From an uncultured bacterium (GTDB lineage Bacteria > Eisenbacteria > RBG-16-71-46 > CAIMUX01 > WJJG01), in contig CAZNJE010000021.1 in assembly GCA_964573295.1 (NCBI GenBank), positions 3,570 through 67,569 of the forward strand: a DNA stretch of 64,000 nt, written 5' to 3'. Position 1 is the stretch's first letter. Every line of letters starts with the position of its first letter. Below, piece after piece: positions 1-64,000 of this stretch. The notes under the pieces are model-generated. The model searched no databases and was not told where the DNA came from. It saw nothing but the letters and a program-made list of their open reading frames with translations. The position numbers and the translations under genes were made by a program.

Positions 1-2
1 CG

Positions 3-2156
3 GTGACACAGGCCGATACGCTGCTGGTACGGCTTTTCGGCAACGAGGGACACGTCGACATCGCCGGTGCCGGCTACCGGGACACGAGCGGGGATGGTCG
101 CATCGAACGCCGCCTCGTCCCCCTGGGCATTCTGGAGAACGAGACCCATCCCCCCCTCCTGCTGATTGCCTGGAACGCGGGCGCCGACGCGGGTCGCCGC
201 GGCATCCAGGCCATCGATCTGGACCGTTTGGAACCGGCCTGGTTCTATCCCACCGGTCCGAATCCCTACCAGTGGTCGTTCCGATTCGAGGACCTCGACC
301 ACGATGGCGAGCACGAGATTCTCTTCTGTCTACCCACGTCGATGCAGGGCCGCAGTGCCGGATCCACCGATGATCGCCACTCCTGGGTCGTCGCGCTCGA
401 ACCGGATGGCCAGGAGCTGTGGGCCCACCGCCTGAGCGGTGCCTACGGATCGCCGGCCTGGGCGGAGGCCGTGACACCGGCACCCGAAACCAGCTACGTG
501 GCGGCGGTCGCGAAACGCTTTCATTCCGGGGACACAGATCAGATCCTTGCGGCCGACACCTTGTTCGTCGTCGCTGCCGACAAGGGTAGCCCGACTGCCT
601 ACCGGCCGCTCGACCGCCAGCCCTGTGGTCTGGCGCGCTTCTCGAACACTCATCTGCTGCTGACCCACTACGACGGCACCTTTGAAACGTATGCGGTCGG
701 AGCCGACGGACAGCTTGCACGTACCGCTGCCGACTCCTTCGTGGTGGGCGCCGAACGGCTCAGTGCCTCTGATCTCGACGGCGACGGCCGGTGTGAGATC
801 GCCGCCCTGGGGCGCGGCCCCGATGGCGTGGAACTGCTCCTGGTCGATCAAGAGCTTCGCCTGCGGGGACGCAAGCAGCTCGAGACGATGAGCTACGGCG
901 GCGCGCGACTCTCGTTCCTGCAAGCGCGCCACGAGACGCCGCCGCTGCTGCTGGTGGGGGCCGGCCCCTATACGATCACCTTCGCCCCGCGAGTCGTCCG
1001 CGGGCAGACCTACCGGCTCGCCAGTGCGTTCCTGGCACTGCCGGGCATCTGGTGGCCAGGGGGCGCCTTGCTGGCGGGTGCTGGGATGGCGGCGCTTTCG
1101 GCCGCGCGGCGTCTGCGCGTCAAATGGCGGCAGCTGCTGGAGACGTGGTCACGGCGGCAGCAAACGAGTCCGACGCCCGTCCGCACCCGCGTGCTGCGGG
1201 TCGAGTTCGAGCGTCACATGCACAAGATGCACCATGGGTCCTCCTGTGCGATCACCATCCTCAAGATGGCCTGGGGCAATCTGGAGAACGCGGCGGAGGA
1301 TGAACGCCCTCAGGCCCTCTATCGCAGCCACCTCCTGGCAAACTGGGAACAGCTCGACTGGGTGGGTTGGATGCAGATTGACGAAGCGCTTTCGTTGGCC
1401 CGAGCGCTCGGGGTCGCTCCCGACCGGTGCGCGCGCATCGAAGAGAGCGCCGAGGTGATCGCCCGCGAATGGCCCGCGCTGCTCGAACGAACCTGGGATG
1501 CCGGCACCGTAGCGGCCGCCCGCAAGGTGCTCAGCCCGGCCCTCGAGACCCTGGCCGCCGATCTCGAGTCGTTCCGCCTCTGGACCCAGCACGACTTGCA
1601 CCAGCGCGCAACGCACGAGCTGCGCGCGACGCTGCGCGCGCTCGAGCAGAACGTGGCTACCGGTGACCAGCCCTTGGTCGTCGAGATTGCCCCCGAAGCC
1701 GACCGGCTGTGGATCCGGGCCGTGCCGGGCGACGTGCACTTCATGGTTGAGAACCTGGTGGCCAACGCCTACCGTGCGCTCGAGAACGGGCCCGGGCGCG
1801 TCACCGTGCGGGCCTTTCCGCTGAACGCCTTCCTGGTCGTCGAGGTGGAAGATGACGGTTGCGGTATTGCGCCCGAGGCTCACGAACAGATCTTCGCGCA
1901 CAAACGCCCCCGCGGCGACGGCCACGGTACGGGACTGGTCGCCTCCCGCCGTATGGTCCGGGATCTGCACGGCAACCTCGAGCTCCTCGGCAGCGAGGTG
2001 GGCGAGGGTACCACGTTCGCGCTGTTCCTGCCCCTGGTGTCGGCGCCGCCCGACCCGTTCGAGCCGTCCGCGGAGGAGACCCGCACGGATCGTGTGAACG
2101 GCTCCATGGGACACCCAGGACGGTACCACTCCGGTGAGGTGGAGGAGATGCCATGA
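3..2156 (+). CDS. Sensor histidine kinase, 5'-partial. N-terminal FG-GAP/VCBS-like repeats, C-terminal HisKA plus HATPase_c.
   Basis: C-terminal region carries an H-box (THELRATLRAL) and an HATPase_c G-box region (VEVEDDGCGIA...GDGHGTGLVASRRMV...GEGTTFALFLPL). Upstream DxDxDG-type motifs (DLDHDGEHEILF, DLDGDGRCEIAAL) suggest an FG-GAP/beta-propeller sensor domain. The ORF runs off the 5' edge of the window. Its stop overlaps the next gene's start (ATGA), consistent with an operon. Confidence 0.8.
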   Translation: MTQADTLLVRLFGNEGHVDIAGAGYRDTSGDGRIERRLVPLGILENETHPPLLLIAWNAGADAGRRGIQAIDLDRLEPAWFYPTGPNPYQWSFRFEDLDHDGEHEILFCLPTSMQGRSAGSTDDRHSWVVALEPDGQELWAHRLSGAYGSPAWAEAVTPAPETSYVAAVAKRFHSGDTDQILAADTLFVVAADKGSPTAYRPLDRQPCGLARFSNTHLLLTHYDGTFETYAVGADGQLARTAADSFVVGAERLSASDLDGDGRCEIAALGRGPDGVELLLVDQELRLRGRKQLETMSYGGARLSFLQARHETPPLLLVGAGPYTITFAPRVVRGQTYRLASAFLALPGIWWPGGALLAGAGMAALSAARRLRVKWRQLLETWSRRQQTSPTPVRTRVLRVEFERHMHKMHHGSSCAITILKMAWGNLENAAEDERPQALYRSHLLANWEQLDWVGWMQIDEALSLARALGVAPDRCARIEESAEVIAREWPALLERTWDAGTVAAARKVLSPALETLAADLESFRLWTQHDLHQRATHELRATLRALEQNVATGDQPLVVEIAPEADRLWIRAVPGDVHFMVENLVANAYRALENGPGRVTVRAFPLNAFLVVEVEDDGCGIAPEAHEQIFAHKRPRGDGHGTGLVASRRMVRDLHGNLELLGSEVGEGTTFALFLPLVSAPPDPFEPSAEETRTDRVNGSMGHPGRYHSGEVEEMP

Positions 2157-3586
2157 GAACCCTCAGACCCGCCGGTGGGGATTCGGCGTCTCCGACCCGC
2201 GAGCCCAAACCGCGACTGCTGATCGTCGACGACGATGAGCAGTTCTGCCAGATGATGCGCCTCGAGGTGGATGCCGATCATCATCTCGACGAGGCCCACT
2301 CGGCTGCGGAGGGCTGGCAGAGAGTCCTGCAGATCAATCCCGATGTCGTTCTCCTCGACGTCGGGATGGAGACCAAGGACGCCGGCCTCGGCTTGCTCCG
2401 GAAGATTCGGACACTGCCCACGCCACCGGCGGTGGTCATGATCACCGAGCACGACGACGTGAGCACGATCGTCAGCTCCATGCAGGGCGGCGCGGTCGAG
2501 TACGTGACCAAGCCGCCTCGCCGGAAGACGCTGCGCCAGGCCATCGAACGCGGGATCGAGAACCGACGCCTGCGGATGGAACTGGCGCTGCAGTCCGAGC
2601 GGCTTCCCGCCCTGGCGCGGCAAGCCATCATCGCCCGCGCTCCCCGCATGCAAGAGGTTCTGAAACGTGTCGAGAAGGCCGCGCGAACCGATGTCCCGGT
2701 CATCCTCACCGGAGAGACCGGGACGGGTAAGGACCTGATGGCGTATCAGATCCACGCGCGAAGCCGCCGCAAGGCCGGCGAGTTCGTTCCCTTCAGCTGC
2801 AATCGCCAGAACGAGAGCCTGGCCCTCAGTGAGCTGTTCGGCTACGAACAAGGTTCATTCACGGGGGCCGTCCAGCGACGGCAGGGCGCCCTCGAGAAGG
2901 CAAACGCCGGTACGCTGTTTCTGAACGAACTAGGCGAGTGCCCTCCCCGGCTACAGGAGATGCTCCTGAGCGCCAACCCGGACAGTCCGCACGGTTACGA
3001 ACGCGTCGGGGGCACGCGATTCGAGTCCGACTTTCGCCTGGTCGCGGCCACCAGCCGCAATGTCACGCGCATGCGGCAACAAGGCCTGCTGCGGGATGAT
3101 CTGTACAACCGCGTGGCTGGGTTCTGGATTCATATCCCGCCCTTGCGCAATCGTCCGGATGACATCCTCCCCCTCGCCCGGTCCTTTCTGGAGACCGCGT
3201 GTATGAAGGCCGATCTGGACCCGAAGACGTTCGCTCCAGCCACCGCCGAGGCGCTGTTGCAGCACGAGTGGCCGGGCAATGTGCGCGAACTCGGCAATGT
3301 CGTCGAGGCGGCGGTGACCGAGTGCGTCACGGGCACCACGATCGAACCCTGGCATCTGACCGGACTCTACCCGCCGGCTGGCGAACCGGTGCTGCCGTAC
3401 GAGGAGATGAAACAGCGAACCGTCCGATCGCTCCAGCGCCGGTATCTTCACGAACTCCTCGCCGAAGCCCGCGGGAACGTGCAAGAGGCCGGCCGCATCA
3501 GCGGGGTCGCCATCGGAACGCTGTACCGCTGGGCCAAGGAGTACGGGATCGACCCGGACGCCTACCGAGACGGAACCGGGGTGTGA
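2153..3586 (+). CDS. Sigma-54-dependent response regulator (NtrC/Fis family): REC + AAA+ sigma-54 activation + C-terminal HTH
   Basis: Receiver domain (LLIVDDDEQF...VLLDVGM). Walker A (ILTGETGTGKDLMA). The sigma-54 interaction region is degenerate, with ELFGYEQGSFTGA where the GAFTGA motif should be. C-terminal Fis-type HTH (GNVQEAGRISGVAIGTLYRWAKEYGI). Translationally coupled to the upstream kinase. Confidence 0.85.
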   Translation: MRTLRPAGGDSASPTREPKPRLLIVDDDEQFCQMMRLEVDADHHLDEAHSAAEGWQRVLQINPDVVLLDVGMETKDAGLGLLRKIRTLPTPPAVVMITEHDDVSTIVSSMQGGAVEYVTKPPRRKTLRQAIERGIENRRLRMELALQSERLPALARQAIIARAPRMQEVLKRVEKAARTDVPVILTGETGTGKDLMAYQIHARSRRKAGEFVPFSCNRQNESLALSELFGYEQGSFTGAVQRRQGALEKANAGTLFLNELGECPPRLQEMLLSANPDSPHGYERVGGTRFESDFRLVAATSRNVTRMRQQGLLRDDLYNRVAGFWIHIPPLRNRPDDILPLARSFLETACMKADLDPKTFAPATAEALLQHEWPGNVRELGNVVEAAVTECVTGTTIEPWHLTGLYPPAGEPVLPYEEMKQRTVRSLQRRYLHELLAEARGNVQEAGRISGVAIGTLYRWAKEYGIDPDAYRDGTGV

Positions 3587-3626
3587 GGGGAGTGAGGGGA
3601 GTGAGGGGATCACAGTCGATCGAACG

Positions 3627-3648
3627 GCACGCGATTGCACGGTAGCCT
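3627..3648 (+). promoter_or_regulatory. Candidate sigma-54 (-24/-12)-like element (cGGCACgcgaTTGCAc); spacing is one nt shorter than consensus
   Basis: GGCAC...TTGCA resembles TGGCAC-N5-TTGCW, but the GG-to-GC spacer is 9 rather than 10 nt. It lies 40 nt after the stop of the sigma-54-dependent regulator and about 450 nt upstream of the FeS gene. Weak call. Confidence 0.2.
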
Positions 3649-3949
3649 GCGTTCACCCAGCACCATCAGCTGATTCGGGTGCCGGGGTGACGCACGTCCC
3701 CCCCTAGGCTGCTAAAGAGCAGAAACCGTGCCGGTGGCATATTTCGGGGCTCCATTTGATCGAAGTCTGTAAGCTGCATTCGGAGAAACAATTGCTGGGA
3801 CTGCTATTCCGGTCCCGTCCTTCCGCGGCGGCCCAGGATTCTCCTGAATGTGAGGACTGGGCGGGCCTTCTTTGTAATTGTCTGTTCTGAATGGCGTTAC
3901 GGTCGAACACGTATGTGAGACCGGAACCGTTGCCGACGCCATGTCGCCC

Positions 3950-4075
3950 TCCGGCGACCGGCAACCGGCTGTCCGCAACGGGCGCCCGGCAACCGGCGCC
4001 CGGCAACCGGCGTCCGGCATGCGGCGTCCGGCATGCGGCGTCCGGCGTCCGGCTCGCGGAGCCGGCCGGTCAGAA
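3950..4075. repeat. GC-rich tandem repeat array (ccggcaaccggcgyccgg / ccggcatgcggcgtccgg units) in the 5' leader of the FeS gene
   Basis: Direct repeats visible: ccggcaaccggcgcccggcaaccggcgtccggcatgcggcgtccggcatgcggcgtccggcgtccgg. Confidence 0.7.
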
Positions 4076-4099
4076 AGTCGTAGATAGAAGGAGGATTTC

Positions 4100-5176
4100 A
4101 TGGCTGCCGAGGAGAGAGCCATGTCCACATCCCGGCGGGCATTCCTGAGAACCCTGGGGCTGGCGGGCGCCGCGGGCGCCGTCGCCTCGATGCCCGAAGC
4201 GAAGGCGTCTTCGTCCGAGAATGAGCTCGTCACCGTACTCGACATCGGTACGTGCATCGGGTGCGGTGCCTGCGTCGAGGCCTGCCACGAGGCTAACGCG
4301 GGCAAGTATCCCGACCCGCGGAAGCCCTACCCCAAGATGTACCCGAGCCGGGTCAAGGTGGCCGAGTGGTCGGACAAACGCGACATCATCGACCGGCTGA
4401 CACCCTACAACTGGCTCTTCCTCCAGCATGCCGAGGTAGAGTATCAGGACAAGACCTACGAACTCTCAATCCCGCGACGCTGCCTGCACTGCACCAACCC
4501 GCCCTGCGCCAATCTCTGCCCCTGGGGTGCCGCGCGCAAGCAACGCAATGGCATCGTCCGCATCGACGAGGAGATCTGCCTCGGCGGCGCCAAGTGCGCG
4601 GACGTGTGCCCCTGGGACATCCCCAAACGACAGACCGGGGTGGGCCTCTACCTCGACCTGCTGCCCTCCTTCGCCGGCAACGGCGTCATGTACAAGTGCG
4701 ACCGCTGTTACGATCGCGTCGAGCGCGGCGTCGTCCCCGCCTGCATCGAGGCCTGCCCGGTAGGCGCGCAGCGTATTGGCCCGCGCCGCGAGATGGTCGC
4801 CTACGCACACGAACTCTGCGCGCAGACGAACGGCTTCCTCTATGGCGAGATTGAGAACGGCGGCACGAATACCCTCTACGTCTCTCCGGTCCCGTTCGAC
4901 CTGATCAACGAGGCGATCGAGAAGGGACCCGGCAAGCCGCACATGGCCCCGGTCGAAAACCAAATGGGAACAGCGGAAAATCTCTCGTGGGTATTGCTGG
5001 TGGCCCCGCTGGCCGGCGCCGCCGCCGGGCTACTGAAGACCGGCACGCGCCTGCTGAAGGCCTCGGAGAGCCCAGGCGGCGAGCAGGCGGGCACGACCGC
5101 CGAGCAGGAGACAGGCACGACCGCCGAGCAGGAAACAGGCACGACCGCCGAGCAGGAGGCCCGCGATGATCGCTAG
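4100..5176 (+). CDS. Tat-exported 4Fe-4S ferredoxin-type subunit (FdnH/HybA/DmsB-like) with a C-terminal TM anchor and a TAEQETGT repeat tail
   Basis: RBS AGGAGG 7 nt upstream. Twin-arginine signal (SRRAFLRTLGLAGAAGAVAS). Four Cys clusters of CxxCxxCxxxCP type (CIGCGACVEAC, CLHCTNPPCANLCP, CLGGAKCADVCP, CDRCYDRVERGVVPACIEACP). Hydrophobic C-terminal helix (WVLLVAPLAGAAAGLL), then a 3x in-frame 24-nt repeat (GTTAEQET). Confidence 0.75.
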   Translation: MAAEERAMSTSRRAFLRTLGLAGAAGAVASMPEAKASSSENELVTVLDIGTCIGCGACVEACHEANAGKYPDPRKPYPKMYPSRVKVAEWSDKRDIIDRLTPYNWLFLQHAEVEYQDKTYELSIPRRCLHCTNPPCANLCPWGAARKQRNGIVRIDEEICLGGAKCADVCPWDIPKRQTGVGLYLDLLPSFAGNGVMYKCDRCYDRVERGVVPACIEACPVGAQRIGPRREMVAYAHELCAQTNGFLYGEIENGGTNTLYVSPVPFDLINEAIEKGPGKPHMAPVENQMGTAENLSWVLLVAPLAGAAAGLLKTGTRLLKASESPGGEQAGTTAEQETGTTAEQETGTTAEQEARDDR

Positions 5177-5624
5177 ACTCTTCCCCCGCTGGCTGACTGT
5201 TGCGATGGGCCTCGTGGTCGGCGCGCTGGCGCTCAGCGGGTTCGGCCAGATGCCGATCTTCAAGCGCTACTACGTGGCCGACATCCCGGGAATGGCATGG
5301 TTGGCCGCCTACTATGTTACGCATACGATCCACTATGTCGGGGCAATCATCTTTCTCGGGCTGCTGGCCTACATGGTCGTCGTCTACTTGCGCAGCCGTA
5401 CAGTGGGCGTCAGGATCACGCAATCGGGGGCCCTGCGCGCCGGCGCGGTGACTATTATCGCGGTCACCGGAATCCTCCGCGTGCTCAAGAGCCGGCCCGA
5501 CGTCTACCTGGGAGCGAACATCGTGTTCGCGATCGATCTGGCACACCTGGGCGGCGTCATGCTGTGGGGACTCCTGGCGTTGGCCGCGGCGATCGCCCGA
5601 CGCCGGCCCTATGTCCGTGTGTAG
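5166..5624 (+). CDS. Small polytopic membrane protein, possible b-type cytochrome membrane anchor (FdnI-like)
   Basis: Overlaps the FeS gene by 11 nt (coupled). About 4 predicted TM helices with conserved His in helices (THTIHY, LAHLGG). The cytochrome b assignment is inferred from context only. Confidence 0.45.
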   Translation: MIARLFPRWLTVAMGLVVGALALSGFGQMPIFKRYYVADIPGMAWLAAYYVTHTIHYVGAIIFLGLLAYMVVVYLRSRTVGVRITQSGALRAGAVTIIAVTGILRVLKSRPDVYLGANIVFAIDLAHLGGVMLWGLLALAAAIARRRPYVRV

Positions 5625-5701
5625 AACGGGCGGCTGTCACGTAGAAGGATACGGCGCGACAGCAAGAGGCCGGCTGTGGGAACATCGGAAAGGAGCGAAT
5701 C

Positions 5702-6463
5702 ATGCACATCCACATCCGTGCCAGATCACTGGCGCGTGGGCGGGCCATGTGTGTCGTCGCAGCGATCGTGCTGCTGACCGCAGCCGCCGCGCTGGCGCCT
5801 ATTGCCGCGGCGACGCCCACTGCCGCGCTGACGCCCACTGCCGCGGCGCAGACCGAAGAGGAGGTCTCGAGCTCGACCATCGAAACCCTACCCGGCCCCG
5901 AGCGTGTCGGCGGGGAGGGCCTCTTCGGCCTCCTCCAATCGCGCCGCTCGCTTCGTAGCTTCACCGACGAACGCCTCACGCCCGGCGAGATCGGGCAGCT
6001 GCTGTGGGCCGGGCACGGCACGACCGGCACCGACCGGTTCACCCATCATACGATCCCTTCGGCGGGAGCCCTCTACCCGATCGAGCTGTTTCTCCTCGAC
6101 AGCCGCGGGGTAGCTCGCTACCACCAGGCCGACCATGCTTTGGTCTGGCAAACGCGGGACGATCAGCGCAGCAACCTGGCTCGCGCCTGCCTCCAGCAGA
6201 TGTGGGCCGCCGATGCCCCCGCCATCATCGTCGTGGCGGGTGTACCCGAGCGGACCACCACCAAGTACGGGGACCGGGGAGAACACTACGTGCGGATCGA
6301 AGCCGGTTGCGTGCTACAGAACCTGTTGCTGACCGCGACCGAGCTGGAACTGGGAGGCACTCCGATCGGGGCCTTTCGGGACGAGGAAGTTTCCGGTTTG
6401 TTGCAGCTACCTCCGGGCTGGGAGCCGCTGCTGGTCGTGCCGGTGGGTCACGCCGCGCCCTAG
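5702..6463 (+). CDS. SagB-type dehydrogenase / nitroreductase-family flavoprotein with N-terminal signal/TM segment
   Basis: RRSLRSF motif, PSAGALYPIE motif (hallmark of SagB/ThcOx-type dehydrogenase domains) and a C-terminal ExG...PIGAF nitroreductase fold signature. Hydrophobic N-terminus (CVVAAIVLLTAAAALAPIAAA). Confidence 0.7.
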   Translation: MHIHIRARSLARGRAMCVVAAIVLLTAAAALAPIAAATPTAALTPTAAAQTEEEVSSSTIETLPGPERVGGEGLFGLLQSRRSLRSFTDERLTPGEIGQLLWAGHGTTGTDRFTHHTIPSAGALYPIELFLLDSRGVARYHQADHALVWQTRDDQRSNLARACLQQMWAADAPAIIVVAGVPERTTTKYGDRGEHYVRIEAGCVLQNLLLTATELELGGTPIGAFRDEEVSGLLQLPPGWEPLLVVPVGHAAP

Positions 6464-6632
6464 CGTGAACCGGGACCACCCCCGCCGCCAGGTCGCTCGA
6501 GCCGCGGCCTGGTGGTCGAGTCGCCGGTGGTCGAATCGTCACCGGGTGACTGGCCTCTGGCGGTCGAAGACAGGCTGGAGTAGAGTGGCGGGCAGAGGAT
6601 CGATTCACCCTCAACGCAAGGGAGGCACCACG

Positions 6633-6980
6633 ATGTTCTACAAACAGTTCACGGACGTGCCCTCCAAGCCAGTGGCCATGGAAGGAGCCGCTGACGTCAC
6701 CATCCGTGAGGTCTTCACCGAACGAGACGGCACCCCCACCTTCCAGCTGCGCATCTTCGATGTGGCGCCCGGTGGCCACACCCCCCTGCACCAGCACGAC
6801 TACGAGCACGAGATCTTCGTGCTGGCCGGCCAGGGAGAGGTCACGCTCGGCGAGCAGGTCCATGACATCGAACCGGGGAGCACCGCACTCGTCCAACCCA
6901 ATCTTCTCCACCAGTTCCGCAACCCTGGCGAGGCGCCCTTGCTCTTCATCTGTCTGATTCCAAATCGTGAGTCGCATTGA
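6633..6980 (+). CDS. Cupin-domain protein (115 aa)
   Basis: Internal ATG at 6633 with RBS AAGGGAGG upstream. Cupin motifs G(X)5HxH(X)3,4E(X)6G (GGHTPLHQHDYEHEIFVLAGQG) and PxGxxHxxxN-like (PGSTALVQPNLLHQFRNPG). The 168-nt upstream part of the ORF-track entry looks non-coding. Confidence 0.7.
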   Translation: MFYKQFTDVPSKPVAMEGAADVTIREVFTERDGTPTFQLRIFDVAPGGHTPLHQHDYEHEIFVLAGQGEVTLGEQVHDIEPGSTALVQPNLLHQFRNPGEAPLLFICLIPNRESH

Positions 6981-7885
6981 TGGTCGAAGGTCGCGATCAC
7001 CAAGCCGGTCCCCCGCCTTCGCCTTCGTCGTGGCCACCACCTCCCTCCCCCGCCACACGGCCGGGGCTGGGCGAAGCCGTGTTGCTGCTGCTCTTGATGG
7101 GCATCACAACCATGATCGCGGTCACGGCCCTCTTCCTGGGCGACGAGCAACGGGATCTCGACATGCTGCTCATGGGCATTCTCGAGGTCTTGGCCATCAC
7201 TCTCGTGCTGCTGGTTGGTGTGCGCCGCGTCGGGTTGCCGACCACACGGGTTCTGGGATTGCGGGCCGTCCCGCTCTGGCTGTGCCTTATCGCGGTACCG
7301 CTGGCAATGGCCGTGGGCACCGTCAACTCGGCCCTGGAGGCACCGGTACGCAACGTGATGCCGATCCCCGAGGAACTCCTGCTCGAGCTGGTCACCCTGC
7401 TCTATCCCGAGACGACGCTCGACTGGGTGCTGATCCTCCTCCCGACGGCCTTGCTGGTGCCGGTAGGGGAAGAGCTGCTCTTCCGCGGGCTGCTCTTGCG
7501 CGGCTTCCTGCTGCGATACGGAGCCACGCCAGCGCTGGCGCTGACCTCGCTGCTATTCGCGCTCGTTCACCTGAATCCTTGGGCTTTCGCCGGCTACTTC
7601 ATCGTCGGGTGGGTGCTGGGGTGGCTCGTGCTGCGGTCCGGCAGCGTGTGGCCAGCGATCATCCTGCACGCATCTTACAATGCTCTGGCGGTCATCCAGA
7701 CCAAGACGCTCATCGATGGGCCGCCCACACTCGAATCGATCCGTGCCGCATCCGAGAGCTGGTGGGACGCACCGGTGACCATCGTCATCTCAGCGCTTGC
7801 GTTGGTCCTCATGGTTCTGCTAATCGAGTCTCGAAGCCGCCAGGATCACCCCTGGGTCATCGACGAGATCTCCTTCGGCCGATAG
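6977..7885 (+). CDS. CPBP family intramembrane glutamic metalloprotease (CAAX protease / Abi family)
   Basis: Motifs EELLFRG, FALVH and HASYN in successive TM helices. 4-nt overlap with the cupin gene. Confidence 0.75.
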   Translation: MMVEGRDHQAGPPPSPSSWPPPPSPATRPGLGEAVLLLLLMGITTMIAVTALFLGDEQRDLDMLLMGILEVLAITLVLLVGVRRVGLPTTRVLGLRAVPLWLCLIAVPLAMAVGTVNSALEAPVRNVMPIPEELLLELVTLLYPETTLDWVLILLPTALLVPVGEELLFRGLLLRGFLLRYGATPALALTSLLFALVHLNPWAFAGYFIVGWVLGWLVLRSGSVWPAIILHASYNALAVIQTKTLIDGPPTLESIRAASESWWDAPVTIVISALALVLMVLLIESRSRQDHPWVIDEISFGR

Positions 7886-8030
7886 GCGCCGGGCCGAAGG
7901 ACGCCGGGCCGACGGGCGCCGGGTCGAGGGGTGTCCGGCCGAAGGGCGCCGGGCCGACGGGCGCTTGCCGACGGCCGTCCGGCCGATCAAGCCGGGTCAA
8001 CAAGGGAGCTCATTTCTTAGGAGGTGTCTC

Positions 8031-8432
8031 ATGGAATCATCCCCCAGTGCGCAATACAACGATAGCTCTCCGGTACTCTCCCTCACCGTCGAGGAGTTCA
8101 AGGACCTGGTCGCCCGCGTCGTGCGAGACGACGAAGAGATCGACGTCGAACTCGCCGGGCGTTTCGACGGTGGCGAACTCATCGTTCGGCCCAACCGCCC
8201 GGACCTCCAGGAGAAGGTCATCCCCATCGATAGCTTCTTTCACAAGATCGTGATGCTCCGCGATCGGTTGCGGGTTCTGGAGCAGAAGATCAACAGCAAC
8301 AGCAAGCTCAGCGACAGTGACAAGGTGGAACTGCAGCAGTTCATCACTCGCATCTACGGGTCGCTCACGACATTCAACATCCTCTTCCAGTACCGGGACG
8401 ATCAGTTCCGGGGGCAGAGCGGGCGGGGGTAG
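8031..8432 (+). CDS. Hypothetical protein (133 aa), predicted coiled-coil
   Basis: ATG at 8031 with AGGAGG RBS. No recognisable family. Moderate codon bias for this genome. Confidence 0.4.
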   Translation: MESSPSAQYNDSSPVLSLTVEEFKDLVARVVRDDEEIDVELAGRFDGGELIVRPNRPDLQEKVIPIDSFFHKIVMLRDRLRVLEQKINSNSKLSDSDKVELQQFITRIYGSLTTFNILFQYRDDQFRGQSGRG

Positions 8433-8503
8433 CCGATTCCCGGCGACCTTCACATTCCGCTAGACAGAATCTCCTGGGAGCCCAAAAATGGGGCCCGGAG
8501 TAA

Positions 8504-8598
8504 CCGGGATGATGACCGGGATGATGACCGGGGCGATGACCGGGATGATGACCGGGGCGATGACCGGGGCGATGACCGGGGCGATGACCGGGATGATG
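8504..8598. repeat. 12-nt tandem repeat array (ccggg[g]atgatga / ccggggcgatga), about 8 copies, intergenic
   Basis: Direct inspection: ccgggatgatga ccgggatgatga ccggggcgatga ccgggatgatga ccggggcgatga x3 ccgggatgatg. Confidence 0.85.
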
Positions 8599-8633
8599 TG
8601 TCTTGGTCGTGGACATCTACGAAGGAGGTTTCA

Positions 8634-9152
8634 ATGAGAGGCTCCCAGGGGGTGGTGATCTGTCTGTTGGCCGCAGCCATGCTGCTCATTGCTGGCTCGG
8701 CTGAAGCACAAAGCAAGTCGCGGTTCGGCGTGGGCTATGCGGTCACGCACTATGACCCCACCTTCGACATCACATTCCACATGCCCAAGTTCGTGTTTCA
8801 GTCCGACGTGTTTACCGCCGGGGGCGGATTCCAGCTGCACTCGGGGGAGGATCTCACGAACTTCATCCTGGAATTCGATTTCGCGGCCAAGGCGATCAAG
8901 CACCGGTCGGGGAGCATCAACTTCGGCGGCCAGATGCACCTCATGACCGACGGCATCGTCAGCCAGAATGCCCAGGGCAAGATCGAGAAGGACGCCATCT
9001 TCGGCTTCGGAGGCTTCGCGGAAGGCATGGTCGAGGTGGCCCCGAATATGAGCGTGAGCGCGCGAATCTACCCATTCCAGATCGCGAGCGGAGGCGACGC
9101 CACCCGCTTCGCCCTGCTGAGCGCCGGCGCCACGATCTCCTACCTCTTCTAG
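8634..9152 (+). CDS. Small outer-membrane beta-barrel protein (OmpW/OmpX-like, 8-strand type)
   Basis: RBS GGAGG. Sec signal peptide (LLAAAMLLIAGSAEA-QS). Alternating amphipathic beta-strand pattern. C-terminal aromatic residue (…ISYLF) typical of OMP C-termini. Confidence 0.55.
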   Translation: MRGSQGVVICLLAAAMLLIAGSAEAQSKSRFGVGYAVTHYDPTFDITFHMPKFVFQSDVFTAGGGFQLHSGEDLTNFILEFDFAAKAIKHRSGSINFGGQMHLMTDGIVSQNAQGKIEKDAIFGFGGFAEGMVEVAPNMSVSARIYPFQIASGGDATRFALLSAGATISYLF

Positions 9153-9380
9153 GTCACCCTCTCCTGGGAGGGTCGCGGGGAGACCGGACGCCGGTCTCCC
9201 CCGCCATCGCAGCTTCTTGTGCGCACGCCGCCGTTGCCAGATCCACCGCTGCGTGGCGGCAAGGGTTGCCTTTCGAACTGACTCTCCCCCAACCACTTGG
9301 ACGTTTCGACTACCGAGAGGGCTCGCGGCGGGCGCGCTACCCAGAGGCTCTCGGCGAGCGCTGGAGGGGAAGGCCGAATT

Positions 9381-9428
9381 CTCGACCGAACCCTCGACCG
9401 AACCCTCGACCGGACCCTCAACCGGATC
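9381..9428. repeat. 12-nt tandem repeat (ctcgaccgaacc), about 3.5 copies, intergenic
   Basis: ctcgaccgaaccctcgaccgaaccctcgaccggaccctcaaccgg. Confidence 0.8.
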
Positions 9429-9545
9429 GTCTGCCTTGCAGGAAGCGCCCAACCCACCGTTGAAACCCACCGCCAAGAGCGCTATGATGGGACGGTTCTA
9501 TCTTGAAATCGACTTCATCCCCGTTTTTGGGGACAAGGGGGGGGC

Positions 9546-12275
9546 ATGTCAGACTGGAAAGCCCACTTGGAGGAGCTGCTGAATCCGGAAAACGCCTCGG
9601 CGTCCAGTCCGGACGCCGAGGCGCGCACAGCCGCCCAAGATATCCTCGATGAGGCCTCCGCTTCTAACGAAACGGAGGCCTTACTGCAAGAGCTCGATAC
9701 GAGGTATCCGCTCCGCAGCCAGCAGGGACATCTACAGCCCCTGCCGGCCTACCTGCGAAGTCACCTCATGATGCGGCTCGATCGCAGCGAGGAAGCATTG
9801 CTCACGTTGCTGCCGCTGTGCGAGAAGATCGAGCAGGAGGGGAAGTGGGCCGTGCTGAACGCGCTGGCCTCCGAGGCGCTGGCGTTGCAACCCCACATCG
9901 AACTAGCCCGCTACCTGGCCAAGGCGGCCGAGGAAGGCGGCGTTGGTGAGGTACCCGAGGAAACCCTCGAGCATGCGCTGGACCTGTTCCCCGACGAGCA
10001 TCGCCTCTGCTGGCTGGTGGCCGAGAAGCTCGAGGATGCGGGCGAGACCGAGAAGGCCCTGGGTCTCTTCACTGGCTGTCTCCCAGCCCTGATCGACGCC
10101 CGTGAGCGCGAGAAGGTCGAGGAGGTCTTCCTCCGTCTGGAAGATTGTGAGGACAGCGAGACCCTCCAGACGATGATGCACGCCTGCATGCGGCTCTTCG
10201 GGGTCAAGGAATACAAACTCGGCGACTCCTACCTGGAACCGCTACTTCCAAAGATCAAGTCCGTCGGTTTGGCCGGCGAGGCCTGGCGCATGCTGACCAA
10301 ACTGCTCCCGAAAGCGGCCCCGGAGAACAACCTGCGCAAGCACCTGCTCGCGGTCGCGCCCGATGCTTTCCCCGGCGTGGACGGCGTGGCCGATCTGCTC
10401 ACCCGTAGCGGCTTGCTTGATCCGTCGGTCAAAGTCGACCAGGCGCTCAAGAAGCTCAATCAGCTCTTGGAGTTCGCGCCCGGCTACTACGTGCTGCACA
10501 GCAGCTTTGGCCCCGGCCACATCCAGGTGCGCGAGGACGACGCCCTGATCATAGACTTTCCCGACAAGCCTGGGCATCGCATGTCGATGAAGATCGCGCG
10601 CAATGCTCTGCAGGTCATCCCGGCCGACGACTTGCGCGTCCTGTGGGCCAACGAACCGGAGAAGGTCAAGGCCATGGCGCGGTCGGACAAGACCGGTTTG
10701 GCCTATCTGGCCATCCGCGAGCTCGGGGGCAAGACCACCACCCAAGAGCTGCGCCGGCGCCTGACCCCCGACATCATCAGCACCTCGAGCTGGAGCACGT
10801 GGTGGAAGGACGCCCGCACGCTGATGGAGGAGGACGACCGCTTCGACTTCAGCGAGAGCTTCAAGCAAACCTACGGCATCCGCCTCCCGGGCGCCGACGA
10901 TCACGAATTCGAGCTGCCGCGGCTGGACCGGCGACGCGGCATCCGCGCCAACCTGAACCTGCTCCGCCGCTTTCTGGATCAACACCCGCAGCACACCGAG
11001 ACGGCCGTGCGCATGTACACGCCGGTCCTGATCCGTTGGATGCGCGAGGAGCGCACACATCCCGAGGCGGCTGTGGCTGTCTGCCTCACGCTGGATCGCT
11101 GGAAGCGTCTAGATGTCGCGGACCTCGACCGCAGCCTGAAGCGCCTCCTGGAATCCGGGGCGGAAGCCAGCTCCTTCGCCGACGAAGACAGTCAGCGCCT
11201 GCTGGCCACCCGCGCGATGGAACTCGAGGGCTATGAGCGCGACGCCATCTACTTCGCGATGGGATCGCGATACGGTTCCATCCGTGAGGTTGCACTGACC
11301 AAGCTTCGCGCGCAGCCCGAGGAAGGCAACCGGCTGCTGACCGAGCTGCTCGCCCGGCCCGAGGAGCGGCCGAATACGGCGCAGTCGATCATCCAGAACG
11401 TCATGGCCGACGAGTCCGAGCGCGAGCCATTCTTCCCATCGGTCTGGCGGGGGGCGCTCTCGCTCGCCCGTCTCGTCGAGCGCACCGGACGCGATTCGTT
11501 CCGCGAGCAGATCATGCGTCTGTTCAAGCCGAACAGCCAGCTCGCCGATGCGCTTCGCGATGCGCCGGTTCCCGACGACATCCCGTTCTTGCTCGAGGAT
11601 GCGCTGAAGCGCTGGCGCCAATCGGAGAACTACCTCTTCCCCATCCTCGATTTCTTCGAAAGTGCGGGGCTCGAAGAAACGGTGAGTGCCGTTCGTGACA
11701 GCCGCTCGCTGGCCACCAATCGCTTGCTCATGCAACAGCAGCATGAGGGACATGCGTTCGATGGCTATTACCTGACACGCGCCACCTACCACCGGCTGGA
11801 GGAAGAACGCAACCAGCTCGCCTTCGAGCTGAAGACCAGCGTGGCGCAGGCCATTCAGAAGGCACGCGAACACGGCGACCTCAGCGAGAACGCCGAGTAC
11901 GATGCGGCCAAGGAGAAGCAGGCAAACTACCACGCGCGGATCCATCAGATCGACGCCCAGCTGAGCCGCGCCAACCTCATCGAAACGGTCGATGTGCCCG
12001 ACGGGGTCGTCGGTCCCGGATCGTTGGTCGACCTGAAGGTCGTCTCGAGCGCCGGCCCCAACGGCATCAAGAGCCTACGCTATTGGCTCCTGGGCGAGGG
12101 CGACTCCGGCGACAGCGAAGAGGTGATCTCCTGCACGGCCCCAGCCGCAAAGAAGCTGCTGGGCCACCGTGTGGGCGATACGATCGAACTCGAGAGCGAT
12201 CAGGGGCCGTATCAGGTTGAGATCGTGGCCACTGAGAAACGCTTGCCGGAAGAGCACTCGGCGGGGAAGGCGTAG
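9546..12275 (+). CDS. Large (909 aa) protein with a C-terminal GreA/GreB transcript-cleavage-factor domain fused to a roughly 700-aa helical N-terminal region
   Basis: C-terminus has the canonical GreA N-terminal coiled-coil motif (AREHGDLSENAEYDAAKEKQANYHARIHQIDAQL) followed by the FKBP-like GreA C-domain (VVGPGSLVDLK...ISCTAPAAKKLLGHRVGDTIELES). The N-terminal 700 aa has no family I can name. A segment (YYVLHSSFGPGHIQVRED) faintly resembles CarD/TRCF RNAP-interaction motifs. Confidence 0.7.
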   Translation: MSDWKAHLEELLNPENASASSPDAEARTAAQDILDEASASNETEALLQELDTRYPLRSQQGHLQPLPAYLRSHLMMRLDRSEEALLTLLPLCEKIEQEGKWAVLNALASEALALQPHIELARYLAKAAEEGGVGEVPEETLEHALDLFPDEHRLCWLVAEKLEDAGETEKALGLFTGCLPALIDAREREKVEEVFLRLEDCEDSETLQTMMHACMRLFGVKEYKLGDSYLEPLLPKIKSVGLAGEAWRMLTKLLPKAAPENNLRKHLLAVAPDAFPGVDGVADLLTRSGLLDPSVKVDQALKKLNQLLEFAPGYYVLHSSFGPGHIQVREDDALIIDFPDKPGHRMSMKIARNALQVIPADDLRVLWANEPEKVKAMARSDKTGLAYLAIRELGGKTTTQELRRRLTPDIISTSSWSTWWKDARTLMEEDDRFDFSESFKQTYGIRLPGADDHEFELPRLDRRRGIRANLNLLRRFLDQHPQHTETAVRMYTPVLIRWMREERTHPEAAVAVCLTLDRWKRLDVADLDRSLKRLLESGAEASSFADEDSQRLLATRAMELEGYERDAIYFAMGSRYGSIREVALTKLRAQPEEGNRLLTELLARPEERPNTAQSIIQNVMADESEREPFFPSVWRGALSLARLVERTGRDSFREQIMRLFKPNSQLADALRDAPVPDDIPFLLEDALKRWRQSENYLFPILDFFESAGLEETVSAVRDSRSLATNRLLMQQQHEGHAFDGYYLTRATYHRLEEERNQLAFELKTSVAQAIQKAREHGDLSENAEYDAAKEKQANYHARIHQIDAQLSRANLIETVDVPDGVVGPGSLVDLKVVSSAGPNGIKSLRYWLLGEGDSGDSEEVISCTAPAAKKLLGHRVGDTIELESDQGPYQVEIVATEKRLPEEHSAGKA

Positions 12276-12397
12276 GACGCCCACGTAAACGCCCGCGCCC
12301 ACGCCCGCGTAAGCGCCTGCGCCTGCGCCTGCGCCCGCGCCCGCGTGAGCGCCGGCGTCCGCGCAGGCGTCCGTGCCGGTGAATCTGCAAGAAGGGA

Positions 12398-13126
12398 GTG
12401 ATGTTGGACCGTCGTCCAGGCGTACTCTTCGACTTCGACGGTACTCTGGTGGACACCTTCGGCGGTATCGTCGAGGGTGTTCAGCGTATGCGGGCCCGGT
12501 TGGAGGCCGGCCCGCTGCCGTTCGGGGAAGCCAAGCGCCACATCGGCTGGGGCATCAAGAACCTCGTCGGCCAGTGCCATCCCCGGTTGGACGCACTTCG
12601 TCCCGATGAGCTTCCCGCCGACGGCTCGCCGCTGCCGCTGGAGGAAGCACTGCTGCTGGAGACCGTCGAGCTGTTTCGTGCCGAGTACCAGCAATGCCAG
12701 ATGCACGAAACGCACGCCTATGAGGGCATCCCCGATCTGTGCGACGAGCTGGCCGGGAGCGGCGTGGCCCTGGCGGTGGTCAGCAACAAACCCGAGCGTT
12801 TCGTCCGGTACATCATGGCCGCGCTCGGCCTCGCCGACCCGTTTGCCTTGGTTCTGGGCGGCGACTCCCTCCCCACACTGAAGCCGCACCCGGCACCACT
12901 GCTCCACGTCATCGACACACTGACTATCGACCGCAAACGGTGCGCGATGGTGGGCGACAGCGATCTGGACATCCGGGCGGCGCTGGCCGCCCAGCTGCCT
13001 TCTATCGCCGTAGGCTGGGGGATCCAGCCACCCGAGCAATTGCGCCAAGTCCGCCCGACCCACCTGGTCGAGACCACCACCGCCTTGCGAGAGCGGCTAG
13101 GGAGCGTGCTGGATCCATCGAGTTAG
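12398..13126 (+). CDS. HAD-superfamily hydrolase, phosphoglycolate phosphatase-like (Gph family)
   Basis: HAD motif I (LFDFDGTLVDT), motif II (VVSNKPE), motif III/IV (K...MVGDSDLDIRAA). Confidence 0.75.
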   Translation: MMLDRRPGVLFDFDGTLVDTFGGIVEGVQRMRARLEAGPLPFGEAKRHIGWGIKNLVGQCHPRLDALRPDELPADGSPLPLEEALLLETVELFRAEYQQCQMHETHAYEGIPDLCDELAGSGVALAVVSNKPERFVRYIMAALGLADPFALVLGGDSLPTLKPHPAPLLHVIDTLTIDRKRCAMVGDSDLDIRAALAAQLPSIAVGWGIQPPEQLRQVRPTHLVETTTALRERLGSVLDPSS

Positions 13127-13256
13127 GGGCGTCCCCCGCAGCCGGACGGGACGGCTGAGCGCCCATACCTCAACTTGCTGATCTCAACTGGTCAACTGCT
13201 CGATCTCAACAGGTTGATCTCAACTTCTCGATCGCGCCTGGTTGACCTCAGTTGGT

Positions 13257-13475
13257 CTACCTCAACTGGTCGATCACCTCACCATCTTCCATGGGGAAAC
13301 GTCCCAGACTACGCTTGGAGAAAATGAGTTTCCCATCGGCGAGGACCTCAAAGACACCGCCCGAGCTGGGGATGAGTTGCGAATCGATGCCCAGTTCCTT
13401 CCGGATAGCGTCCGCCAAACTGACGGCGCGGGGTTCGTAGTTTCATTCCATGCAGTATTCGATCGAAACCTTCAT
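13257..13475 (-). CDS. SelW/Rdx-family selenoprotein (72 aa) with in-frame UGA = selenocysteine at codon 11 (CxxU redox motif)
   Basis: Minus-strand ATG at 13475 is preceded by AAGGAGGAG. Translation: MKVSIEYCME-U(TGA at 13443-13445)-NYEPRAVSLADAIRKELGIDSQLIPSSGGVFEVLADGKLIFSKRSLGRFPMEDGEVIDQLR. It matches SelW/Rdx hallmarks: YCxxU(G/N)Y at the N-terminus and GxFEVxxxGKLI(F/H)SK core. Compare mammalian SelW (VYCGAUGY...GFFEVMVAGKLIHSKK). A short hairpin lies about 17 nt after the UGA. The ORF track splits this into two unconvincing frames. Confidence 0.7.
13408..13430 (-). other. Candidate bacterial SECIS-like hairpin downstream of the selW UGA
   Basis: mRNA sequence ...GCGCCGUC AGUUU GGCGGACGC... 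forms a 5-bp stem (including one G-U pair) with apical loop AGUUU, starting about 17 nt 3' of the UGA. Folded by eye only. Confidence 0.3.
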
Positions 13476-13630
13476 CCACTCCTCCTTCGGTTCGTCTTGC
13501 TCTCTTGCTCTCTTGCTCTGACGCCGCATGATAACGCACCTGAAATCCATCTACCACTCCCGGCGCCTTTCGGGTCCGGCAATGCTCCGCTCTTCCCTTG
13601 GTCCCAGCGCCGGAGTAGGCTGGTGCCGTC

Positions 13631-14809
13631 ATGACGAACCCAATGCCACAACCTCAACAAAGTCGCGCTTTCGGACGTGTGCTCGTTCTCGGGGCAACCG
13701 GTATGATCGGAGCCCACATCGTGCGCGCCTGTCTCGAGCGCGGCTGGGCTACGCGCGCCCTCGTCCGCGCCACGAGCGACCGGCGCAACTTGGATGCTCT
13801 TCCGGTCCAGATTGCCGAGGGGGATCTGCGCGATCCCGCCTCGATCGCTCGCGCCCTGGAGAACTGCGATCTCTTGCTGCACGCTGCGGCCCCGTATCCG
13901 CGAAGGCATTTCGGCAAAGCCGCGCTGATCGCCTCGGCCCGCGAATCGATGCAGAACCTGCTCGCCACCTGGGCGGCTCATTGCCGCGTTCTGGGACGCG
14001 GGCGAATGGTCTACGTGAGTAGCGTGACGACCCTGAATCCGGTGCGCGACAGTGCGCCCTACTTCGAGCTCAAGCAGATGCTGGAAACGCTGGCGATGGA
14101 AGCCGCAGATCCAGGTAGGACCGGTGCAAGGGGCGGCACCGAGGTGGGCACCAAGGCCCGTGCCAAAGCCAGCTCCGAGGCCGGCTCGGAGGCCCGCTCC
14201 GAGGCCCGCTCCGAGGCCCGCTCCGAGCCCCGCTCCGAGGCCCGCTCCGAGCCCCGCTCCGAGGCCCGCTCGGAGGCCCGTGCCAAGGCCGGCTCCGAGG
14301 CCGGCAAAGACATCGTGGTCGTCAACCCCACATTCTGCATCGACGAGTTCGATACGAATCTGACGACCGCTCAACTCCTCCTGCCCCTCGCGCGGCGTCA
14401 GTTGCCGGCCTACCTGCCCGGCCGGCTCAACGCGGTGGCCACGCGCGACGTGGGCGTAGGCGTGGCGCTCGCCGCCGAGCACGGACATTCGGGATCACGC
14501 TATGTCTTGGGGGGCGAGAACCTCACCAGCGGTGCGCTCCTCGAGCGCTGCGCACGCGTGGCCGGGGTACCCGCACCCCGGCGAACGATGCCGATCCCGC
14601 TGGCCGAGGCTCTGAGCATGGTGACCGAGGTGGTTGCCTATGCAACGGGAACGCGGCCGCTCTTTCCCATGACCGGCATCCGCATGATCAAGCACGGGCA
14701 GGCGGTCGACATCCGCACCACACGCGAAGAGCTCGGCTACGAGCCGAGCTCCCTTGATGAGGCCATCGGCCGGGCCTACGACTGGTACCGGCGCGAGGGG
14801 TGCTTGTAG
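13631..14809 (+). CDS. NAD(P)-dependent epimerase/dehydratase (extended SDR) with an in-frame (SEAR)n low-complexity insertion
   Basis: Rossmann motif (LVLGATGMIGAHIVRA). SDR-e fold throughout. Residues about 175-225 are an approximately 50-aa insert (AKASSEAGSEARSEARSEARSEPRSEARSEPRSEARSEARAKAGSEAG) encoded by a 12-nt tandem repeat array at 14155-14305. Confidence 0.75.
   Translation: MTNPMPQPQQSRAFGRVLVLGATGMIGAHIVRACLERGWATRALVRATSDRRNLDALPVQIAEGDLRDPASIARALENCDLLLHAAAPYPRRHFGKAALIASARESMQNLLATWAAHCRVLGRGRMVYVSSVTTLNPVRDSAPYFELKQMLETLAMEAADPGRTGARGGTEVGTKARAKASSEAGSEARSEARSEARSEPRSEARSEPRSEARSEARAKAGSEAGKDIVVVNPTFCIDEFDTNLTTAQLLLPLARRQLPAYLPGRLNAVATRDVGVGVALAAEHGHSGSRYVLGGENLTSGALLERCARVAGVPAPRRTMPIPLAEALSMVTEVVAYATGTRPLFPMTGIRMIKHGQAVDIRTTREELGYEPSSLDEAIGRAYDWYRREGCL
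14155..14305. repeat. 12-nt tandem repeat (ggcccgctccga, about 10 copies) inside the epimerase CDS, in frame
   Basis: ggcccgctccgaggcccgctccgaggcccgctccgagccccgctccgaggcccgctccgagccccgctccgaggcccgctcggag. Confidence 0.85.
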
Positions 14810-14890
14810 CGCGTTCGGCGTGCACTGCCCGCCCGCCGTATGTGGCTGGTATGGCGGAGGCCGTGCCGTGAGTGCCTTCGGTCTCTGCTC

Positions 14891-15604
14891 CTAGGCAACC
14901 TCCTCACCTTCATCGCTTGCCTCTGCCGGATAGTAGTAATCCAAGCAAACCGGACACAGGCCATGACTGACCGGCGCGGGCGCCTTGGCTACCCAGGCGG
15001 GAATCCAATCCCAACGGTTCGCATCCCGAGGAACGCTGATGCGCCGGCAGTGGGCGCACTGGTGGATGAACCCGTCTTCGTCGGCGTAGCTCGGGGAATC
15101 GGGCGCATGCGAACGGCGCAGAAGGGGATCGTGCGGCGTCTCGACCACGAGCGAGTTGACGATCAGGACACCGCCCTGTTCGCCCAGCGGATAGGCCCGC
15201 TGATGGAATCGGCGAAACGTCTCCGCGCTCGAGCACTCGTACTCGTGTTCCCAGACCGAGCCGCCGCTCATGCACTGCCGCAGGGCGTCTTCATAGAACG
15301 CCCGCAAACAACCGGGAAGCACCTCCAGCCAGTTGCTTCCCAAACCCCACCGGCGCTCGATCAACCTGAGGGCGCCATTCTGCTGTGCGAAGCTCCGGTA
15401 GCCTTCGTTGTAGTAGGCCAGCGTCAGGTCCGAATCGAGCGCGTAAATCGAGCCCGAATGGGTGTCGAGCTCATCGAGATCGTACCCCGCCAGATGTGAC
15501 TCAAAGCCGTCTCGGCAATCGGCCATGCCGATCCCCTTTCGTGGAGTGCGAATGACCAGCTCGCGACAGCCAGCCGGTCCAAGCATGTCATCCCAGTTCC
15601 CCAA
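14891..15604 (-). CDS. Hypothetical protein with PAS-like core and C-terminal Cys cluster (CAHC...CPVC)
   Basis: PAS-like segment (SIYALDSDLTLAYYNEGYRSFAQQNG). C-terminal HQCAHCRR...HGLCPVCL resembles a zinc ribbon. True start may be the internal Met (MADCRDG). No confident family. Confidence 0.4.
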   Translation of the reverse strand: MGNWDDMLGPAGCRELVIRTPRKGIGMADCRDGFESHLAGYDLDELDTHSGSIYALDSDLTLAYYNEGYRSFAQQNGALRLIERRWGLGSNWLEVLPGCLRAFYEDALRQCMSGGSVWEHEYECSSAETFRRFHQRAYPLGEQGGVLIVNSLVVETPHDPLLRRSHAPDSPSYADEDGFIHQCAHCRRISVPRDANRWDWIPAWVAKAPAPVSHGLCPVCLDYYYPAEASDEGEEVA

Positions 15605-15719
15605 ATCGGCATCGCGGCAGGACGGCTTGAAATCGCCCGCAGCGGTGCGGGGAGGATGGTGGATTTCACCCAGTCCGAAGCGCTGCCGAACAGGTCAATC
15701 CAGCCGCGCAGTCCAAAGC

Positions 15720-15790
15720 TGCACAATGAGCCAACCTGGCGAGATGGGGCTGCCCAGTAGGATGGGGCTGCCCAGTAGGATGGGACTGTC
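15720..15790. repeat. 18-nt tandem repeat (gatggggctgcccagtag, about 3 copies) downstream of the C25 peptidase gene
   Basis: ggatggggctgcccagtaggatggggctgcccagtaggatgggactgtccgatgcgatgg. Confidence 0.7.
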
Positions 15791-15985
15791 CGATGCGATG
15801 GCACCATCCGGCGAAATCGCCCCAGCCTGCAAAACGGGCCAGGCGCGTGAACGCCCGGCCCGTCGGGTTGTCGATGTTGTGCGATCACAGGACCCGTCCG
15901 CTCTCGATCGGTCCTGCTCTCCTGCCCGGGTCAGCCCCGCGCAGCTACCAGCCGCCGGTCTAGCCCGTTGGTCTAGCCGACGATA

Positions 15986-18616
15986 CTACCGCAGGACCAT
16001 CACCTTGCCCGAGAGCGACTCGCTGCTGGCATCCAGACGGTAGAAGTACACACCGCCCGAGGTCGGCTGGCCGGCCTCGTCCCGTCCGTCCCAGCTCAGG
16101 GTGTGATAGCCGGCTTCCACCTGACCGGAGACCAGGGTGCGCACCAGGCGACCACTCATGTCGTAGACGCCCAGATGCGCCGCGCCCGTCTGCGGCAATC
16201 CGAAGCTGATCGTGCTCGCGCTGTGCAGCGGGTTCGGCGTCGCCGGCGCCAGTTGCAGGCGACTGGGCACACCCGTGCGGTCGTTGACATCCGAGTAGTC
16301 GGCCGTGATGAGCGTCACGGGAACCATCGCCCGGCCACCGTTCGACTGGACGGCGATGCCGGCCTCGTGCGTGCCGAAAGCGAGCCCTTCGGTATCGACG
16401 GTGACCTGAACCTCGACGCTCTCTCCATAGGGAACCTCGAGGTAGCTGGGGTCGAAGCTCATCCACGGATTGAGCATGGGGGGACTCATCGAGAGGCGGG
16501 CCTCCAACACCGAGCCCTCCATGCCCACATTCGAGATCGTCAAGAAATCGGTCTGCTGCTCACCCATCGGTACGTAGAAGGTGAACTCGCCCGGCTCGGC
16601 GAAGAGCGCCGGCACGAGCGGCTCGCCCACCGAGAGCTCGACCGCGAAGACGTTGCGGTTGAAGTGGGTCACGGTAAGGGTCACCGTCTCCTCGGGCAGG
16701 GTGCCCACCACGGGGATCTCGGCGTAGCCGGAGGCGTTGGTGACGGCCGAGCCCAGGTAGATGCCGTCCTTGCTCAGGCCGCACAGCGCGCCTTCCACGC
16801 CCGGGACGGTCAGGCCATAGGTGGTCGCGTCCGGGTCGATCGTGTCCTCGTACTCGACGGTGAGATCGATCGGCGTGGCGGTGCGCACGCGCAGAGACGG
16901 ATCGCCGAAGATCGTCCAGTTCTTGAACTCGCTGATACCGTTGTAGCCGTACTCATCGATCATCTGACAGGAGCCGCTGAAGCAGAGCGCGCCCCAGGTG
17001 TACTTCGCCTCGGCGACCAGGAGATCGGCCGTCTCGTCCTGCGCCGACATCGGCGGCGCCCATTGCATGTTGACCGTCGAGGCGTAGATGCCCACCGCCC
17101 CGGTCGGTTCGCCGGAGTGGCTCGCCTGCATCCAGGCCTCGGCGAAGCAGGTGCTGCTGTACTGGAAGGCGCCGTTGACGCAAGCCACCGACACGATCAC
17201 CGGCAACATGTTGTCGTTGGTGAGCGCGTTCACGTGGTTGTTGTTGAAGCCGGTCGTCGACCAGGAGGTCGAACTGCCGTGACCGCAGTAGTTGATGATC
17301 GAGCGGCCGGCGTTGACGGCCGCGGCCACGTCGGAAGCGTTGGCGCCATAGATCGCATAGAGGCGATCCACCTCGTCGTAGGTGAAGCCCAGCAGGTCGT
17401 CGCGGATGTTGTCGATATGTACCCAGTCGGCCTCGCCGTCATCGCCGATGCCGGCGCCCTCCGCCGAACCGATCCCAACACCTTTCTGGTACCAGCCGGC
17501 CGCCTGCGGCAGCGACTCGTACTCGACAAACTTCGTGACCTGCAGGGCCACGGCCCCCAGGTCCTGGGCGCTGATGCGGCCGATGAAGATATCCGGGTAG
17601 TTGTCGCTGCCGGCCACCAGCGCGTACATCGGATCGGCCGGAGCGCCAGCGTTCGAGAGCGACGGAATCTGCGGCAAGTCACCAACGAGCAGGACGAAGG
17701 CCAGATCGTGGGTGTCGTAGTAGTTCTGGACGTAGCTCTTGATCTGGTTGGCCGAACTTCCCACTTCCGAGAGCAGGAGGAGGGTCGTCGGTACGCCCAT
17801 CTGATTCTTCCACTCCACCAGCGGTTCCACCGCCGAGGCGTAGGAGTCATACGCGATCACGATCATCTCGCCCACTTCGTCGATCGGGGCATAGCGACCG
17901 AAGCCGCCCATGGCGTAGTTGATGAAGTGATTGGTGTAGAGCTTGTCGAACTCCGGATGGACATCGGCGGGCACGCCGCCGGCACGCTGGATCACATTGA
18001 CGGCGCCGGGACCCACCGGCACCAGTTCGATCTCCACATAGTCGTACACACGCAGGGTGTGCGCGGAGGGATCGTATTGCACCGGGTTGATCGTCACCAC
18101 CGCACCGCGGTAGTCGCGCAGGATATAGGGCTCGCCGATCTCAGCCAGCTCGGACGGGAAGAACCCGGCCTGCTCGTAGAGATCGCCGAAGGTGTAGGGC
18201 ACGCTGGCCGGATCCATATCGCGCGTCAGACTGCCCTTCGATGGCACCACGTCGATGCCGCTGAATTCTTGATAGCTCGAGCGGATCACCCGAATCTGCA
18301 TCTCCATATCGTCAGGAATGATCACACTGCGGTTGATCGTAGGCAGCTCGGGAAAGCCCGCTTCGAGAAGATTGCTCTCTTCTCCTAGCGTCACGGAATG
18401 GAAGGTCGCCCCGCCAATCGTCACTTCCTCGAGCTCGAAGCCCGCCAGACGGTAGTCCAGCGTGATCGTCTGCAGGTTCTGATTCACCACCTGGACATCA
18501 ACCGCTTCAGCCGATTCATCCGCGCCCGCGGTCAGGGAAACGAAGGTCCCCGCACCGGCGGCGCTGGTGAAGAGCACTCCCAGAATGGCGAAAAGGGCTA
18601 GAGCTCTTGATCTCAT
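15986..18616 (-). CDS. Secreted peptidase C25 (gingipain-like cysteine protease) with a T9SS/FlgD-Ig-like C-terminal sorting domain
   Basis: Signal peptide (MRSRALALFAILGVLFTSAAGAG) with RBS AGGGAG. N-terminal C25 propeptide-like region. Catalytic region with conserved His (NYCGHGSSTSW) and Cys (VSVACVNGAF). C-terminal approximately 80 aa (GVYDMSGRLVRTLVSGQVEAGYHTLSWDGRDEAGQPTSGGVYFYRLDA...KVMVLR) matches the Por/T9SS-type secretion CTD pattern. Confidence 0.75.
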   Translation of the reverse strand: MRSRALALFAILGVLFTSAAGAGTFVSLTAGADESAEAVDVQVVNQNLQTITLDYRLAGFELEEVTIGGATFHSVTLGEESNLLEAGFPELPTINRSVIIPDDMEMQIRVIRSSYQEFSGIDVVPSKGSLTRDMDPASVPYTFGDLYEQAGFFPSELAEIGEPYILRDYRGAVVTINPVQYDPSAHTLRVYDYVEIELVPVGPGAVNVIQRAGGVPADVHPEFDKLYTNHFINYAMGGFGRYAPIDEVGEMIVIAYDSYASAVEPLVEWKNQMGVPTTLLLLSEVGSSANQIKSYVQNYYDTHDLAFVLLVGDLPQIPSLSNAGAPADPMYALVAGSDNYPDIFIGRISAQDLGAVALQVTKFVEYESLPQAAGWYQKGVGIGSAEGAGIGDDGEADWVHIDNIRDDLLGFTYDEVDRLYAIYGANASDVAAAVNAGRSIINYCGHGSSTSWSTTGFNNNHVNALTNDNMLPVIVSVACVNGAFQYSSTCFAEAWMQASHSGEPTGAVGIYASTVNMQWAPPMSAQDETADLLVAEAKYTWGALCFSGSCQMIDEYGYNGISEFKNWTIFGDPSLRVRTATPIDLTVEYEDTIDPDATTYGLTVPGVEGALCGLSKDGIYLGSAVTNASGYAEIPVVGTLPEETVTLTVTHFNRNVFAVELSVGEPLVPALFAEPGEFTFYVPMGEQQTDFLTISNVGMEGSVLEARLSMSPPMLNPWMSFDPSYLEVPYGESVEVQVTVDTEGLAFGTHEAGIAVQSNGGRAMVPVTLITADYSDVNDRTGVPSRLQLAPATPNPLHSASTISFGLPQTGAAHLGVYDMSGRLVRTLVSGQVEAGYHTLSWDGRDEAGQPTSGGVYFYRLDASSESLSGKVMVLR

Positions 18617-19113
18617 GACACACTCCCTGGCGGTGCGGGCCTGAAGATCCAGACGAGACCGCCGATGTTGGTCGTCCATGTCCTATGCTGTCCGTCAGCT
18701 ACCAGCCCGGCGCGATCGCGCTGACGTAGTCGCCCTCATGCGGTCGTCCTCATGTGGTCGCCCTGACGTAATCGCGCCAGCTTGGACTCATCAATTATAG
18801 CACAGATCCACGGTGCGCCGGGCTCCCGAAAAGTCTAGTTCATTAGTGGATGGGCGTGTCGGGAATGTATACGCCTGAGGAGGACGGCACGATGTCACAT
18901 GGAGATTCGATCTCGCATCTTGCTAGATTACAAAAGGATACGGAACCATCGCCCAAGATGTTTCATTGTCGCAACACGATCAGGACGCAGCCCCGGCAAG
19001 CTTCGGCAAACACCGCGAGGATAGGTCAGCGCAGGTCTGCTGTGCCTCGACGGGTGACACAGGAAGAGCTCGTCTTCAATCCCCTCTTCACCCCCCCGTC
19101 TTCAACCCCGTCT

Positions 19114-20826
19114 TCAACCCCGCGCCCTGTCCAGACCCCGGTAGCTGATCGCCTCACTCACATGCCCTTCACGCACCGACTCGCTTCCGGCCAGGTCGGC
19201 GATGGTGCGCGCAATCCGCTGAATGCGATGAAATGCGCGCGGGCTCAGTCGCAAGCGCGTCATCGCGATGCGTAGGAGCCCGAGAGAGCGTTCCTCGAGC
19301 TTGCAGAACCGATGCAGGTCGCCCACCCGCATGTCGGCATTGCGGGTGACGGCACCCGAGGCCCATATGGTCGTAGCCGCCTCGGCTTGGAGCAATCGCT
19401 CCTCGGCTTGGGGCCATCGCTCCTCGGCCTGGGGGGATCGTGCCTCGAGTCGGGGCGATGCGGCGGCCCCGGCCGAGGCCGCGGCCGCCCCTACTCGGGC
19501 TGAGTTCGGCAACAGCGCCGTACCAGCTACGCCGAAGCGGGCCTGCTGCCGCTTCCAGGCCGCGAGCACCCGTCGGCGAACCACGTTGCTTGGCTCGGAC
19601 GGCGGTAGCTGGGCCAGCTGCCGGAAATCCACGTTGGTCATCTCCACCTGCAGATCGATGCGATCCATGAGTGGGCCCGAAACCCGGCTCAGGTAGCGCT
19701 GGACCATGGCCTCGGTGCACCGGCACCCGCCCCGCGGATCCAGCCGGTGGCCGCATGGGCAAGGATTCATGGCGGCCACGAGCTGGAAGCGGCTCGGGAA
19801 CCGGGCCTGAAAACCGCTGCGGATCACCGTCACCACCCCGTTCTCCAGGGGTTGCCGCAAGGACTCGAGGGGACGCCGCCGAAACTCGGCCAACTCATCC
19901 AGGAAGAGTACGCCGCGATGAGCCAGGCTCACCTCACCCGGCTGTGGGGGCCGGCCGCCCCCAATAAGACCCAAATCGCTAACGGTATGGTGTGGTGCCC
20001 GGAACGGCCGGTGCAAGACCAGTCCCTGCCCGCTTCCTCGCAGCCCTGCCACGCTGTGGATCTGCGTCACCTCGAGCTGCTCATTCCGCGAAAGGGGCGG
20101 CAGGATCGTGGGCAGACGCTCGGCCAGCATCGACTTGCCGGTTCCGGGCGACCCCAGGAAGAGGAGGTTGTGACCGCCGGCCGCGGCGATTTCCAGAGCG
20201 CGCCGGGCCACGATCTGCCCGCGTACATCGGCGAGATCCACGGTGGCCTCTTCGGCCGGTCCGAACGGGCCGTGATCGGGAGGAGTCACCGGACGCAGCC
20301 GATCCGGTCCCTGCTCCAGGAGGTCCCAGATCTCACGAAGCGTCGCGGCCTCTGCCACCGTCACGCCCGAAGCCTCGGCGGCCTCACCTCCGTTGCCGAC
20401 CGGCACGACGAAGGTCCGCGACCGTGCCCCTCGCCTGCGCTCACGCAGGGCCATCGACAGCGCCCCGCGAATCGGCTGCAGCCGGCCGTCGAGACCGAGC
20501 TCGCCCGCCCAGGAGAAGGTGTTCAGCGCTGCTTCGGGAGCCTGCCCGGAGGCGACCAGGATCCCAATCGCGATCGGCAGATCGAAGGACCCACCGGCCT
20601 TCGGCAAGGTCGCCGGCGCCAGGTTGACCGTGATCTTCTTGTCCGGAAACCGGAATCCCTGGTTTCGCAAGGCCGCCATGATTCGCTCGCGGCTTTCCCG
20701 CACCACCGGATCGGGCAGCCCCACCAGAACCAGCCGCGGGAACGATGTCGCGACCTGATCGACCTCTACCCGGACCGGCAGGGCCTCGATTCCAACCAGG
20801 GCATAGGTGTGGACGGTGGCCAGCAT
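19114..20826 (-). CDS. yifB: YifB/ComM-family Mg-chelatase-like AAA+ ATPase, with a low-complexity insertion near the C-terminus
   Basis: N-terminal Lon-like domain (MLATVHTYALVGIEALPVRVEVD). Walker A (LLFLGSPGTGKSMLAERL). Walker B (GVLFLDELAEF). Approximately 60-aa Ala/Glu/Gln-rich insert (…SPQAEERWPQAEERLLQAEA…) encoded by short repeats. Confidence 0.85.
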   Translation of the reverse strand: MLATVHTYALVGIEALPVRVEVDQVATSFPRLVLVGLPDPVVRESRERIMAALRNQGFRFPDKKITVNLAPATLPKAGGSFDLPIAIGILVASGQAPEAALNTFSWAGELGLDGRLQPIRGALSMALRERRRGARSRTFVVPVGNGGEAAEASGVTVAEAATLREIWDLLEQGPDRLRPVTPPDHGPFGPAEEATVDLADVRGQIVARRALEIAAAGGHNLLFLGSPGTGKSMLAERLPTILPPLSRNEQLEVTQIHSVAGLRGSGQGLVLHRPFRAPHHTVSDLGLIGGGRPPQPGEVSLAHRGVLFLDELAEFRRRPLESLRQPLENGVVTVIRSGFQARFPSRFQLVAAMNPCPCGHRLDPRGGCRCTEAMVQRYLSRVSGPLMDRIDLQVEMTNVDFRQLAQLPPSEPSNVVRRRVLAAWKRQQARFGVAGTALLPNSARVGAAAASAGAAASPRLEARSPQAEERWPQAEERLLQAEAATTIWASGAVTRNADMRVGDLHRFCKLEERSLGLLRIAMTRLRLSPRAFHRIQRIARTIADLAGSESVREGHVSEAISYRGLDRARG

Positions 20827-21013
20827 CTCCCCTCCTGCATTCCCCGACGACGAGCTGCCAGGGGAAATAGCAGGTGGGGTGCCAAGCAGAAGGGCGGAGC
20901 CTCCTCAAGAACCGATGCCCGACGCCGAACCAAACCGCGGTTGGGCAGACCTCAGAACCGATGCCCGACGCCGAACCAACGGATGCGGCGCCAGATCGGG
21001 CATCCGCGGAGTC

Positions 21014-21385
21014 TCAACGCACCAGGAGCCAGAGCCCGAACAGCATCAGCCCAGCCCCTACGTACCGCGGGGCGGTCAGACGCTCTTCAAAGAGGAAGAA
21101 GGAGACGGCCAGGATGATCAGATAGCCCAGTGAGACCATGAGTGGATAGGCCACCGAGATCGGTATCTTCTTGAGCGCCTGGCTGTAGACGAGCACGTTG
21201 AGGCCGAAACAGGCTAAACCTGCTATGAAGAAGGGGTTTAGGTAGGTCTGAACAACCCCCGGCAGTCCGGGAGGCAGGATGCCGGCGGATGCGGCCAGTT
21301 CGGCGCGGTTCGCCGAGTACTTGATGAGGAGATTGGCTGCCGCATTCAGCAGGAGCGCTATACTCAGGAAGACATAGGCGTTCAT
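21014..21385 (-). CDS. SMR/EmrE-like (DMT superfamily) small 4-TM transporter
   Basis: 123 aa from internal ATG 21385 (RBS AGGAG). Four TM helices. Conserved membrane-embedded Glu absent or shifted (first helix is SIALLLNAAANLLIKYS), so an ArnE/F-like flippase subunit is also possible. Confidence 0.6.
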   Translation of the reverse strand: MNAYVFLSIALLLNAAANLLIKYSANRAELAASAGILPPGLPGVVQTYLNPFFIAGLACFGLNVLVYSQALKKIPISVAYPLMVSLGYLIILAVSFFLFEERLTAPRYVGAGLMLFGLWLLVR

Positions 21386-21399
21386 GACAGACTCCTCTA

Positions 21400-21760
21400 A
21401 GATCGGGCCTTCGCCGTCTGGCCGGGCTCCTCCGAGATCGGGGCCCCCTCGGTCCGGTCGGGCTCCTCCGAGATCGGGGACCCCCTCGGTCTGGTCGGAC
21501 TGGCGCGTCGGTGCGTCCCTTGGCCGTATACGGCTCCTGAGCATCCGCGGCAAGCGCAACCTGAAGGGCTGAGGTCATGGGAAGGCTGGGAAGGTTGGCC
21601 GGGTTGGCAGGGCTCGCCGGGTTGGCAGGTTCGAGAGGTCTCCAGAGGCTCGCGAGGCACGCGAGGTACCAAGAGGTTCGAAAGGTCTCAACGGGGCTCG
21701 AGGCGACCCAACCGGGTTCGAGGGGTCTTGAGGGGACTTGAACATGGACGCGGTTTGGGG
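21400..21760. repeat. Complex direct-repeat region (39-nt duplications; repeated aggttcga[ag]aggtctc and gccgggttggcagg units) upstream of the SMR gene
   Basis: gggccccctcggtccggtcgggctcctccgagatcgggg duplicated. ggctgggaaggttggccgggttggcagggctcgccgggttggcaggttcgagaggtctc...aggttcgaaaggtctc...ggttcgaggggtcttgagggg. Confidence 0.6.
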
Positions 21761-21852
21761 TTAGGCTCTACATTCTTGGATTTCGGAGGCTGGTGTGCCC
21801 TGCAACCGCAAGCGGGGCTGGTACCAAGGGATCCGGTTGGGGAGGCGTTACG

Positions 21853-22374
21853 ATGTCACGCACTTTTGCCGCCGCTGAGCTGAGGGGGTACGGCGGCCGC
21901 AAGTCGGCGAAGGGCCTGTTGCTGGCCACCTGTGGGCTGGCCCTCTTTGCGACCGCGATACTCACGGCCGGTTGCTACGAGCACGAGCGCGGTGACCCCG
22001 TCGACCGGTATCACTACGACCACTTCATCTCGGTTGCTCCCGACCGGGCCCATTTGTCGATCCAGACCTACATTGGCCGCACGCAGTGGGAGGTCGGCTT
22101 CCGTCGTGAAGACCTCTACGACGGCAACCGCGACGGGGAGCTGGCCACCCCCGGACTGGACCGCGTCATCATCACCGACTATGTCGACATCGAAGACCCA
22201 CCCGAGGAGGCCGTGAGGCGAAACGGCGAGATCCGCGACTACGACGAACTGTTCCAGGACATCCTCAAGGCCCTCGATCGCGACAAGGAGGAGTTCGAGA
22301 TGGATGGCCGCATCTACGAATTCCGAGTTCTGTCGGAGAATCTGATCGCCGAGTCGGGACAAGCCCTGGGCTAG
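21853..22374 (+). CDS. Hypothetical lipoprotein (173 aa)
   Basis: RBS GGAGG. Lipobox LLATCGLALFATAILTAGC. Acidic C-terminal half. Confidence 0.5.
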   Translation: MSRTFAAAELRGYGGRKSAKGLLLATCGLALFATAILTAGCYEHERGDPVDRYHYDHFISVAPDRAHLSIQTYIGRTQWEVGFRREDLYDGNRDGELATPGLDRVIITDYVDIEDPPEEAVRRNGEIRDYDELFQDILKALDRDKEEFEMDGRIYEFRVLSENLIAESGQALG

Positions 22375-22499
22375 CTAGCTAGCGAGCTAGCGAGCGTGCG
22401 TGCGTGCCTGCGTGCCTGCGTGCGTGTGAGAGCGCAAGAGAGAGAGAGAGCAGCACGACAGGAATGCGCGGCAGGACTGCGTGACGAAGGGATGCGTGG

Positions 22500-24095
22500 A
22501 TGAAGGTCATTCTGGCCGGGCAGAATCTCGACCAATCCATCGTCGCGCGCTTTCGCGCTTACCTCGAGCAGCGGGCTGTGTCGCCTTCGCCGGGTTCGGC
22601 TTCTGCGGACTCCCCAGCCCCCCAGGCTTCCACCGGCCACGCCGGCGGCGGCGTCTCGTCGTCAGAACACCGATCCTTGCGCGGCCTGGATCCGCAGAGC
22701 CTCTCGCCCGAGACCCTATCGGCTGCCTATGCGCGCATCAGTCGTGATCCACATCCGATTCCCGATCTGCGCGCGCAAGCCATCGCCGACGTGACCGCCG
22801 CCAGGAAGTCGAACCAACGTATCATCTTCGGCTTCGGCCACGCGAGTGTGGCCGAACACGCCGTGTTCAACCTCGATATTCTGGACATCTCGCGTATTGC
22901 GATGGAAGCGCTCGAGAGTTCTCGTCTGGCGTCCTACACTGAGAAATCGCAGCGCTACATCACGCTGGATCGTGACTACGTAGTTCCAGAGGAAGTCGCC
23001 GCCGCCGGCTTGGAGCGCCAGTTTCGCGAGCTGATCCGCAAGCAACAGGACCACTATCAAACGGCGCACGAGCGGCTCCTGGCACTCTACCAGCAGAAGC
23101 ACCCCGACCAGTGGGAGAAGCGCAGCGGGCGGCGCGCCCTCGAAGGCGCCGCCAAAGAAGACGCCCGCTATTTCCTTTCTCTGGCGACCACCGCGCAGGT
23201 GGGGGTGACGATGAATGCCCGAACCTTGGAAGCGACGGTGCGCCGTCTGGCAGCCGATCCCCTCCAGGAGTGCCGCCACCTGGCCGAGGCCATTCACGCC
23301 GCCGTCATCGAGGCGGCCCCATCCCTGGTCCGCTACGTCGAAGCCACCGAATACCGGCGGGAAACACCTCCGGCCATCGAACACTGGGTGTGCCACCGAT
23401 GGCCCGCCGATGGCCCCTCCGGGAAAGAATCGAATTCCGAAAGCCCGCCGGCCGCGCGTTTGGTCTTCTCAACACCGAACGGTGACGACATGCTCCTGAC
23501 GGCCCTGGTGGCCGGAAGCTGTGGACGCAGTTGGGCCGACGCCGAAGGCTGGGTTGCCTCACTCGACCAGGACGGCCGGCGTGAACTCGTGCTCGAGAGC
23601 CTGCGCCGTCTGGATGAGCATGCCACGATCCTGCGCCAGTTCGAGATTCCCGAGTTCATCTTCGAACTCATCGCGAGCGCCTCTTGCTTCGCTCAACTCA
23701 AACGTCACCGGCTGGCAACGCTTCTCCCCCAGCCCTACGAGCCGGCGCTGGGCGTGACGATCCCGCCCGCGTTCCGAGAGGCCAGCTTGCTCGGTGAGTA
23801 CCGCGATGTCTGCGCGCACGCCGAAAGCCTGGCCGAGCAGATCCGCTCCCGCCATCGCGATGCGGCCGCCTACATTCTGACCAACGGCCACCGCCGGCGC
23901 GTGATCTTCAAGGCCAATGCCCGCGAGCTCTATCATCTTGCGCGGCTTCGTCTGGACGCCCATGCTCAATGGGACATCCGTCATCTGTCCGAGGAGATGA
24001 TCGGCCTCGCGCGCAAGGCACTCCCTCTGACCATGCTCATGGCCTGCGGCAGGGACCAGTTCCCCGAGCACCGCCGCCGCGTGCTCAGTTCCTGA
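22500..24095 (+). CDS. thyX: Tandem-domain flavin-dependent thymidylate synthase ThyX-like protein (531 aa)
   Basis: Two ThyX-like halves. First: GHASVAEHAVFNLDILDISRIAMEALESSRLASYTEKSQRY (the conserved RHR appears degenerate as SRL). Second: QLKRHRLATLL...ANARELYHLARLRLDAHAQWDIR. The size matches the duplicated-domain ThyX seen in some lineages. Confidence 0.55.
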   Translation: MKVILAGQNLDQSIVARFRAYLEQRAVSPSPGSASADSPAPQASTGHAGGGVSSSEHRSLRGLDPQSLSPETLSAAYARISRDPHPIPDLRAQAIADVTAARKSNQRIIFGFGHASVAEHAVFNLDILDISRIAMEALESSRLASYTEKSQRYITLDRDYVVPEEVAAAGLERQFRELIRKQQDHYQTAHERLLALYQQKHPDQWEKRSGRRALEGAAKEDARYFLSLATTAQVGVTMNARTLEATVRRLAADPLQECRHLAEAIHAAVIEAAPSLVRYVEATEYRRETPPAIEHWVCHRWPADGPSGKESNSESPPAARLVFSTPNGDDMLLTALVAGSCGRSWADAEGWVASLDQDGRRELVLESLRRLDEHATILRQFEIPEFIFELIASASCFAQLKRHRLATLLPQPYEPALGVTIPPAFREASLLGEYRDVCAHAESLAEQIRSRHRDAAAYILTNGHRRRVIFKANARELYHLARLRLDAHAQWDIRHLSEEMIGLARKALPLTMLMACGRDQFPEHRRRVLSS

Positions 24096-27000
24096 CCGCA
24101 GTTCCCGCGCCGCGGGCCGCCGCCGGTGCGACCTCCCACGGCAATGGCCCGCTGCCGCGGCCCCAGGTGATCGTCTGACGGATGAAAACGATGGCGCGTT
24201 CAGCGAGAACATAGAATGTGGGCAGCACGATCAAGGTCAAGACCGTGCTGGTGGCCAGGCCGCCCATGATGGCCCTGGCCAGCGGGTAGTAGTAGCCCCC
24301 AGCCATGTCTGCGCGACCGAGGGCCAGCGGAGTCAGGCCCAGAATCGTCGTGGAGGCCGCCATCAGGATCGGACGGAAACGGTCGCGGCAGCCCTCGAGA
24401 ATGGCATCCTCGCGGCTGCGCCCCTTGCGACGCAGGTTGTTGATGTGGTCGACCAGAACGATCCCATTGTTCACCACGAGACCGACCAGAATCACGATCC
24501 CGATCATCGCCATGATGTTGAACGGCGTGTTCGACACCATGAGCGTCCAGATCACACCCAGCGCCGCGAATGGGATGCACAACATGATCACCAACGGATG
24601 CAGCAGGGATTCGAACAGCGCCGCCATCAGCAGATACACACAGCAGAGAGCCAGGAGAATGTTGATGAGCATCTCGTTCTGCTCGGCGGCCTCCTCCTGC
24701 AGCTGTCGGCTGAAAGACCAGCTGTAGCCCGAGGGCAGATCCAGCGTATTCATCACACGCTCCACACGGTCCTGGAGCCCACTGTAGTTGTCGCCTTCGT
24801 AAGCTCCCCGAACGGTGATGGCCGTCTTCTGCTGCTCCCGGTGGATGCGCTGCGCCCCCTTGCCCATCTCAAACCGGGCAATCTGGCCCAGGAGAATCGG
24901 ACGGCCGTCGCGATAGCTGATCGGCAGACGCGCGAGATTGTCGATATTGCGCCGGTCGGAGGGCTCGAGCACGATGTCCATGTCGACCTCGCGGGTCTCT
25001 CCTTGAAACTCCCGTAACGGGATCCCGCGGAATGTCAGGCCCAGGATGCTCGCCAGGGTACGCGAATCGACACCGAAACGGCCGCCTTGTTCCCGATCGA
25101 GAACCACCCGCACCTCGTCGGCGCCCTCCTGGATGTCGGTCCGCACATCCTCTAGATCATCGATCGAGCTCAAGCGCCGGTGCGCTTCCTCGGAGATCTC
25201 GGTCAGTAGTTCGGTGTCTTCGCCGAACAGGGTCACCGCCATGGTCTTGGCTCCCTGACCCGACTCCTCCTCGGTCCCAAAACGGTAGGTCACCCCAGCG
25301 ATCTCGGGCAGGCTCTCGCGAAGGAACTCCCGCATCTGCTTGACCTGGTCTACCGACAGCGGGTCTTCCTTCGGATAGATGAGCGAGAAAGACGCATTGT
25401 TGTCGTAGTACCAGCAATAGACCGACTCGACCCCGTGGCTATCCCGCAGAGGCAGCAGAAACTCCTCGAGCTCGAGAACACGATCGTGAACGGCGTAGAG
25501 GTTCGTGTTGTCGCTGAACTCGAGCCAGAACTCGACTTCACTGCGCTTGACGCCTCGGTCACCCATGACCTCGGGTTCGAAACCGGTCACCTGCATGGCC
25601 ACGATGGTGACCACGATGAACAAGGGGATGAATACGAGCCCGGTCCGCATGGGGTGCGCGATCGCCGTCCAGCGGAGCATGCGCAAGTATCCACTCCGAA
25701 GAGCGGTCAACCAGCGACCTTCATTCGGGGCGGCAGCCGCAGCCGGGGCCGCAGTCGGGGCCACTGCCGGGGCCGCAGCCGGCGACGCGTTCTTCTTGGC
25801 CCGGATACCCGCCGTGCCTTGACTGCCCTGCCCCTCGAGCGGGGTGCGGGCCGCCAGCATGGGCACCAGCGTCAAGCAGATCAGCAGCGAGAAGACCAGG
25901 GTGACCGAGATCGTGATGCCGACCTCGCTCATCCAGACCATGATCTCGTTCGTGTTCGAGAGCACGATCGGCGCGAAGACGATGATCGAGGTCAGGGTCG
26001 AGGCGGTCACCGCCATGCCCACCTCGCGGGCGCCCAGCCTGGCGGCCTCCGGTGCGGAGAGACCCTGCTCCTGCTTGCGGAAAATCGACTCCAGGACAAC
26101 GATGGCGTTATCGACCAGCATTCCGACCGCGAGCATGAGCCCCATCATGGTGAGCACGTTGAGCGAGCGATCCGTCAGATACAGGAACACACAGGCCGAG
26201 ATCACGCAGAAGGGCATCGCCACCGAGGCGATCAGCGTGTTCCTCATGCGCCGCAGAAACAGGTAGATCACCACCACCGCCAGCAGCGATCCGATCAGCC
26301 CGGCCTGAAACACGCTTCGTAATGAATTGCGAATCTGCTCGGCTTGATCGAAGAAGAAGATCACGTTGATGCCTTCGAGCACCGGATCGCGGCGGATCTC
26401 CTCGAGCACCTCGTGGATGCCTTCCGAGACCTCCACGATGTTGGCGCCCGAGGCCTTCTGAACCTCGATCGCGATCGCCGATTCCCCATTGAGGCGGCGC
26501 AGATAGCCGTAGGAGGGCTCACTGTAATCGACCGTAGCGATGTCACGCAGCCGCAGCCCGCTGGGAGAGACCTGCAGATCCTCGAGCTCATCGAGTGACC
26601 GAAACTGCCCGAGCGTGCGCACCGTCACGCGCTGGTCGCCGTCGACCACCCGGCCCACCGACATGTCGATGTTGTTCGCGTTCAGGAGTTCGAAGAGGCG
26701 TTCGATGTCGATGCCGTGGGCGATGATGCTGTCCAGATGCAGGTAGATGCGAATGCTCTTCGGGTTGATTCCGCCGACCTCGACGCGGCCGACGCCCTCG
26801 ACCCTGCGCATCGGGTTGATCACGCGCCGCTCGAGCAGGTCGTAGGAATTGGCCAGGTCACGGCCCGGGGCGCTGATGCGGCCCACCATGATCGGGATGT
26901 CATTCGAGTTGAAACTGAAGATGTAGGTGTCGTCCACGTCGTCGGGCAAGAGGGGCCGGACCTGTTCGAGCTTCTCCTTCACCTCCATGCGCAAGACGTC

Positions 27001-27303
27001 GACGCTGCGGCCGAAGTCGAAGAAAACGCCCACGAACACGTCGTCCTCGTCGGTGTTCGAGAAGATGTGATTGACGTCCCCCAGCGTGGCCATGATCTCT
27101 TCAATCGGCCGCGCAATCTCCTTCTCGGCCTGGGCCGGGACGGCGTTCGGATAGGGCACGTAGACCCCGATGAAGGGGAAGTCCACCATCGGCAGGAAAT
27201 CCATCTTGAGGCGCGTCAGACTCACCGCGCCCAGGACCAGCACGGCCAGGGTGATGACCAGCACGGTCACGGGCTTTTGCAGCGCGTGATCGGACAGGCT
27301 CAT
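24085..27303 (-). CDS. RND (HAE1/AcrB-type) efflux permease, second RND gene of the operon (MdtC-like)
   Basis: Start revised to MSLSDHALQKPVTVLV (RBS GGGAGG). 12-TM AcrB architecture. Approximately 40-aa Ala/Pro-rich insert (GSQGTAGIRAKKNASPAAAPAVAPTAAPAAAAAPNEG) in a periplasmic loop. Confidence 0.85.
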   Translation of the reverse strand: MSLSDHALQKPVTVLVITLAVLVLGAVSLTRLKMDFLPMVDFPFIGVYVPYPNAVPAQAEKEIARPIEEIMATLGDVNHIFSNTDEDDVFVGVFFDFGRSVDVLRMEVKEKLEQVRPLLPDDVDDTYIFSFNSNDIPIMVGRISAPGRDLANSYDLLERRVINPMRRVEGVGRVEVGGINPKSIRIYLHLDSIIAHGIDIERLFELLNANNIDMSVGRVVDGDQRVTVRTLGQFRSLDELEDLQVSPSGLRLRDIATVDYSEPSYGYLRRLNGESAIAIEVQKASGANIVEVSEGIHEVLEEIRRDPVLEGINVIFFFDQAEQIRNSLRSVFQAGLIGSLLAVVVIYLFLRRMRNTLIASVAMPFCVISACVFLYLTDRSLNVLTMMGLMLAVGMLVDNAIVVLESIFRKQEQGLSAPEAARLGAREVGMAVTASTLTSIIVFAPIVLSNTNEIMVWMSEVGITISVTLVFSLLICLTLVPMLAARTPLEGQGSQGTAGIRAKKNASPAAAPAVAPTAAPAAAAAPNEGRWLTALRSGYLRMLRWTAIAHPMRTGLVFIPLFIVVTIVAMQVTGFEPEVMGDRGVKRSEVEFWLEFSDNTNLYAVHDRVLELEEFLLPLRDSHGVESVYCWYYDNNASFSLIYPKEDPLSVDQVKQMREFLRESLPEIAGVTYRFGTEEESGQGAKTMAVTLFGEDTELLTEISEEAHRRLSSIDDLEDVRTDIQEGADEVRVVLDREQGGRFGVDSRTLASILGLTFRGIPLREFQGETREVDMDIVLEPSDRRNIDNLARLPISYRDGRPILLGQIARFEMGKGAQRIHREQQKTAITVRGAYEGDNYSGLQDRVERVMNTLDLPSGYSWSFSRQLQEEAAEQNEMLINILLALCCVYLLMAALFESLLHPLVIMLCIPFAALGVIWTLMVSNTPFNIMAMIGIVILVGLVVNNGIVLVDHINNLRRKGRSREDAILEGCRDRFRPILMAASTTILGLTPLALGRADMAGGYYYPLARAIMGGLATSTVLTLIVLPTFYVLAERAIVFIRQTITWGRGSGPLPWEVAPAAARGAGTAVRN

Positions 27304-27412
27304 CGTTGCCTCCCTGGGTCTCGGCCCGTCGCCTGCTCGAGGCACATCCCCTGACACCGTCTCACGATCCGCCCCCGTCGTCTGCTCACCCGGTCCCATC
27401 CCCCGCGCCGCC

Positions 27413-30400
27413 TCACACCTTCCGATCCATCGTGGCGTAGAGCACCGGGATCACGAAGAGCGTCAGCAGCGTGCCCAGCGCCAGCCCACCGATCACCGCG
27501 ATGGCCATGGGGGCTCGCAGCTCCGCCCCCTGGCCCAGCCCCAGCGCCATGGGTAGCAGGGCGAGGATCGTGGTCAGGGTCGTCATCAGGATCGGGCGGA
27601 GACGCGCTCGGGCGGCATCGATGATCGCCTCCAGCTTGGCCAGGCCGGCCCGGCGGCGCTGGTTGATGAAGTCGATCAATACGATCGCGTTGTTGACCAC
27701 GATACCGGTCAGCATCACCACACCGATCAGAACCACCACGCTGACGGCCGTGCCGGTGACCGCGAGCGCCAGCACGACCCCGATGCCGCCCAAGGGCACC
27801 GAGAAGAGGATGACCAGCGGGTGCAGGAACGACTCGAACTGGCTCGCCATCACCAGGTAGACCATGAAGAGCGCCAGGAAGGCGGCCAGTGCGAGGCTGC
27901 GGAAGGAGGTCGAGACCTCCTCGTTCTGTCCGCCGAGTTCGGCGTGCAGGGTGACCGGCGGCGGCTGGGTGAACAGAAGCCGGCGCAGGTCGCGGGTGGC
28001 GCTGCCCAGGTCGCGGCCCACCAAATTGGCGCGTACCACGGCGGCTCGTTGTTGGCCGATGTGGGTGATCTGCGAGGGCCCGCGGCCGTATTCGATCTCG
28101 GCCACGGTCGAGAGCGGAATCGGCACCCCTTCCACCTGGCTGACGACCAGGTTCTCGACCTGCCCCACCTCGATCTGTCGTGCCCGCGCCGTGCGTACCA
28201 GGATGTCGATCTGGCGGTCTTGCTCCTTGAACCGCGTCGCCACCTCGCCACGGATCTTGTTGCGCAGCGTGCTGGAAACTCCTTCCAGATCCAGATCGAG
28301 TGCTGCCATCCGGTCCCGGCGGAACTTGACCTGTACCTCGGGACTCCCGGCTTCGAGATCACTGCGCACGTCCCGCAATCCAGGGATCTCGGTCATCGCC
28401 CGGGCCAGCTCCGTAGCGTATCCTCCGAGCACGGTCAGATCGTTGCCGTAGACATGGACCTCGATCGGCGTGCGGAAGCTGAAGTAGGTGGGCCGCTTGA
28501 AGGTGTAGCGGACCGTCTCCTCCCGTTCGAGCCGCTCGCGGACGAGCTCGATCACCGCCTCCTCTTGTTGACGGTTGCCCGGATCGGCGATGGCGATGTT
28601 GATCTGCGCCACGTTCTCACGACGCTCGATGGCCGCGCCCCCCAGCTCCGGACTCTCGCCCACGCTCGCAAAGAGGCGCCCGATCCGCGAGTCGCCGACC
28701 AGGTCAGCTTCAATGCGCCCGACGGCCCGTTCACAGTTCGCCAGCGATGTGCCCGGGGGCAACTCGAGCCGGAAGGCAAACTCGCCCTGGGAGAAGGGCG
28801 GCACCAGTTCCACACCCAGCGTGGGCACCAGCAATGCGGCCAGCGCCGCACTGCCTACGGCGAGTCCGACGGTGCGGCCGCGGTGGTCCAGGGCATTCTG
28901 CAGCAGCCTCGGATAGGCGCCATCTGCGACCCGCCAGAGACGGTCGAATCCGCGGTGGACCGGCTCCACCACCACACCCAGGCCCCGCCCGATCCAGCGC
29001 AACAGGAAGCTCACGCCACGGATCGCCAGGCCGGGTAGCAGGACAGCGAGGGTCCGCAGCACCCAGCGCAGCACGAAGAGAACCGATCGCCTCACCGCCA
29101 GCACCACGGCCGCGACAGCGCGCCAGACGGCACGCAGAGCTCGCACAACGGTGTTCGGGCGGCGCGCGGGGTCGGGTTCGCCGGCTTCGGCGGGAGCACC
29201 TGCGGACGCGCCTTCGCGCGGCGCCACGGGAACGTCCCCCTCGGCAACCTCTTCCTCGGGAACCTCCCCCTGGTGGCCGCCCACACCAAACGCATCCTGG
29301 GCCGAGCCTGAGGCAGAGGCGGAGGCGGGAGACTCTGTTGACGGAGAGGGGGATCGTGGGGATCCAGACGTCGCGAGACGGTCACCCGTTCTCCTCTGCC
29401 CCAGGCTCGCCAGCACAGGAATCAGTGTGAGTGCGGCCAGAAGGGATACCATTAGGGACGATGTCACCGTGAGGGCCTGATCCCGGAAGATCTGTCCGGC
29501 CATGCCCTCGACGAAGATGATCGGCAGGAAGACCGCGACCGTGGTCAGTGTCGAGGCGATGACCGCCCGCGAGACTTCAGAGGCGCCGTCGCGAACCGCC
29601 TCCCACAGGGCTTTGTCTTGATCCCGGTGGCGGCCGATCGCCTCCAGAACGACGATGGCGTTGTCGACCAGCATGCCGACGCCCAGCGCCAGACCTCCAA
29701 GGGACATGATGTTGAGGGAAACGCCCATCTGCTGCATGACGAAGAAGGTCGCCATGATCGAGACGGGAATCACCAGCCCGATGATCGCGGTGCTGCGACG
29801 CTCGCGCAGGAACAGGTAGATCATGAAGACGGCCAGGAGACCACCGATCAGCGCGTTGGAACGTACCTCCCCCAGCGATTGCTCGATGAAGGTAGACTGA
29901 TCGAAGAGGACCTCCGTGCGCGTGCCAACAGGCAACTCGCGCTCGAGCTGCTCGAGCCGGTCCTTGATCGTGCGGGCCACCTGCACCGTGTTGGCACTGC
30001 CCTCTTTGTAGAGAGCCAGCTCCACAGCCGCCTTGGCCGCCACGTGCGCGACCATCTCCCGATCCTTGTAGCCGCGGGTGATCGTGGCCACGTCGCGCAG
30101 GCGCACCTGCCGTCCGTCCTCCTCGAAGAGGATCGCTTCACCGACCTCGCCCAGCCCCGCGAATTCGTTGACGGTGCGTACCAGATACTCGGCACTGCGG
30201 TCGCGTAGGCGGCCGCCGGCGGCGTTGACGTTCTGGCCGTCCAGGAAACGAGACACCGCGTCGATCGGGATACCCAGCGCCGCCAGCTTGCCCTCGTCGA
30301 CCTCGACGTGAATCTCCTCTTCCAGTCCGCCCCTCACACGCACCGAGGCCACGCCTTCCAGCGACTCGAGATCCTTCTTCAGAACCCGGTCGGCCAGGTA

Positions 30401-30853
30401 GCGAAGCGAGACCAGATTGTCCTGGCCGAACACGCCGACGCGCAGAATCGGGTCGAGCGAGGGATCGTAGCGAAGCAGGATCGGCATGCCGGCATCGTCG
30501 GGCAGGTTGACCAGGTCGATCTTCTCCCGCACATCCAGCGCGGCGTAGTCCATGTCGGTCTTCCAGGTGAACTCGAGAGTGATCTCCGAGACACCCGGCC
30601 GGGAGTCCGAACGCAGGCTGCGCAGACCTGGAACGACCGATATCGCTTCCTCCATGGGTTCGGTGATCAGCTTCTCGACCTCGGCCGGGGCGGCATCCTC
30701 GTACTCGGTCCGCAAGGTCAGGGTGGGATAGGAGATCTCGGGCAAAAGGTTCAGTGGCAGACGCGACAGCGACACCAACCCAAAGAGCACGGCCGCCACG
30801 GTGATCATCATCACCGTCACCGGCCGTCGCATCGATCCTTCCACGAGTTTCAT
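27413..30853 (-). CDS. RND (HAE1/AcrB-type) efflux permease, first RND gene (MdtB-like), with an approximately 130-aa low-complexity insertion
   Basis: N-terminus MKLVEGSMRRPVTVMMITVAAVLFGLVSL is typical of AcrB. Large Ser/Pro/Ala/Glu-rich insert (SGSPRSPSPSTESPASASASGS...EAGEPDPARR) plus an additional hydrophobic stretch. Confidence 0.85.
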   Translation of the reverse strand: MKLVEGSMRRPVTVMMITVAAVLFGLVSLSRLPLNLLPEISYPTLTLRTEYEDAAPAEVEKLITEPMEEAISVVPGLRSLRSDSRPGVSEITLEFTWKTDMDYAALDVREKIDLVNLPDDAGMPILLRYDPSLDPILRVGVFGQDNLVSLRYLADRVLKKDLESLEGVASVRVRGGLEEEIHVEVDEGKLAALGIPIDAVSRFLDGQNVNAAGGRLRDRSAEYLVRTVNEFAGLGEVGEAILFEEDGRQVRLRDVATITRGYKDREMVAHVAAKAAVELALYKEGSANTVQVARTIKDRLEQLERELPVGTRTEVLFDQSTFIEQSLGEVRSNALIGGLLAVFMIYLFLRERRSTAIIGLVIPVSIMATFFVMQQMGVSLNIMSLGGLALGVGMLVDNAIVVLEAIGRHRDQDKALWEAVRDGASEVSRAVIASTLTTVAVFLPIIFVEGMAGQIFRDQALTVTSSLMVSLLAALTLIPVLASLGQRRTGDRLATSGSPRSPSPSTESPASASASGSAQDAFGVGGHQGEVPEEEVAEGDVPVAPREGASAGAPAEAGEPDPARRPNTVVRALRAVWRAVAAVVLAVRRSVLFVLRWVLRTLAVLLPGLAIRGVSFLLRWIGRGLGVVVEPVHRGFDRLWRVADGAYPRLLQNALDHRGRTVGLAVGSAALAALLVPTLGVELVPPFSQGEFAFRLELPPGTSLANCERAVGRIEADLVGDSRIGRLFASVGESPELGGAAIERRENVAQINIAIADPGNRQQEEAVIELVRERLEREETVRYTFKRPTYFSFRTPIEVHVYGNDLTVLGGYATELARAMTEIPGLRDVRSDLEAGSPEVQVKFRRDRMAALDLDLEGVSSTLRNKIRGEVATRFKEQDRQIDILVRTARARQIEVGQVENLVVSQVEGVPIPLSTVAEIEYGRGPSQITHIGQQRAAVVRANLVGRDLGSATRDLRRLLFTQPPPVTLHAELGGQNEEVSTSFRSLALAAFLALFMVYLVMASQFESFLHPLVILFSVPLGGIGVVLALAVTGTAVSVVVLIGVVMLTGIVVNNAIVLIDFINQRRRAGLAKLEAIIDAARARLRPILMTTLTTILALLPMALGLGQGAELRAPMAIAVIGGLALGTLLTLFVIPVLYATMDRKV

Positions 30854-30873
30854 GGGTGTCTGTGCCCTCGCCG

Positions 30874-32394
30874 TTAGTAGCCCGGTGCGGAGTCCGCCAC
30901 CGCGGCGGGCGGCTCGACGACCTCACGGATGCGCGCGCCGGTCTTCAGGACCCCGTGGCCCACCGTGACGACGCGGTCGCCGGCTTCCAGTCCGGCGGTG
31001 ACCTGAATGTGCGTGTGGTTGGTCAGGCCGGTGGTCACCGGGACCTGGCTCACCGTGTCGGCCACGGCCCGGAAGACGAACGTCTCGGCGCCTTCGGACA
31101 CGAGGGCGCGTTTGGGAATGACCATGACCCCTTCGCGCAGATCGGTTTGCACGTTGACGCGCACGAAGGATCCGGGGCGAAGGCGGTAGTCATTGGCATC
31201 GACCTCGCAGGTCACTTTGACCGTACCGGTCCGGGCATCCACAATCGGCGCGATGCGCACGACCTGGCCGGGCACTTGCGCGTCGGGATCCGTGTCGGGA
31301 CTGATCACCACCGTCTGTCCCGGGGCGATCCGCTGCGCCTGTCGCTCGGGCAGGTGGATGCGCACAAGCAGGGGCGCTTGATCCACGATGCTGAAGAGCT
31401 CGGTGCCCACGGCAACCGTCTGGCCGGGGTCGACGAATCGTTCCGCGATGACCCCGGCAAACGGGGCCCTGATCTCGGTGTACTCGACCTGCAGTTCGGC
31501 GGCCTGCTTCTGTGCCTCGGCTTCTTCGAAGGCGTAGCGCGCATCGTGCAGACCTTTCTCGCTGGCCAGGTCCTGGTCGAACAGCTTGCGGATCCGCTCG
31601 AGATCGAGCTCGATCGCCCGGCAGCGGGCCTTCGTCTCCTGGAGACTGACCCGCTGAGCCCTGCCGTCGAGGCGTGCGAGAACCTGATCCTGCGCCACCC
31701 AGTCGCCTTCCTCGACGAGGATGGCCTGAACCTCGCCGCTGATCTTGGTCAACACCTCGGCGGCCTTCTCGGGCTCCAGTGTGGCGGTCGTGCCGAGATA
31801 GGCGGGCATGTCCTTGACAGTGACCGTGGCTATCTCGACCGGCACGACCTCCTCTTGCTCCTGGGCCTCTTCGTCGCCGCCACCTCCGAAGAGATTGGCA
31901 AGGAAGCTCTTCTTCTTCGGAGTCTGTGCCGTGCTGTCGGCCTGGGCGGAAGAGGTCTCACCGGTCTCGGTCGAGGCGGAGGCATCCGGCGACGCGGAGG
32001 CATCCGATGATCCGGAGGCATCCGACGATCCGGAGGCATCGACTGATTCGGCCTGCGCCGCGGCGGACTCGTCGGTGGAAGAGCCGCCGGCGCCGTCTCC
32101 GGCCTGACTGCAGCCGCCGAAGAGGATCGCGCTGACCAAGAAAAGTACCGCGAGCAGGGCGCCCCAACCCCACGTGGCACAGAAGACGGCGATAGGCTTG
32201 GAACCTGCGAGTCGCTGGGAGCGCGGGCTACACGCGGGCTGAGGGCTACACGCGGGCTGAGGACTACACGCGCGCTGCGGGCTACGGTCAAGGCGCGCAC
32301 CGCGCTCGGAGCACGCGCTGCGCTCGGAGCACTCACCGTGCCCGGAGCGCGCATCACGATGGGAACCTGTGGTTCTCGAGTTACCCCGAAGCAT
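30874..32394 (-). CDS. RND efflux periplasmic adaptor (membrane fusion protein, HlyD/AcrA family), lipoprotein; 5' start uncertain
   Basis: Lipobox (LFLVSAILFGGC). Biotinyl/lipoyl-like and beta-barrel MFP domains (VTVKDMPAYLGTTATLEPEKAAEVLTKISGEVQAILVEEGDWVAQDQVLARLD). The N-terminal 60 codons of the ORF overlap an array of direct repeats and are probably non-coding. Confidence 0.75.
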   Translation of the reverse strand: MLRGNSRTTGSHRDARSGHGECSERSACSERGARLDRSPQRACSPQPACSPQPACSPRSQRLAGSKPIAVFCATWGWGALLAVLFLVSAILFGGCSQAGDGAGGSSTDESAAAQAESVDASGSSDASGSSDASASPDASASTETGETSSAQADSTAQTPKKKSFLANLFGGGGDEEAQEQEEVVPVEIATVTVKDMPAYLGTTATLEPEKAAEVLTKISGEVQAILVEEGDWVAQDQVLARLDGRAQRVSLQETKARCRAIELDLERIRKLFDQDLASEKGLHDARYAFEEAEAQKQAAELQVEYTEIRAPFAGVIAERFVDPGQTVAVGTELFSIVDQAPLLVRIHLPERQAQRIAPGQTVVISPDTDPDAQVPGQVVRIAPIVDARTGTVKVTCEVDANDYRLRPGSFVRVNVQTDLREGVMVIPKRALVSEGAETFVFRAVADTVSQVPVTTGLTNHTHIQVTAGLEAGDRVVTVGHGVLKTGARIREVVEPPAAVADSAPGY

Positions 32395-32648
32395 GAATCC
32401 CCCCCCACGCTGGATGCCCGCCGGTCTGATCGAGAATCACCGGGCCGGCCTGGAACTCCCCTCTGGCGCAAACTACGGGAACGGGAAAGAGAGGGTTCCA
32501 TTGAAACGGGAATCCGGAGACTGGGGGCAGACAGGGCGCAGCGCCACAGATAGGCGCCGCAGCGGGATGACGTAAGCACCTGCAAGTACCCCCAAGCACC
32601 CGCAAGCACCCGCCGGCGTCCATGCGGCGGATCGGTGTGGGAGGGCAG

Positions 32649-33701
32649 CTACCCCAGCTCGAGCATCCGGTCGACCGCGCGGCGCGCCCGTACCCTGATC
32701 GGTTCCGGCACTTCGATGACGTGCTGATTACGCTGTAGCGATAGGAGGGTGTCCTGCAAGGTGATCTCCTTCATGTGCGGGCAGCGGACGCTGCACAAGC
32801 GCAGCAGGTCTTTCTCAGGATTCTCGGCGGCGATGTTGTCGCCCATGCTGCACTCGGTCAGAAGGAGATAGCGGGGAGCGCTCTTCTCGCGGACGTAGTC
32901 GATCATCTTCTTGGTGCTGCCGGAGAAGTCCGAAGCATTCACGACCTCCGGACTGCACTCGGGATGCGCCAGGATCACCACATCCGGATACTGCTTGCGG
33001 ACGTTTTCGATGTCCTCGACCTTGAATTGCTCGTGCACCTCGCACTTGCCGGTCCAGCCGATCATGACCTTCTCGATCTCGGTATCCGCACCGCGCGGGG
33101 GAATGGCCTTCGTGGGAAAGATGATATGCCGGCCGGTCTCCTGGGCCACGTTGCGGGCGAGGTATTCGTCGGGCAGAAAGATGACCGTATCGGAGTCCAT
33201 CGCCTCGACGATCCGGGCGGCGTTGCCCGATGTGCAGCAAACGTCGCTCTCGGCTTTCACATCGGCGTAGGTGTTGATGTAGGTCACGACCGGGACGCCC
33301 GGATACTGCTCGCGAAGCTTGCGGACGTCTTCCCCGGTGATGCTCTCGGCCAAGGAACAGCCGGCCTCCAGCGAGGGCAACAGCACCGTGCGGTCCGGGT
33401 TGATGATCTTGGCCGTCTCGGCCATGAACTTGACGCCGCAGAAGACGATCGGATCCTTGTCGGTCTCGGCCGCCCGGCGGCAGAGCTCGAACGAGTCCCC
33501 TTTGAAGTCCGGAACGGTGAGGAAGAGCGCTGGGCCCATATAATTGTGGCCCAGGACGACCGCGCCGCGCTCGTCCTTGAGCCGGTTGACCTCGGTGGCG
33601 AGCTCGGCCTTCTGGCGCAGCTCCTCATCATCAAACATCGTGCCCAGGCGCTCCTTCAAGAACGCGTAGGTCTCATCGGCTGTGCGATAGGCAATGGCCA
33701 T
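32649..33701 (-). CDS. nadA: Quinolinate synthase NadA
   Basis: MAIAYRTADETYAFLKERLG...GHNYMGPALFL...FCGVKFMAETAKIINPDRTVLLP...CCTSGNAARIVEA. Conserved Cys ligands for the [4Fe-4S] cluster. Start at internal ATG with RBS GGAG. Confidence 0.85.
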   Translation of the reverse strand: MAIAYRTADETYAFLKERLGTMFDDEELRQKAELATEVNRLKDERGAVVLGHNYMGPALFLTVPDFKGDSFELCRRAAETDKDPIVFCGVKFMAETAKIINPDRTVLLPSLEAGCSLAESITGEDVRKLREQYPGVPVVTYINTYADVKAESDVCCTSGNAARIVEAMDSDTVIFLPDEYLARNVAQETGRHIIFPTKAIPPRGADTEIEKVMIGWTGKCEVHEQFKVEDIENVRKQYPDVVILAHPECSPEVVNASDFSGSTKKMIDYVREKSAPRYLLLTECSMGDNIAAENPEKDLLRLCSVRCPHMKEITLQDTLLSLQRNQHVIEVPEPIRVRARRAVDRMLELG

Positions 33702-33812
33702 GACCTGGCTCCTCGAGTTCAAGGCAATCCCAAATGATAGCCTAACAGTCTGCACCCGCCGGGGGTGGGATTTCAAGCCAAGCCTCGAGCTGCGCGTCCA
33801 GGCGGGGATGAA

Positions 33813-34727
33813 TCAGAAGAGCGCCAAACTGGCCGGCAGGTAGCGCCGGTGGTCGGCGTAGGGCCGCTCGGACATGAATACCAGCATCTCGCTGTTGCGG
33901 AATCCCATGCTGAGCAGATAGCTGTAGAGCTCGTCGTTCTGGTGGGGGCAGGCGAGCATGATGCGGTCCGCCTTCATCTGTTCCCGATGCTCGCTGCACC
34001 ACCGCACCATCTCGCCGACGGTTGCGACCAGGTTGCGGTGAGTGGTCCCGGCCGCCGGCCCGAGCTCACCCATCTTGTTGACGAGGCCGTACCCCACTGG
34101 CCGGCCGCGGTGGCGCATGACCTGTGGTTGGAAGAGCTCGCTACTTCCCCAGTAGGTCCACTCCTTCGCCCGCGGAAAGCCCCGAACTTCCCCCTCGAAT
34201 CGGCGAATCCATGCCAGGTCTCGCTGGGTAGGCTTCTCGATCACCTCGAAACCATGGGGCGTGGGCGCATAGAGCCGATCCAGCTCCGCCGTCATCAGGG
34301 TCATGAGTGACTCGGGCACCATGCCGAAGCTGCTGTAGAGGCCTACCGCTTGCTGGTTGTAGGACATGGTGGCCAGTGAGTGCACCATCCCGGGCCGATC
34401 CACCCAGACCTTCTCGATCAACCGGCGGCCGATGCCTCGGTCCTGGAAGCGCGGATGGACGAACAACCAGGCCAGGTACCACTGCTTGCCGCGCTGCAGA
34501 GCGCCGGCAAAACCCACGATCGTCTCCCCGCGCCAGGCGCAGTAGAAAAGCTCGGGATCGGTGGCCAACAGGTGCGTGAACAACGTGGGCACGCGCGTCG
34601 CCCGGCGGCGGAACGGCGCCTTGCCGGTCTTCTCCCGCAGGTGATTCATCGACTTGAGGATCAATCTGACCGCCGGCAGCAAGTCCTTCTTGCGGCACCG
34701 GCGATAACGAATCGGCACGGACTTCAT
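33813..34727 (-). CDS. GNAT-family N-acetyltransferase (tandem GNAT-like halves)
   Basis: Acetyl-CoA binding motif (HPRFQDRGIGRRLIEKV) in the N-terminal half. Second GNAT-like fold in the C-terminal half. Confidence 0.7.
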   Translation of the reverse strand: MKSVPIRYRRCRKKDLLPAVRLILKSMNHLREKTGKAPFRRRATRVPTLFTHLLATDPELFYCAWRGETIVGFAGALQRGKQWYLAWLFVHPRFQDRGIGRRLIEKVWVDRPGMVHSLATMSYNQQAVGLYSSFGMVPESLMTLMTAELDRLYAPTPHGFEVIEKPTQRDLAWIRRFEGEVRGFPRAKEWTYWGSSELFQPQVMRHRGRPVGYGLVNKMGELGPAAGTTHRNLVATVGEMVRWCSEHREQMKADRIMLACPHQNDELYSYLLSMGFRNSEMLVFMSERPYADHRRYLPASLALF

Positions 34728-34813
34728 GACAGATCCTCATCCCCCCTGGCGGGCCACGCAGCGCCAACCGCGGGCCGCTCGCCACCGGCGGCGGCCCGCC
34801 GCTTTCACCCATC

Positions 34814-37800
34814 CTAGAGCTCGTTCCGGTACGCCTCCCGACTGCGATCCGGTGCGGGACCAAAGTCCGGCTCGGCCCGGTCGTATTTCTTGCGGAGATC
34901 CAGAACCTTCTCGATGCCCCGCTCGAGCTGGCTGTCGATACCCTTGGCCAACTCCTGCGGCAGGTTCTCGACCACGATGTCGGGCTCCACGCCCCGGCCC
35001 TCGAGGCCCCAGCCCCGCTCCTCGTCCCACCAGGCGAACTCGGGGAAGGTCATGTACCCCTTATCGATCGACGGACGGAACCCCCGGATGCCGACCACGC
35101 CGCCCCAGGACCGGGTCCCGATGACCGGCGCCAGGTCCAGCAGCTGCACCGCCGCCGGGAAGATGTCGCCGTCGGAACCGGCGCCCTCGTTGGTGAGCAC
35201 CACGAAGGGGCCGTTGAGAACCCGGCTCGGATAGGTGGTCGCAGCCCCGCTGCGCCGACGATCCCAACTGATGATCGTACGCTGCAAGCGCGAGAGGATC
35301 AGCTGGGAAACGAACCCTCCTCCGTTCCAGCGAGCATCCACGATCATCCCTTCCTTGTCGAGCTGTGGATAGTACCAGCGATCGAACTCGACCAGACCCT
35401 GGGTGCCCATGTCGGGAATGTGAACGTAGCCGATCTTGCCGTCGGTCTTCTCGAGCACCTCTTGGCGATTCTGGCGCACCCAGTCGACATAACGCAGGCG
35501 GTGATCGCTCCCCAGCGGCGTTACCACGACGTGGCGGGCCGACTCGATGTCGAGCGTATCGTTCACCGTCAGCATGACCGGCCGGCCGGCCAGATTCTCG
35601 AAATGGGCCTCGAAAGAACGGTCCAAGGAGAAGGGCTGCAGGTTGACCTCGAAGATGTAATCGCCTTCCTTAAGGTTCACCCCTGGTTCTTTGAGCGGAG
35701 ACCGCACGCGATCGGCTTCGTGGCCGCGATAGATGCGCGTGACGCGGAACGCGCCGCCCTCGCGCGCGAAGCGTCCACCCAATAGGCCCGTGGATCGGCG
35801 CGGCACATCGGTGCCGGTGTCTCCACCGCCGACGTAGGTATGGCCGGTCGAGAGTTCGCCGATCATCTCGGCAAGCAGGTCGGCCAAGTCCTGGCGGGTG
35901 GCCAGGCGCGGCAGGAGCTGGGCGTACTGGTCCCGTACCGCTTCCCAGTCGATGCCGTGCATGCCCGGGTCCCAGTAGTGATCCCGCATGTGACGCCAGG
36001 ACTCGAAGTAGATCTGGCGCCATTCCTCCTGCGGATCGAGCTCGATGATAAGATCGCTCAAGTCCAGAGCCGATTCGGACAAATCCCCGGGCGGGGCCGC
36101 CGCACCAACCACGAAGAGCTGGCCGCGGCCTTTCGACACGATGAGTTTGTCCGCCTCGGTCGACAGATCATAGCCGGCCACGCCGCTGACGAAGGTGCTG
36201 GCCTCTTCCTCTTCGAGATCGAATGCCATGAGGTCGTTCGAGGGTCCGCCCCCCTCGCCGGGACCCGGCTCGTTCATCCCCTGCATGGGCCGGGAGAGAT
36301 AGAACAGTTTGCCCGAGGTCGCCGCGAGACCGAAGTAGGTGCCGGCCTCCACCGGAAGCTCCAGATACCGGCCGGCAAGCCCCTCGAAGTCGATCTCGAC
36401 CGGAGTGAGTTCCTCCTCGTCGTCGGTGTCGTCGTCGGCATCGGAGTCGGCATCGGAGTCGGTGTCGGCGTCGCCCCCGGCGTCGGCTTCAGCATCGGCC
36501 TCGGCGTCGCCCCCGGCGTCGGCTTCAGCATCTGCCTCGGCGTCGGCGTCGGCTTCGTCGCCGTCATCAGCGTCCGCACCCTCGGCGTCGGTCTCGGCGT
36601 CCGCGTCGCCGGCCTCCGCGCCGTCCGCGTCATCGGCGTCCTCATCTTCGATGGGCGGCACGCCGGCGGTCTCGGCGAACGGGTTCTCCACGTCCTCGCG
36701 CAGCAGGTACATGTAAGGCCGGCTGGGTTTGACATTGATCGTCTCGAAATCGAAGCCGCCGATCATCGGGTTGATGGTCCGGTTGCTGACGAAGTAGAGA
36801 TACCGGCCGTCGGGATCCCAGGCCGGGTCGTAGTCATCGGTGTAGTCATCGCCAAGGCGGTGGACCTGGTCCTCTTGCGTGTCATAGATGTAGATCGAGG
36901 CGAAGTACTGCTCATTGTTCTTCGAGTAGGCCAGCCAGCGGCCGTCGGGGCTCCACGTGTAGTCGGTGATCTCCGACTGCTCGCAGTAGTCGATCTCCCG
37001 CCGCTCGCCGCCCTCGGCGGGCATCACATACAGGGTGTGGGTCTGGTCCGCGTAGGCGATCCACTTGCCGTCGGTCGAATAGCGCGGCTGGAAGCGGCGG
37101 CCCGCCACGCCTGGGCCCTCGATCACCTCGACCTTGCCCCGTCCCCAGGAGTCGGCGCTGACGAGCTCTTCCTCGCCGCTACGATCGGTGACGTAGAGCA
37201 GTCGTTCGCCTTCGGGATCGAAGATGACCCGATTCTCGCGGGCGCCGCTGCCCCGCGTGATCGGGAGGGTCACGCCCTCTTCGGTCGGAACGGAGAAGAC
37301 CTCCCCACGGGCGACAACCACGGCGCGCTCGCCGTCGGGCGAGAGGGCGAACTCGTCCACATACTGACCCGGATCCGGATAGCGCTTGCGCGTCAGGGTG
37401 CGCTCGCTCGGCAGGTCGAGTTCGATCTCGCGTTCCTCACCGGTCTTGACGTTGTAGAGGTGGACATCGCCGGCCAGGGTGAAGACGATCTGTCCGTCGG
37501 GACCCATCGCAGCCTGCCGGGCATCCCAGGTGTCGAAGGTGGTGTGGCGCTTGCGGTCGGAGCCGTCGGGTTTCATCGACCAGATGTTGCCCGTGCCGCC
37601 CTGATCGCTCAGGAAGTAGATGCGACCGCCGTGCCACATCGGATTGACATCGAGACCATCGAACTCGGTGACACGCCGGTAGTCCTCACGCGTGGGATCG
37701 CCGACCCAGACATCGGGCGCGGTGCCTCCCCGGTAGCGCTTCCAGGTCCCACCGCCCCAGTTGCGCGTGAACGCGTAGCGGCCACTGATCGGGTCGATGT

Positions 37801-38383
37801 CGAGCCAGTTCGCGCGCCCCAGAGGCACGTTGACGACGTCGCCGCCCTCGGGCGGAACGGTGAAGAGCTCGGGGCTCCAGTGAGCGTGGTGACGGAAGCT
37901 GACGAAGATGATCCGGTCACCCTCGGGCGTCCAGCCCACCGGGAAATCGGGGATCGGGTGCCAGGTCAGCCGGCGAGGCTCGCCGCCGGTCGTCGGCACG
38001 ACATAGACGTCGGTGTTGCCGTCATAGATGCCGGAGAAGGCGATCCAGCGCCCGTCGGGGGAGAAGCAGGGGCGGGATTCGTTGCCGACGTGGGAGGTCA
38101 GGCGCCGGGTGCCGGTGCCGTCGGTCTTGGTGAGCCAGAGGTCACCTTCGGCGACGAAGACCACCTGGTCCCCGTGAACGTCGGGCGCACTCAGATAGCC
38201 CGGCTTGGCATCCGCCAGCGGGGCAGCGCTCCACAGCAGAAGCAGCGCCAGGAACGAGCCCATCAGCGAGCCGGTCAATCCGCCGCGCGGGCGGCTACGC
38301 AGGCGGCTACGCGGGTGGTCGTGCAATCGCAAATCCATGTCCAATCCTCCCCCTTGAGATCCAACAATGCGGGGGCGCGCCAC
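34814..38383 (-). CDS. Tricorn-protease homolog (S41-family C-terminal peptidase with PD40/TolB beta-propellers) carrying an approximately 80-aa poly-acidic (D/A/E/G) insertion; start uncertain
   Basis: Signal peptide (MGSFLALLLLWSAAPLADA, internal start about 38263). PD40 repeats (SPDGRWIAFSG..., SPDGERAV..., STDGKWIAY..., SPDGRWLAY...). C-terminal S41 catalytic region (RWNGGGFVSQLIL, TNEGAGSDGDIF, GTRSWGGVVG). Insert DEDADDADGAEAGDADAETDAEGADADDGDEADADAEADAEADAGGDAEADAEADAGGDADTDSDADSDADDDTDDEEE at 36420-36660. Confidence 0.75.
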   Translation of the reverse strand: MARPRIVGSQGGGLDMDLRLHDHPRSRLRSRPRGGLTGSLMGSFLALLLLWSAAPLADAKPGYLSAPDVHGDQVVFVAEGDLWLTKTDGTGTRRLTSHVGNESRPCFSPDGRWIAFSGIYDGNTDVYVVPTTGGEPRRLTWHPIPDFPVGWTPEGDRIIFVSFRHHAHWSPELFTVPPEGGDVVNVPLGRANWLDIDPISGRYAFTRNWGGGTWKRYRGGTAPDVWVGDPTREDYRRVTEFDGLDVNPMWHGGRIYFLSDQGGTGNIWSMKPDGSDRKRHTTFDTWDARQAAMGPDGQIVFTLAGDVHLYNVKTGEEREIELDLPSERTLTRKRYPDPGQYVDEFALSPDGERAVVVARGEVFSVPTEEGVTLPITRGSGARENRVIFDPEGERLLYVTDRSGEEELVSADSWGRGKVEVIEGPGVAGRRFQPRYSTDGKWIAYADQTHTLYVMPAEGGERREIDYCEQSEITDYTWSPDGRWLAYSKNNEQYFASIYIYDTQEDQVHRLGDDYTDDYDPAWDPDGRYLYFVSNRTINPMIGGFDFETINVKPSRPYMYLLREDVENPFAETAGVPPIEDEDADDADGAEAGDADAETDAEGADADDGDEADADAEADAEADAGGDAEADAEADAGGDADTDSDADSDADDDTDDEEELTPVEIDFEGLAGRYLELPVEAGTYFGLAATSGKLFYLSRPMQGMNEPGPGEGGGPSNDLMAFDLEEEEASTFVSGVAGYDLSTEADKLIVSKGRGQLFVVGAAAPPGDLSESALDLSDLIIELDPQEEWRQIYFESWRHMRDHYWDPGMHGIDWEAVRDQYAQLLPRLATRQDLADLLAEMIGELSTGHTYVGGGDTGTDVPRRSTGLLGGRFAREGGAFRVTRIYRGHEADRVRSPLKEPGVNLKEGDYIFEVNLQPFSLDRSFEAHFENLAGRPVMLTVNDTLDIESARHVVVTPLGSDHRLRYVDWVRQNRQEVLEKTDGKIGYVHIPDMGTQGLVEFDRWYYPQLDKEGMIVDARWNGGGFVSQLILSRLQRTIISWDRRRSGAATTYPSRVLNGPFVVLTNEGAGSDGDIFPAAVQLLDLAPVIGTRSWGGVVGIRGFRPSIDKGYMTFPEFAWWDEERGWGLEGRGVEPDIVVENLPQELAKGIDSQLERGIEKVLDLRKKYDRAEPDFGPAPDRSREAYRNEL

Positions 38384-38445
38384 CGCCCCCGTCTAGAGTC
38401 ATCCCGCCGACCAGTACGGCAGGTATGGTCGGTTGCTTCCGAGGT

Positions 38446-39693
38446 TTACGTGACTAACTGCGCCTGGGTTGCAGCTGGGCGCGCCAGGTCGAAGTTCTTT
38501 GCCGCCATCTCCGCGACGGCCTCCCCGATGCTCATCGAGGCCGTCGCCGCCGGCGAGGGCGCGTTGAGGACGTGAATCTGGCCCGGCGCTTCCACGATGC
38601 GGAAGTCGTCCACGAGCTTGCCCGAGGGCTCGAGCGCCTGGGCGCGCACACCGGCGCCGCCCGGATGGATGTCCTCGATCTGAAGCTCGGGCAACAGGCG
38701 CCGCAAGGCCTTCACGAAGGCTGACTTGCTCAGCGAGCGCTGAACTTCTCCAATGCCGGTTTTCCAGTACTTCGCGCTCATCCGCCAGAAGCCGCCGTAG
38801 GTCACGTACTCGGCCATGTCGCCCAGTGAGACGCGCGACCAGCCGTAGCCCTCACGCTTCAAGGCCAGTACGGCATTGGGTCCCGCCTCGACGCCTCCTC
38901 CGATCATGCGTGTGAAGTGAACGCCCAGGAAAGGAAAGCGCGGGTCGGGCACCGGATAGACCAGGTGCTTGACCAGGTACTGCTTCTCGGGCACCAGTTC
39001 GTAGTACTCGCCCCGGAAGGGCACGATCTGCAGCCCGGGCTGGACACCGCACTTGAGAGCGATCCGGTCGCACTGCAGTCCAGCGCAGTTGACGAGGTGG
39101 CGGGCACGGATCTCCCCCCGGCGGGTTTCGACGACCATCCCCTGACTCTCGCGCACGATGCCCGTCACGCGGTGGCTCAGACGAATCTCGCCGCCGTGCT
39201 CCTGAACGATCCGGGCATAGGCGGCGGTCACCTCCGAGTAGTCGACGATGCCGGTCTGCGGCACGTGCAGGCCGTCGATGCCGGTGATGTGCGGTTCGTG
39301 TTCGCGGATCTCCTCGGCGGTGATCCGGCGGAGGCCGTCGAGCCCGTTGGCCCGGCCGCGGCGCTCGAGATCATCGAGCGCGGGGATCTCTTCGGGCCGG
39401 GTGGCCACGACCACCTTGCCGCAGCGATCGTGGGCGATGCCATGCTTCTCGCAGAACGCATAGAGCGCCTCGCGCCCGCGCGTGCAGTTGACCGCCTTCA
39501 GCGACCCGGGCTTGTAGTAGAGCCCCGAATGGATCACCCCGCTGTTGTGGCCCGTCTGATGAGCGGCCAGCTTGTCCTCGGCCTCCAGAATCACGACACG
39601 CGCACCGTGTTTCCTCGACAGCGCCATCGCCGTCGCGGTCCCGATGATCCCTCCGCCAATGATCGCCACATCGAATGGCCTCTGCTCGTTCAC
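38446..39693 (-). CDS. lhgO: FAD-dependent L-2-hydroxyglutarate oxidase/dehydrogenase (LhgO/YgaF family)
   Basis: GTG start with GGGAGG RBS (VNEQRPFDVAIIGGGIIGTATAMALS). FAD fold GxGxxG. Conserved HTGHNSGVIHSGLYYKPGSLKA segment characteristic of the L2HG oxidase family. Confidence 0.7.
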   Translation of the reverse strand: MNEQRPFDVAIIGGGIIGTATAMALSRKHGARVVILEAEDKLAAHQTGHNSGVIHSGLYYKPGSLKAVNCTRGREALYAFCEKHGIAHDRCGKVVVATRPEEIPALDDLERRGRANGLDGLRRITAEEIREHEPHITGIDGLHVPQTGIVDYSEVTAAYARIVQEHGGEIRLSHRVTGIVRESQGMVVETRRGEIRARHLVNCAGLQCDRIALKCGVQPGLQIVPFRGEYYELVPEKQYLVKHLVYPVPDPRFPFLGVHFTRMIGGGVEAGPNAVLALKREGYGWSRVSLGDMAEYVTYGGFWRMSAKYWKTGIGEVQRSLSKSAFVKALRRLLPELQIEDIHPGGAGVRAQALEPSGKLVDDFRIVEAPGQIHVLNAPSPAATASMSIGEAVAEMAAKNFDLARPAATQAQLVT

Positions 39694-39739
39694 CGTCTCG
39701 TCCTCCCCTGGTCGGTGCCCGGTCCGTGAATCCAGCCCG

Positions 39740-40966
39740 TTATTGATCCGCCAACGTCCGCGGCGGCGCAACACTGGCTTCCTCGGCGATCGCACGCAAG
39801 GCACCGAGCACATTCTCGGCCACGGGAATGCCGTCTTCCCCGTGCACCTGGCTCTTGATGCTCTCCTTCTCGCCGTGGATGTAGATGCGTTTCTCACCCC
39901 TGGCCTTGGGGGATTCGCGCAGCATGGCCGAGAAAGCGGTCACGCGCGCCTGGAGTGCTTCGGGCGGCATGAACCGCGCCGGATCGAGCGCCATGAAGAA
40001 GTGACCCACACGCGGAGCGGCCACCTCGCCCGGTCCCACGTCCCGCTTCAGGTTGTTGACGTCACTGCCGTAGGCCGACCCCGACAGCACACCGCAAAGC
40101 ATATCGACCATCATCGCCAGGCCGAATCCCTTGTGCCCGCTGAATTCCTCACCTCGGCCTCCCAGGGGGAGGATACCGCCGCCCGCGCGCTCCAGCAGGT
40201 TGGCAAGCACCCGGCCGGGGTTCTGGCAATCGGACCCGGTTTCATCGGCCGCCCAGCCAATGGGCATCTCGTTGCCATTGCGGTCGTAGACTTCCAGCTT
40301 GCCGCGCGGCACCACGCTGGTGGCCATGTCCAGGAGGAAGTCGTCGCCATCCGATGACGGCATGCCGAACGCGATGGGATTCGTGCCGAGAATGGCGTCG
40401 ACGCCGAAGGTGGGAATGACGAGCGGCGCGGCGTTGGTCATCGAGATGCCGATGAAGCGCTTCTCGAGCGCCTTCAAGACGTAGTACCCAGCGATGCCGT
40501 AGTGATTGCTGTTCTTGACCGTGACGATCCCGACCCCGCAACCTGCGGCCTTCTCGATCGCCAGGTCCATCGCCTGTTCGGAGACGACCTGGCCCAGACC
40601 GTTGCGCGCATCGATCGTCGCGATGGCGACACCGGCGTCCTCGACACCGAATTCGATATCGGGCACGATGTAGCCGTCACGAATGCCGTTCAGGTAGCGC
40701 CGCAAGCGCGCCACGCCGTGGCTGGCGATGCCGCGCATGTCGGCCGAGACCAGGTTGCGTGAGACGATCTCGGCTTCATGGCGGGGAACCCGGTAGGCTT
40801 CGAGCACACGGACGACGAAGCCCTCGAGTTCATCGCGCATGATCTTGTTCTCGAGGCCGCAGCCGTGGCAACTCGTGCAGGTCACTTCGTGAATCGCTCC
40901 AGCGTCACTCGTGCCGCTGGGCCCGGGATCCTTGTTGATGGGGGGGATGTACTCGGCCATGGTCAT
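39740..40966 (-). CDS. Ldh_2-family (malate/L-lactate/L-sulfolactate dehydrogenase type) oxidoreductase with an approximately 45-aa Cys-containing N-terminal extension
   Basis: Core matches Ldh_2 (GIASHGVARLRRYLNGI...VTVKNSNHYGIAGYYV...NPIAFGMPS). N-terminal MTMAEYIPPINKDPGPSGTSDAGAIHEVTCTSCHGCGLENK is not part of the usual fold. Confidence 0.7.
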   Translation of the reverse strand: MTMAEYIPPINKDPGPSGTSDAGAIHEVTCTSCHGCGLENKIMRDELEGFVVRVLEAYRVPRHEAEIVSRNLVSADMRGIASHGVARLRRYLNGIRDGYIVPDIEFGVEDAGVAIATIDARNGLGQVVSEQAMDLAIEKAAGCGVGIVTVKNSNHYGIAGYYVLKALEKRFIGISMTNAAPLVIPTFGVDAILGTNPIAFGMPSSDGDDFLLDMATSVVPRGKLEVYDRNGNEMPIGWAADETGSDCQNPGRVLANLLERAGGGILPLGGRGEEFSGHKGFGLAMMVDMLCGVLSGSAYGSDVNNLKRDVGPGEVAAPRVGHFFMALDPARFMPPEALQARVTAFSAMLRESPKARGEKRIYIHGEKESIKSQVHGEDGIPVAENVLGALRAIAEEASVAPPRTLADQ

Positions 40967-40977
40967 TCACTCCTTCT

Positions 40978-41049
40978 TATGCACCTTGTGCACCTTGTGC
41001 ACCTCGTGCAGCTCGTGCACCTCATGCAGCTCGTGCACCTCATGCACGG
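40978..41049. repeat. 12-nt tandem repeat (gtgcacctcgtg/gtgcagctcgtg, about 6 copies) immediately upstream of the Ldh_2 gene start
   Basis: tgcaccttgtgcaccttgtgcacctcgtgcagctcgtgcacctcatgcagctcgtgcacctcatgcacgg. Confidence 0.85.
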
Positions 41050-41263
41050 CACAACGCGCGCAGCCCGTAGGTGATGGTCTTGGTCGATGCAGATCCGAAG
41101 CGGGAGGACTGGAAGTTGGTCCGAATGCGGTCAAGCGCCGGGTGATCTCCCACTTCGGCTGGACTCACCCTTGCAACTGCAACCTGGTTCCCGCGTAGGA
41201 GGTTGGCAGGTCGCAGCCGAAATCGCCGATATCGTCGCCGGGAACCCAGCTGATAGAGAGCCC

Positions 41264-42022
41264 ATGATGCTCAACGCAAGCAAGCTCAGCAAGATCTACC
41301 GCCTCGGAGGCCAGGAAATCCGCGCCCTCGACAATGTGGACCTGCGAATCCACCAAGGCGAATACCTGCGCGTGGTTGGCGCGTCAGGCTCCGGAAAATC
41401 AACTTTGCTGAATCTACTGGCTGGATTGGACACACCCACGCGCGGTGAGATCGACTCGCCCTACGGCCGGCTCTCCAGCATGCGGCCGAATGAGCTGGCC
41501 GATTACCGCGCGCGTCATGTGGGGATGGTCTTCCAGTCGTTCAACTTGATCGCCTATCGCAGCGCGCTGCAGAACGTGGCCCTCGGGATGCTCTTCCTCA
41601 ACGTGAGCGCGAAGGAGCGAGATCGTCGAGCGCGGACGATCCTGGAGCGCCTGGGGCTCGGCGATCGGCTCGACCACCGTCCGGGCGACCTCTCGGGCGG
41701 CGAGCAGCAGCGGGTGGTTCTGGCCCGCGCGCTCGTCAAGGAGCCGGCGTTGCTGCTGGCCGACGAGCCCACCGGCAACCTGGACCAAGCGACCTCGCGC
41801 GAGATCGCGCAGCTGCTCACGAAGCTGAATACCGACGGGCTGACGATCGTGCTCGTCACCCACGACCTCGCCCTCGCCGAAGACGACGCTCACCGGACGC
41901 TGCGCATGAGCTACGGGGTCATCGAACAGGAAACCCGCCACCGGCCGTTTGCGCACGCCCAGGCCCCACCGTCCCCCCGGCGAGGTGGCGAGGGCGCCAC
42001 ATCGAGCGGGGGGACGTCATGA
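41264..42022 (+). CDS. ABC transporter ATP-binding protein (LolD/MacB-type)
   Basis: Walker A (VVGASGSGKSTLLNLLAG). Signature (LSGGEQQRVVLARAL). Walker B (LLLADEPTGNLD). Start at internal ATG 41264. 4-nt overlap with the downstream permease. Confidence 0.8.
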   Translation: MMLNASKLSKIYRLGGQEIRALDNVDLRIHQGEYLRVVGASGSGKSTLLNLLAGLDTPTRGEIDSPYGRLSSMRPNELADYRARHVGMVFQSFNLIAYRSALQNVALGMLFLNVSAKERDRRARTILERLGLGDRLDHRPGDLSGGEQQRVVLARALVKEPALLLADEPTGNLDQATSREIAQLLTKLNTDGLTIVLVTHDLALAEDDAHRTLRMSYGVIEQETRHRPFAHAQAPPSPRRGGEGATSSGGTS

Positions 42023-43476
42023 TCCCGCGTGAGTTCCTGAGCATCGCCGCAGGCAACCTGTGGCGGCAGAAGCTGCGGGCCGGGTTGACCACCTCGGGGG
42101 TCATCATCGGAATCGGCGCGCTGGTGGCCATGCTCTCCTTCGCCTTCGGCGTCCAGAAGACCGCCTCGGAGCAGTTCCGTGATCTGGGTCTCTTCCACAC
42201 GATCCACGTGATGCCGAAACGGGCGCCCGAGGACCACGTCAACGCCGAAGCCGATTCCACGAAGACGACCGCGGCCGCGACGGCGAAACCCGCGGCCGCT
42301 GACGGTGCTAATGGTGCTGACGCCGAGGAGACGACGCCGCCCGCTCGCGTTCTCGACATGGCCGCGATCGAAGCGATCGAGCGCATCGAAGGCGTCACCC
42401 TCGCCTATCCGCAGGACACCTTCGATGCCCACATCTTCTGGCGGGATTACGACCGGGCCCTGACCGCCCAGGCGCTGCCCGCCAGCTTCGGCGAGAAACG
42501 CGAGTTCGGCGAGATGGTGGCCGGCCGCTTCTTCGCTTCCGACGACGCCTCAGAGGCGGTGGTCAGTGAACAGGTGCTGCGCCTCTGGGACGTATCGCCC
42601 GAGTCGATCGTGGGCGATACCCTCCTGATCCGCACCGCCGGACGAGCGGCACTGATGGATGTTCTGATCGACGAGGCTCTCGTCGCCTACGACATCCCGG
42701 AGGCACTGGGCCAAACCGCTCGCACCATGGCAGGGATGTTCCTGGACCGCTTTGGCGAGAACGAGCTGCGGGTGACGGTCTCGGGCGTAGCGCGTCTCGA
42801 GGACGGCTGGGGCTTCCGCATCTACAACCTGCTGCTACCCACCGCGACCGCCGCCCGGCTCGACCGGGTGGGCTTCAGTGATCCGGTCGAACTCATCGCG
42901 CGCATGGGTGGCGAGATCGAGGAAGGCTACGGTCTGGCGGTGGTGACCCTGGACCCGGATGCCAACTACGATGCCGTCCGCGCGCAGATCGATGCGATGG
43001 GTTTGACCACGGTCGATTTCCTGGAACGTTTCACCGAGATGCGCAAGGCGTTTCTGATCTTCGATCTCATCGTTGCGGTCTTGGCCCTCATCGCGATCGT
43101 GGTGGCGGCGCTGGGAATCGTGAACACAATGATGATGTCGATCATGGAACGTACGCGCGAGATCGGCATTCTGAAATCGCTGGGCGCACAGGGTGGGCAG
43201 ATCCGCTTGCTCTTCCTGGTCGAATCCGCGCTGATCGGGCTTCTCGGCTCGTTGGGCGGACTGGTGCTGGGTTGGGTAATTTCGCGGATTGCGTCCTATG
43301 TGGCCAGGCAGATCATGGAATCCCAAGGCGGCCCCACCATGGAGATGTTCCACGTGCCGCCCGCCCTGGCGCTGGGCGCGATTGGGTTCGGCCTGGTCGT
43401 CAGCTTGCTTTCCGGTTTGTACCCCGCTGCACGTGCCGCGCGTGTCGATCCGGTCGAGGCCCTTCGGCAGGAGTAG
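42019..43476 (+). CDS. ABC transporter permease, FtsX/MacB/LolCE family, with a Thr/Ala-rich periplasmic insertion
   Basis: N-terminal TM (GLTTSGVIIGIGALVAMLSF). Large periplasmic domain. C-terminal 3-TM FtsX domain (LIFDLIVAVLALIAIVVAALGIVN...EIGILKSLGA). Insert TKTTAAATAKPAAADGANGADAEETTPPA. Confidence 0.75.
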   Translation: MIPREFLSIAAGNLWRQKLRAGLTTSGVIIGIGALVAMLSFAFGVQKTASEQFRDLGLFHTIHVMPKRAPEDHVNAEADSTKTTAAATAKPAAADGANGADAEETTPPARVLDMAAIEAIERIEGVTLAYPQDTFDAHIFWRDYDRALTAQALPASFGEKREFGEMVAGRFFASDDASEAVVSEQVLRLWDVSPESIVGDTLLIRTAGRAALMDVLIDEALVAYDIPEALGQTARTMAGMFLDRFGENELRVTVSGVARLEDGWGFRIYNLLLPTATAARLDRVGFSDPVELIARMGGEIEEGYGLAVVTLDPDANYDAVRAQIDAMGLTTVDFLERFTEMRKAFLIFDLIVAVLALIAIVVAALGIVNTMMMSIMERTREIGILKSLGAQGGQIRLLFLVESALIGLLGSLGGLVLGWVISRIASYVARQIMESQGGPTMEMFHVPPALALGAIGFGLVVSLLSGLYPAARAARVDPVEALRQE

Positions 43477-43645
43477 CGGCCTACACTTTCCCTGGTTTCG
43501 GTTTCGCGTTAGGCTAGGAGTGCGCCGAAAGAGAACGGAAGAGAACGAAGGGAAAGAAGCACCCAGCGGCGCATGATGGGTGGTCAGCCGGCCGTGCTGG
43601 GTCGCGGACCCGGTCGGTTAGGGGCGCAGGTGCAAGGAGGCCATC

Positions 43646-44644
43646 ATGAAACTCCTCGTCTTGGGCGGCACGATCTTTCTCGGTCGCCATCTCGTCGCGT
43701 CCGCGCTGGCGGCGGGACACGAGGTCACGCTCTTCAACCGCGGACGGCACAATCCCGACCTCTTCCCCGAGGTCGAGCATCTGCGCGGGGATCGCGACCA
43801 GAAGCTGTCCTTTCCCGCCAAGCGTCGCTGGGATGCCGTCATCGACACCTGCGGCTACTTCCCCCGCCAGGTCCGCGCGTCGGCGGGCGCGCTGGCCGAC
43901 CGCGCCGACCACTACACGTTCATCTCGAGCATCTCGGTCTACGGTGACATCAACCAGCTCGGCATCGACGAGTCCACCCCCGTAGCGACCACCGACGATC
44001 TCGAAGCCACGACGATCACGAACGAAAACTACGGGCCTCTAAAGGCTCTCTGCGAACAGGCCGCCGAGGAGACCATGCCCGGCCGGGTGCTCAATGTGCG
44101 ACCGGGCCTGATCGTGGGGCCCCACGACCCATCCGACCGGTTCACCTACTGGCCCGACCGGGTCGCGCGGGGCGGAGACATTCTGGCGCCGGGCAGCCCG
44201 GCTCGGGAGATCCAGTTCATCGACGTCCGGGATCTGGCCGACTGGATCCTGCGGGCAATCGAAGGCGCCCAGACGGGCGTGTTCAATGCCACCGGTCCCG
44301 AGGAGCCCCTGACCATGCTCGGATTCCTCGAGACCTGCCGCCACACGGTGGGCAGTGCCGAGGACGAACGGGACCTGGTCTGGGTAGACGACGACTTCCT
44401 GGTCGAGAAGGGCGTCGCACCCTATACCGAGATCCCACTGTGGATTCCCGGGGAGCACGACACGGTGAACTGCCGGCGCGCCATGACCGCCGGCCTGTCC
44501 TTCCGTCTAGTGGAAGAGACGATTCAGGATACGCTCCGCTGGGACATCGAACGCCGCGTGGCCAACTGCGGGATCGAACGGCGCTGCGGTCTGAGCCCCG
44601 AGCGGGAGACCGAACTCCTGCGGGCCTATGCCACCAAGGCCTAG
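43646..44644 (+). CDS. NAD-dependent epimerase/dehydratase-family protein (atypical SDR)
   Basis: MKLLVLGGTIFLGRHLVASALAAGHEVTLFNRG Rossmann motif. Confidence 0.7.
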   Translation: MKLLVLGGTIFLGRHLVASALAAGHEVTLFNRGRHNPDLFPEVEHLRGDRDQKLSFPAKRRWDAVIDTCGYFPRQVRASAGALADRADHYTFISSISVYGDINQLGIDESTPVATTDDLEATTITNENYGPLKALCEQAAEETMPGRVLNVRPGLIVGPHDPSDRFTYWPDRVARGGDILAPGSPAREIQFIDVRDLADWILRAIEGAQTGVFNATGPEEPLTMLGFLETCRHTVGSAEDERDLVWVDDDFLVEKGVAPYTEIPLWIPGEHDTVNCRRAMTAGLSFRLVEETIQDTLRWDIERRVANCGIERRCGLSPERETELLRAYATKA

Positions 44645-45399
44645 GCGAGCACGCTATAGCCCCCGTCGACGGTCACCGTCTGGCCGATCACCATCTTCGC
44701 CAGCGGACTGACCAGGAAGAGCACGACGTCGGCCACGTCGTTCGGCTCGGTGAGCCGCCCGGCGGGCGTCTTCAGCTGGGAATTGCCCATGATGTCATCC
44801 CGGTGCGGGAAGTGCGCGAGCGCATCGGTGTCGACGACGCCGGCGCTGACCGCGTTGACCCGGATCCCGTCACCCGCCAACTCCACCGCCAGGTGGCGCA
44901 CCAGGGATTCGAGCGCGGCCTTGCTCGCACCCACCGCCGCGTACATGGGAATCGCGCGCAGTGCGCCCAGGGAGCTGATCGCCACGATCGATCCGCCCTG
45001 CCGCATGAGCGGCTTCGCGCGCTGGGTCAGGGGCAGCAACGTGGCGGCATTGATGCCCATCGTCCAGTCCCAGTGACGCCAGGTCAGCTCCATCGCGGGC
45101 TTGATCACGCCCGAGGCCGCATTGCTGACCAGGATGTCCATGCGGCCTCCCCACTCTTCCGCGATCTGGGCGAACATGCGCTCGATGTGGTCGTCGCGGC
45201 CGACATTGGCCTTGATCGCCAACGCCTCACCCCCGACGGCGCGGATACGTTTGACCGTCTCCTCGGCCGCCGCGGTATTGCGAACGTAGTTGATGGCCAC
45301 GCGAGCGCCGCACTCCCCCAAGCGGATCGCCACCGCCCGCCCAATACCACGCGACCCTCCGGTAACCAGGGCCGTCTTTCCTTTGAGATCGATATTCAT
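44641..45399 (-). CDS. Short-chain dehydrogenase/reductase (FabG/FabL-like 3-oxoacyl- or enoyl-ACP reductase type)
   Basis: TGGSRGIGRAVA Rossmann motif. Catalytic S...YAAVGASKAA (YxxxK). Start at internal ATG 45399 with RBS AGGAGGG. The upstream 600 nt of the ORF-track entry is a repeat-rich non-coding region. Confidence 0.8.
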   Translation of the reverse strand: MNIDLKGKTALVTGGSRGIGRAVAIRLGECGARVAINYVRNTAAAEETVKRIRAVGGEALAIKANVGRDDHIERMFAQIAEEWGGRMDILVSNAASGVIKPAMELTWRHWDWTMGINAATLLPLTQRAKPLMRQGGSIVAISSLGALRAIPMYAAVGASKAALESLVRHLAVELAGDGIRVNAVSAGVVDTDALAHFPHRDDIMGNSQLKTPAGRLTEPNDVADVVLFLVSPLAKMVIGQTVTVDGGYSVLA

Positions 45400-45640
45400 C
45401 ACGCTCCCTCCTGGAGACATTGTTAGACGCATGACACTGGACGCACAATGCTGGACGCACAATGCTGGACGCACAATCCCGGCCGAATGCCGCACCGGCC
45501 AGAGAGCACCGGCCGAATGCCCCGCCAGCCAGAGGACACCGGGCGATTGCCCCGCCAGCCAGAGGACACCGGGCGATTGCCGCCGGCCGCGTGCCACGCG
45601 GGAACTCCCCGGGCTCACCCGACAACCTCTGGGGGGTTCC
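45400..45640. repeat. Tandem repeat region upstream of the SDR gene (caatgctggacgcacaatg units; 30-nt units ccggccgaatgccccgccagccagaggacac)
   Basis: atgacactggacgcacaatgctggacgcacaatgctggacgcacaatcc...caccggccgaatgccccgccagccagaggacaccgggcgattgccccgccagccagaggacaccgggcgattgcc. Confidence 0.75.
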
Positions 45641-45940
45641 CGGGGTACCAAGCGGGGAACATACCGTCTATGATCGTTGGCGGCCGTGGGATGACCGTCG
45701 GCTGTGAGATCACCGCCGGCCGTGGAGTCTCTGCCGGCCGTGCCCGGGGCGTGCCGGGAGAGCGACCGGCCCAGATCGGAGGCCCTGATCGGAGGCCCTG
45801 ATCGGAGGCGCAGGGTGAAGGCATCGGGCACGCTCCGCAAACAGGACCGCCTGCAAGCCGTCGACGCGACGGTGCGAAGGAACTGCGCAGGTGCGGAGGA
45901 ATCAGGTGCGGAGAACTGCGCAGGTGCGGAGGAATAGGGA

Positions 45941-46942
45941 ATGAGTGAACGCAAATCTTTGGCGAAACCGGCAGCTACGGGCGCATGCTCTTTCAGGCCC
46001 ATGCGCCCTGAAGATCGCCAGACCCTTCTGGGCTTCTCGGAAAGGATCTGGGAGGGGCATGATTATCTTCGCCACGTCTTCGACAAGTGGGTGGCCGACC
46101 CGGACGGCTACTTCGCGGCCATGGAGCTCGACGGCGAGGTCGTCGGTTGCGGACGGCTCATGCACATGGACGAACGCCGGGGATGGCTCGAGGGGCTGCG
46201 GCTCAACCCCGATCTCCACGGACGCGGGTACGGCAAGCGAATGGCGCTGCACGTCATGCAGACCGGCCGGGAGCGCGGCTACGAAGAACTGCTCTTCTCG
46301 ACCTACTTCGGCAACGCCGGCTCGATCCGGATCAACGAGATCGCGGGTTTCGAGCTGCTCGGCACCTGCACGAATCTCGAGTTCGACCTCGAGAAGGCGG
46401 CCGGTATCGCTGCCGCGGCCGGGCTCGACGGCGCGGCTCGCACCGCCGACAACGACACCACCTCAGCGGCTTCCAGTGAGGCCACCTCAGCGGAAGCTAG
46501 TGAGACCACCTCAGCGGCAGCCAGTGAGACCACCTCAGCGGCAGCCGGCGTATCCGTCACTGCCGGTCTTCCGGAAACCGGCGACATGATCTGGAACGAC
46601 TGGCTCTTCCTGCCGGCCGACGTACCCAGCCGCGAGAAGCATGTGCCCGAGCCGATCACGATCGGCCGGGGCGCCTGCCGGATGCTCTTGGCCGACAACG
46701 CCAAGTATCCGCATGTGCTCGACATGGGTTGGATGGAGCAGGTGGGGGGCGAGAACGGCCGGGCCTGCTTGGCCTTCGCCGTGGACGAAGCACGGCGGCG
46801 TGGCCGGACGCTCATCCACGCCATGGTGCCAAAACACGTGGGTCTCGAACCGTTCCTACAGATGGGCTTCATCTACTTCGAGCAACCGCAGGACGTCTAT
46901 CTCTTCCGGGGCAATGCGGCCAGCCTGAAGCTTGATTTCTAG
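45941..46942 (+). CDS. GNAT-family acetyltransferase with an in-frame Thr/Ser/Ala/Glu repeat insertion
   Basis: GNAT motif A (GRGYGKRMALHVMQTGRERG). 24-nt x4 repeat encoding TSAASSEATSAEASETTSAAASETTSAAAG at 46455-46550. Confidence 0.6.
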   Translation: MSERKSLAKPAATGACSFRPMRPEDRQTLLGFSERIWEGHDYLRHVFDKWVADPDGYFAAMELDGEVVGCGRLMHMDERRGWLEGLRLNPDLHGRGYGKRMALHVMQTGRERGYEELLFSTYFGNAGSIRINEIAGFELLGTCTNLEFDLEKAAGIAAAAGLDGAARTADNDTTSAASSEATSAEASETTSAAASETTSAAAGVSVTAGLPETGDMIWNDWLFLPADVPSREKHVPEPITIGRGACRMLLADNAKYPHVLDMGWMEQVGGENGRACLAFAVDEARRRGRTLIHAMVPKHVGLEPFLQMGFIYFEQPQDVYLFRGNAASLKLDF

Positions 46943-47025
46943 ACAGAAACTCACGCCACATGCAGGCACTGTGACCCGACCCTAGTCGCCTGTGTTGCAG
47001 CCCGCGTTGCAATATTGTCTCGCCA

Positions 47026-47047
47026 GTTTTGCCCCGGGGCAAAAAAC
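47026..47047. terminator. Bidirectional rho-independent terminator between convergent GNAT and pirin genes
   Basis: Perfect palindrome TTTTGCCCCGGGGCAAAAAA (GC hairpin flanked by a T-run on one strand and an A-run on the other), serving both convergent transcripts. Confidence 0.65.
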
Positions 47048-47225
47048 TTAACTTACTGATATCGAATGGGTTATAGGACCCGACCGTGCCAAGACCTTGC
47101 CAAGATCGGCTTCTCCCACGAGTGCTGTCCACGGAAGGAGGAAAGCTGACGATCGGCCATGGACGACGGAGGCCGACAGTCACCCGGGGACATCTGGCAT
47201 TTCGGGCCGGCTTCCTGGGCCGGGT

Positions 47226-48281
47226 TCATTCGATTCCGGCCGGCTTCTCGCGGATGAAGTTGTCGTTGCGCAGATCATGGAGGGCTTCCTCGATCTCCGC
47301 GCGCGTGTTCATGACGAAGGGGCCGTAGCGCGCGATGGGCTCGTTCAGCGGCTTGCCGGCCATCAGCAGCAGGCGCGCCCCTTCGCCGCCGGCCCGAATC
47401 CACACCTGATCGCCTTCGCCAAAAACCACGAGGTGGGGCGACCCAATCGGCGCGATGCTGTCACCTGGCAAACCACCACGTGTAGCCGGCACTGAACCTC
47501 CCCGGTCCGGTCCCGTCTCTTCGCCGCTGCCTTCTCCTCCGCCGTGTCCCGTCTCGCCTCCTCTCTGCCTCTCTCCACCGCTCCCCTTTGTCCCATCGCT
47601 CCCCTTTGTCCCATCGCTCGCCTTCGCCCCATCGCTCGCCTTCGCTCCCGGTCCGAACACGACGGTTCCGCGGAAGAGATAGGCGCAGGCGTTCTTCTCC
47701 GCCGACAACGGCAGGACCACCGAGGCCTCCGGCGCAAGCTCGAGGTCGAAGTAGGTGGGATCGGCCGCCATCTCGGTCACCGCGCCCGGGGTATCGCCGA
47801 AGGAACCTGCGATGATTCGCAAGGCAACGCCTTCTGCCGGCGAAAGCTGCGCCATCTCCTCGGCCCGGATGTCACGGTAACGGGGGGTGCTCATCTTCTC
47901 CTTGGCCGGGAGATTGACCCACAGCTGAAAGCCCACGAGCCCACCGGGGGTTTCCTGGGGCATCTCCTCGTGCATGATCCCGCTGCCGGCGGTCATCCAC
48001 TGCACCTGATCAGCGCCGATCGTGCCCTCGTTGCCGAGGCTGTCACGGTGGCGGACCTCGCCGCTCAAGACGTAGGTCACCGTCTCTATCCCGCGATGCG
48101 GGTGCCAGGGGAAACCGCGGATGTGATCGGCCGGATCCGTCGAGCTGAAGTCGTCAAACAGCAGGAAGGGATCCACCGCGTCCAACTCCCTCGTCGCGAT
48201 GCTGCGCTTCAGCTTGACGCCCGCTCCTTCGAGCACCGGCTGCGGCGTGACCAAACGGGTTACGGGTCTCGGCGTAGCCAT
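47226..48281 (-). CDS. Pirin-family (bicupin) protein with a Lys/Ser/Gly-rich internal insertion
   Basis: Start MATPRPV with RBS GGGAGG. Pirin N-domain motifs (HPHRGIETVTYVLSGEVRHRDSLGN...GADQVQWMTAGSGIMHEEMP). Insert KASDGAKASDGTKGSDGTKGSGGERQRGGETGHGGGEGSGEETG encoded by 15-nt repeats. Confidence 0.75.
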   Translation of the reverse strand: MATPRPVTRLVTPQPVLEGAGVKLKRSIATRELDAVDPFLLFDDFSSTDPADHIRGFPWHPHRGIETVTYVLSGEVRHRDSLGNEGTIGADQVQWMTAGSGIMHEEMPQETPGGLVGFQLWVNLPAKEKMSTPRYRDIRAEEMAQLSPAEGVALRIIAGSFGDTPGAVTEMAADPTYFDLELAPEASVVLPLSAEKNACAYLFRGTVVFGPGAKASDGAKASDGTKGSDGTKGSGGERQRGGETGHGGGEGSGEETGPDRGGSVPATRGGLPGDSIAPIGSPHLVVFGEGDQVWIRAGGEGARLLLMAGKPLNEPIARYGPFVMNTRAEIEEALHDLRNDNFIREKPAGIE

Positions 48282-48421
48282 GGCACCTCCCGGGCGACCT
48301 GGCATGTTTCGCGCCCGACCGCTTTCGCTGGTTTGTCGGCTCGCCGGCTTGTCGGGTCGCCGGTTTGCCGGCCCACCAGACGAAAGGGCGGGCCGGCCTA
48401 CCAAGCTCACCAGCTCGTCGC

Positions 48422-49363
48422 CTACCGGGCCTCCAGGGTCGGCCGCTTGAGCCAGCGGTAGAAGTCTCCATCGGTTGAGAGAATGAGCGTGCTCTTGTCG
48501 TCGATCGTGGTCTCATAGGCCTCCATGGTTCGCAGGAACTCGTAGAAGGCCCGCGACTCTGCGGACCGGTCGTAGGCATTCGCGTAGGTGCGCGTTGCCC
48601 GCCCATCGGCTCGCCCCTTGATTCCCTGGGCTTCCCGATAGGCCTCGGACTGAATGCGCTTGAGCTCGCGTTCCCTCTCACCGCGAATGCGAGAAGCCTG
48701 GCCCTGACCTTCCGAACGGAACCGGTCGGCAATCCGCTTCCGTTCGGCGACCATGCGTTCGTAGACTTTGCGACGCACTTCCTCGACGTAATTGATGCGC
48801 TTGAACTGAACGTCCAGGATCTCGATGCCCAGGTCCGACGTACGTTCCTGGGCCCTTTCGAGAACGATCCGGCGAATATCCTCGCGACCCATGCCGATCT
48901 CATCCAGAAGGGTCTCGTCCTCGGGCAACAGCTCGCCGAACTCGGGCGTGCGATTCGTGCTGCGAATCACCTCCACGAGCGGGTGATTCGCGATCGCGTT
49001 GCGCGTCTCGCCGTCCAGAATGTCATCGAGCCGGGTCTGTGCACCTAGCTCATTATTCAAACGCTGGAAGAACAGCAGCGGATCGGTAATCCGCCAACGG
49101 GCGTAGGTGTCCACCCAGATGAAGCGCTTGTCCTTCGTCGGCAGCTCGTTGGCATCGCCATCCCATTCCAGGAAGCGCTTGTCGAATCGGTGCACCTTCT
49201 GGACGAACGGTGTTTTGATCTTGAGCCCCGGGCTGAAGACCGGATCGCCCACCGGCTTGCCGAACTGGGTAATGATGCACTGCTCGGGCTCCTTCACGAT
49301 GTAGAAGGTGCTGTTGAGCACGATCAGTGCGATGATTGCTACGATGATCCAACCCCATTTCAT
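48422..49363 (-). CDS. hflC: HflC (SPFH/band-7 membrane protease modulator)
   Basis: N-terminal TM (MKWGWIIVAIIALIVLNSTFYIV). SPFH domain. Gene lies adjacent and downstream of the hflK-like gene. Confidence 0.8.
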   Translation of the reverse strand: MKWGWIIVAIIALIVLNSTFYIVKEPEQCIITQFGKPVGDPVFSPGLKIKTPFVQKVHRFDKRFLEWDGDANELPTKDKRFIWVDTYARWRITDPLLFFQRLNNELGAQTRLDDILDGETRNAIANHPLVEVIRSTNRTPEFGELLPEDETLLDEIGMGREDIRRIVLERAQERTSDLGIEILDVQFKRINYVEEVRRKVYERMVAERKRIADRFRSEGQGQASRIRGERERELKRIQSEAYREAQGIKGRADGRATRTYANAYDRSAESRAFYEFLRTMEAYETTIDDKSTLILSTDGDFYRWLKRPTLEAR

Positions 49364-49434
49364 ATCTCTATCTCCTCACGTGGTTCGTGGGCGTTCTCCC
49401 GTAGGTGTCTTCCGTACCGCAACGTCAACCGCGA

Positions 49435-50430
49435 TTACTTCCCGCTCGCCGCGTTGTTGAGATTGAGCAAGGGCAAGATGCCGCTCAGCTCATCATCGAC
49501 GATGTACTTGGTCTGCACCTTGGGCAGGATCTGGGTCATCGTTTCCAGATAAAGCCGCCGCCGGGTCACCTCCGGTGCCCGCCGGTAGTCATCGAAGAGG
49601 GCCACGAACCGCGCCGAATCGCCTTCGGCGCGATTGACGCGGTTGAGCGCATAGCCTTCAGCCTGCTCGATCGTCTGCAGGGCCTCGCCCTTCGCGCGCG
49701 GGATCACCTGGTTGTACTCGGCTTGAGCCTGATTGATCAGCTTCTCGCGTTCCTGTTGTGCCTCGTTGACCTCATTGAAAGAGGCTTTCACCTCGTCGGG
49801 AGGATTGACGTCCTGGAGCACCACCTGGTCCACCTGGATGCCCGTCTCATACTGGTCGCACAGCTCCTGCAAACGGCGCTCGACCTCCGCGGCCACCTCC
49901 TGGCGTCCGACTGTGAGGACCTCGTTGACCGTACGGTCACCGACGACCTTGCGCATCGTCGCCTCACTCATGGCACGGAAGGTTTCGAGGACATTGCGCA
50001 CCCGGAAGAGAAACTTGTAGGGATCGACAATCCGGAACTGCACGACCCATTCGACCACGGCGGCGTTGAGGTCACCGGTCAACATATGGGCCTCATCTTC
50101 CAACCCACGAGTGGCGTACTGCGAGCGTACCGCGGATGAAACGGTGCGAAACCCGAACTCGGCCTTTAGCTGGCGTTGCACCGGTACCTTGGTCACCGAT
50201 TCGATGCCGAAGGGCATCTTGACGTTCAGTCCCGGCTGGGCGGTTCGAACGAACTCGCCGAAGCGCAGGACGATCCCCACCTCCTCCGGATCCACGGTGT
50301 AGAAGCTCGTGAAGGCGATGATGAGCAGGAGAATGATCCCAATGATGATCCTGGGCAGCCGGCCGCCGAGATTGGGCATCTTCACCTGTGGGATGTTGAT
50401 GTCCTGACCGTCGAATTCGATTCGCGTCAT
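49435..50430 (-). CDS. hflK: HflK (SPFH/band-7 membrane protease modulator)
   Basis: TM segment (IIIGIILLLIIAFTSFYTV), SPFH domain and a C-terminal coiled coil. Upstream partner of hflC. Confidence 0.8.
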   Translation of the reverse strand: MTRIEFDGQDINIPQVKMPNLGGRLPRIIIGIILLLIIAFTSFYTVDPEEVGIVLRFGEFVRTAQPGLNVKMPFGIESVTKVPVQRQLKAEFGFRTVSSAVRSQYATRGLEDEAHMLTGDLNAAVVEWVVQFRIVDPYKFLFRVRNVLETFRAMSEATMRKVVGDRTVNEVLTVGRQEVAAEVERRLQELCDQYETGIQVDQVVLQDVNPPDEVKASFNEVNEAQQEREKLINQAQAEYNQVIPRAKGEALQTIEQAEGYALNRVNRAEGDSARFVALFDDYRRAPEVTRRRLYLETMTQILPKVQTKYIVDDELSGILPLLNLNNAASGK

Positions 50431-50770
50431 GCGCGACTCCTTTCACCGTGACCACAACCTGGCAGCCTGACTCCGCTGACGCTGCAACTGGGTTTCCTAC
50501 CAGCCGAGGAGGTCATTCGCTGGATGTGTGTCGGTGTGAGGTGGGCAAGCGAATGCGCGTCGCCGGATACACTCCTGTACCGCGACGCGCGAGCAACCTG
50601 CACTCCTCCCTGGCAGGTCGTACGCCGAGCATCATAGCCGGAAAGCAGGCAGCCGAAAAGGTCAATCCGGACCGTTCACCCGGCCTCCTGACCCGGCCCG
50701 CTCATTCGCGCTACTTGCTTACAAGTAAAAGTGTTGCAGCCAAGGGCCGTACAAAGAGCTTCACGCCAAG

Positions 50771-50905
50771 GAGTTCGATCCCAGAGTCCGATCCCACAGT
50801 TCGATCCCAGAGTCCGATCCCAGAGTCCGATTCCAGAGTCCGACCCCAGAGTCCGACCCCAGAGTCCGACCCCAGAGTCCGACCCCAGAGTCCGATTCCA
50901 AGAAG
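50771..50905. repeat. 12-nt tandem repeat array (agagtccgaccc / agagtccgatcc), about 11 copies, intergenic
   Basis: gatcccagagtccgatcccacagttcgatcccagagtccgatcccagagtccgattccagagtccgaccccagagtccgaccccagagtccgaccccagagtccgaccccagagtccgattcc. Confidence 0.9.
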
Positions 50906-50999
50906 CTTGACCGCCGCGGACCGGCCCCTCACCCTGAGGCCCTGTTATCCTCACACCCTGCCAGGGTTCAGTCGATTCACGGGCAAGGAGGGAACGGCC

Positions 51000-51521
51000 A
51001 TGAGGCTGACAATAGCGAGCACGTTGGCAAGGACAAAGGCGACTTCGCACCGAGATGGATCGAACGGCACGCTGGGCGGGCTGGCCGCAGCGTTGATGCT
51101 CGGACTGGTGCTACTCCTCACGGCCGGCTGCGGGGGGGGCGACGGTGATGGCGGGAGCGCGAACGGCGACAGGGGCGCGGCGGCCGGTGCCGGCGGGGTC
51201 GAGACCGAGGCGGCGGCGGGCGGTGCCGGCGGGGCCGAGACCGAGGCGGCGGCGGGCGGTGCCGGCGGGGCCGAGACTGAGGCGGCGGCGGGCGGCGCCG
51301 GCGGGGTCGAGACCGTCCAGCTCGCCATCGGGGGCATGTACTGCCAGGGATGCGCCGACGGTATCCAGGCGGCCCTCGCCAAGGCTCCTGGCGTCCGGAG
51401 TTGTTCGCTGAGCTTCGCCGACAGCGTCGCCGTGGTCTCGCTCGAACCGGGCAGCTTGACGGCCGAGGAGCTGATCGGAATCGTCGAAGACGTGGGCTAC
51501 AAGGCGCAGGTGAAGCCGTAG
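51000..51521 (+). CDS. Heavy-metal-associated (HMA, CopZ-like) domain lipoprotein with 3x 13-aa Gly/Ala/Glu repeat linker
   Basis: RBS GGAGGGA. Lipobox LLLTAGC. Repeats AAGGAGG(V/A)ETE x3 (39-nt DNA repeats). C-terminal HMA fold with metal-binding MxCxxC (GGMYCQGCADGIQAAL). Confidence 0.65.
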   Translation: MRLTIASTLARTKATSHRDGSNGTLGGLAAALMLGLVLLLTAGCGGGDGDGGSANGDRGAAAGAGGVETEAAAGGAGGAETEAAAGGAGGAETEAAAGGAGGVETVQLAIGGMYCQGCADGIQAALAKAPGVRSCSLSFADSVAVVSLEPGSLTAEELIGIVEDVGYKAQVKP

Positions 51522-51546
51522 CCGGTAGGTTCCCCGCCACTCGGGT

Positions 51547-52743
51547 CTATCCGAAGAACTCCTCGTGCAGGGCGTGGACGGCGTCCTCTTCCCGGGCGCC
51601 GTCGATCAGCACGCTGATGATCGTATTCGAGTCCACGCTCTGCAGAATCGCGATCCCCTTGCAGGCCAGGGTCGCGACCACCCGGTGCATGATGCCGGGG
51701 ATCCCGTGAATGCCGCCGCCGACTAGCGTGATCTTCGCGCAGTTGCGGCGCAGTTGCAGATCCAGCTCGAGCGGCGCCAGCGCCACCTCGGCATCCGCCA
51801 GCCGTTCCCCATCCAGTGTGAACGCGATGCGGTCCGGTGCGATCGAGAACATGTCGAGGCTGATTCCCGCCTCCGCGATCGAACCTAGGATGCGCTCGAG
51901 CACCGAAGGACTTAGACCCGCTTCGCGGCCGTGCACCAGAATCTGTGCGATTCCACTCATCGAGGTCACCGATGTGGTACGCGAAGCGGCCATCGGCGCC
52001 GGCTGCCAGCGTCCCTCCTCGGCCACCAGCCAGGTACCTACCGTGCTCTCGTCCAACCCTCGGATCTGCACCGGCGTATGGGCGATCCGCGCGAGGTCGG
52101 CTGCGCGCGGGTGAAGCACCTTCGCCCCGCGGCAGGCCAGCTCGGCGGCTTCGCGGTGGGTCATCGCTTCGACGGCGCGCGCGCCGGAGACCCGCCGCGG
52201 ATCAGCCGTCATGACGCCGTCGACATCGGTGATGATCTCAGCACGCTCGGCGTCCAGGGCCGCCGCCAGTGCAATGGCGGTCGTATCGCTCCCCCCACGT
52301 CCCAGCGTCGTCACCTCTCCCGTGAGCGAGACGCCCTGGAAGCCCGCCACCACGACCACCCGGCCCTCATCCAGATGCTCGCGAATGCGCACGGGCCGGA
52401 TCTCGCGAATCGCCGCCTCACCGTGACGGTCGTCGGTGATGATGCCCGCCTGGTATCCTCGTAGTGAGACGGCCGGCATCCCGCAAGCCTCGAGCTGGGC
52501 GGCAAAGACCGCCGCGCTCAGGTCCTCACCGCAGGAGAGCAGGGCATCCTGCTCCCGAGGCGTCGTCTGCGTGTACTTCCCGATGAGATCCTTGAGCGTG
52601 TCGGTGGCGTACGCATCCCCTCGCCGTCCCATCGCCGAGACGACCACCACGATCCGCTTCCCATCCAGAAACCGGCAACGGACACACTCGGCCGCACGAT
52701 CGCGCGCCTCCTCGCTGCCCAGACAGGTGCCGCCGAACTTCAT
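51547..52743 (-). CDS. lysC: Aspartate kinase
   Basis: MKFGGTCLGSEEARDRAAECV...VVVVSAMGRRGDAYATDTL...RGGSDTTAIALAAALDAERAEIITDVDGVMTADP, plus tandem C-terminal ACT domains. The proline-rich N-terminal extension in the ORF-track entry is encoded by a 2x 45-nt repeat and is probably non-coding leader. Confidence 0.85.
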   Translation of the reverse strand: MKFGGTCLGSEEARDRAAECVRCRFLDGKRIVVVVSAMGRRGDAYATDTLKDLIGKYTQTTPREQDALLSCGEDLSAAVFAAQLEACGMPAVSLRGYQAGIITDDRHGEAAIREIRPVRIREHLDEGRVVVVAGFQGVSLTGEVTTLGRGGSDTTAIALAAALDAERAEIITDVDGVMTADPRRVSGARAVEAMTHREAAELACRGAKVLHPRAADLARIAHTPVQIRGLDESTVGTWLVAEEGRWQPAPMAASRTTSVTSMSGIAQILVHGREAGLSPSVLERILGSIAEAGISLDMFSIAPDRIAFTLDGERLADAEVALAPLELDLQLRRNCAKITLVGGGIHGIPGIMHRVVATLACKGIAILQSVDSNTIISVLIDGAREEDAVHALHEEFFG

Positions 52744-52809
52744 GACGATCAGTCCCCGTGGCCCGGTCCCGGCGGGGGACGAACACAAGTCTCCGGGAGA
52801 CGGCGGCCC

Positions 52810-52900
52810 CGGCGGCGACGTGGGCGGCGGATCGGGCGGCGGTGCCCCCGGCGGTGGCGTGGGCGGCGGGTCGGGCGGCGGTGCCCCCGGCGGCGGAACG
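52810..52900. repeat. approximately 45-nt direct repeat (2 copies; gcgg-rich) in the asd-lysC intergenic leader
   Basis: gcggcgacgtgggcggcggatcgggcggcggtgcccccggcgg / tggcgtgggcggcgggtcgggcggcggtgcccccggcggcgg. Confidence 0.75.
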
Positions 52901-52916
52901 GACGGTGGCCGGTTCA

Positions 52917-53954
52917 TCACGCCCACCTCCCCTGTTCCAGTAGCACCTCACCGATCTGAATCGCGTTCAAGGCCGCGCCCTTCCAGAGCTGATCCGACAC
53001 CACCCAGAATCGCACCAGGCGGCGATCGGCGTCGTCCACGCGCACCCGTCCGACGAAGACCTCCTCGCGGCGCGCCAACGCGCGCGGGGTCGGCCGGTCG
53101 GCCAGCACGACACCGGGCGTGTCGGCCAGCAGCGCCCGCACCTCCTCGGCCGTCGTCTCGCGCCGCAGGCGGACAAAGACCGACTCGCTGTGACAGCGCT
53201 CGACCGGCACGCGCACGGTGGTCGCATAGATGCCGATCGAATCGTCCGCGAGAATCCGGCGTGTCTCGATACGCATCTTGCGCTCTTCGGTGCAATCGCC
53301 GTCCGCCGCCGGTTCCCCGATGAAGGGCAGGAGGTTCATGAAGATCGGCTCATCGTAGAAGCGGCACTCTTCGGGCTCGCCGCGGGCGAAGCTACGGGCC
53401 TGCCCCACGAGATCATCGAGCGCCGCGCGGCCCGCTCCGGAGACGGCCTGGTAGGTCGAGACAATGACCTCGCCGATTCCGAAGGTGCGATGCAGGGACG
53501 CCAGCGGAAGAAGCATGATAATGGTCGAGCAGTTGGGATTGGCGATGATGTTGCCCGCATCGCGCCCTGGACTCGCCAAAGCACCGGGGTTGATTTCCGG
53601 GACCACCAGGGGCACGTCCGGGTCTTCCCTGAAGGCGGACGAATTGTCCACCACCACGGCCCCGGCCGCGGCGAACCTCGGCGCGTGCTCACGCGCGGTG
53701 GCGCCCCCCGCCGAGAAGAAGATGAGATCGAGCCCGCCGGGATCGGCCTTCGCGAGGTTCTCGACCACCACGGGCGTCGCGGGCCCATCCGGACGAAGCC
53801 TCACGGGGATCTCCCGTCCTGCCGATCGCTCACTCGCGAACAGGCGCAGCGAGGCCATCGGAAAAGCGCGCTTCGCGAGCAGTTCGAGAAACTCCCCTCC
53901 CACCATTCCGGTGGCGCCGGCGACGCCGACATGTAAGGCCCTTCGTCCACACAT
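52917..53954 (-). CDS. asd: Aspartate-semialdehyde dehydrogenase
   Basis: NAD(P) fold (LHVGVAGATGMVGGEFLELLAKR). Catalytic Cys region (IIANPNCSTIIMLLPLASLH). Upstream of lysC on the same strand. Confidence 0.85.
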   Translation of the reverse strand: MCGRRALHVGVAGATGMVGGEFLELLAKRAFPMASLRLFASERSAGREIPVRLRPDGPATPVVVENLAKADPGGLDLIFFSAGGATAREHAPRFAAAGAVVVDNSSAFREDPDVPLVVPEINPGALASPGRDAGNIIANPNCSTIIMLLPLASLHRTFGIGEVIVSTYQAVSGAGRAALDDLVGQARSFARGEPEECRFYDEPIFMNLLPFIGEPAADGDCTEERKMRIETRRILADDSIGIYATTVRVPVERCHSESVFVRLRRETTAEEVRALLADTPGVVLADRPTPRALARREEVFVGRVRVDDADRRLVRFWVVSDQLWKGAALNAIQIGEVLLEQGRWA

Positions 53955-54007
53955 GGTAGTACCATTATATAGTCGCCTCCCAATCGCAAGAGGCCAAGTT
54001 GATGACG

Positions 54008-54075
54008 GAGAAGTCCGGGCGGAGAAGTCCGGGAGGCGAAGTCCGGGAGGCGAAGTCTAGGCGGCGAAGTCCTGG
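54008..54075. repeat. 15-nt tandem repeat (gaagtccgggaggc[g]), about 5 copies, in the asd/fetA divergent promoter region
   Basis: gagaagtccgggcggagaagtccgggaggcgaagtccgggaggcgaagtctaggcggcgaagtcctgg. Confidence 0.85.
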
Positions 54076-54151
54076 TTGCCTCTTCCGGCGCCCCGCGAGA
54101 TACTCCCCGCCGGGCTTCCGCAGGAACCTGTAACCAGAGACGGGCGATGGC

Positions 54152-54838
54152 ATGGCGGCATTGCGCTTGGATCGGCTTGGCTTCATGAACCGCGGTCCGA
54201 TCGACCTCACGATCGAACCCGGTGAGTGCGTTGCCCTGGCCGGCCCCTCCGGTTCGGGCAAGACGCTCATGTTGCGGGCCATCGCGGATCTGGATCCCCA
54301 CGAAGGCCGGGTGTACCTGGGCGAGGACGAAGCCCAGCAGCTCCCGGCACCCCTCTGGCGCCACCGGGTCGGTCTGCTGCCGGCCGAAAGCCAGTGGTGG
54401 CATGATCGGGTCGGCGATCACTTCGCCCCGGTGCCCGGTGAGACCACGACGACCGGGCAGGCCGGACAGGCGGAGCGGGCCGGACAGCCCGGGCAGGCCG
54501 GACAGGCCCTTGGTGGCCGGAACTGGCTGGAGGAGCTGGGATTCACCGATGGGGTCATGGACTGGGACACGAGCCGGCTCTCGACGGGCGAGAAACAACG
54601 TCTCGCCCTGGTGCGGCTGCTGCGCAATCGCCCGCACGCGCTGCTGCTCGATGAGCCCACCGCCAGCCTGGACCCCGAGAACGTCGACCGCGTCGAGCGA
54701 CTGATCACCGAATTGCGTCACGCCACGCGAATGCCGGTCTTGTGGGTGACCCACGACGCCGCGCAGATCGCCCGAATCGCCGATCGCGGCTATCGGATCG
54801 ACGGCCAGGGACGCCTCGCCGAACAGGTCCACCCATGA
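54152..54838 (+). CDS. ABC transporter ATP-binding protein, FetA/YbbL-like, with a Gln/Ala/Gly repeat insertion
   Basis: Walker A (LAGPSGSGKTLMLRAI). Signature (LSTGEKQRLALVRLL). Walker B (LLLDEPTASLD). Insert GETTTTGQAGQAERAGQPGQAGQALGG. ATGA overlap with the next gene. Confidence 0.7.
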   Translation: MAALRLDRLGFMNRGPIDLTIEPGECVALAGPSGSGKTLMLRAIADLDPHEGRVYLGEDEAQQLPAPLWRHRVGLLPAESQWWHDRVGDHFAPVPGETTTTGQAGQAERAGQPGQAGQALGGRNWLEELGFTDGVMDWDTSRLSTGEKQRLALVRLLRNRPHALLLDEPTASLDPENVDRVERLITELRHATRMPVLWVTHDAAQIARIADRGYRIDGQGRLAEQVHP

Positions 54839-55641
54839 ACGTGATCGCTCTCAGCCCGTGGGATCTCCTCCTGGCCGCCGGGCTCGTGCTCCTGCTGGCC
54901 GTCCTTGCCACGCGGCTTCGGCTGGGCGTTAGCCGCCAACTCGTGGTCAACGGCATTCGCATGACGATCCAGCTCTTGCTGATCGGTCTCGTGCTCGACG
55001 TCATCTTCGGACACACGAAGCTGCACTGGATCGGCTTGATGGCCCTGATCATGCTCGCCGTCGCCGGCCGGGAGGTCATGGCCCGCCAGAGACGCCGATT
55101 CGCGGGCTGGTGGGGCTATGGCATGGGCGCGCTGTCGATGTTCGTCTCATCGTTCGCCGTTGCCATCCTGTCACTGACCGTCATCGTCGCGCCCGAGCCC
55201 TGGTATCAACCCCAATACGCGATCCCGCTGCTCGGCATGCTCTTGGGCAACACGATGAACGGCATCGCCCTTTCGCTCGATCGCTTGACCCAGTCCACCT
55301 GGCAGCAGCGGGCCGCCATCGAAAGCCGCCTCATGCTCGGCCAGACCCGCCAGGAGGCGATGGGCGGCATCATGCGCGACAGCATGCGCTCGGCGCTGAC
55401 GCCGACGATCAATGCCATGGCCGCCGCCGGGATCGTAAGCCTCCCGGGCATGATGACCGGACAGATCCTGGCGGGCGCCTCGCCCATCGAGGCGGTCAAG
55501 TATCAGATTCTGATCATGTTCTTGATCGCATGCGGGGCGGGCTTCGGATCGATGGCCGCGATCTGGATCGCCGGCAAGCGCCTGTTTGATTCACGCCATC
55601 GCCTGCGCCTCGATCACCTGCAGCCGCCGCGGGGCGGATGA
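54835..55641 (+). CDS. FetB/YbbM-like (UPF0014) ABC-type permease
   Basis: Polytopic membrane protein translationally coupled to the FetA-like ATPase. The family assignment rests on architecture and context. Confidence 0.6.
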   Translation: MNVIALSPWDLLLAAGLVLLLAVLATRLRLGVSRQLVVNGIRMTIQLLLIGLVLDVIFGHTKLHWIGLMALIMLAVAGREVMARQRRRFAGWWGYGMGALSMFVSSFAVAILSLTVIVAPEPWYQPQYAIPLLGMLLGNTMNGIALSLDRLTQSTWQQRAAIESRLMLGQTRQEAMGGIMRDSMRSALTPTINAMAAAGIVSLPGMMTGQILAGASPIEAVKYQILIMFLIACGAGFGSMAAIWIAGKRLFDSRHRLRLDHLQPPRGG

Positions 55642-55985
55642 CGCCGCCGGACGGATGACGCCGCCGGGCGGATGACGCCGCGGGATGGGACGTTTCGTAG
55701 CGGGTGACACTGTGCTTCACAGGCGGTCCTACGGGGCAACATCCGCATCAGGCTCGCCACAAACTCAAGTTTGCGGCATCGGGCAGCTCGAAAGGCTTCC
55801 AATATCCCTTTTCCAGCCACTTCCCCCTCCAGGGACGGATCGAGGTCAAAGCGGGGGTTTCGGGACGCAGGTTCGTATGACCGCGACCCAGGGGCCGTCT
55901 CAAGTACACCTCGATCCTCATCACGGTCGATGGAGGCGAGATCGCTTTCCCGTTCGAAGGCGATCTGGCCTACACGGGCAGCAAT

Positions 55986-56642
55986 GTGGTGACGGTCCTG
56001 CCTGGAGATGCGATCGAACTCGTCCCGGCACAGCCGAACACCTTCTCCGTGGCACTCGATCCCTACTCGACGAGCCTGGTCGCCGATGGCATGAGCAACA
56101 CAACCCTGGTAGCGACGGTCTGGAATGAAACCCTAGGTGCGGCCGTCCAAGCTCCAACCGTCACCTTCAACGTCGAGCCCGAAGACGCGCTCACCATCAG
56201 CCCCAATCCGTGCTCGGCGCCCGAGGGGTCCTTCGAGTGCCACGTCACGGTGACAGCGGAGTTCATCGCGGGGACGGCCACCGTCACGGCCACCTATCAG
56301 GACACCGACAGCGACCCGCTCGACTACACCTTGAGCGAGCAATTCCTGGTGACGTTCGGCGAGGGCGAGTATCCTCAGATCAGCTGGCCGTCGTCGTCCA
56401 CAGCTACCGGCATTGTTGTCTACTCGGTTGGGCAGGGAAGCGACATCGTGGCCTGGTCGATCGGCTCCTTGACCTCACCCGGCATCCAGTCGCCGATCAC
56501 CTATGGCACCAAGCCGGGCGGCACATCGCAGCTGTGGCCCCTCAGTGACGGCACACCCGCGCCCCTGGCGGAAGGGCAGACGTATCGGATCAACTTCACC
56601 CTCTATGGAGGCGGCACCGAGACCTTCACGTTCACCAGGTAG
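55986..56642 (+). CDS. Bacterial Ig-like (Big_1/invasin-type) domain protein; start uncertain, possibly a fragment
   Basis: Big_1-like beta-sandwich pattern (TLVATVWNETLGAAVQAPTVTFNVEPEDALTISPNP...ATVTATYQDTD). No signal peptide from the annotated start. The frame stays open upstream to about 55880 without an ATG. Confidence 0.4.
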   Translation: MVTVLPGDAIELVPAQPNTFSVALDPYSTSLVADGMSNTTLVATVWNETLGAAVQAPTVTFNVEPEDALTISPNPCSAPEGSFECHVTVTAEFIAGTATVTATYQDTDSDPLDYTLSEQFLVTFGEGEYPQISWPSSSTATGIVVYSVGQGSDIVAWSIGSLTSPGIQSPITYGTKPGGTSQLWPLSDGTPAPLAEGQTYRINFTLYGGGTETFTFTR

Positions 56643-56659
56643 GCTCCCCCAACCGAATC

Positions 56660-56742
56660 CAGTTGGGGGTCCAGTCGGGGGTCCAGTCGGAGATCCAGTC
56701 GGGGGTCCAGTCGGAGATCCAGTCGGGGGTCCAGTCGGGGAC
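56660..56742. repeat. 12-nt tandem repeat (tccagtcggggg / tccagtcggaga), about 7 copies, intergenic
   Basis: agttgggggtccagtcgggggtccagtcggagatccagtcgggggtccagtcggagatccagtcgggggtccagtcgggg. Confidence 0.9.
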
Positions 56743-56825
56743 ACTCGTCTCGAGGGGCGGTCATCCACGCGGTGGCCGTCCCTTTTCATTGTCGGCGCCC
56801 GCTGGGCGTAAGCCCACCTACGCCG

Positions 56826-58199
56826 CTATTCGGGTGGCTCGCCCGGCGGTGGCACGGGTGAGACGTCCTCGATCACCTTGCGCTTCCATGAGCCGGTGGA
56901 GAACCAGATGGCCGCGGCGATGGCCGTGACCGTGTTCGAGATGAACATCCCCCACCAGAGCCCCGATGGGCCCAACCCCAGCGTGATCGCCAGCAGATAG
57001 GCGGCCGGAATGCGCAGTCCCCACAGCCGAATGACATTCAGCACCATGGCCGGCACCGTGTGGCCCGATCCCTGGAATGAGGCCAGCAGCACCATCACGA
57101 AGCCGAAGGCGAATACGGAATACGACGTGATGCGGAACAGGTCCCGGCCATAGCGGATCACCTCGGGATCGTCGACGAAAATCTTCGAGATCGAATCGCC
57201 GAAAAAGAACATGAGCGTCGTCACCGGCAGCAGGATGGCGCCAACCATCAGGGCGGAGGTCATCACCGACCGTGAGGCGCGCTCGGTATCGTCGGCCCCC
57301 AGGCACTGTCCGACGGCAGTGGCGTTCGCCTGCGAGAACCCCATCATCGGCACCAGTGCCATGTGAATGATCCGGTGACCGATACCGAAGGCGGCCGTCA
57401 CGGCCGAGCCGAAGGTGTTGACGATCCCGATCAAGAGCGTGAACCCGAGCGAGGTCGTGGCCTGGCCGAGGGAGAGAGGCAGCCCGATCCGCAGGATCTT
57501 GAGCGCGATGCGATTGTCCCACACGATATCACTTCGGTATAGACGGAAGCCGCGATCCCCGCGGAAGAGCCGGATCAATCCCAGTGTCGACGCCAGGGCT
57601 CGCGCAATGACGGTCGCGATGGCCGCCCCGGCCACACCCAGCGCCGGGAAAGGCCCCCAGCCGAAAATGAGCAGTGGATCGAGGACCACGTTCAGCAACA
57701 TCGAGATGCCGTTGACCTGCATTGGGCCCACCGTGTCACCCATTCCGGTGTAGATTCCCTGATACACGAAGAAGGCGAACATGAAGGGCACGCCGATCAG
57801 GATCCAACGCATGTAGAGGAGGGTTTGCTCGAAGGCGTCGGGCGGGGTCTGAAGCAAGCGTACGATCGGGGCCGAGAAGAGCAGTCCCAGGATCGCAAGC
57901 CCTACGCCGACGAAGGAAAGCAGGAGAAGCGTCTGGCCCCCAGCGCGGCGCATGTCGGCAAACCGCTTGGCGCCCCGGTACTGCGAGACGAGCGTCGTTC
58001 CCCCCATGCCCAAGCCCATCGCGATCGAGAAGCCGATGAAGAGCACGTTGATCGTGACCGTCGGGGCGACGATGGCCGTCTTCCCCAGCTTGCCCAACCA
58101 GAAGGCATCGACGAGGTTGTACAGTGTTTGAAACAGGAAAGAAAGCATGACCGGCCAAGCCACGGCGAAGAGATTCCGGGCCAGGGGTCCGGTAGTCAT
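56826..58199 (-). CDS. MATE-family multidrug/oligosaccharidyl-lipid efflux transporter
   Basis: N-terminus MTTGPLARNLFAVAWPVMLSFLFQTLYNLVDAFWLGKLG is the canonical MATE opening. 12 TM helices. Start taken at internal ATG 58199. Confidence 0.8.
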   Translation of the reverse strand: MTTGPLARNLFAVAWPVMLSFLFQTLYNLVDAFWLGKLGKTAIVAPTVTINVLFIGFSIAMGLGMGGTTLVSQYRGAKRFADMRRAGGQTLLLLSFVGVGLAILGLLFSAPIVRLLQTPPDAFEQTLLYMRWILIGVPFMFAFFVYQGIYTGMGDTVGPMQVNGISMLLNVVLDPLLIFGWGPFPALGVAGAAIATVIARALASTLGLIRLFRGDRGFRLYRSDIVWDNRIALKILRIGLPLSLGQATTSLGFTLLIGIVNTFGSAVTAAFGIGHRIIHMALVPMMGFSQANATAVGQCLGADDTERASRSVMTSALMVGAILLPVTTLMFFFGDSISKIFVDDPEVIRYGRDLFRITSYSVFAFGFVMVLLASFQGSGHTVPAMVLNVIRLWGLRIPAAYLLAITLGLGPSGLWWGMFISNTVTAIAAAIWFSTGSWKRKVIEDVSPVPPPGEPPE

Positions 58200-58785
58200 G
58201 TCACGGCCGGCGGCCGCAGTCGGCCTCACGCGTTCCTCCTTCCTCTCGACGACAAGCGCGCGAAGAGCCGACTCTAGCACAGCCGCGGCGGATGCCGCCA
58301 CGGGGTGGCATCGAAGCGCATTGGACAAAAACAGCCGGTATATCGCAGCCGGCCTGGGCAACTGTGCCAACTACCCCAGCAAAGCCTGCGTTAGCGCGGT
58401 TGCGCGGTTGCGCGGTTGCGACTGCCGTTTCGCAGTCGCGAAGGCCCAATAGCTGTGAGCAAGTCGCCTGGGCATCGTTCGCCCCTGGGGGGGCGGCTCA
58501 TTTGACCTCGTAAAGGCCGATCTCCAGTCCACGCATCATGAACTCCATGAGCGCCTTCCAGGAAGGGGCATCGAGCACGATTACCGACTCGTCGCGTAAC
58601 CCCTCGTTGATGTGATGACGGACCGGGACACTGGTGTGCCTGCTAACCGGAAACCACTGTCTTCCTATCCCAGATCTGGCAACCTGCCGACTCTCGCCTC
58701 GTCCCTGACGTCCGCAGGATTGGCGAATGCGGTCTCAACTCACCACCGAAGCACTCGTCCCACCTCGAAATCGACTTTTTGCGGA

Positions 58786-59922
58786 CTACGGGGGAGTGTG
58801 CCCCCACCCATCAGCGAGCGCGGCGTCGCAAAGAACGTCCCGGATCTTCTCCAGCATGTCGCGGCTATGCGAGAAGGGGATCTCACCACGATGCTGCAAC
58901 TGACCCACGACGATGCCAGGATGAACATCAAGCGAGGCTGCAAACGCCCGGATCTTCTTCTTCGAATAGAGCGGTCGTACGCAGGCAATGAAGTTCTGCA
59001 GTTTTGCCTCTGGCACTAGAAAGTCAGCAGTCTCTCGATCTGCGCGCTGCTCGAATTCGGGTCGATGTTGCGTGCCTGCAGAGCCCTCGCCGATCAAATC
59101 AACATCGACGAGCGGCTGGTCACTCGATGTCACATCCTTGTGGACTATGTGCATCAGGTCGTGGAGCAGCGTATGCCAAAAACCATCTACTCGATCGTAG
59201 CGTAGGGACAGAGCAATCACTGGGGACTTCGCATCAAGCCAGAAGGCAGCCCCGTCGATCTTGCTTCCCGAAAGAGCCTCAACAAGAACCAGACGAATAC
59301 CTGCCTCTGCGAGCACCCTCGGGACATGGCGAGCCTCTTCTTTGTCCTTCAGAAGACCGCGGAGGTGAGCCAGACCGTCGCGCAGCCTACGGTCGGTGTA
59401 GGGCACAGCGTGTACCGCCTTCGCGAGAGCCCGCGCACGGATGAGCCAGGCGCACTGCGCGATAGTAGTCGCCTCGTAAGACGTGGACTTACGCGCAGCA
59501 TGGGGAAAGATAGATGGTGTGTCGTCCAGGCTCTCGATCTCAAAGAATCTCTTCACCCGGTCCTCGAGAACGTCGATGTTGGGCGAGTGCTCAATCCAAC
59601 GACGCTTGATCATCTCTTTGATAGGGGCCATGCCGTACAGCTTCGCGCGACGGGCAATCATGTCGTCTCGTGGCTTCACCTGCGAAAGGCGGTACGCGCT
59701 CTCAAGATTCATCCAGACGGTCGGGCCGGTGTCGAAGGCCTCCCCAAGTGCCCGCGCCGTTGCGGGCGTGATGGTCCGTCTCCCGGTGATGATCTCATTC
59801 ACAAGGCGGAGAGAGGTGCCGAGCACCTCCGCCAGGACTTCCTGAGTCCAGCCACGCTCCTCCAGCTCCTCGCGGATGAAGTCGCCGGGCGGGAAGACCT
59901 CGACAGGCTTTCTCTGGCTCAT
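58786..59922 (-). CDS. HigA-like antitoxin fused to an ImmA/IrrE-family (COG2856) metallopeptidase domain (XRE-HTH + peptidase, 378 aa)
   Basis: N-terminal HigA/XRE HTH (GWTQEVLAEVLGTSLRLVNEIITGRRTITPATARALGEAF). C-terminal region with HExxH-like LLHDLMHIVH and conserved downstream Glu, typical of ImmA/IrrE. Immediately downstream of the higB-like toxin gene. Confidence 0.7.
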   Translation of the reverse strand: MSQRKPVEVFPPGDFIREELEERGWTQEVLAEVLGTSLRLVNEIITGRRTITPATARALGEAFDTGPTVWMNLESAYRLSQVKPRDDMIARRAKLYGMAPIKEMIKRRWIEHSPNIDVLEDRVKRFFEIESLDDTPSIFPHAARKSTSYEATTIAQCAWLIRARALAKAVHAVPYTDRRLRDGLAHLRGLLKDKEEARHVPRVLAEAGIRLVLVEALSGSKIDGAAFWLDAKSPVIALSLRYDRVDGFWHTLLHDLMHIVHKDVTSSDQPLVDVDLIGEGSAGTQHRPEFEQRADRETADFLVPEAKLQNFIACVRPLYSKKKIRAFAASLDVHPGIVVGQLQHRGEIPFSHSRDMLEKIRDVLCDAALADGWGHTPP

Positions 59923-59934
59923 GGCATTCCCTCC

Positions 59935-59987
59935 TGGCTGGTGGTAGTCCTAGTGGTAGTCTTAGTGGTAGTCTTAGTGGTAGTCCT
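59935..59987. repeat. 12-nt tandem repeat (tagtggtagtcy), about 4 copies, between the higB and higA-like genes
   Basis: ggtggtagtcctagtggtagtcttagtggtagtcttagtggtagtcctcgatgg. Confidence 0.85.
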
Positions 59988-60267
59988 CGATGGCGACGAT
60001 CCAGACGAATTTGTCAGGTCCATCTCCCTCAAATTCCAAAACCAGCCTCCACTGATCGTTTAGCTTCATAGACCATTGGTGTTTGCGGTCCCCTTTCAAC
60101 TTCTCGTAATGCAGTGACTTGAGGCCGTAAAACACGCGTTCGTCGTCAGCCGCACGGATCATCGCGACCCGCTTGCGATACGCCTTCACCACCCCTGGGG
60201 GCCATCCGGCATCCCCGGGTTTGGTCTCCAGGCTATCCAGCGAGGCATCCCGAAAGCGGATTTCCAT
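59974..60267 (-). CDS. higB: HigB-like toxin (RelE/ParE superfamily mRNA interferase, 'killer protein')
   Basis: MEIRFRDASLDSL...YRKRVAMIRAADDERVFYGLKSLHYEKLKGDRKHQWSMKLNDQWRLVLEF...KFVWIVAIEDYH reproduces the HigB/'plasmid maintenance system killer' pattern (FRD..L..L...Y.KL.G.R.GQWS.R.NDQWR..F......V.I.DYH). Confidence 0.7.
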   Translation of the reverse strand: MEIRFRDASLDSLETKPGDAGWPPGVVKAYRKRVAMIRAADDERVFYGLKSLHYEKLKGDRKHQWSMKLNDQWRLVLEFEGDGPDKFVWIVAIEDYH

Positions 60268-60985
60268 GTAGGGAAGGTAGCCCCCGGATCTCAATCTGTC
60301 AATAACCTATTTTACACTTAGCGTAATATGGTGGTTTTCGCAAATCAGGATGTCCCCATCCGTGCCGCTCGCCCCCCCTTTTTTGCATATGGAGGGTGCC
60401 GGCCCCCGAGCGGCGGGAATGCCTTGATGCAGGTGGCGTCCAGAGGTAGGACTGGCTGCGCAGACACGCACGCAACCTGCATGCTGTCAGGAGGTTACGC
60501 TTGACGCGCATCTTGACGCGCACTTCACTCGGAGGAAACCGCAGGGGCCCTGGGCGCGGCGACGCGCGAGCGCCGGGCCGCCCCGAACCGGGTCTCCTTC
60601 TACACCCGAATCTCGGCCGACGAGGATCACCCCGCCCTACGACGCAAACTCCCTAACGCCACCACACTAACGTCCCCACACTAACGTCACCACACAAGGG
60701 TGAGGCCAGAAACATGGGACAACACTGAGCAAGATTGGTGATCTTTGACCGGTTTGCCTCGCCTGGATGCTCATTGACCCCGACCGTACTCTGCTCGCCC
60801 GGATGCCATACGAAGTCAACCTCACCGTTCCCGTCAAGATCTGCGTTCAGCACGTAGCATGTGAGTACGTAGCATGTGGTCGTGTCTGAAACATCCATGT
60901 ACGCCAGCTACCCCAGCTACATCAGCACCAACCACACCAGCTACCCCAGCTACATCAGCTACACCAACCACACCAGCTACGCCTG

Positions 60986-62068
60986 CTACCCCAGGAAGAG
61001 CAGCGCCACGCCGACGACGGCGATCACGGCCCCGAGGATCGCGCGCACGCTCACGCGCTCTTTGAAGATGAGGATCGTGGGAACGATGATGAGTACCGGC
61101 ACGAGGGAGAAGATCGTCGCCGCTACTCCTGTTGGGGTGTGACGCACGGCGATGAGGGAGAGGGAGACGCCCAAGACGGGACCGAAGAAGGCGCCCACAC
61201 CGGTGCGGGCCATGGCGGTTCCGTGTCGCAGGGCGGTGAAGAACTTGGGCCACCAACCGATGACCGTGAAGATCAGGGCGAACCCCACCACGCCGGCAAT
61301 CACACGAATCTGGTTGGCGGCAAATGCGTCATAGGAACCCATGCCGTGCTTGCTCATGACGAGCCCCACACCTTGGCCGAAGCATCCTCCCAAGCCCAGG
61401 AGTATGCCCTTCACGATCGTGAGACCATCTAGCTGCGCGGGTGTCTGGCGGGACGAGCCGGGGTGATCGCCTGGGGGCGCTGGTGCGCCGGCTCGTGGTG
61501 CCGGTCGGCCGGCTGGGGTCGCCAGCGCGCCGGCCGGTGGCGGCGATCCGCCGGCTGGTGGCACCGGCGCGCTCTCCTGCAGTCCCGATCTACCGGCTTG
61601 CGCCGACAGCCCATCGACCACCGGTCGGCGGCGGGACGACCGTTCGGTGACGACCCAGGCGACGCCGGAGATCGTCATTGCCATGCCGAGCCAGTCGGTG
61701 CCCGAGAGCCTCTCCCCCAAGAACGCCCACCCGGTGAGGGCGGTGATGAGCGGGGTCAGCGAGAACACCAGCATCGCCAGGCGGGACCCGAGCACGACAA
61801 ACGCCCGGAACAGGCACAGGTCTCCAATACAGAACCCCACGAGCCCCGAAAGCGCCAGCCACAGCCACTGGTGACCATTGGCATCCGTGGGAAGGACGAA
61901 CCCCCGGGCAATCCAGCCGAAAAGGGACAGAACCACCGCGGCCATGACCAGGCGGATCAGGTTCACCGGCAGCGATCCCACCCGTCGGCCCGCCGACTCG
62001 AACGACATCGACGTGACTGTCCAGCAGCAGGCCGTGCCCAGCGCGGCCAGCTCACCCCAATAGGTCAT
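60986..62068 (-). CDS. EamA-family (DMT superfamily) transporter, two EamA domains separated by a Pro/Ala-rich linker
   Basis: 10-TM architecture. Duplicated EamA halves. Linker (GLQESAPVPPAGGSPPPAGALATPAGRPAPRAGAPAPPGDHPGSS) encoded by GC-rich repeats. Confidence 0.7.
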   Translation of the reverse strand: MTYWGELAALGTACCWTVTSMSFESAGRRVGSLPVNLIRLVMAAVVLSLFGWIARGFVLPTDANGHQWLWLALSGLVGFCIGDLCLFRAFVVLGSRLAMLVFSLTPLITALTGWAFLGERLSGTDWLGMAMTISGVAWVVTERSSRRRPVVDGLSAQAGRSGLQESAPVPPAGGSPPPAGALATPAGRPAPRAGAPAPPGDHPGSSRQTPAQLDGLTIVKGILLGLGGCFGQGVGLVMSKHGMGSYDAFAANQIRVIAGVVGFALIFTVIGWWPKFFTALRHGTAMARTGVGAFFGPVLGVSLSLIAVRHTPTGVAATIFSLVPVLIIVPTILIFKERVSVRAILGAVIAVVGVALLFLG

Positions 62069-62187
62069 CCGCCGGTCCTCATCCTCCCGCCAGTCCCATC
62101 AGGTCCGCCCGCTGGGTCGAAGCAGCACTTGCGCTGTCAGCAACAACCGATGTCAGCAGCAGTGAGTATCACCTGCAGCAGCCAATG

Positions 62188-64000
62188 TCAGCGCAACAAC
62201 AGCAAGCGAGCATGGCGGGTCTCGGAGGGTCGGTCAAGCCGGATGAAGTACACGCCTCCGGCGGCGGGATGACCGCGGTGATCAGCGCCGTCCCAGGCGA
62301 AGCGATGGACGCCGGCCGGAAGCTGGCCGTTCGAGAGCAGTCGCACGCGCCGTCCGGAGAGATCGTAGATCCCCAGACGGATCTCCTCCGCGAGGGGCAA
62401 GGCCAGTTCAATCCGCGTGGCGGTCATGAAGGGATTCGGTTCGCCGGGGCGGAAGGCGAAGGTCGCCGGGAGCGTGGGGCTTCCGGGGCTCCCGGGGGTC
62501 CCGGGGGTCCCGGGGGGCGCATCGTTGATGCCTACCGTGGATCCCACGATCGTGAACAATCCATCGGAAACATCACTGCTCGTCCAGCCGCGATCGTCGC
62601 ACGCTTCGGCCCAAACCAGGCATTGCTGCGAGGTCTCGCCCTCCACCGTCCAGCTCAGGCTGCCGTGGTTGGGCATCCGATCGGCCAGGGTTTCGGCGAA
62701 GGAGTCCCCGCCGTCGCGCGAGAGCAGCAGCGAAACCCACTCGACGAGGGTATCGTCGGTGGCGATCCACTCGATGGTGACCTCCTCGCCTTCCCACCAC
62801 ACTTCACCACCGTTCGGATGAAGGACCGCGATCTCGGGCGCCTGGTTGTCGAAGACCTCCGGCGCCAGCCAGCGAATCGTACGCAGGAGCAATTCGTCGC
62901 GCGTGGCCTCGTCGTTGATGGCCTCGAGACCGAAGGCGAAGTAGGCGAGCCGGTACTCGTCGTCGTAGCGCACGGCGCCGTACCAATCGTCGGCATAGGC
63001 CAGCATCGGCTGGGCCCCGGCGCGAGGGGCCACCGCGCTGGGGTAGTCCTGCGCGCAGGACCCGCTGCCACCGCCGAGGTCGAAGGCCAGCCCTTCGGTG
63101 ATCGGATCGCCGGGCAAGCCCTCCAGATGCCGGTATCCGGCATCGTCGACCAGGTAGGTGGCGCGCAAGATGTTCTCGTAGAAGGCCTGGTCTTGCGGAT
63201 CGGCCTCCTGATACTCGTTCATGAACCACCCGATGTCCTGTCCGGAGGCCAGCAGGCTCCCACCGCCTGTCGTGTAGTCGATCAGGGCCGATTGCTCGGC
63301 ATCGGAAATGGAACCGTCGAGTCCGGTCACCCAGAGGACGACCGGATAGCGCACCAGAACCTCCGACGGGGGCGCGCCGAAGGCGGCCGTATCCCAGACC
63401 CGGTAGCCCAGGTCGTTTGCCTCCAGCGATGCGCGGAAGAACGGATCGGCCACCGAGCCGGCATCGTCATCGACCAAGAGCACGGGCACGTCGCCGATCA
63501 CGAGCGAGAAGGAGTCGGTGACCGTCTCGGTTCCGTCGGCCGCCAGGTCCAGGTAGAACCAGATCGTCTCGCCCACTGGAGTGTCCGCATCGATCGCGAG
63601 TTCAAAGGGCGGCGTGAGCGTTGCGCCCTGATGCGGCTCCAGATCCGTGCAGACGGCCTCGCTGCCGGTGATGTCCACGAAGGGCGACGGCGAGGATAGG
63701 ACGCCCGCGATCCCGGTCTTGGCATCGGCCAGGATCCCGTTGCGTATCTGCACCGAGAGCCCGGCCGTCTCGTCCGGGTCGAGCCAGGCGTCGCCGTCGC
63801 CGGTCACATCATCCTCGACGTCGGTGGCGACCCACTCCAGATCGGTCGCCGGGTAGTAGAAGACCTGCTGGGTGTGCTGGCCGATGTTGCAGGCACCATA
63901 CTTGATGAAGCCGCGTCCGTTGATGCCCCAGCCCATCCCCCAGCTGTTCTTGATCTCCCAGGCGCCTGCGCCCTCACAGGCGGTGTCGTCCCAGCCAATG
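62188..64000 (-). CDS. Secreted papain-like (C1 family) cysteine peptidase with a long C-terminal extension and a T9SS/FlgD-Ig-like C-terminal domain; 5'-partial (runs off window)
   Basis: At the window edge the frame reads ...IGWDDTACEGAGAWEIKNSWGMGWGINGRGFIKYGACNIG. This is the conserved C-terminal end of papain-family catalytic domains (NSWG..WG..GY.....N.CGI). The approximately 80-aa C-terminus (IRLGIYDLSGRRVRLLSNGQLPAGVHRFAWDGADHRGHPAAGGVYFIRLD...RLLLLR) is homologous to the CTD of the C25 peptidase at 15986-18616. Confidence 0.6.
   Translation of the reverse strand, partial: IGWDDTACEGAGAWEIKNSWGMGWGINGRGFIKYGACNIGQHTQQVFYYPATDLEWVATDVEDDVTGDGDAWLDPDETAGLSVQIRNGILADAKTGIAGVLSSPSPFVDITGSEAVCTDLEPHQGATLTPPFELAIDADTPVGETIWFYLDLAADGTETVTDSFSLVIGDVPVLLVDDDAGSVADPFFRASLEANDLGYRVWDTAAFGAPPSEVLVRYPVVLWVTGLDGSISDAEQSALIDYTTGGGSLLASGQDIGWFMNEYQEADPQDQAFYENILRATYLVDDAGYRHLEGLPGDPITEGLAFDLGGGSGSCAQDYPSAVAPRAGAQPMLAYADDWYGAVRYDDEYRLAYFAFGLEAINDEATRDELLLRTIRWLAPEVFDNQAPEIAVLHPNGGEVWWEGEEVTIEWIATDDTLVEWVSLLLSRDGGDSFAETLADRMPNHGSLSWTVEGETSQQCLVWAEACDDRGWTSSDVSDGLFTIVGSTVGINDAPPGTPGTPGSPGSPTLPATFAFRPGEPNPFMTATRIELALPLAEEIRLGIYDLSGRRVRLLSNGQLPAGVHRFAWDGADHRGHPAAGGVYFIRLDRPSETRHARLLLLR

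What the first reader, a model, noticed from the sequence alone, without database searches (positions are those of the whole stretch)
3..5624. Two-component system (HK + sigma-54 activator) next to an orphan Tat-FeS / cytochrome-b-like pair lacking any catalytic subunit
The FeS protein has a twin-arginine signal, four ferredoxin-type Cys clusters and a C-terminal TM helix. That is the architecture of FdnH/HybA-type electron-transfer subunits. It is translationally coupled to a small 4-TM His-containing membrane protein, FdnI-like. FdnH-type subunits normally ride the Tat system with a molybdopterin or [NiFe] catalytic partner encoded adjacently. No such partner exists within about 5 kb either side. 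The next gene is a signal-peptide-bearing SagB-type flavoprotein. This may be a non-canonical periplasm-facing redox module in which a flavoprotein replaces the molybdoenzyme. The sensor kinase has an extracytoplasmic FG-GAP-like domain, and the adjacent activator is sigma-54 dependent. A GGCAC-N4-TTGCA element at 3627-3648 is a weak sigma-54 promoter candidate.
Basis: partly seen in the sequence, partly recalled or inferred. Interest (0 to 1): 0.6.

Follow-up and report, generated by a model that had tools for sequence, protein, structure and literature searches.

The report
Stand-alone OhcB/OhcB2 membrane redox module
This is a two-gene membrane electron-transfer unit, an exported iron-sulfur protein plus a small one-haem cytochrome b, of the Ohc family named in sulfate reducers; it sits beside a two-component regulator, and having no enzyme partner next door is normal for this family, so the finding is real but mostly ordinary.

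Summary
The pair is not an oddity. The 152-aa membrane protein belongs to a compact family (296 representative clusters; 325 species genomes, nearly all Desulfobacterota, a few Eisenbacteria). One database record calls it "OhcB2", and one paper lists the complex as "OhcABB2C". In 83 of 85 loci it directly follows an OhcB-type Tat iron-sulfur protein, and natural fusions of the two exist. The window's FeS protein is 51% identical to the one heading an ohcB-B2-A-C operon in Oceanidesulfovibrio. In 33 of 40 loci with full flanks the pair stands alone. No molybdo- or NiFe-enzyme recurs nearby. A sigma-54-controlled orphan ohcB was already reported in D. alaskensis. OhcB2 is a shortened relative of FdnI/HyaC-type cytochrome b that keeps only the periplasmic-side haem ligands. 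The FeS protein always has Gly in place of one Cys, so a [3Fe-4S] cluster is predicted. The flavoprotein idea is not supported: the nitroreductase travels with the cupin/CPBP genes even where the pair is absent. No canonical sigma-54 promoter precedes the FeS gene. Most likely role (inferred): electron exchange between menaquinone and a periplasmic partner encoded elsewhere.

The parts
3..2156 (+). Sensor histidine kinase, 5'-truncated by the window edge. The full protein is 851 aa: TM1, a ~440-aa extracytoplasmic domain, a second hydrophobic segment, and a cytoplasmic HATPase_c domain.
   Evidence: HATPase_c E 8e-19. FG-GAP_3 is below threshold only. TM1 lies at residues 17-39 of the full protein (hydropathy). 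The second hydrophobic segment is read from the translation.
2153..3586 (+). Response-regulator-type sigma-54 enhancer-binding protein (receiver + AAA+ + HTH_8) with a GSFTGA loop. It overlaps the kinase stop by 4 nt.
   Evidence: Sigma54_activat E 2.4e-48. NtrC/AtoC-like, but below every equivalog cut-off.
3587..4099 (.). 513-nt intergenic region.
   Evidence: The best + strand GG-N10-GC site scores only 7/12.
4100..5176 (+). OhcB-type periplasmic iron-sulfur protein (358 aa). Tat signal (RR at residues 12-13). Cys groups at residues 52-62, 128-140, 160-170 (three Cys, Gly163) and 200-219. C-terminal TM anchor at ~294-311. Repetitive acidic cytoplasmic tail.
   Evidence: 51% identical over its full length to the FeS gene that heads the O. 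marinus ohcB-B2-A-C operon. Closest solved structure is FdnH 1kqf_B (E 1e-22). 15 Cys and Gly163 are (near-)invariant in 78 relatives.
5166..5624 (+). OhcB2-type small membrane protein (152 aa, 4 TM). It is a predicted mono-haem cytochrome b with ligands His56 (TM2) and His127 (TM4) on the periplasmic side. It carries the signature loop GFGQMPIFKRYYxADxPGxxW.
   Evidence: There is no Pfam, NCBIfam or PDB sequence hit. Homology to PF01292 is shown through longer relatives.
5702..6463 (+). Exported or anchored SagB-type nitroreductase-fold protein. It is a neighbour that probably belongs to the downstream cupin/CPBP block, not to the redox pair.
6633..7885 (+). Cupin (6633-6980) and CPBP/Rce1-like intramembrane protease (6977-7885). 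They form a conserved block with the nitroreductase in relatives that lack OhcB/B2.

Best explanation
Genes 4100-5624 encode a stand-alone OhcB/OhcB2 module, which is the conserved core of the 'octahaem cytochrome complex' (Ohc, OhcABB2C) annotated in sulfate-reducing Desulfobacterota. Here it occurs in an Eisenbacteria-related lineage.

Proposed working:
- OhcB is exported folded by Tat and tethered by its C-terminal helix. It carries a wire of three [4Fe-4S] clusters plus, by inference, one [3Fe-4S] cluster at the membrane-proximal position.
- OhcB2 is a four-helix, single-haem cytochrome b. It derives from the FdnI/HyaC (Ni_hydr_CYTB) family by loss of both ligands of the cytoplasmic-side haem.
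- Together they most likely pass electrons between the menaquinone pool and the FeS wire, and from there to or from a soluble periplasmic redox partner that is not encoded beside them. The quinone site would lie on the periplasmic face near the haem and the invariant loop. In Desulfovibrionales the partner is the octahaem cytochrome OhcA. Here it is unknown, possibly a cytochrome c pool elsewhere in the genome.
- Because haem and cluster chain are all on the P side, the step would be electroneutral rather than a redox loop.
- The adjacent kinase and sigma-54 activator are the probable regulators.

Shown: family membership, obligate pairing, natural fusions, the His/Cys pattern, and the absence of a conserved catalytic neighbour.
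Inferred: haem binding, the [3Fe-4S] cluster, quinone coupling, the direction of electron flow, and regulation by the adjacent two-component system.
For: Pairing:
- The OhcB2 family has 409+ homologues. One is named 'OhcB2 (Protein with transmembrane helices)'.
- It is found in 325 species genomes.
- An FeS gene lies immediately upstream in 83/85 loci.
- Natural FeS::OhcB2 fusions exist (P0292, P0313).

Link to Ohc:
- O. marinus has a divergent sigma-54 EBP, then FeS, OhcB2, an 8-haem cytochrome c and a PF01292 cytochrome b.
- The window's FeS is 51% identical to that FeS over its full length.
- Literature: ohcBAC is sigma-54-dependent through DVU3142, and G20 keeps ohcB alone, still regulated (PMC4641369). 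'OhcABB2C, TpIc3/MQ' is listed in PMC6491731. Ohc is proposed to pass periplasmic electrons to the quinone pool (PMC4287179).

Orphan state is the norm:
- 33/40 loci with 5 kb or more on both sides have no cytochrome of four or more haems within 5 kb.
- Among 98 large neighbouring ORFs, no Mo-bisPGD or NiFe family is among the 25 most frequent in either half. These lists go down to families with two members.

Cytochrome b ancestry:
- A1 versus the long relatives: probability 99.9%, E 7e-36. The long relatives hit PF01292 at about 1e-20 and OhcC at 96% probability.
- His56 and His127 are invariant in 81/81. A His in TM1 occurs in only 4/81 and in distal TM4 in 3/81, whereas the long relatives and OhcC keep both.
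- The best structural TM-scores are to HyaC (0.57 and 0.52).

FeS protein:
- 15 invariant Cys, Gly163 in 77/78, and the RR-x-F motif in 78/78.
- Replacing the second Cys of group III gives a [3Fe-4S] cluster in NarH (natural Trp) and in DmsB C102 mutants. This is established knowledge, not tested here.
Against: - No cofactor, quinone site or partner has been shown for any member. To my knowledge Ohc has never been purified.
- Direct profile comparison of OhcB2 with canonical OhcC is not significant (probability 1.7%). Foldseek E-values are all above 1. The cytochrome b assignment therefore rests on intermediate sequences and two conserved His.
- No canonical sigma-54 promoter precedes the FeS gene here. 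A relative with a 70% identical FeS (L087) has the pair without the kinase/activator genes. Regulation by the adjacent system is therefore only by adjacency.
- Where the full ohc operon exists it also contains a separate di-haem cytochrome b (OhcC). OhcB2 might therefore be only an anchor or relay rather than a quinone-reactive subunit.
Confidence: 0.65

Rival explanations
1. In this lineage the FeS/cytochrome b pair is the membrane electron-input module for the adjacent exported SagB-type nitroreductase-fold flavoprotein, forming a periplasmic reductase in which a flavoprotein takes the place of a molybdoenzyme.
For: - The order FeS, OhcB2, nitroreductase is kept in the window, in L007 (90% relative) and in L087/L088 (FeS 70% identical), with 68-78-nt gaps.
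- No terminator-like site lies between the genes.
- The nitroreductase has an N-terminal hydrophobic signal, with RR in L007 and L087.
Against: - In L087 the conserved synteny runs on through cupin, CPBP, two unknown genes and the GreA-fusion gene, so it looks like shared ancestry rather than an operon.
- Relatives L092 and L093 keep the nitroreductase with cupin (and in L092 CPBP) without any FeS/OhcB2.
- The other close relatives of the pair that were read have other neighbours (L004, the contig, L089).
- None of about 75 Desulfobacterota loci has a nitroreductase match near the pair.
- The nitroreductase subfamily is large. Most members carry Sec or lipoprotein-type signals (95/113 with a hydrophobic N-terminus, 31 with a lipobox, only 11 with RR). 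It occurs in phyla that lack OhcB2.
- The window's own copy reads RGR, not RR.
Confidence: 0.1
2. The pair is a redox-sensing or signalling accessory rather than a respiratory wire. It would report the state of the quinone pool or periplasm to the neighbouring regulators (the kinase here; ECF sigma/anti-sigma in Desulfobacterales).
For: Regulators are the only recurrent neighbours:
- Sigma-54 activators in 31 loci.
- An ECF sigma factor plus a short zinc-finger anti-sigma on the same strand in 28-29 loci.
- Crp/FNR in 9 loci.
Against: - A dedicated regulator next to its target operon is the common pattern.
- In Desulfovibrionales the pair has the predicted promoter and activator sites of a target gene (PMC4641369; sigma-54-like sites).
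- The anti-sigma proteins are 81-94 aa, and in the one sequence read I see no TM segment that could contact a membrane complex.
- A chain of four clusters plus a haem is far more than a sensor needs.
Confidence: 0.1
3. The pair is a decaying remnant of a full ohc operon that lost ohcA and ohcC and no longer functions.
For: The full four-gene operon exists in some Desulfovibrionales and in Desulfatibacillum (L001, L010, L031, L081).
Against: - The pair is intact.
- All 15 cluster Cys, the Tat motif, both His and about 20 other residues are invariant across 78-81 species-level relatives.
- The stand-alone form is the majority state.
- The genes keep a strong RBS and translational coupling.
Confidence: 0.03

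Closest known systems
Ohc (octahaem cytochrome) complex of sulfate reducers, OhcABB2C / ohcBAC (D. vulgaris DVU3143-3145)
   Same: - The FeS subunit is of the same family: 51% identity to the FeS of a complete ohcB-B2-A-C operon.
- The small B2 membrane subunit directly downstream is the same.
- There is a sigma-54 activator next door.
- An orphan ohcB under sigma-54 control is already reported for D. alaskensis G20.
   Different: - No octahaem OhcA and no di-haem OhcC in 64 kb.
- The activator is a response regulator paired with a kinase, not a one-component PAS activator.
- No canonical sigma-54 promoter was found.
- The host is not a Desulfobacterota.
FdnH/FdnI of E. coli formate dehydrogenase-N (PDB 1KQF)
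   Same: - Closest solved FeS structure (E 1e-22).
- The FeS subunit is tail-anchored and sits on a four-helix cytochrome b of the PF01292 lineage.
- The retained His pair corresponds by position to the periplasmic-side haem ligands of the di-haem relatives. Equating these with FdnI's haem bP ligands is from memory of the 1KQF structure, not aligned here.
   Different: - No FdnG catalytic subunit.
- OhcB has its own Tat signal, whereas FdnH rides with FdnG (established knowledge).
- The cytoplasmic-side haem ligands are lost, so no transmembrane redox loop is possible.
- Group III has three Cys.
- It scores 106 bits against the 335-bit cut-off of TIGR01582.
HybA (hydrogenase-2) and HmcB (Hmc complex)
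   Same: - Best NCBIfam matches (121 and 119 bits).
- Own Tat signal plus C-tail anchor.
- A periplasmic four-group FeS protein that is not itself catalytic.
   Different: - Far below both cut-offs (263 and 420 bits).
- Their membrane partners are NrfD-type (HybB, HmcC), not a PF01292-derived four-helix protein.
NarH/NarI and DmsB
   Same: The second Cys of group III is replaced, which in NarH (Trp) and in DmsB C102 mutants gives a [3Fe-4S] cluster next to the membrane subunit (established knowledge). The cluster sits next to a P-side haem, as in NarI.
   Different: NarHI belongs to a cytoplasm-facing enzyme with a catalytic NarG. Here everything faces the periplasm and there is no catalytic subunit.
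CbcL-type cytochrome c::cytochrome b fusions (Geobacter)
   Same: A relative of the window's pair (L004) lies back-to-back with a 740-aa multihaem-c::PF01292 fusion. This is the fused equivalent of OhcA+OhcC.
   Different: It is not present in this window. It is a possible partner type, not the same module.

Membership tests
OhcB (FeS subunit of the Ohc complex) | Full-length homology to the FeS gene of a bona fide ohc operon | tested here: met
   51% identity over 343 aa, E 6e-127, to L001:6943-8001, which heads FeS, B2, 8-haem cytochrome c and cytochrome b with a divergent sigma-54 activator. D. vulgaris DVU3143 itself could not be fetched.
OhcB (FeS subunit of the Ohc complex) | Tat signal, four Cys groups, C-terminal membrane anchor | tested here: met
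   RR-x-F in 78/78, 15 invariant Cys (group III with Gly163), C-terminal hydrophobic helix in 76/78.
Ohc complex as a whole (OhcABB2C) | Octahaem cytochrome c OhcA and di-haem cytochrome b OhcC encoded alongside | tested here: not met
   No ORF with two or more CXXCH in 64 kb and no PF01292 gene near the pair. This is the same state as 33/40 related loci and as D. alaskensis G20. The rest of the genome is unseen.
OhcB2 small membrane subunit | ~150 aa, 4 TM, signature GFGQMPIFKRYY...THxxHY...DxxHL, directly downstream of OhcB | tested here: met
   All signature residues are present, with an 11-nt overlap with the FeS gene.
Ni_hydr_CYTB / FdnI-HyaC cytochrome b (Pfam PF01292) | Significant match to the family model | tested here: not met
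   No Pfam hit at E 0.01 or better. The direct profile comparison with OhcC is not significant. Homology is shown only transitively through longer relatives.
Ni_hydr_CYTB / FdnI-HyaC cytochrome b (Pfam PF01292) | Four His ligands for two haems (TM1, TM2, and two in TM4) | tested here: not met
   Only the TM2 and proximal TM4 His are kept (81/81). The TM1 and distal TM4 His are absent (4/81 and 3/81). It is best described as a mono-haem derivative. Haem binding itself was not tested.
HybA (NF008134), HmcB (NF045715), FdnH (TIGR01582) equivalogs | Score above the curated cut-off | tested here: not met
   121 against 263, 119 against 420, and 106 against 335 bits.
Sigma-54-dependent operon | Canonical -24/-12 element (GG-N10-GC, TGGCAC-N5-TTGC) upstream on the coding strand | tested here: not met
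The best + strand site in 3560-4110 scores 7/12. A 10/12 site lies on the opposite strand. Desulfovibrionales relatives do have such sites.
Sigma-54 enhancer-binding response regulator | Receiver + AAA+ Sigma54_activat + GAFTGA-type loop + HTH | tested here: met
   The loop is GSFTGA, a variant also present in the D. vulgaris response regulator DVU3220, whose target operon is assigned in Table 1 of PMC4641369.
Redox-loop quinone reductase (Fdn-N type) | Quinone site on the cytoplasmic side next to a second haem | not testable with these tools
   The ligands of that haem are missing, which argues against it. Quinone binding needs biochemistry.

The most novel reading that the evidence does not exclude
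The OhcB/OhcB2 pair, not the four-subunit Ohc complex, is the real functional unit. It would be a self-contained, inducible, single-haem 'periplasmic electron socket' on the menaquinone pool that serves changeable partners. In this Eisenbacteria-related lineage it may have been recruited to feed the exported SagB-type nitroreductase-fold protein encoded directly downstream, giving a periplasmic flavoprotein reductase with no molybdenum or nickel enzyme.
Probability: 0.1. Interest if true: 0.6.

Novelty: new member of a known kind. Interest (0 to 1): 0.3.

Why it matters
On its own this locus is one more copy of a module already named in sulfate reducers. It does place the module outside Desulfobacterota.

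The comparative results are of some use to people who study anaerobic respiration:
- The two-gene OhcB/OhcB2 core is far more common than the full Ohc complex.
- B2 is a cytochrome b that has lost its cytoplasmic-side haem ligands.
- The FeS subunit has a family-wide three-Cys site.
- The only steady neighbours are regulators: sigma-54 activators, or ECF sigma with an RsrA-like anti-sigma.

As far as I could find, no member has been studied biochemically. These points therefore give concrete, testable predictions for a widespread but unstudied membrane complex. They do not reveal a new kind of system.

Tried and rejected
- Adjacent Mo or NiFe catalytic subunit. None in the window, none upstream in L006, none recurrent in about 75 related loci.
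- Multihaem cytochrome partner in the window. None.
- Direct hhalign of OhcB2 against OhcC. Not significant. The link needed intermediate sequences.
- Sigma-54 promoter upstream of the FeS gene. None on the coding strand.
- Sigma-70 promoter and terminator scan of 3400-6700. Uninformative.
- Rfam scan of the long intergenic region. Nothing.
- Inverted repeats as activator sites. Only two weak pairs inside the GC-rich tandem array.
- Whether the kinase's sensor domain is related to the PQQ_2 beta-propeller gene that replaces the kinase/activator in L087. It is not.
- Conservation of the intergenic region. L007 is too close (91% identity) to be informative.
- Pereira et al. 2011 could not be read.

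Full report
**What is there**

Five co-oriented genes occupy 3-6463.
- The first is a histidine kinase whose 5' end is cut by the window. The same DNA in contig L006 (identical over 8.5 kb, window position 1 = L006 position 1710) gives 851 aa. It has a TM helix at residues 17-39 (hydropathy), a ~440-aa external domain, a second hydrophobic stretch that I read from the translation, and HATPase_c. FG-GAP is only a sub-threshold hit.
- The second is a receiver + AAA+ sigma-54 activator with a GSFTGA loop.
- After a 513-nt gap comes a 358-aa FeS protein with a strong RBS.
- It is followed, with an 11-nt overlap and an internal AGGAGG, by a 152-aa four-helix membrane protein with no Pfam or NCBIfam hit.
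- Then come a SagB-type nitroreductase, a cupin and a CPBP protease.

**Is the pair really orphaned here?**

Yes.
- In 64 kb no ORF has two or more CXXCH motifs and no other ORF has a ferredoxin Cys motif.
- The ten large ORFs scanned are proteases, RND pumps, a GreA fusion, ThyX, ComM and the like.
- Upstream of the kinase lies a TonB_C gene.

**What the small protein is**

- It has 409+ homologues of about 150 aa, mostly unnamed. NCBI calls several 'FeS-binding protein', and one Desulfatiglans record calls it 'OhcB2 (Protein with transmembrane helices)'.
- An exhaustive profile search of 1.84 billion representatives finds only 296 clusters. A scan of one genome per species finds 325 carriers, nearly all Desulfobacterota, plus a few Eisenbacteria and unnamed MAGs.
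- In 83 of 85 loci a Tat FeS gene sits immediately upstream. Two representatives are natural FeS::B2 fusions. The two proteins therefore form one complex.

**Link to the Ohc complex**

- In Oceanidesulfovibrio marinus the order is a divergent sigma-54 activator, then FeS, B2, an octahaem cytochrome c (PF11783) and a PF01292 cytochrome b. This is the ohc operon. L010, L031 and L081 have the same arrangement.
- The window's FeS protein is 51% identical to the O. marinus one along its whole length.
- PMC4641369 describes ohcBAC (DVU3143-3145) as the sigma-54 regulon of DVU3142. It notes that D. alaskensis G20 keeps ohcB alone, still with its promoter and activator site.
- PMC6491731 lists 'OhcABB2C, TpIc3/MQ'.
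- PMC4287179 gives the usual proposal that Ohc moves periplasmic electrons to the quinone pool.

**The orphan state is the rule**

- Of 40 loci with at least 5 kb on both sides, only 7 have a cytochrome of four or more haems within 5 kb, and only 4 have an OhcC.
- Clustering all neighbours gives regulators as the only frequent companions. Sigma-54 activators occur in 31 loci. An ECF sigma factor occurs in 28-29 loci, on the same strand and nearly always followed by an 81-94-aa zf-HC2 anti-sigma; in four of those loci (L018, L019, L026, L032) a DsrE-like gene lies between them and the FeS gene. Crp/FNR occurs in 9.
- Among 98 neighbouring ORFs of 550 aa or more, no molybdopterin or NiFe-hydrogenase family is among the 25 most frequent in either half. 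Those lists go down to two members.

**Anatomy of OhcB2**

- AlphaFold gives four TM helices (pLDDT 89).
- The positive-inside rule, the topology of the natural fusions, and homology all place the N and C termini in the cytoplasm (inference).
- Invariant residues cluster on the periplasmic side: the loop GFGQMPIFKRYYxADxPGxxW, T52-H53-x-x-H56-Y57 at the start of TM2, and D124-x-x-H127-L in TM4.
- Longer relatives (P0356, P0369, P0381, P0382, P0387) share these motifs. The two scanned, P0369 and P0382, are clear PF01292 members (E about 1e-20). All five also keep a TM1 'HW' His and four of them (all but P0387, which has HM) a second TM4 His ('AHL'), as OhcC does.
- hhalign gives OhcB2 versus these relatives probability 99.9%, E 7e-36, and these relatives versus OhcC probability 96%. 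The direct comparison is not significant.
- OhcB2 proteins almost never have the TM1 or distal TM4 His (4/81 and 3/81).
- The best structural TM-scores, though not significant by E-value, are to the HyaC cytochrome b.
- OhcB2 is thus best read as an FdnI/HyaC-type cytochrome b that kept the P-side haem pocket and lost the N-side one. Haem binding is inferred.
- One long relative (L090) also follows a Tat FeS gene and precedes tatC-tatA.

**Anatomy of OhcB**

- The closest solved structure is FdnH (1kqf_B, E 1e-22).
- The best NCBIfam hits (HybA, HmcB, FdnH) are all far below cut-off.
- In 78 relatives the RR-x-F motif and 15 Cys are invariant. The position of the second Cys of group III is Gly in 77.
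- From what is known of NarH (Trp at that position) and DmsB C102 mutants, this predicts a [3Fe-4S] cluster at the membrane-proximal end of the wire (inference).

**The nitroreductase idea**

- Adjacency holds in L007 (90% relative) and L087/L088 (FeS 70% identical). But there the synteny continues through cupin, CPBP, two unknown genes and the GreA fusion, while the kinase/activator genes are replaced by others.
- The other close relatives of the pair that were read have different neighbours.
- Homologues of the nitroreductase at 54-58% identity sit with the cupin gene (and in L092 with CPBP) and without any FeS/B2.
- The subfamily is large. Most members have Sec or lipoprotein-type N-termini.
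- The gene therefore belongs with the downstream block. A lineage-specific functional link is not excluded, but nothing supports it.

**Regulation**

No + strand site in the gap scores better than 7/12. A 10/12 canonical site lies on the minus strand at 3733..3718.
- Desulfovibrionales relatives do show YGGCATG-N4-CTGCT upstream of ohcB.
- Control by the adjacent two-component system is therefore plausible by adjacency and by precedent, but it is not shown.

**Verdict**

The locus is a new member, in an unusual phylum, of a known but biochemically unstudied module.

Noticed in passing
window 3718-3733 (minus strand): A canonical-spacing sigma-54-like site, CGGCACGGTTTCTGCT (10/12). It is one of only five sites of that quality on both strands of the window. 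It points away from the FeS gene and antisense to the 3' end of the activator gene. It closely resembles the sites upstream of ohcB in Desulfovibrionales.
   Followed up: partly
window 20869-20884 (minus strand): TGGCACCCCACCTGCT lies 43 nt upstream of the start of the ComM/Mg-chelatase-like gene (19114-20826, minus strand). It is a plausible real sigma-54 promoter and suggests this organism uses the canonical consensus.
   Followed up: no
window 3578-3609, 3951-4046, 5080-5158: Three tandem repeats. GGGGAGTGA x3.6 lies right after the activator's stop codon. A 14-nt CCGGCGTCCGGCAA array (x6.9) lies just upstream of the FeS RBS. Both differ from the 90% relative L007 by indels (18 nt and 8 nt). 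A 24-nt coding repeat (TTAEQETG x3) lies in the cytoplasmic tail of the FeS protein.
   Followed up: partly
L014, L017-L020, L023, L026, L027, L032, L048, L062, L068, L083 and others: In Desulfobacterales the OhcB/OhcB2 pair lies in a same-strand cluster with an ECF sigma factor and a short (81-94 aa) zf-HC2 anti-sigma with an HxxxCxxC motif, in which I see no TM segment. In L018, L019, L026 and L032 a DsrE-like gene also lies between them and the FeS gene. Crp/FNR is often upstream. This hints at thiol or oxidative-stress induction.
   Followed up: partly
L090:1864-4623: A di-haem (PF01292) long relative of OhcB2 also directly follows a Tat FeS gene and is followed by tatC and tatA. This is another catalytic-subunit-free FeS/cytochrome b pair with its own Tat genes.
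   Followed up: no
L004:3986-6208 (minus strand): A 740-aa multihaem cytochrome c fused to a PF01292 cytochrome b (CbcL-like, the fused equivalent of OhcA+OhcC). It is transcribed divergently from the OhcB/OhcB2 pair of a 66-68% relative of the window.
   Followed up: partly
window 5702-6463 and homologues P0390-P0509: This SagB-type nitroreductase subfamily is almost always exported or anchored. 95 of 113 members have a hydrophobic N-terminus and 31 have a lipobox. It lies in a conserved block with a cupin and a CPBP intramembrane protease. How a Sec- or lipoprotein-exported nitroreductase fold would obtain FMN is unexplained.
   Followed up: partly
window 9546-12275: A 909-aa protein with GreA/GreB domains only at its C-terminus. 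The long N-terminal part hits PF27167 (HTH_GRAD) in the L087 and L093 relatives. It is syntenic with the cupin/CPBP block in L087; in L093 it lies on the other side of the nitroreductase, on the opposite strand.
   Followed up: no
window 22500-24095: A 531-aa ThyX (Thy1) protein with two matched stretches, about twice the usual length. It may be an internally duplicated flavin-dependent thymidylate synthase.
   Followed up: no

Follow-up and report, generated by a model that had tools for sequence, protein, structure and literature searches.

Among the closest known counterparts of the protein considered here, which we call NTR, are the TOMM azoline dehydrogenases McbC, SagB and BcerB, which have in common with it the FMN nitroreductase fold and a passing score against the model TIGR03605. 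In McbC-type azoline dehydrogenases, a Lys-Tyr pair abstracts the C-alpha proton. The catalytic residues of McbC itself are K201 and Y202 (PMC6395948). The hallmark of TOMM clusters is YcaO, and CaaX-like proteases have been found in the cytolysin and propionisin TOMM clusters (PMC4603692). The TOMM B proteins are cytoplasmic, whereas NTR is predicted to be exported, has no YcaO, scaffold or precursor partner, and belongs to a family that is orphan in nearly all genomes.

ThcOx/CyaGox and BmdC are FMN-dependent oxidases of thiazolines (a cyanobactin oxidase and an NRPS thiazoline oxidase) and they fall in the same SagB-like clade as NTR, with profile E values of about 1e-15 and Foldseek E values of 1e-12 to 1e-14. 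The ThcOx protein, with about 470 aa, has a pair of RRE-like domains at its N terminus, whereas in NTR a signal peptide and a linker are all that precede the catalytic domain; BmdC docks on an NRPS, whereas NTR has no biosynthetic neighbours. The closest solved relatives by profile are Ava_2154 (3eo7, 3e-50) and then 8cqs, 3hoi and 3hj9 (1e-28 to 1e-32), and these four structures match the fold of NTR with TM scores of 0.8-0.9. The four are stand-alone proteins about as large as the catalytic domain of NTR, and BF3017 (3hoi) and BT_0217 (8cqs) among them are small FMN nitroreductases of Bacteroides. Ava_2154 has tandem SagB-like domains, and 3hj9 (Reut_A1228) lacks a Lys-Tyr pair at the position aligned to the NTR dyad. 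These entries come from structural genomics or from surveys, and none has been assigned a physiological substrate. A literature search found no functional account of exported or stand-alone SagB-like enzymes, of BT_0217 or of BF3017; BT_0217 is one of nine putative nitroreductases that were deleted together (PMC13171619).

The window is the whole stretch of DNA that was analysed, 64,000 nucleotides in length, and the features of interest within it are listed in Table 1. A first-pass annotation had drawn attention to a trio of genes for a SagB-type dehydrogenase, a cupin and a CPBP protease. These three genes are present at the positions that it gave, all on the + strand. Our analysis suggests that the locus probably represents a lone extracytoplasmic FMN dehydrogenase embedded in lineage-specific synteny, on an ordinary stretch of a Candidatus Eisenbacteria-type chromosome.

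Table 1. Genes of the NTR locus, in order along the window
Feature	Position	Strand	Predicted product	Characteristics
FeS	4100-5176	+	HybA/HmcB-like four-cluster FeS protein	Tat signal SRRAFLR; C-terminal TM helix; Fer4_11, Fer4_7
mem152	5166-5624	+	4-TM membrane protein, 152 aa	no Pfam family; overlaps FeS gene by 11 nt
NTR	5702-6463	+	SagB-clade nitroreductase-fold FMN protein, 253 aa	predicted exported
Cupin	6633-6980	+	metal-site cupin, 115 aa	no signal peptide; PF07883, 7e-18
CPBP	6977-7885	+	CPBP/Rce1-like glutamic intramembrane protease, 302 aa	PF02517, 3e-23
p133	8031-8432	+	cytoplasmic protein	no Pfam model; always after cupin or CPBP in the lineage
OMP	8634-9152	+	small outer-membrane beta-barrel-like protein	signal peptide; C-terminal Phe; weak PF13505, E 0.008

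The dehydrogenase and its predicted export signal

The two motifs that the first-pass annotation cited as typical of SagB/McbC-type azoline dehydrogenases are both present in NTR, with RRSLRSF at residues 81-87 and PSAGALYP at residues 119-126; the counterpart of the latter in McbC is PSGGALYP. A Pfam scan matches the protein to PF00881 with an E value of 7e-31. The TIGR03605 model, named 'SagB family peptide dehydrogenase', gives 88.4 bits, above its cut-off of 78.4, and covers residues 96-249. In a family-profile alignment, K188 and Y189 of NTR align with K201 and Y202 of McbC, such that the 'kY' in ...veRtavkYGeR... stands opposite ...fekalfKYryR... of McbC, whose sequence was checked against 6gos_C for this purpose. 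The passing TIGR03605 score upholds the earlier assignment of the protein as SagB-type rather than NfsA/NfsB-like. McbC is nevertheless distant from the NTR family profile (3e-10), and it has an N-terminal region of about 90 residues that is absent from NTR.

The AF2 model of NTR has a pLDDT above 90 across the domain and below 50 for residues 1-55. When this model was used for a fold search, the best matches were the FMN nitroreductases BF3017 (3hoi) and BT_0217 (8cqs), each with a TM score of 0.9, followed by BmdC, ThcOx and McbC.

The predicted layout of NTR consists of a Sec-type signal or anchor (residues ~1-40), an Ala/Thr/Pro linker (~40-60) and the catalytic domain (~60-253). The hydrophobic N-terminal segment is MHIHIRARSLARGRAMCVVAAIVLLTAAAALAPIAAA, and the low-complexity linker that comes next is derived from an 18-nt repeat. 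There is no twin-arginine motif in the leader of the window's NTR. The first-pass annotation had described an N-terminal signal or TM segment as unusual for such a dehydrogenase. The segment is real, but it is not unusual, as a hydrophobic leader is found in 97 of the 120 nearest homolog clusters. A lipobox-like Cys occurs in 57 of these clusters and an RR motif in about 10. NTR is shown to have the FMN-binding nitroreductase fold and the McbC-type Lys-Tyr pair, together with a predicted export signal like that of its relatives.

The wider family and the RiPP question

There are 1577 matches to NTR, and the best 120 of them are 41-100% identical to it and 196-302 aa in length. Database names for these relatives include 'SagB-type dehydrogenase family enzyme' and 'SagB/ThcOx family dehydrogenase'. 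The motifs of the FMN site are kept in all 120 homologs, with R81, S83, R85 and PSAG(A) invariant. Y189 is likewise invariant, and position 188 is K in 107 homologs and R in the other 13.

Representatives of the family are very numerous. At least 580 GTDB stretches from many phyla encode a relative of NTR, and the number of family clusters at 50% identity is 193 at E<=1e-30, 3272 at 1e-10 and 8805 at 1e-3. The members are single-domain proteins of about 230 aa and they range from Actinomycetota to methanogens, with CPR bacteria included. NTR is a new member of a large family that is already annotated in databases and whose genes normally stand alone.

The neighbours of 80 GTDB loci were inspected with phmmer and profile HMMs, and the cupin, CPBP and FeS neighbours are absent in 78 of them. 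A cupin match occurs once among these 78 other loci (L062), where it is 8 kb away and on the opposite strand. There is also one FeS match among the 78 non-Eisenbacteria loci, in a member of the Chloroflexia (L012, on the same contig as L006), where NTR is followed at a distance of about 2 kb by a Fer4/NrfD/cytochrome gene set. No homolog of mem152 is found in any of the 78. Co-occurrence of the NTR, cupin and CPBP genes, which the first-pass annotation had put forward as a check, is limited to the Eisenbacteria-type loci.

Clustering of the neighbours in the 78 non-Eisenbacteria loci did not reveal any recurrent partner for NTR across the family. The commonest neighbours are an ABC ATPase (7 loci) and a radical-SAM gene (6 loci), and the latter is directly upstream of NTR and co-directional with it in only four loci, three from Acidobacteriota and one from Woeseiaceae. 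These counts reflect similarity to the window's own proteins together with all-against-all clustering, a procedure that very divergent partners could escape.

These observations bear on one of two readings in the first-pass annotation, namely that the trio is a degenerate or novel RiPP/TOMM-like module. According to this proposal, NTR would oxidise a heterocycle or a C-alpha/C-beta bond in a ribosomal peptide, CPBP would cleave the leader or confer immunity in the manner of SagE, and the genes for the cyclodehydratase and precursor would lie elsewhere or escape recognition. Such a role would suit the passing TIGR03605 score, the conserved dyad that aligns with the catalytic pair of McbC, and the occurrence of CaaX-like proteases in the cytolysin and propionisin clusters. 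However, Pfam scans of every substantial ORF in the 64-kb window gave no YcaO (PF02624), the hallmark enzyme, and no E1-like protein or other RiPP enzyme. A comparison of small ORFs of 18-110 aa across eight aligned blocks found no conserved precursor-type ORF, but only alternative-frame shadows of known genes, although a peptide that varies within the lineage could escape such a comparison. The initial remark that neither YcaO nor a precursor gene is found near NTR is thus borne out by both searches. A search of the full window with Rfam also gave no match, for example to an FMN riboswitch.

Further objections come from the protein and its surroundings. NTR is predicted to be exported, whereas TOMM B proteins act in cytoplasmic complexes, and its family is orphan in 78 of 80 loci across phyla, including those of CPR bacteria and methanogens. 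No ABC exporter adjoins the block, the CPBP gene is dispensable (see below), and the surrounding genes are of the housekeeping type (NadA, ThyX, aspartokinase and ASD). The RiPP reading is largely refuted by this context, and we consider it very improbable.

The Eisenbacteria-type gene block

There are ten distinct Eisenbacteria-type loci, and the lineage of the window was assigned to this type from named p133 homologs and shared synteny. NTR, cupin and p13x genes are present in all ten loci, CPBP in eight, and the FeS pair in three. The NTR and cupin genes are adjacent and co-directional in every case, even though identity among the NTR proteins is no higher than 51-58% and the flanks differ and are rearranged. 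This constancy could reflect a functional operon instead of inertia.

The cupin is a small metal-site protein, and it is a constant neighbour of NTR in Eisenbacteria-type loci only. Its start is most likely the ATG at 6633, inside an ORF spanning 6465-6980, as suggested by an alignment of orthologs. Residues H53, H55, E58, H59, E60 and H93 are invariant in eight orthologs.

The CPBP gene overlaps the stop of the cupin gene by 4 nt and is translationally coupled to it. The identification of its product as a CPBP/Abi intramembrane protease holds, with a match to PF02517 and EELLFRG, FALVH and HASYN all intact. These motifs are invariant across nine orthologs, as are E165, E166, R170, F194, H198, H231 and N235. 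There are only about 17 orthologous clusters in 5.8 billion proteins, beyond which the score falls sharply from 187 to 84 bits. The best NCBIfam matches are both below their cut-offs (ABC_perm_CPBP, 108 bits against 435; MrtJ, 47 against 75).

SagE-type CPBP/CaaX-like proteases also match PF02517 and have the three catalytic motifs intact. However, they belong to bacteriocin clusters, whereas the CPBP of the window has no such context and is part of a tiny ortholog group from a single lineage. Around it lie the cupin, p133 and OMP genes and one for a GreA-like protein, and no precursor gene or ABC exporter is located beside it in the block. In addition, the CPBP gene is missing from the sister loci L092 and L094.

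There are more than 8000 homologs of p133, with 50-70% identity, and they are found in Bacteroidota, Nitrospirota and Myxococcota. In other phyla, these homologs carry an extra N-terminal PcrA/UvrD tudor domain or a CxxC domain. The AF2 model of p133 is mediocre (pLDDT 69), and a fold search with it gave no significant PDB match. The equivalent of the small outer-membrane protein is located between NTR and cupin in sister loci, and its orthologs are labelled OMP_b-brl in L004, L089, L091 and L092.

One possibility is that the block is an envelope operon of the Eisenbacteria, whose genes (NTR, OMP, cupin, p13x and, in the loci that have it, CPBP) are transcribed together and serve a single envelope process. 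Perhaps an extracytoplasmic compound is processed or detoxified, with CPBP as an accessory protease. The order and strand NTR-(OMP)-cupin-(CPBP)-p13x are constant in the ten loci across at least three flanking contexts, and the 4-nt cupin/CPBP overlap recurs in the window, L001, L004, L089 and L091. A scan for sigma-70 promoters and terminators, itself of little informative value, shows no terminator-like site on the + strand between the genes, and each CPBP ortholog on a long-enough contig adjoins an NTR gene. These features agree with co-transcription, but the products are predicted to occupy four compartments: periplasm, outer membrane, cytoplasm and inner membrane. Moreover, p13x is a cross-phylum protein whose other members include some with an RNAP-type tudor domain, two of the loci lack CPBP as noted above, and the association is missing in 78 of 78 other NTR loci. 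Most of the block genes are also set apart from one another by 140-250 nt of intergenic DNA that is full of tandem repeats.

We therefore prefer to regard the block as a conserved gene order, and not as one pathway, because its products are distributed over four compartments, CPBP is optional and p133 resembles a cross-phylum housekeeping protein. A cooperating envelope operon is unlikely in our estimation.

The upstream FeS-mem152 pair

The two genes that precede NTR in the window resemble the HybA/HybB, FdnH/FdnI and DmsB/DmsC modules, in each of which a Tat-exported four-cluster FeS protein is combined with a small polytopic anchor. Unlike those modules, the FeS-mem152 pair has no co-conserved catalytic subunit, and its usual neighbours are ECF sigma and anti-sigma genes. 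The FeS protein scores 121 bits against HybA and 119 bits against HmcB, both far under the equivalog cut-offs. There are 364 relatives of mem152 in metagenomes, and GFGQMPIFKRYY, H53, H56 and H127 are invariant across 81 sequences. A sigma-54 activator is encoded next to the FeS gene, which prompted a search for a sigma-54 promoter in front of that gene; positions 3586-4100 contain none on the + strand, and across the window such matches are as numerous as chance predicts.

The NTR gene begins only 78-100 nt after the pair in three loci (the window, L009 and L001). This short distance was counted against the view that NTR is a lone enzyme, as the three products would share the periplasm. Also counted against that view is the lack of another catalytic partner near the pair.

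The second reading of the first-pass annotation, that NTR was recruited into an FeS/cytochrome module, would mean that the sub-lineage of the window has a redox chain in its periplasm. NTR would be the catalytic head of the Tat-exported FeS protein and mem152, and would exchange electrons with the quinone pool. The three genes follow one another in the same direction in the window, L009 and L001-L003, and the predicted export of NTR would place it on the same side as the FeS protein. The Tat signal and C-terminal TM helix of the FeS protein, and the three invariant His residues of mem152, are also consistent with this arrangement, and the genes next to the pair include none for a catalytic protein of the molybdo-, hydrogenase or haem type.

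A survey of 80 mem152-centred metagenome loci argues otherwise. The FeS gene is directly upstream of mem152 in 72 of them and NTR is present in none; the genes that recur around mem152 code for thioredoxin, an ECF sigma factor and a ZAS-like anti-sigma factor. Conversely, the pair is missing from seven of the ten Eisenbacteria-type NTR loci, and apart from the Chloroflexia case there is no FeS match in the non-Eisenbacteria NTR loci. The window's NTR also lacks a twin-arginine motif. The proposed recruitment accordingly finds little favour in these comparisons and we judge it to be quite unlikely. We infer that FeS-mem152 is an independent two-gene redox unit that happens to be located beside the block in one sub-lineage.

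Overall, the first-pass annotation is partly supported: the three genes are as described, and they do not form a hidden peptide-antibiotic cluster. The preferred reading, as stated at the outset, is a lone extracytoplasmic dehydrogenase. NTR would work by itself, either in the periplasm or on the outward-facing side of the cytoplasmic membrane, and may serve there as an FMN-dependent dehydrogenase or oxidase. Perhaps, after the C-alpha proton is abstracted, hydride is transferred to FMN, with a substrate other than a RiPP precursor. The flavin would be loaded after export, and the electrons might then be handed to an acceptor. The cupin, CPBP, p133 and small OMP genes that follow would represent a conserved Eisenbacteria gene order with no shared pathway.

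A broader proposal is that exported SagB-clade proteins constitute an unrecognised class of extracytoplasmic FMN dehydrogenases that share a substrate in the envelope or outside the cell, and that one Eisenbacteria sub-lineage has wired its member to quinones via Tat-FeS/mem152. We offer this idea tentatively and think it improbable. An example of a reaction for such a class would be the C-alpha/C-beta dehydrogenation of a peptide or a lipid-linked molecule. Exported SagB-clade proteins are mostly routed by Sec or as lipoproteins, and therefore would acquire their flavin outside the cytoplasm.

For the window locus, these results remove a false RiPP lead, and they show that a match to the SagB model together with a CPBP neighbour is no evidence for a TOMM cluster. 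A similar caution applies to genome mining in general, as TIGR03605 and the label 'SagB/ThcOx family dehydrogenase' span a very large family of predicted exported, stand-alone proteins. The family also raises a biochemical question: how does a non-covalent flavoenzyme with an active site of the azoline-dehydrogenase type, exported mostly without Tat, come to be loaded with flavin, and what are its redox partner and substrate?

Gene layout and active site of the nitroreductase-fold protein

There is a run of genes between window positions 3 and 13126, all on the forward strand. The first-pass annotation singled out three of them, encoding a SagB-type protein with a nitroreductase fold (NTR), a cupin and a CPBP protease, and this observation is borne out by Pfam and NCBIfam matches, with every quoted motif found in the translations.

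Genes of the run and selected neighbours of NTR homologs at other loci (L numbers)
Feature	Location	Strand	Remarks
Sensor kinase	3-2156	+	
Sigma-54 response regulator	2153-3586	+	
Four-cluster FeS protein	4100-5176	+	Tat signal
152-aa protein (mem152)	5166-5624	+	four TM segments; overlaps FeS gene; without Pfam family
NTR, nitroreductase-fold protein	5702-6463	+	PF00881 at 7e-31
Cupin	ORF 6465-6980, probable start ATG 6633	+	PF07883 at 7e-18
CPBP protease	6977-7885	+	PF02517 at 3e-23; 4-nt overlap with cupin stop
133-aa protein (p133)	8031-8432	+	
Small beta-barrel-like OMP	8634-9152	+	
909-aa GreA/GreB-domain protein	9546-12275	+	GreA/GreB N- and C-terminal domains form the last ~170 residues
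HAD hydrolase	after 909-aa protein, run ends 13126	+	
GltD/SudA-like oxidoreductase	L004 4081-6342; L089 740-3010; L091 3127-5394; L093 1542-3785; L092 2640-5048		
Radical-SAM gene upstream of NTR homolog	L022 8671-9894; L029 8539-9801; L063 3-854; L070 8772-9884		three Acidobacteriota, one Woeseiaceae

Most intergenic gaps from 3.5 to 13.3 kb hold a short GC-rich tandem repeat with a period of 7-30 nt and 2-15 copies (3578-3609, 3950-4053, 7876-7986, 8503-8598, 9374-9424, 12277-12379 and 13170-13250), and in-frame coding repeats are located at 5080-5158, 5786-5845 and 14168-14302. The FeS protein has three in-frame copies of GTTAEQET at its C-terminus, the NTR linker is an in-frame repeat, and an epimerase-like ORF carries an internal array of eleven 12-nt units.

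The SagB-type assignment holds for both the domain and the active site. NTR scores 88.4 bits against the SagB domain model TIGR03605 (cut-off 78.4), and far below threshold for the NfsA-type and other equivalog models of NCBIfam. Structures matched by its family profile are 3eo7 (3e-50), three small FMN nitroreductases, namely 8cqs (BT_0217), 3hoi (BF3017) and 3hj9 (1e-28 to 1e-32), ThcOx and BmdC (1e-15), and McbC (3e-10). The AlphaFold model (pLDDT >90 for residues ~60-253, <50 for the leader and linker) superposes best on 3hoi and 8cqs (TM 0.9), followed by BmdC, ThcOx, 3eo7 and McbC. When the McbC sequence, checked against 6gos_C, is aligned to the family profile, its K201-Y202 falls exactly on K188-Y189 of NTR. 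In McbC this dyad abstracts the C-alpha proton, after which hydride is transferred to FMN (PMC6395948). Among the 120 nearest homologs, Y189 is invariant, position 188 is occupied by K (107 homologs) or R (13), and R81, S83, R85 and P119-G122 are also invariant. The aligned dyad and these conserved motifs make a dehydrogenase-type mechanism plausible.

A large family with predicted export

There are 1577 matches in a protein search with NTR, the best 120 of which are 196-302 aa long and 41-100% identical; sources that name them use 'SagB-type dehydrogenase family enzyme' or 'SagB/ThcOx family dehydrogenase'. Their N-termini resemble signal peptides or lipoprotein signals. A hydrophobic leader precedes the RRSxR motif in 97 of these 120, and thus the N-terminal signal or TM segment, thought unusual at first, is the family norm; the leaderless homologs are mostly the shortest (196-205 aa). 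HMMER, run in full over 1.84 billion representatives at 50% identity, gives 193 clusters of relatives at E<=1e-30, 3272 at 1e-10 and 8805 at 1e-3. Among the top matches listed, most are 215-280 aa and have 25-100 residues ahead of the domain. A lipobox-like Cys is present in 57 of the 120 homologs and an RR motif in only about 10. The family appears to consist of non-covalent FMN enzymes exported mostly via Sec or lipoprotein signals, which implies that flavin would be loaded after export and that the redox partner would be extracytoplasmic.

At least 580 stretches of GTDB genomes encode an NTR relative, the top 80 of them being spread over Actinomycetota, Chloroflexota, Planctomycetota, Acidobacteriota, Desulfobacterota, CPR bacteria and methanogens. 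These 80 loci were searched up to 10 kb on either side with phmmer, using the window's neighbours, and with profile HMMs for the cupin and CPBP. Cupin and CPBP neighbours are found only at L009, where NTR is 89% identical and synteny matches the window, and at L010, and are absent from the other 78; all-against-all clustering of neighbours at the GTDB loci yields no recurrent partner family. This pattern argues for a large, predicted exported orphan family and not for a cluster enzyme. Separately, at four loci a radical-SAM gene with CxxxCxxC and an AmmeMemoRadiSam-like look lies directly upstream of the NTR homolog and is co-directional with it.

Conserved gene order in Candidatus Eisenbacteria

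We gathered ten distinct loci of the window's type (the window, L009, L001, L004, L010, L089, L091, L092, L093, which is about equivalent to L090, and L094), assigned to Candidatus Eisenbacteria from named homologs of the 133-aa protein. NTR, the cupin and the p133 equivalent (13x-aa protein) have identical order and strand in all ten. In most, a small OMP is encoded either between NTR and the cupin or 3' of the 13x-aa gene. CPBP is present in eight; in L092 and L094, the cupin is followed directly by the 13x-aa gene. Thus the three genes occur together at 8/10 Eisenbacteria-type loci, and at only two (L009 and L010) of the GTDB set of 80. CPBP orthologs form only about 17 clusters before the score falls from 187 to 84 bits. 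The catalytic motifs of CPBP and the metal site of the cupin are intact in sequence.

With >8000 members that share 50-70% identity and span several phyla, the 13x-aa family is no special feature of this block. The conserved core of the family lacks a Pfam model, and an AF2 model of p133 (pLDDT 69) has no fold match in the PDB. In other phyla, homologs have a PcrA/UvrD tudor or CxxC domain added at the N-terminus, which hints at a function connected with transcription.

Flanking genes vary among the ten loci (GreA-like/HAD, SHMT, CheR/CheA or a DUF7948 protein), and the block's products are predicted to reside in four different compartments. The trio is lineage-specific synteny with CPBP optional, and we take the block to be mainly conserved gene order; that it instead constitutes a lineage-specific operon is a live rival reading, which the invariant order and strand would fit, and which we judge fairly unlikely.

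Two further neighbours recur at Eisenbacteria loci. An oxidoreductase of ~750-800 aa (DHODB_Fe-S_bind, Fer4_20 and Pyr_redox_2 domains) is usually divergent from NTR, with a response regulator between them; in L092 the two genes share a strand, and the oxidoreductase gene runs 4 nt into the start of NTR. The 909-aa protein, whose ~740-residue N-terminal part has no Pfam match and whose orthologs are labelled HTH_GRAD, is kept beside the block at several loci.

The redox-module and RiPP readings

There are 364 relatives of mem152 in a metagenome scan. An FeS ortholog is directly upstream in 72 of the best 80 loci; in the other eight, mem152 begins no more than about 110 nt into the contig, placing the upstream gene out of view. 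NTR and CPBP occur at none of these 80, and a cupin at one (a weak match about 5 kb off on the opposite strand). Genes that recur nearby encode an ECF sigma factor, a ZAS-like anti-sigma factor and thioredoxin. Invariant in mem152 are GFGQMPIFKRYY, H53, H56 and H127; the FeS protein is HybA-like. The pair is a widespread, self-contained two-gene unit without a catalytic subunit, present at only three of the ten Eisenbacteria-type loci (window, L009, L001). That the pair adjoins NTR in one sub-lineage therefore does not count as evidence that the flavoenzyme was recruited into a redox module, as had been proposed. Such recruitment seems very improbable, and retains what probability it has because NTR, the FeS protein and mem152 would share the periplasm.

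The hallmark of TOMM clusters is a cyclodehydratase, and the TOMM azoline dehydrogenases (B proteins, of the McbC and SagB type) have many non-TOMM homologs (PMC4603692). The initial remark that no YcaO is nearby extends to the whole 64-kb window, where a Pfam scan of every substantial ORF finds no YcaO, E1-like, TfuA, lanthipeptide or radical-SAM RiPP enzyme. The remaining genes are for housekeeping or transport (NadA, ThyX, aspartokinase, ASD, RND and MacB pumps, MATE, C25 and tricorn peptidases). Short ORFs common to eight aligned block copies are only alternative-frame shadows of known genes, and an Rfam scan gives no match. With NTR belonging to an orphan family and CPBP optional, the suggested RiPP-like module is not supported, and neither is recruitment.

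Two other features of the window may be mentioned. The ThyX ORF (22485-24095, 536 aa) is roughly twice the usual length with two Thy1 (PF02511) stretches, and may encode a flavin-dependent thymidylate synthase that arose by internal duplication or fusion. A FlgD_ig domain forms the C-terminal end of two large proteins (15986-18679 and 62188-63936, both on the reverse strand), one of them a gingipain-like C25 peptidase. The same tail is seen on many secreted proteins encoded at related loci and may serve for sorting or surface attachment in this lineage.

The locus is thus ordinary, and its NTR gene adds one more member to a family that has been annotated but not studied. It is this family, and not the locus, that holds the residual interest, as a predicted exported flavoenzyme with an azoline-dehydrogenase-type dyad, which raises the questions of what it acts on, how it is loaded with flavin and what its redox partner is.

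What the first reader, a model, noticed from the sequence alone, without database searches (positions are those of the whole stretch)
8504..59987. Genome-wide family of short (mostly 12-nt) tandem repeat arrays, intergenic and as in-frame insertions in conserved proteins
At least 30 microsatellite-like arrays occur in this 64-kb window. Many have a 12-nt unit or a multiple of 3. Intergenic examples: 8504-8598 (ccggggcgatga), 9381-9428, 40978-41049 (gtgcacctcgtg), 50771-50905 (agagtccgaccc, about 11 copies), 54008-54075 (15-nt), 56660-56742 (tccagtcggggg), 59935-59987 (tagtggtagtct). The same kind of array is embedded in frame inside otherwise well-conserved enzymes, producing low-complexity loops. 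Examples are (SEAR)n in an SDR epimerase (14155-14305), a poly-D/A/E insert of about 80 aa in the tricorn protease (36420-36660), and inserts in both RND pumps, YifB, LolE-like permease, FetA-like ATPase, GNAT (46455-46550), pirin (47560-47650), the HMA lipoprotein and the FeS-protein tail (5088-5160). Unit sequences differ between arrays. This points to a slippage/expansion-prone genome rather than a single mobile element. Arrays in promoters and leaders (asd-lysC, Ldh_2, SDR, MFP) could mediate phase-variable expression.
Basis: seen in the sequence. Interest (0 to 1): 0.65.

Follow-up and report, generated by a model that had tools for sequence, protein, structure and literature searches.

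The report
Bacterial genome crowded with short repeats
An uncultured bacterium related to Candidatus Eisenbacteria carries short head-to-tail DNA repeats at about 15-30 times the density of other GC-rich bacterial DNA, filling almost a quarter of its DNA between genes and adding floppy loops to ordinary enzymes; the repeats are real and change fast, but they are an extreme case of a known process, not a new kind of element.

Summary
Tandem Repeats Finder (score >=50) finds 49 separate arrays covering 5.4% of the 64 kb; composition-matched shuffles give 0-1. Units are 4-42 nt and unrelated to each other, so there is no dispersed family.

Arrays scoring >=70 occur at 0.58/kb, against 0.00-0.04/kb in E. 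coli, Ralstonia and Thermus DNA run through the same pipeline.

They are not assembly artefacts. A single-run assembly matches 7.5 kb of the window exactly, arrays included. Relatives at 91-94% nucleotide identity carry arrays at the same sites with different copy numbers, and some arrays exist in only one genome.

All 16 arrays clearly inside genes have periods divisible by 3; only 13 of 29 non-coding arrays do. Two inserts modelled with AlphaFold are disordered loops on confident cores. Host genes are under purifying selection.

Best reading: local tandem duplication and slippage that is unusually productive in this lineage, filtered by selection.

"Mostly 12-nt" is wrong, and three quoted unit lengths are off. 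Phase variation is untested and cannot be the general explanation. "Genome-wide" is shown only for about 64 kb plus the matching stretches of relatives.

This is an extreme new member of a known kind (bacterial minisatellites).

The parts
3578..3609 (.). 9 nt x 3.6; straddles the stop codon (3586) of the sigma-54 response-regulator gene; mostly non-coding
3950..4066 (.). 14 nt (7-nt sub-period) x 6.9; intergenic
5080..5158 (+). 24 nt x 2.9; in frame, C-terminal tail of the 4Fe-4S protein, (TTAEQETG)n
5786..5845 (+). 18 nt x 3.3; in frame, Ala/Pro/Thr stretch after the signal-like N-terminus of the nitroreductase-family protein
7474..7503 (+). 15 nt x 2.0; inside the CAAX-protease CDS (weak, two copies)
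7876..7986 (.). 30 nt (15) x 3.8; starts at the CAAX-protease stop codon and fills the spacer to the next ORF
8503..8598 (.). 12 nt x 8.0 (ACCGGGRYGATG); intergenic, ends at the start of ORF 8598-9152
9310..9361 (.). 26 nt x 2.0; intergenic
9374..9424 (.). 12 nt x 3.7; intergenic, upstream of the GreA-fusion gene
12277..12379 (.). 6/12/18 nt compound array; begins 2 nt after the GreA-fusion stop codon, and the unit carries TAA
13170..13250 (.). 14/28 nt x 2-3; intergenic
13495..13519 (.). 8 nt x 3.1; intergenic; the relative L014 has 16 nt (2 units) fewer
14168..14302 (+). 12 nt x 11.2; in frame, (SEAR)n in the SDR epimerase, inside a disordered loop (residues 166-222); the relative has 60 nt (5 units) fewer
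15743..15788 (.). 18 nt x 2.6; intergenic; the relative L014 has 36 nt (2 units) more
18716..18775 (.). 14 nt x 2.6-4.3; intergenic, upstream of the C25 peptidase gene
19071..19122 (.). about 13/26 nt x 2-4; straddles the YifB stop codon
19378..19447 (-). 21 nt x 2.6-3.3; in frame, inside the C-terminal domain of the YifB/Mg-chelatase-like ATPase
21392..21498 (.). 36 nt x 2.3; in the ORF extension upstream of the likely SMR-family start (MNAYVF...); probably non-coding
22390..22426 (.). 4 nt (GCGT) x 9.2; intergenic, upstream of thyX
25736..25782 (-). 12 nt x 3.9; in frame, (PAAA)-like stretch in RND pump 1
27696..27739 (-). 18 nt x 2.4; inside a hydrophobic helix of RND pump 2 (weak, possibly chance)
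31977..32040 (-). 18 nt x 3.6; in frame, (DASGSS)n in the tether after the lipobox of the membrane-fusion protein
32225..32285 (.). 18 nt x 3.4; upstream of the membrane-fusion protein signal peptide; probably non-coding
32296..32353 (.). 18 nt x 3.2; same upstream region
32574..32613 (.). 10 nt x 4.0; intergenic, between nadA and the membrane-fusion protein gene
34983..35024 (-). 21 nt x 2.0; in the tricorn-protease CDS near the C-terminus (weak)
36417..36608 (-). 6/12/36-nt compound array; in frame, Asp/Ala/Glu insert (about residues 578-660) of the tricorn protease; relatives L001, L002 and L003 also have arrays here, and L002 carries 30+3+3 nt more
40980..41047 (.). 9 nt x 7.6; divergent spacer between Ldh_2 and the ABC ATPase; the relative has one unit fewer
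45437..45477 (.). 14 nt x 2.9; first of five different arrays filling the 541-nt divergent spacer between the SDR and GNAT genes
45479..45581 (.). 30 nt x 3.4; same spacer; 16-nt indel against the relative
45681..45742 (.). 18 nt x 3.4; same spacer; the relative has one unit more
45759..45822 (.). 13 nt x 3.2; same spacer; the window has 26 nt (2 units) more
45871..45935 (.). about 19/33 nt x 2-3.6; same spacer; the relative has 47 nt more
46457..46546 (+). 24 nt x 3.8; in frame, (TTSAAASE)n in the GNAT acetyltransferase; the window has 48 nt (2 units) more than the relative
47575..47649 (-). 18 nt x 3.8; in frame, (GAKASD)n, part of the 58-residue disordered loop (47460-47633) of pirin; the loop is 6 residues shorter in contig B's pirin (P0196) and lacks 108 nt in L017
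48325..48372 (.). 16 nt x 3.0; upstream of the true pirin start; L017 has 32 nt (2 units) fewer
50771..50900 (.). 13 nt x 10; non-coding, upstream of the HMA lipoprotein gene; the relative has 27 nt fewer; the single-run contig ends inside it, so the copy number is uncertain
51177..51315 (+). 36 nt x 3.9; in frame, (AAAGGAGGAETE)n linker between the lipobox and the HMA domain; the window has one unit more than the relative
52807..52895 (-). 39 nt x 2.3; Pro-rich, between the asd stop codon and the conserved start of aspartokinase; N-terminal extension or spacer, undecided
54006..54072 (.). 14 nt x 4.8; divergent spacer between asd and fetA; the relative has 40 nt more
54453..54508 (+). 9/18 nt x 3-6; in frame, (GQA/GQP)n in the FetA-like ABC ATPase; the window has 45 nt (5 x 9) more than the relative
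55625..55681 (.). 17 nt x 3.4; straddles the FetB stop codon
56658..56740 (.). 12 nt x 6.9 (TCCAGTCGGGGG); convergent spacer between the Big_1 protein gene and MatE; the window has 32 nt more than the relative
58394..58420 (.). 8 nt x 3.4; intergenic, at the edge of the 2.56-kb segment that the relative lacks
59941..59987 (.). 12 nt x 3.9; intergenic, upstream of the HTH gene
60653..60695 (.). 14 nt x 3.1; intergenic
60900..60994 (.). 9/36 nt x 2.5-10.9; straddles the EamA stop codon
61471..61572 (-). 21/42 nt x 2.4-4.9; in frame, Pro/Ala/Gly loop between the two EamA domains
62476..62516 (-). 9 nt x 3.8-4.4; in frame, (PGT/PGS)n linker before the FlgD_ig domain

Best explanation
The arrays are ordinary minisatellites (variable-number tandem repeats), made locally and independently at each site and present at a density that is extreme for a bacterium.

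Proposed sequence of events:
1. A short stretch of unique sequence (8-40 nt) is duplicated in tandem. The likely route is slipped-strand mispairing or template switching at a few bases of microhomology during replication or repair.
2. Once two copies exist, further slippage or unequal exchange adds and removes whole units. Arrays grow to about 11 copies, then decay by point mutation.
3. In this lineage (window genome and relatives at 91-94% nucleotide identity; the nearest named proteins are Candidatus Eisenbacteria), expansion and/or retention is far more productive than in other GC-rich bacteria.
4. Selection decides where arrays survive. They accumulate almost freely between genes. Inside genes only frame-preserving arrays survive, and only in places that tolerate extra disordered peptide: surface loops, lipoprotein tethers, inter-domain linkers and termini.

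Shown here: that the arrays are real, their density, that units are unrelated, copy-number change and array births between relatives, the frame rule, disordered-loop placement in two proteins, and purifying selection on the host genes.

Inferred: slippage as the molecular route. Why the rate or retention is high in this lineage is unknown.
For: Density
- 49 arrays against 0-1 in shuffles.
- Arrays per kb at score >=70: window 0.58 and close relative 0.60, against E. coli 0.00, Ralstonia megaplasmid 0.04 and Thermus pTT27 0.02.
- Arrays with >=3 copies per kb: 0.47 and 0.41 against 0 in the comparators.
- More distant relatives are intermediate, 0.05-0.27, apart from one GC-54% relative (L004) with none.
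- Published figures: 70-102 arrays/Mb in 'repeat-rich' B. pseudomallei (PMC1853098), and general depletion of short repeats in bacteria (PMC12699852).

Not artefacts
- Logan single-run contigs from SRR7048224 are 100% identical to window 47129-50862 and 41755-45547, arrays included.
- Independent MAG contigs carry arrays at the same sites.

Local origin
- There are no dispersed repeat families.

Dynamics (window against contig CAZZIF010000024.1, 25.4 kb, 93.65% identity)
- 31 of 41 indels >=3 nt lie in or next to arrays.
- 21 of 33 indels >=6 nt are periodic with their flank.
- Clean births from single-copy sequence: 35-nt, 12-nt, 10-nt, 9-nt and 8-nt duplications, several with 2-3 nt of flanking microhomology.
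- A second contig and a third lineage show the same pattern.
- The pirin loop grows stepwise, from about 5-10 residues in typical pirins to 17, 31, 35, 65 and 71. Another Eisenbacteria pirin expanded independently at the same loop.

Selection filter
- 16 of 16 coding arrays have periods divisible by 3, against 13 of 29 non-coding arrays (Fisher p = 1.8e-4).
- Array density is 3.6/kb in non-coding DNA against 0.36/kb in coding DNA. Arrays make up 22.6% of non-coding bases.
- In the AlphaFold models the cores have pLDDT >90 and the inserts pLDDT about 30-50, lying between regular secondary-structure elements.
- dN/dS is 0.03-0.27 in 18 genes.
Against: - No whole genome was available. Neither genome-wide extent nor the state of replication and repair genes could be checked.
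- At the lax TRF threshold (score >=30) the window (1.20/kb) is not above Thermus (1.52/kb) or Ralstonia (0.96/kb). The excess is therefore in expanded, well-preserved arrays, not in two-copy duplications, many of which are near the noise level in GC-rich DNA. This fits faster expansion or slower loss as well as it fits more frequent births.
- Non-coding arrays show a possible mild surplus of periods divisible by 3 (16 of 32 if the three probably non-coding upstream arrays are added, p = 0.06). Periods 12 and 18 are commoner than a flat distribution would give. Neither is explained.
- Copy numbers of the longest arrays (130-190 nt) may be mis-assembled from short reads; two single-run contigs break inside arrays.
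- The comparisons are between lineages 6-9% apart, not within a population, so rates per generation are unknown.
Confidence: 0.8

Rival explanations
1. Assembly artefact: the arrays are produced by mis-assembly or co-assembly of metagenomic short reads (collapsed, expanded or chimeric repeats).
For: The window comes from a metagenome-assembled contig. Arrays of 100-190 nt approach read and k-mer length. Two single-run contigs terminate inside arrays.
Against: Single-run Logan contigs reproduce 7.5 kb exactly, including at least five complete score->=50 arrays and parts of two more. Two other assemblies from different projects have arrays at the same sites, with related units. An artefact would not obey the reading frame (16 of 16 coding arrays divisible by 3), nor leave ORFs intact under purifying selection.
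Confidence: 0.03
2. Contingency loci: the arrays are maintained by selection as hypermutable switches. They would turn genes on and off, or tune them, by changing promoter or leader spacing or the reading frame (phase variation).
For: Arrays lie in divergent promoter regions (40980, 45437-45935, 50771, 54006). Their copy number differs between close relatives. Several of the associated genes encode envelope or transport proteins.
Against: Arrays occur in 20 of 27 intergenic regions of every orientation, including across stop codons and in a convergent spacer. No coding array has a frame-shifting period. Many arrays are degenerate: 15 of 49 have <85% matches. Arrays sit in housekeeping enzymes (asd-lysC region, nadA neighbourhood, epimerase, pirin), not mainly in surface or virulence genes. 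No expression data exist.
Confidence: 0.1
3. Mobile or templated element: the arrays are copies or footprints of a repeat-carrying element (REP/BIME, MITE, MIRU-like or STRR-like units, degenerate CRISPR arrays) that spreads through the genome.
For: High density in intergenic DNA and at gene ends resembles REP/BIME and MIRU placement (established knowledge of those elements).
Against: Every array has its own unit. The repeat search found only local tandem families, with no dispersed family and no significant inverted-repeat termini. There is no repeat-spacer architecture. Units arise from the local single-copy sequence seen in the relative. Rfam finds nothing.
Confidence: 0.02
4. Base composition plus relaxed selection: high G+C alone, or weak selection in a small population, lets ordinary slippage products pile up, with no lineage-specific change in mutation.
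For: At score >=30, GC-rich comparators have as many hits as the window. Arrays are GC-richer than the window (72% against 65%), and units are enriched in G or C runs of >=4 (17 observed against 8.5 expected, p = 0.004). The one low-GC relative (L004, 54% GC) has no arrays. dN/dS of about 0.15 is not especially low.
Against: Ralstonia (69% GC) and Thermus (70% GC) DNA have 15-30 times fewer arrays at score >=70, and none with >=3 copies. Relatives with equal or higher GC (L008 72%, L009 68%) have only 0.05/kb. Genes are clearly under purifying selection.
Confidence: 0.2

Closest known systems
Bacterial VNTR/minisatellite loci (e.g. Burkholderia pseudomallei, Mycobacterium tuberculosis, Xanthomonas MLVA loci)
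   Same: Head-to-tail arrays with units of about 6-40 nt. They are mostly intergenic. Coding arrays come in multiples of three. Copy number differs between related genomes. The presumed origin is slipped-strand mispairing (PMC1853098).
   Different: Density is 766 arrays/Mb here, against 70-102/Mb reported for B. pseudomallei, although the counting criteria differ. In my own pipeline the window has 15-30 times more score->=70 arrays than GC-rich comparators. In B. pseudomallei 36% of arrays are partly duplicated elsewhere in the genome; here none is. Arrays make up about 23% of intergenic DNA and sit inside many housekeeping enzymes.
Low-complexity inserts in conserved proteins of Plasmodium falciparum (own knowledge: Pizzi and Frontali 2001; DePristo et al. 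2006)
   Same: Lineage-wide, in-frame, fast-evolving repetitive inserts form disordered surface loops in otherwise conserved enzymes. Their amino-acid make-up follows the genome's base composition (Asn/Lys in the AT-rich parasite; Ala/Gly/Ser/Asp/Glu/Pro/Arg here).
   Different: This is a bacterium with 65% GC. The repeats are still recognisable as DNA-level minisatellites with 9-42-nt units, not homopolymeric runs. The same process also fills the intergenic DNA.
Simple-sequence contingency loci of Haemophilus, Neisseria and Campylobacter (phase variation)
   Same: Hypermutable tandem repeats near or in genes; copy number changes by slippage.
   Different: Those repeats have units of 1-7 nt and act by shifting the frame or the promoter spacing of specific surface genes. 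Here units are mostly 9-42 nt, coding arrays never shift the frame, and placement is indiscriminate.
Duplication-mutator phenotypes of flap-endonuclease defects (yeast rad27/FEN1; E. coli polA 5'-nuclease mutants) and stabilisation of tandem repeats by single-strand exonucleases (own knowledge: Tishkoff 1997; Nagata 2002; Feschenko and Lovett 2003)
   Same: They produce new tandem duplications of about 5-100 nt bounded by a few bases of microhomology, like the births seen between the window and its relative.
   Different: Those are laboratory mutants. No repair-gene defect has been shown, or could be tested, for this lineage. This is a mechanistic lead only.
Dispersed short repeat families (cyanobacterial STRR heptamers, mycobacterial MIRU, enterobacterial REP/BIME)
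   Same: Short repeats concentrated between genes and at operon junctions.
   Different: Those are families with one conserved unit found at many loci. Here each array has a private unit derived from local sequence.

Membership tests
Bacterial minisatellites / VNTR loci | Head-to-tail copies of a unit, far beyond chance | tested here: met
   49 arrays at TRF score >=50 against 0-1 in 20 dinucleotide shuffles.
Bacterial minisatellites / VNTR loci | Unit length in the minisatellite range (about 10-100 nt) | tested here: met
   43 of 49 arrays have a best period >=10 nt (range 4-42); six have 4, 8 or 9 nt.
Bacterial minisatellites / VNTR loci | Copy number varies between related genomes | tested here: met
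   Unit-sized indels at more than 20 arrays between the window and relatives at 91-94% identity. Variation within a single population was not tested.
Bacterial minisatellites / VNTR loci | Coding arrays preserve the reading frame | tested here: met
   16 of 16 coding arrays have periods divisible by 3, against 13 of 29 non-coding arrays; Fisher p = 1.8e-4.
Phase-variation contingency loci | Repeat placed so that unit gain or loss shifts the reading frame or changes the promoter -35/-10 spacing | tested here: not met
   No array with a period not divisible by 3 lies in a confirmed CDS. Promoter positions are unknown for this phylum, so promoter spacing could not be tested.
Phase-variation contingency loci | Reversible high-frequency switching of expression | not testable with these tools
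   Needs culture, reporter or deep population data.
Dispersed repeat elements (REP/BIME, MITE, MIRU, STRR) | One conserved unit present at many separate loci | tested here: not met
   Only local tandem families were found; the cross-locus matches are 60-78% chance-level hits.
Dispersed repeat elements (REP/BIME, MITE, MIRU, STRR) | Terminal inverted repeats or target-site duplications | tested here: not met
   No inverted-repeat pairs flank the arrays. Births in relatives are simple duplications of local sequence.
CRISPR arrays | Identical repeats separated by unique spacers of similar length | tested here: not met
   Copies are contiguous, head to tail, with no spacers.
Known structured RNA families | Match to an Rfam covariance model | tested here: not met
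   No hit at gathering thresholds anywhere in the window.

The most novel reading that the evidence does not exclude
A clade of Eisenbacteria-like bacteria has a heritable 'minisatellite mutator' state. The cause would be a lineage-specific change in replication or repair: for example lost or altered flap processing, loss of single-strand exonucleases, a changed helicase, or poor handling of G/C-run structures. Such a change would raise tandem duplication and expansion of 8-40-nt units by an order of magnitude or more. The result would be a eukaryote-like repeat load (5% of the DNA, about 23% of intergenic DNA) and Plasmodium-style inflation of protein loops. This would be the first bacterial lineage in which this mutational regime shapes the whole proteome.
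Probability: 0.3. Interest if true: 0.65.

Novelty: new member of a known kind. Interest (0 to 1): 0.5.

Why it matters
Bacterial genomes are usually described as poor in tandem repeats. Here is a lineage in which repeats dominate intergenic DNA and account for most indels between close relatives.

It offers three things:
- a natural system for asking what normally suppresses minisatellite birth and expansion in bacteria;
- a bacterial counterpart to the low-complexity inserts of Plasmodium proteins;
- a practical warning for annotating and binning such genomes, because ORFs are extended through upstream arrays, short-read contigs break inside arrays, and protein lengths are inflated.

The pirin loop series (about 5-10, 17, 31, 35, 65 and 71 residues) is a clean example of a permissive loop growing stepwise by tandem duplication.

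No new mechanism is demonstrated, so the value lies in the extremity and in what the lineage makes testable.

Tried and rejected
1. Shared motif or dispersed family. A repeat search with 12-nt seeds over the whole window found only local tandem families. Rejected.
2. Known RNA families. No Rfam hit at gathering thresholds over the whole window, nor with permissive thresholds on 50431-50780.
3. Hairpin potential as a common property of arrays. Folding z-scores against non-array window segments are mixed: 13 arrays below -2, 6 above +2, mean -0.7. There is no general structural requirement.
4. G/C-run (quadruplex-like) content. Runs >=4 are modestly enriched, 17 observed against 8.5 expected, p = 0.004. 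I keep this as a weak lead, not an explanation.
5. A simple test of whether each inserted segment equals its immediate neighbour. It under-called duplications (10 of 41), because indels are often several or partial units. I replaced it with a best-shift periodicity test against a null.
6. The 13-nt array read as a frame-shifting coding repeat in the HMA gene. Rejected: the true lipoprotein starts downstream, near 51000, as shown by the lipobox and the 136-aa and 161-aa orthologues.
7. Exact-protein look-ups of nadA and of P0001 found nothing. A look-up of accession NC_003903 failed.
8. Literature. No paper in the held library links Eisenbacteria with tandem repeats. SRR7048224 is not mentioned anywhere.
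9. dN/dS for the DAO gene was mis-framed in my script and is ignored.
10. A TRF threshold of 30 proved uninformative in GC-rich DNA, where comparators score as high as the window.

Full report
WHAT IS THERE

The window has 65% G+C, and cumulative GC skew falls steadily along its whole length. Tandem Repeats Finder at score >=50 reports 75 rows, which merge into 49 separate arrays. These cover 3,484 nt (5.4%) and lie between 3578 and 62516. Twenty dinucleotide-preserving shuffles of the window give 0 or 1 array each. Arrays are spread evenly, 3-8 per 8-kb block.

Best periods run from 4 to 42 nt: 18 nt in ten arrays, 14 nt in five, and 12, 24 and 36 nt in four each. Thirty arrays have >=3 copies; the largest are 12 nt x 11, 13 nt x 10 and 12 nt x 8. 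Preservation varies: 9 arrays have >=95% matches, 25 have 85-94% and 15 have <85%.

A whole-window repeat search found only local tandem families. No unit recurs at a second locus, and no inverted repeats flank the arrays. Rfam finds nothing.

However, 'mostly 12-nt' is not correct, and three units were mis-measured: 40980 is 9 nt, 50771 is 13 nt and 54006 is 14 nt.

WHOSE GENOME

The genes include the tricorn protease, two RND pumps with their membrane-fusion protein, YifB, thyX, nadA, pirin, two Band_7 genes, an HMA lipoprotein, lysC-asd, fetAB, MatE, a C25 peptidase, and proteins with FlgD_ig domains.

The asd protein is 100% identical to one from a 72-kb NCBI contig. The best named relatives (63-66% identity) are Candidatus Eisenbacteria MAGs, genomes assembled from metagenome data.

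Related DNA was obtained as follows:
- Contig CAZZIF010000024.1 (26.7 kb, held as L013 + L002) and CAZZIF010000374.1 (L014), both from MAG GCA_964654025.1. They are about 94% identical to the window and syntenic.
- A JGI contig, L017 (90.7% over the full alignment, 92.6-92.9% in the BLAST segments).
- More distant syntenic relatives: L001 (about 77%), L003 (about 74%) and L007 (68% asd identity).
- Other Eisenbacteria-like loci L004, L005, L008 and L009.

HOW UNUSUAL IS THE DENSITY

I ran the same pipeline on 50-kb samples of E. coli K-12, the Ralstonia GMI1000 megaplasmid (69% GC) and Thermus pTT27 (70% GC).

| Sequence | Arrays/kb, score >=70 | Arrays/kb, score >=50 and >=3 copies |
|---|---|---|
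| Window | 0.58 | 0.47 |
| Contig B (close relative) | 0.60 | 0.41 |
| L007 | 0.27 | 0.14 |
| L005 | 0.24 | 0.24 |
| L003 | 0.14 | 0.00 |
| L001 | 0.12 | 0.12 |
| L008 | 0.05 | 0.11 |
| L009 | 0.05 | 0.00 |
| L004 (54% GC) | 0.00 | 0.00 |
| E. coli K-12 | 0.00 | 0.00 |
| Ralstonia megaplasmid | 0.04 | 0.00 |
| Thermus pTT27 | 0.02 | 0.00 |

Array bases make up 5.4% of the window, against 0.1% (E. coli) and 0.9% (Ralstonia and Thermus).

At the lax score of 30 the window (1.20/kb) is not above Thermus (1.52) or Ralstonia (0.96). The excess therefore lies in expanded, well-preserved arrays, not in marginal two-copy matches.

Published counts, made with other criteria, are 70-102 arrays/Mb for 'repeat-rich' B. 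pseudomallei, 37 for Y. pestis and 13 for B. anthracis (PMC1853098). The window has 766/Mb. A survey of 117,861 genomes reports that bacteria are on average depleted in short tandem repeats (PMC12699852). I found no paper in the held library that links Eisenbacteria with tandem repeats.

NOT AN ARTEFACT

Two contigs assembled from the single run SRR7048224 (Logan) are 100% identical to window 47129-50862 and 41755-45547. They include the pirin 18-nt array, the 16-nt, 14-nt, 10-nt and 9-nt arrays, and the first parts of the 13-nt and 30-nt arrays, where the contigs end. The existence of the arrays is therefore secure. Only the copy numbers of the longest arrays are open to doubt.

Independent MAGs from other projects have arrays at the same positions.

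TURNOVER BETWEEN RELATIVES

Window 32612-58386 aligns to contig B over 25,352 columns at 93.65% identity. B has 21 arrays (0.79/kb) and the matching window region has 18.

- Of 41 indels >=3 nt (two of them are runs of N in B), 31 lie within 15 nt of an array. Arrays plus that padding cover 7.8% of the region.
- Of 33 indels >=6 nt, 21 match their own flank at a fixed shift better than 95% of random positions.
- Examples where the window has more: 13-nt array +27 nt, HMA 36-nt array +36, FetA +45 (5 x 9), GNAT +48 (2 x 24), pirin +18, and the 9-nt array +9.
- Examples where B has more: 54006 array +40, and +66, +65, +38 and +35 nt at sites where the window has one copy or less.
- The alignments show clean births from unique sequence in both lineages: a 35-nt duplication in B, and 12-, 10- and 9-nt duplications in the window. 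Several have 2-3 nt of microhomology at the junction.
- The second MAG contig differs from the window by 16 nt (2 x 8), 60 nt (5 x 12, the SEAR array) and 36 nt (2 x 18). It also differs by a 61-nt array present only in the relative and a 63-nt window-only segment.
- L017 lacks 108 nt of the pirin insert and two of the three 16-nt units upstream of pirin.
- One convergent spacer (46943-47225) has been replaced entirely. B carries a 13-nt x 8 array where the window has unrelated sequence.

WHERE ARRAYS ARE TOLERATED

I corrected gene starts using orthologues, lipoboxes and Pfam envelopes. With those starts, 12.6% of the window is non-coding.

- Non-coding DNA holds 29 arrays (3.6/kb), and arrays are 22.6% of its bases. 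Coding DNA has 0.36 arrays/kb, 3.0% of its bases.
- Twenty of the 27 intergenic regions >=75 nt contain at least one array, whatever their orientation. Several arrays straddle stop codons.
- All 16 arrays clearly inside coding sequence have periods divisible by 3, against 13 of 29 non-coding arrays (Fisher p = 1.8e-4).
- Four N-terminal arrays of uncertain status are also multiples of 3, and three of them are probably non-coding. Adding those three gives 16 of 32 non-coding arrays divisible by 3 (p = 0.06 against one third).
- The two arrays that looked like frame-breaking repeats inside ORFs (13 nt, 16 nt) lie upstream of the true starts of the HMA lipoprotein and pirin.

Coding arrays encode stretches rich in Ala, Ser, Gly, Asp, Glu, Pro, Thr and Arg, in tails, lipoprotein tethers, inter-domain linkers and loops.

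The two AlphaFold models give the following.
- Epimerase: mean pLDDT 86 with the core above 90. Residues 166-222, including most of the (SEAR)n stretch (residues 180-224), score 35-51. They lie between the helix that carries the catalytic YxxxK motif and the next strand. Most orthologues are 328-350 aa against 392 here and lack the insert; some Eisenbacteria orthologues carry different inserts in other loops.
- Pirin: core above 90. Residues 217-274 score about 30 with no secondary structure, between two strands of the C-terminal cupin.

The pirin alignment shows this loop at about 5-10 residues in typical pirins. It is 17 residues in L007, 31 and 35 in closer relatives, 65 in contig B and 71 in the window. 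Another Eisenbacteria MAG has an independent expansion at the same loop.

Between the window and B, dN/dS is 0.03-0.27 in 18 genes, so the host genes are functional (the DAO value is a framing error of mine).

MECHANISM

The data fit local tandem duplication followed by slippage-type expansion and contraction, then decay by substitution, filtered by selection on reading frame and on structural tolerance.

Array units are somewhat GC-richer than the window (72% against 65%) and enriched in G or C runs >=4 (17 observed against 8.5 expected, p = 0.004). This is a weak hint that such tracts favour expansion. Hairpin potential is not a common feature.

Why this clade has such a load is unknown. Possible causes are a lineage-specific change in flap or single-strand processing, a helicase change, or simply slower loss. 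It cannot be settled without whole genomes.

Selection for phase variation could apply at individual promoter arrays. It does not explain the indiscriminate placement or the absence of frame-shifting coding arrays.

VERDICT

The '12-nt family' label, the genome-wide claim and the phase-variation idea are respectively wrong, only partly shown, and untested.

This is an extreme, apparently undescribed instance of bacterial minisatellites, in an uncultured lineage. It is worth following up with whole-genome repeat and repair-gene surveys.

Noticed in passing
window 50540-50645: A non-coding block of about 105 nt between the Band_7 gene start and the HMA lipoprotein gene. It stays about 88% identical to the distant relative L007 while its flanks diverge. 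It contains a long imperfect palindrome (GCGCGTCGCCGGATACACTCCTGTACCGCGACGCGCG) and a second one (ACCTGC...GCAGGT). The consensus fold has 3 compensatory pairs among only 3 sequences. There is no Rfam match. It could be an operator for a metal-responsive regulator or a structured leader.
   Followed up: partly
window 58387-60945: A 2.56-kb segment (about 60% GC) carrying an XRE-type HTH gene (58786-59922) and three arrays. It is absent from the 94%-identical relative, whose contig joins the MatE gene directly to the end of the EamA gene. This is a recent insertion or deletion.
   Followed up: partly
window 55904 / L013 2527-3275: The relative has 749 nt extra inside the Big_1-like gene (449 aa against 218 aa in the window). 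The segment is not periodic with its flank at short range. It may be a gain or loss of whole Ig-like domains.
   Followed up: no
window 46943-47225 / L002 1183-1347: The convergent spacer between pirin and GNAT is unalignable between the two 94%-identical genomes. The relative has a 13-nt x 8.4 array where the window has unrelated sequence.
   Followed up: partly
window 37268-37351 (-): ARAGORN calls an 84-nt tRNA-Asp inside the tricorn protease coding sequence. Rfam gives no tRNA hit there, so it is almost certainly a false positive.
   Followed up: yes
window 9546-12275 (+): A 909-aa protein whose last ~170 residues are GreA/GreB N- and C-terminal domains. They are fused to a region of about 740 residues with no Pfam match.
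   Followed up: no
window 22500-24095 (+): The thyX ORF is 531 aa and has two Thy1-domain stretches, about twice the usual length.
   Followed up: no
window 29083-29386 (-), RND pump 2 residues ~490-590: A low-complexity insert of about 100 residues (Ser/Pro/Ala/Glu/Gly) splits the AcrB-family match. TRF detects only a faint 6-nt repeat there. It looks like an old array that has decayed beyond detection.
   Followed up: partly
window, all arrays: Periods of 12 and 18 nt are over-represented (14 of 49 best periods), including among non-coding arrays. I have no explanation. It could partly reflect arrays that are or were translated, or TRF's choice of period.
   Followed up: partly
window 20908-20979: Two perfect 26-nt copies 46 nt apart, in the spacer upstream of yifB. 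This is a young two-copy duplication below the TRF score threshold.
   Followed up: no
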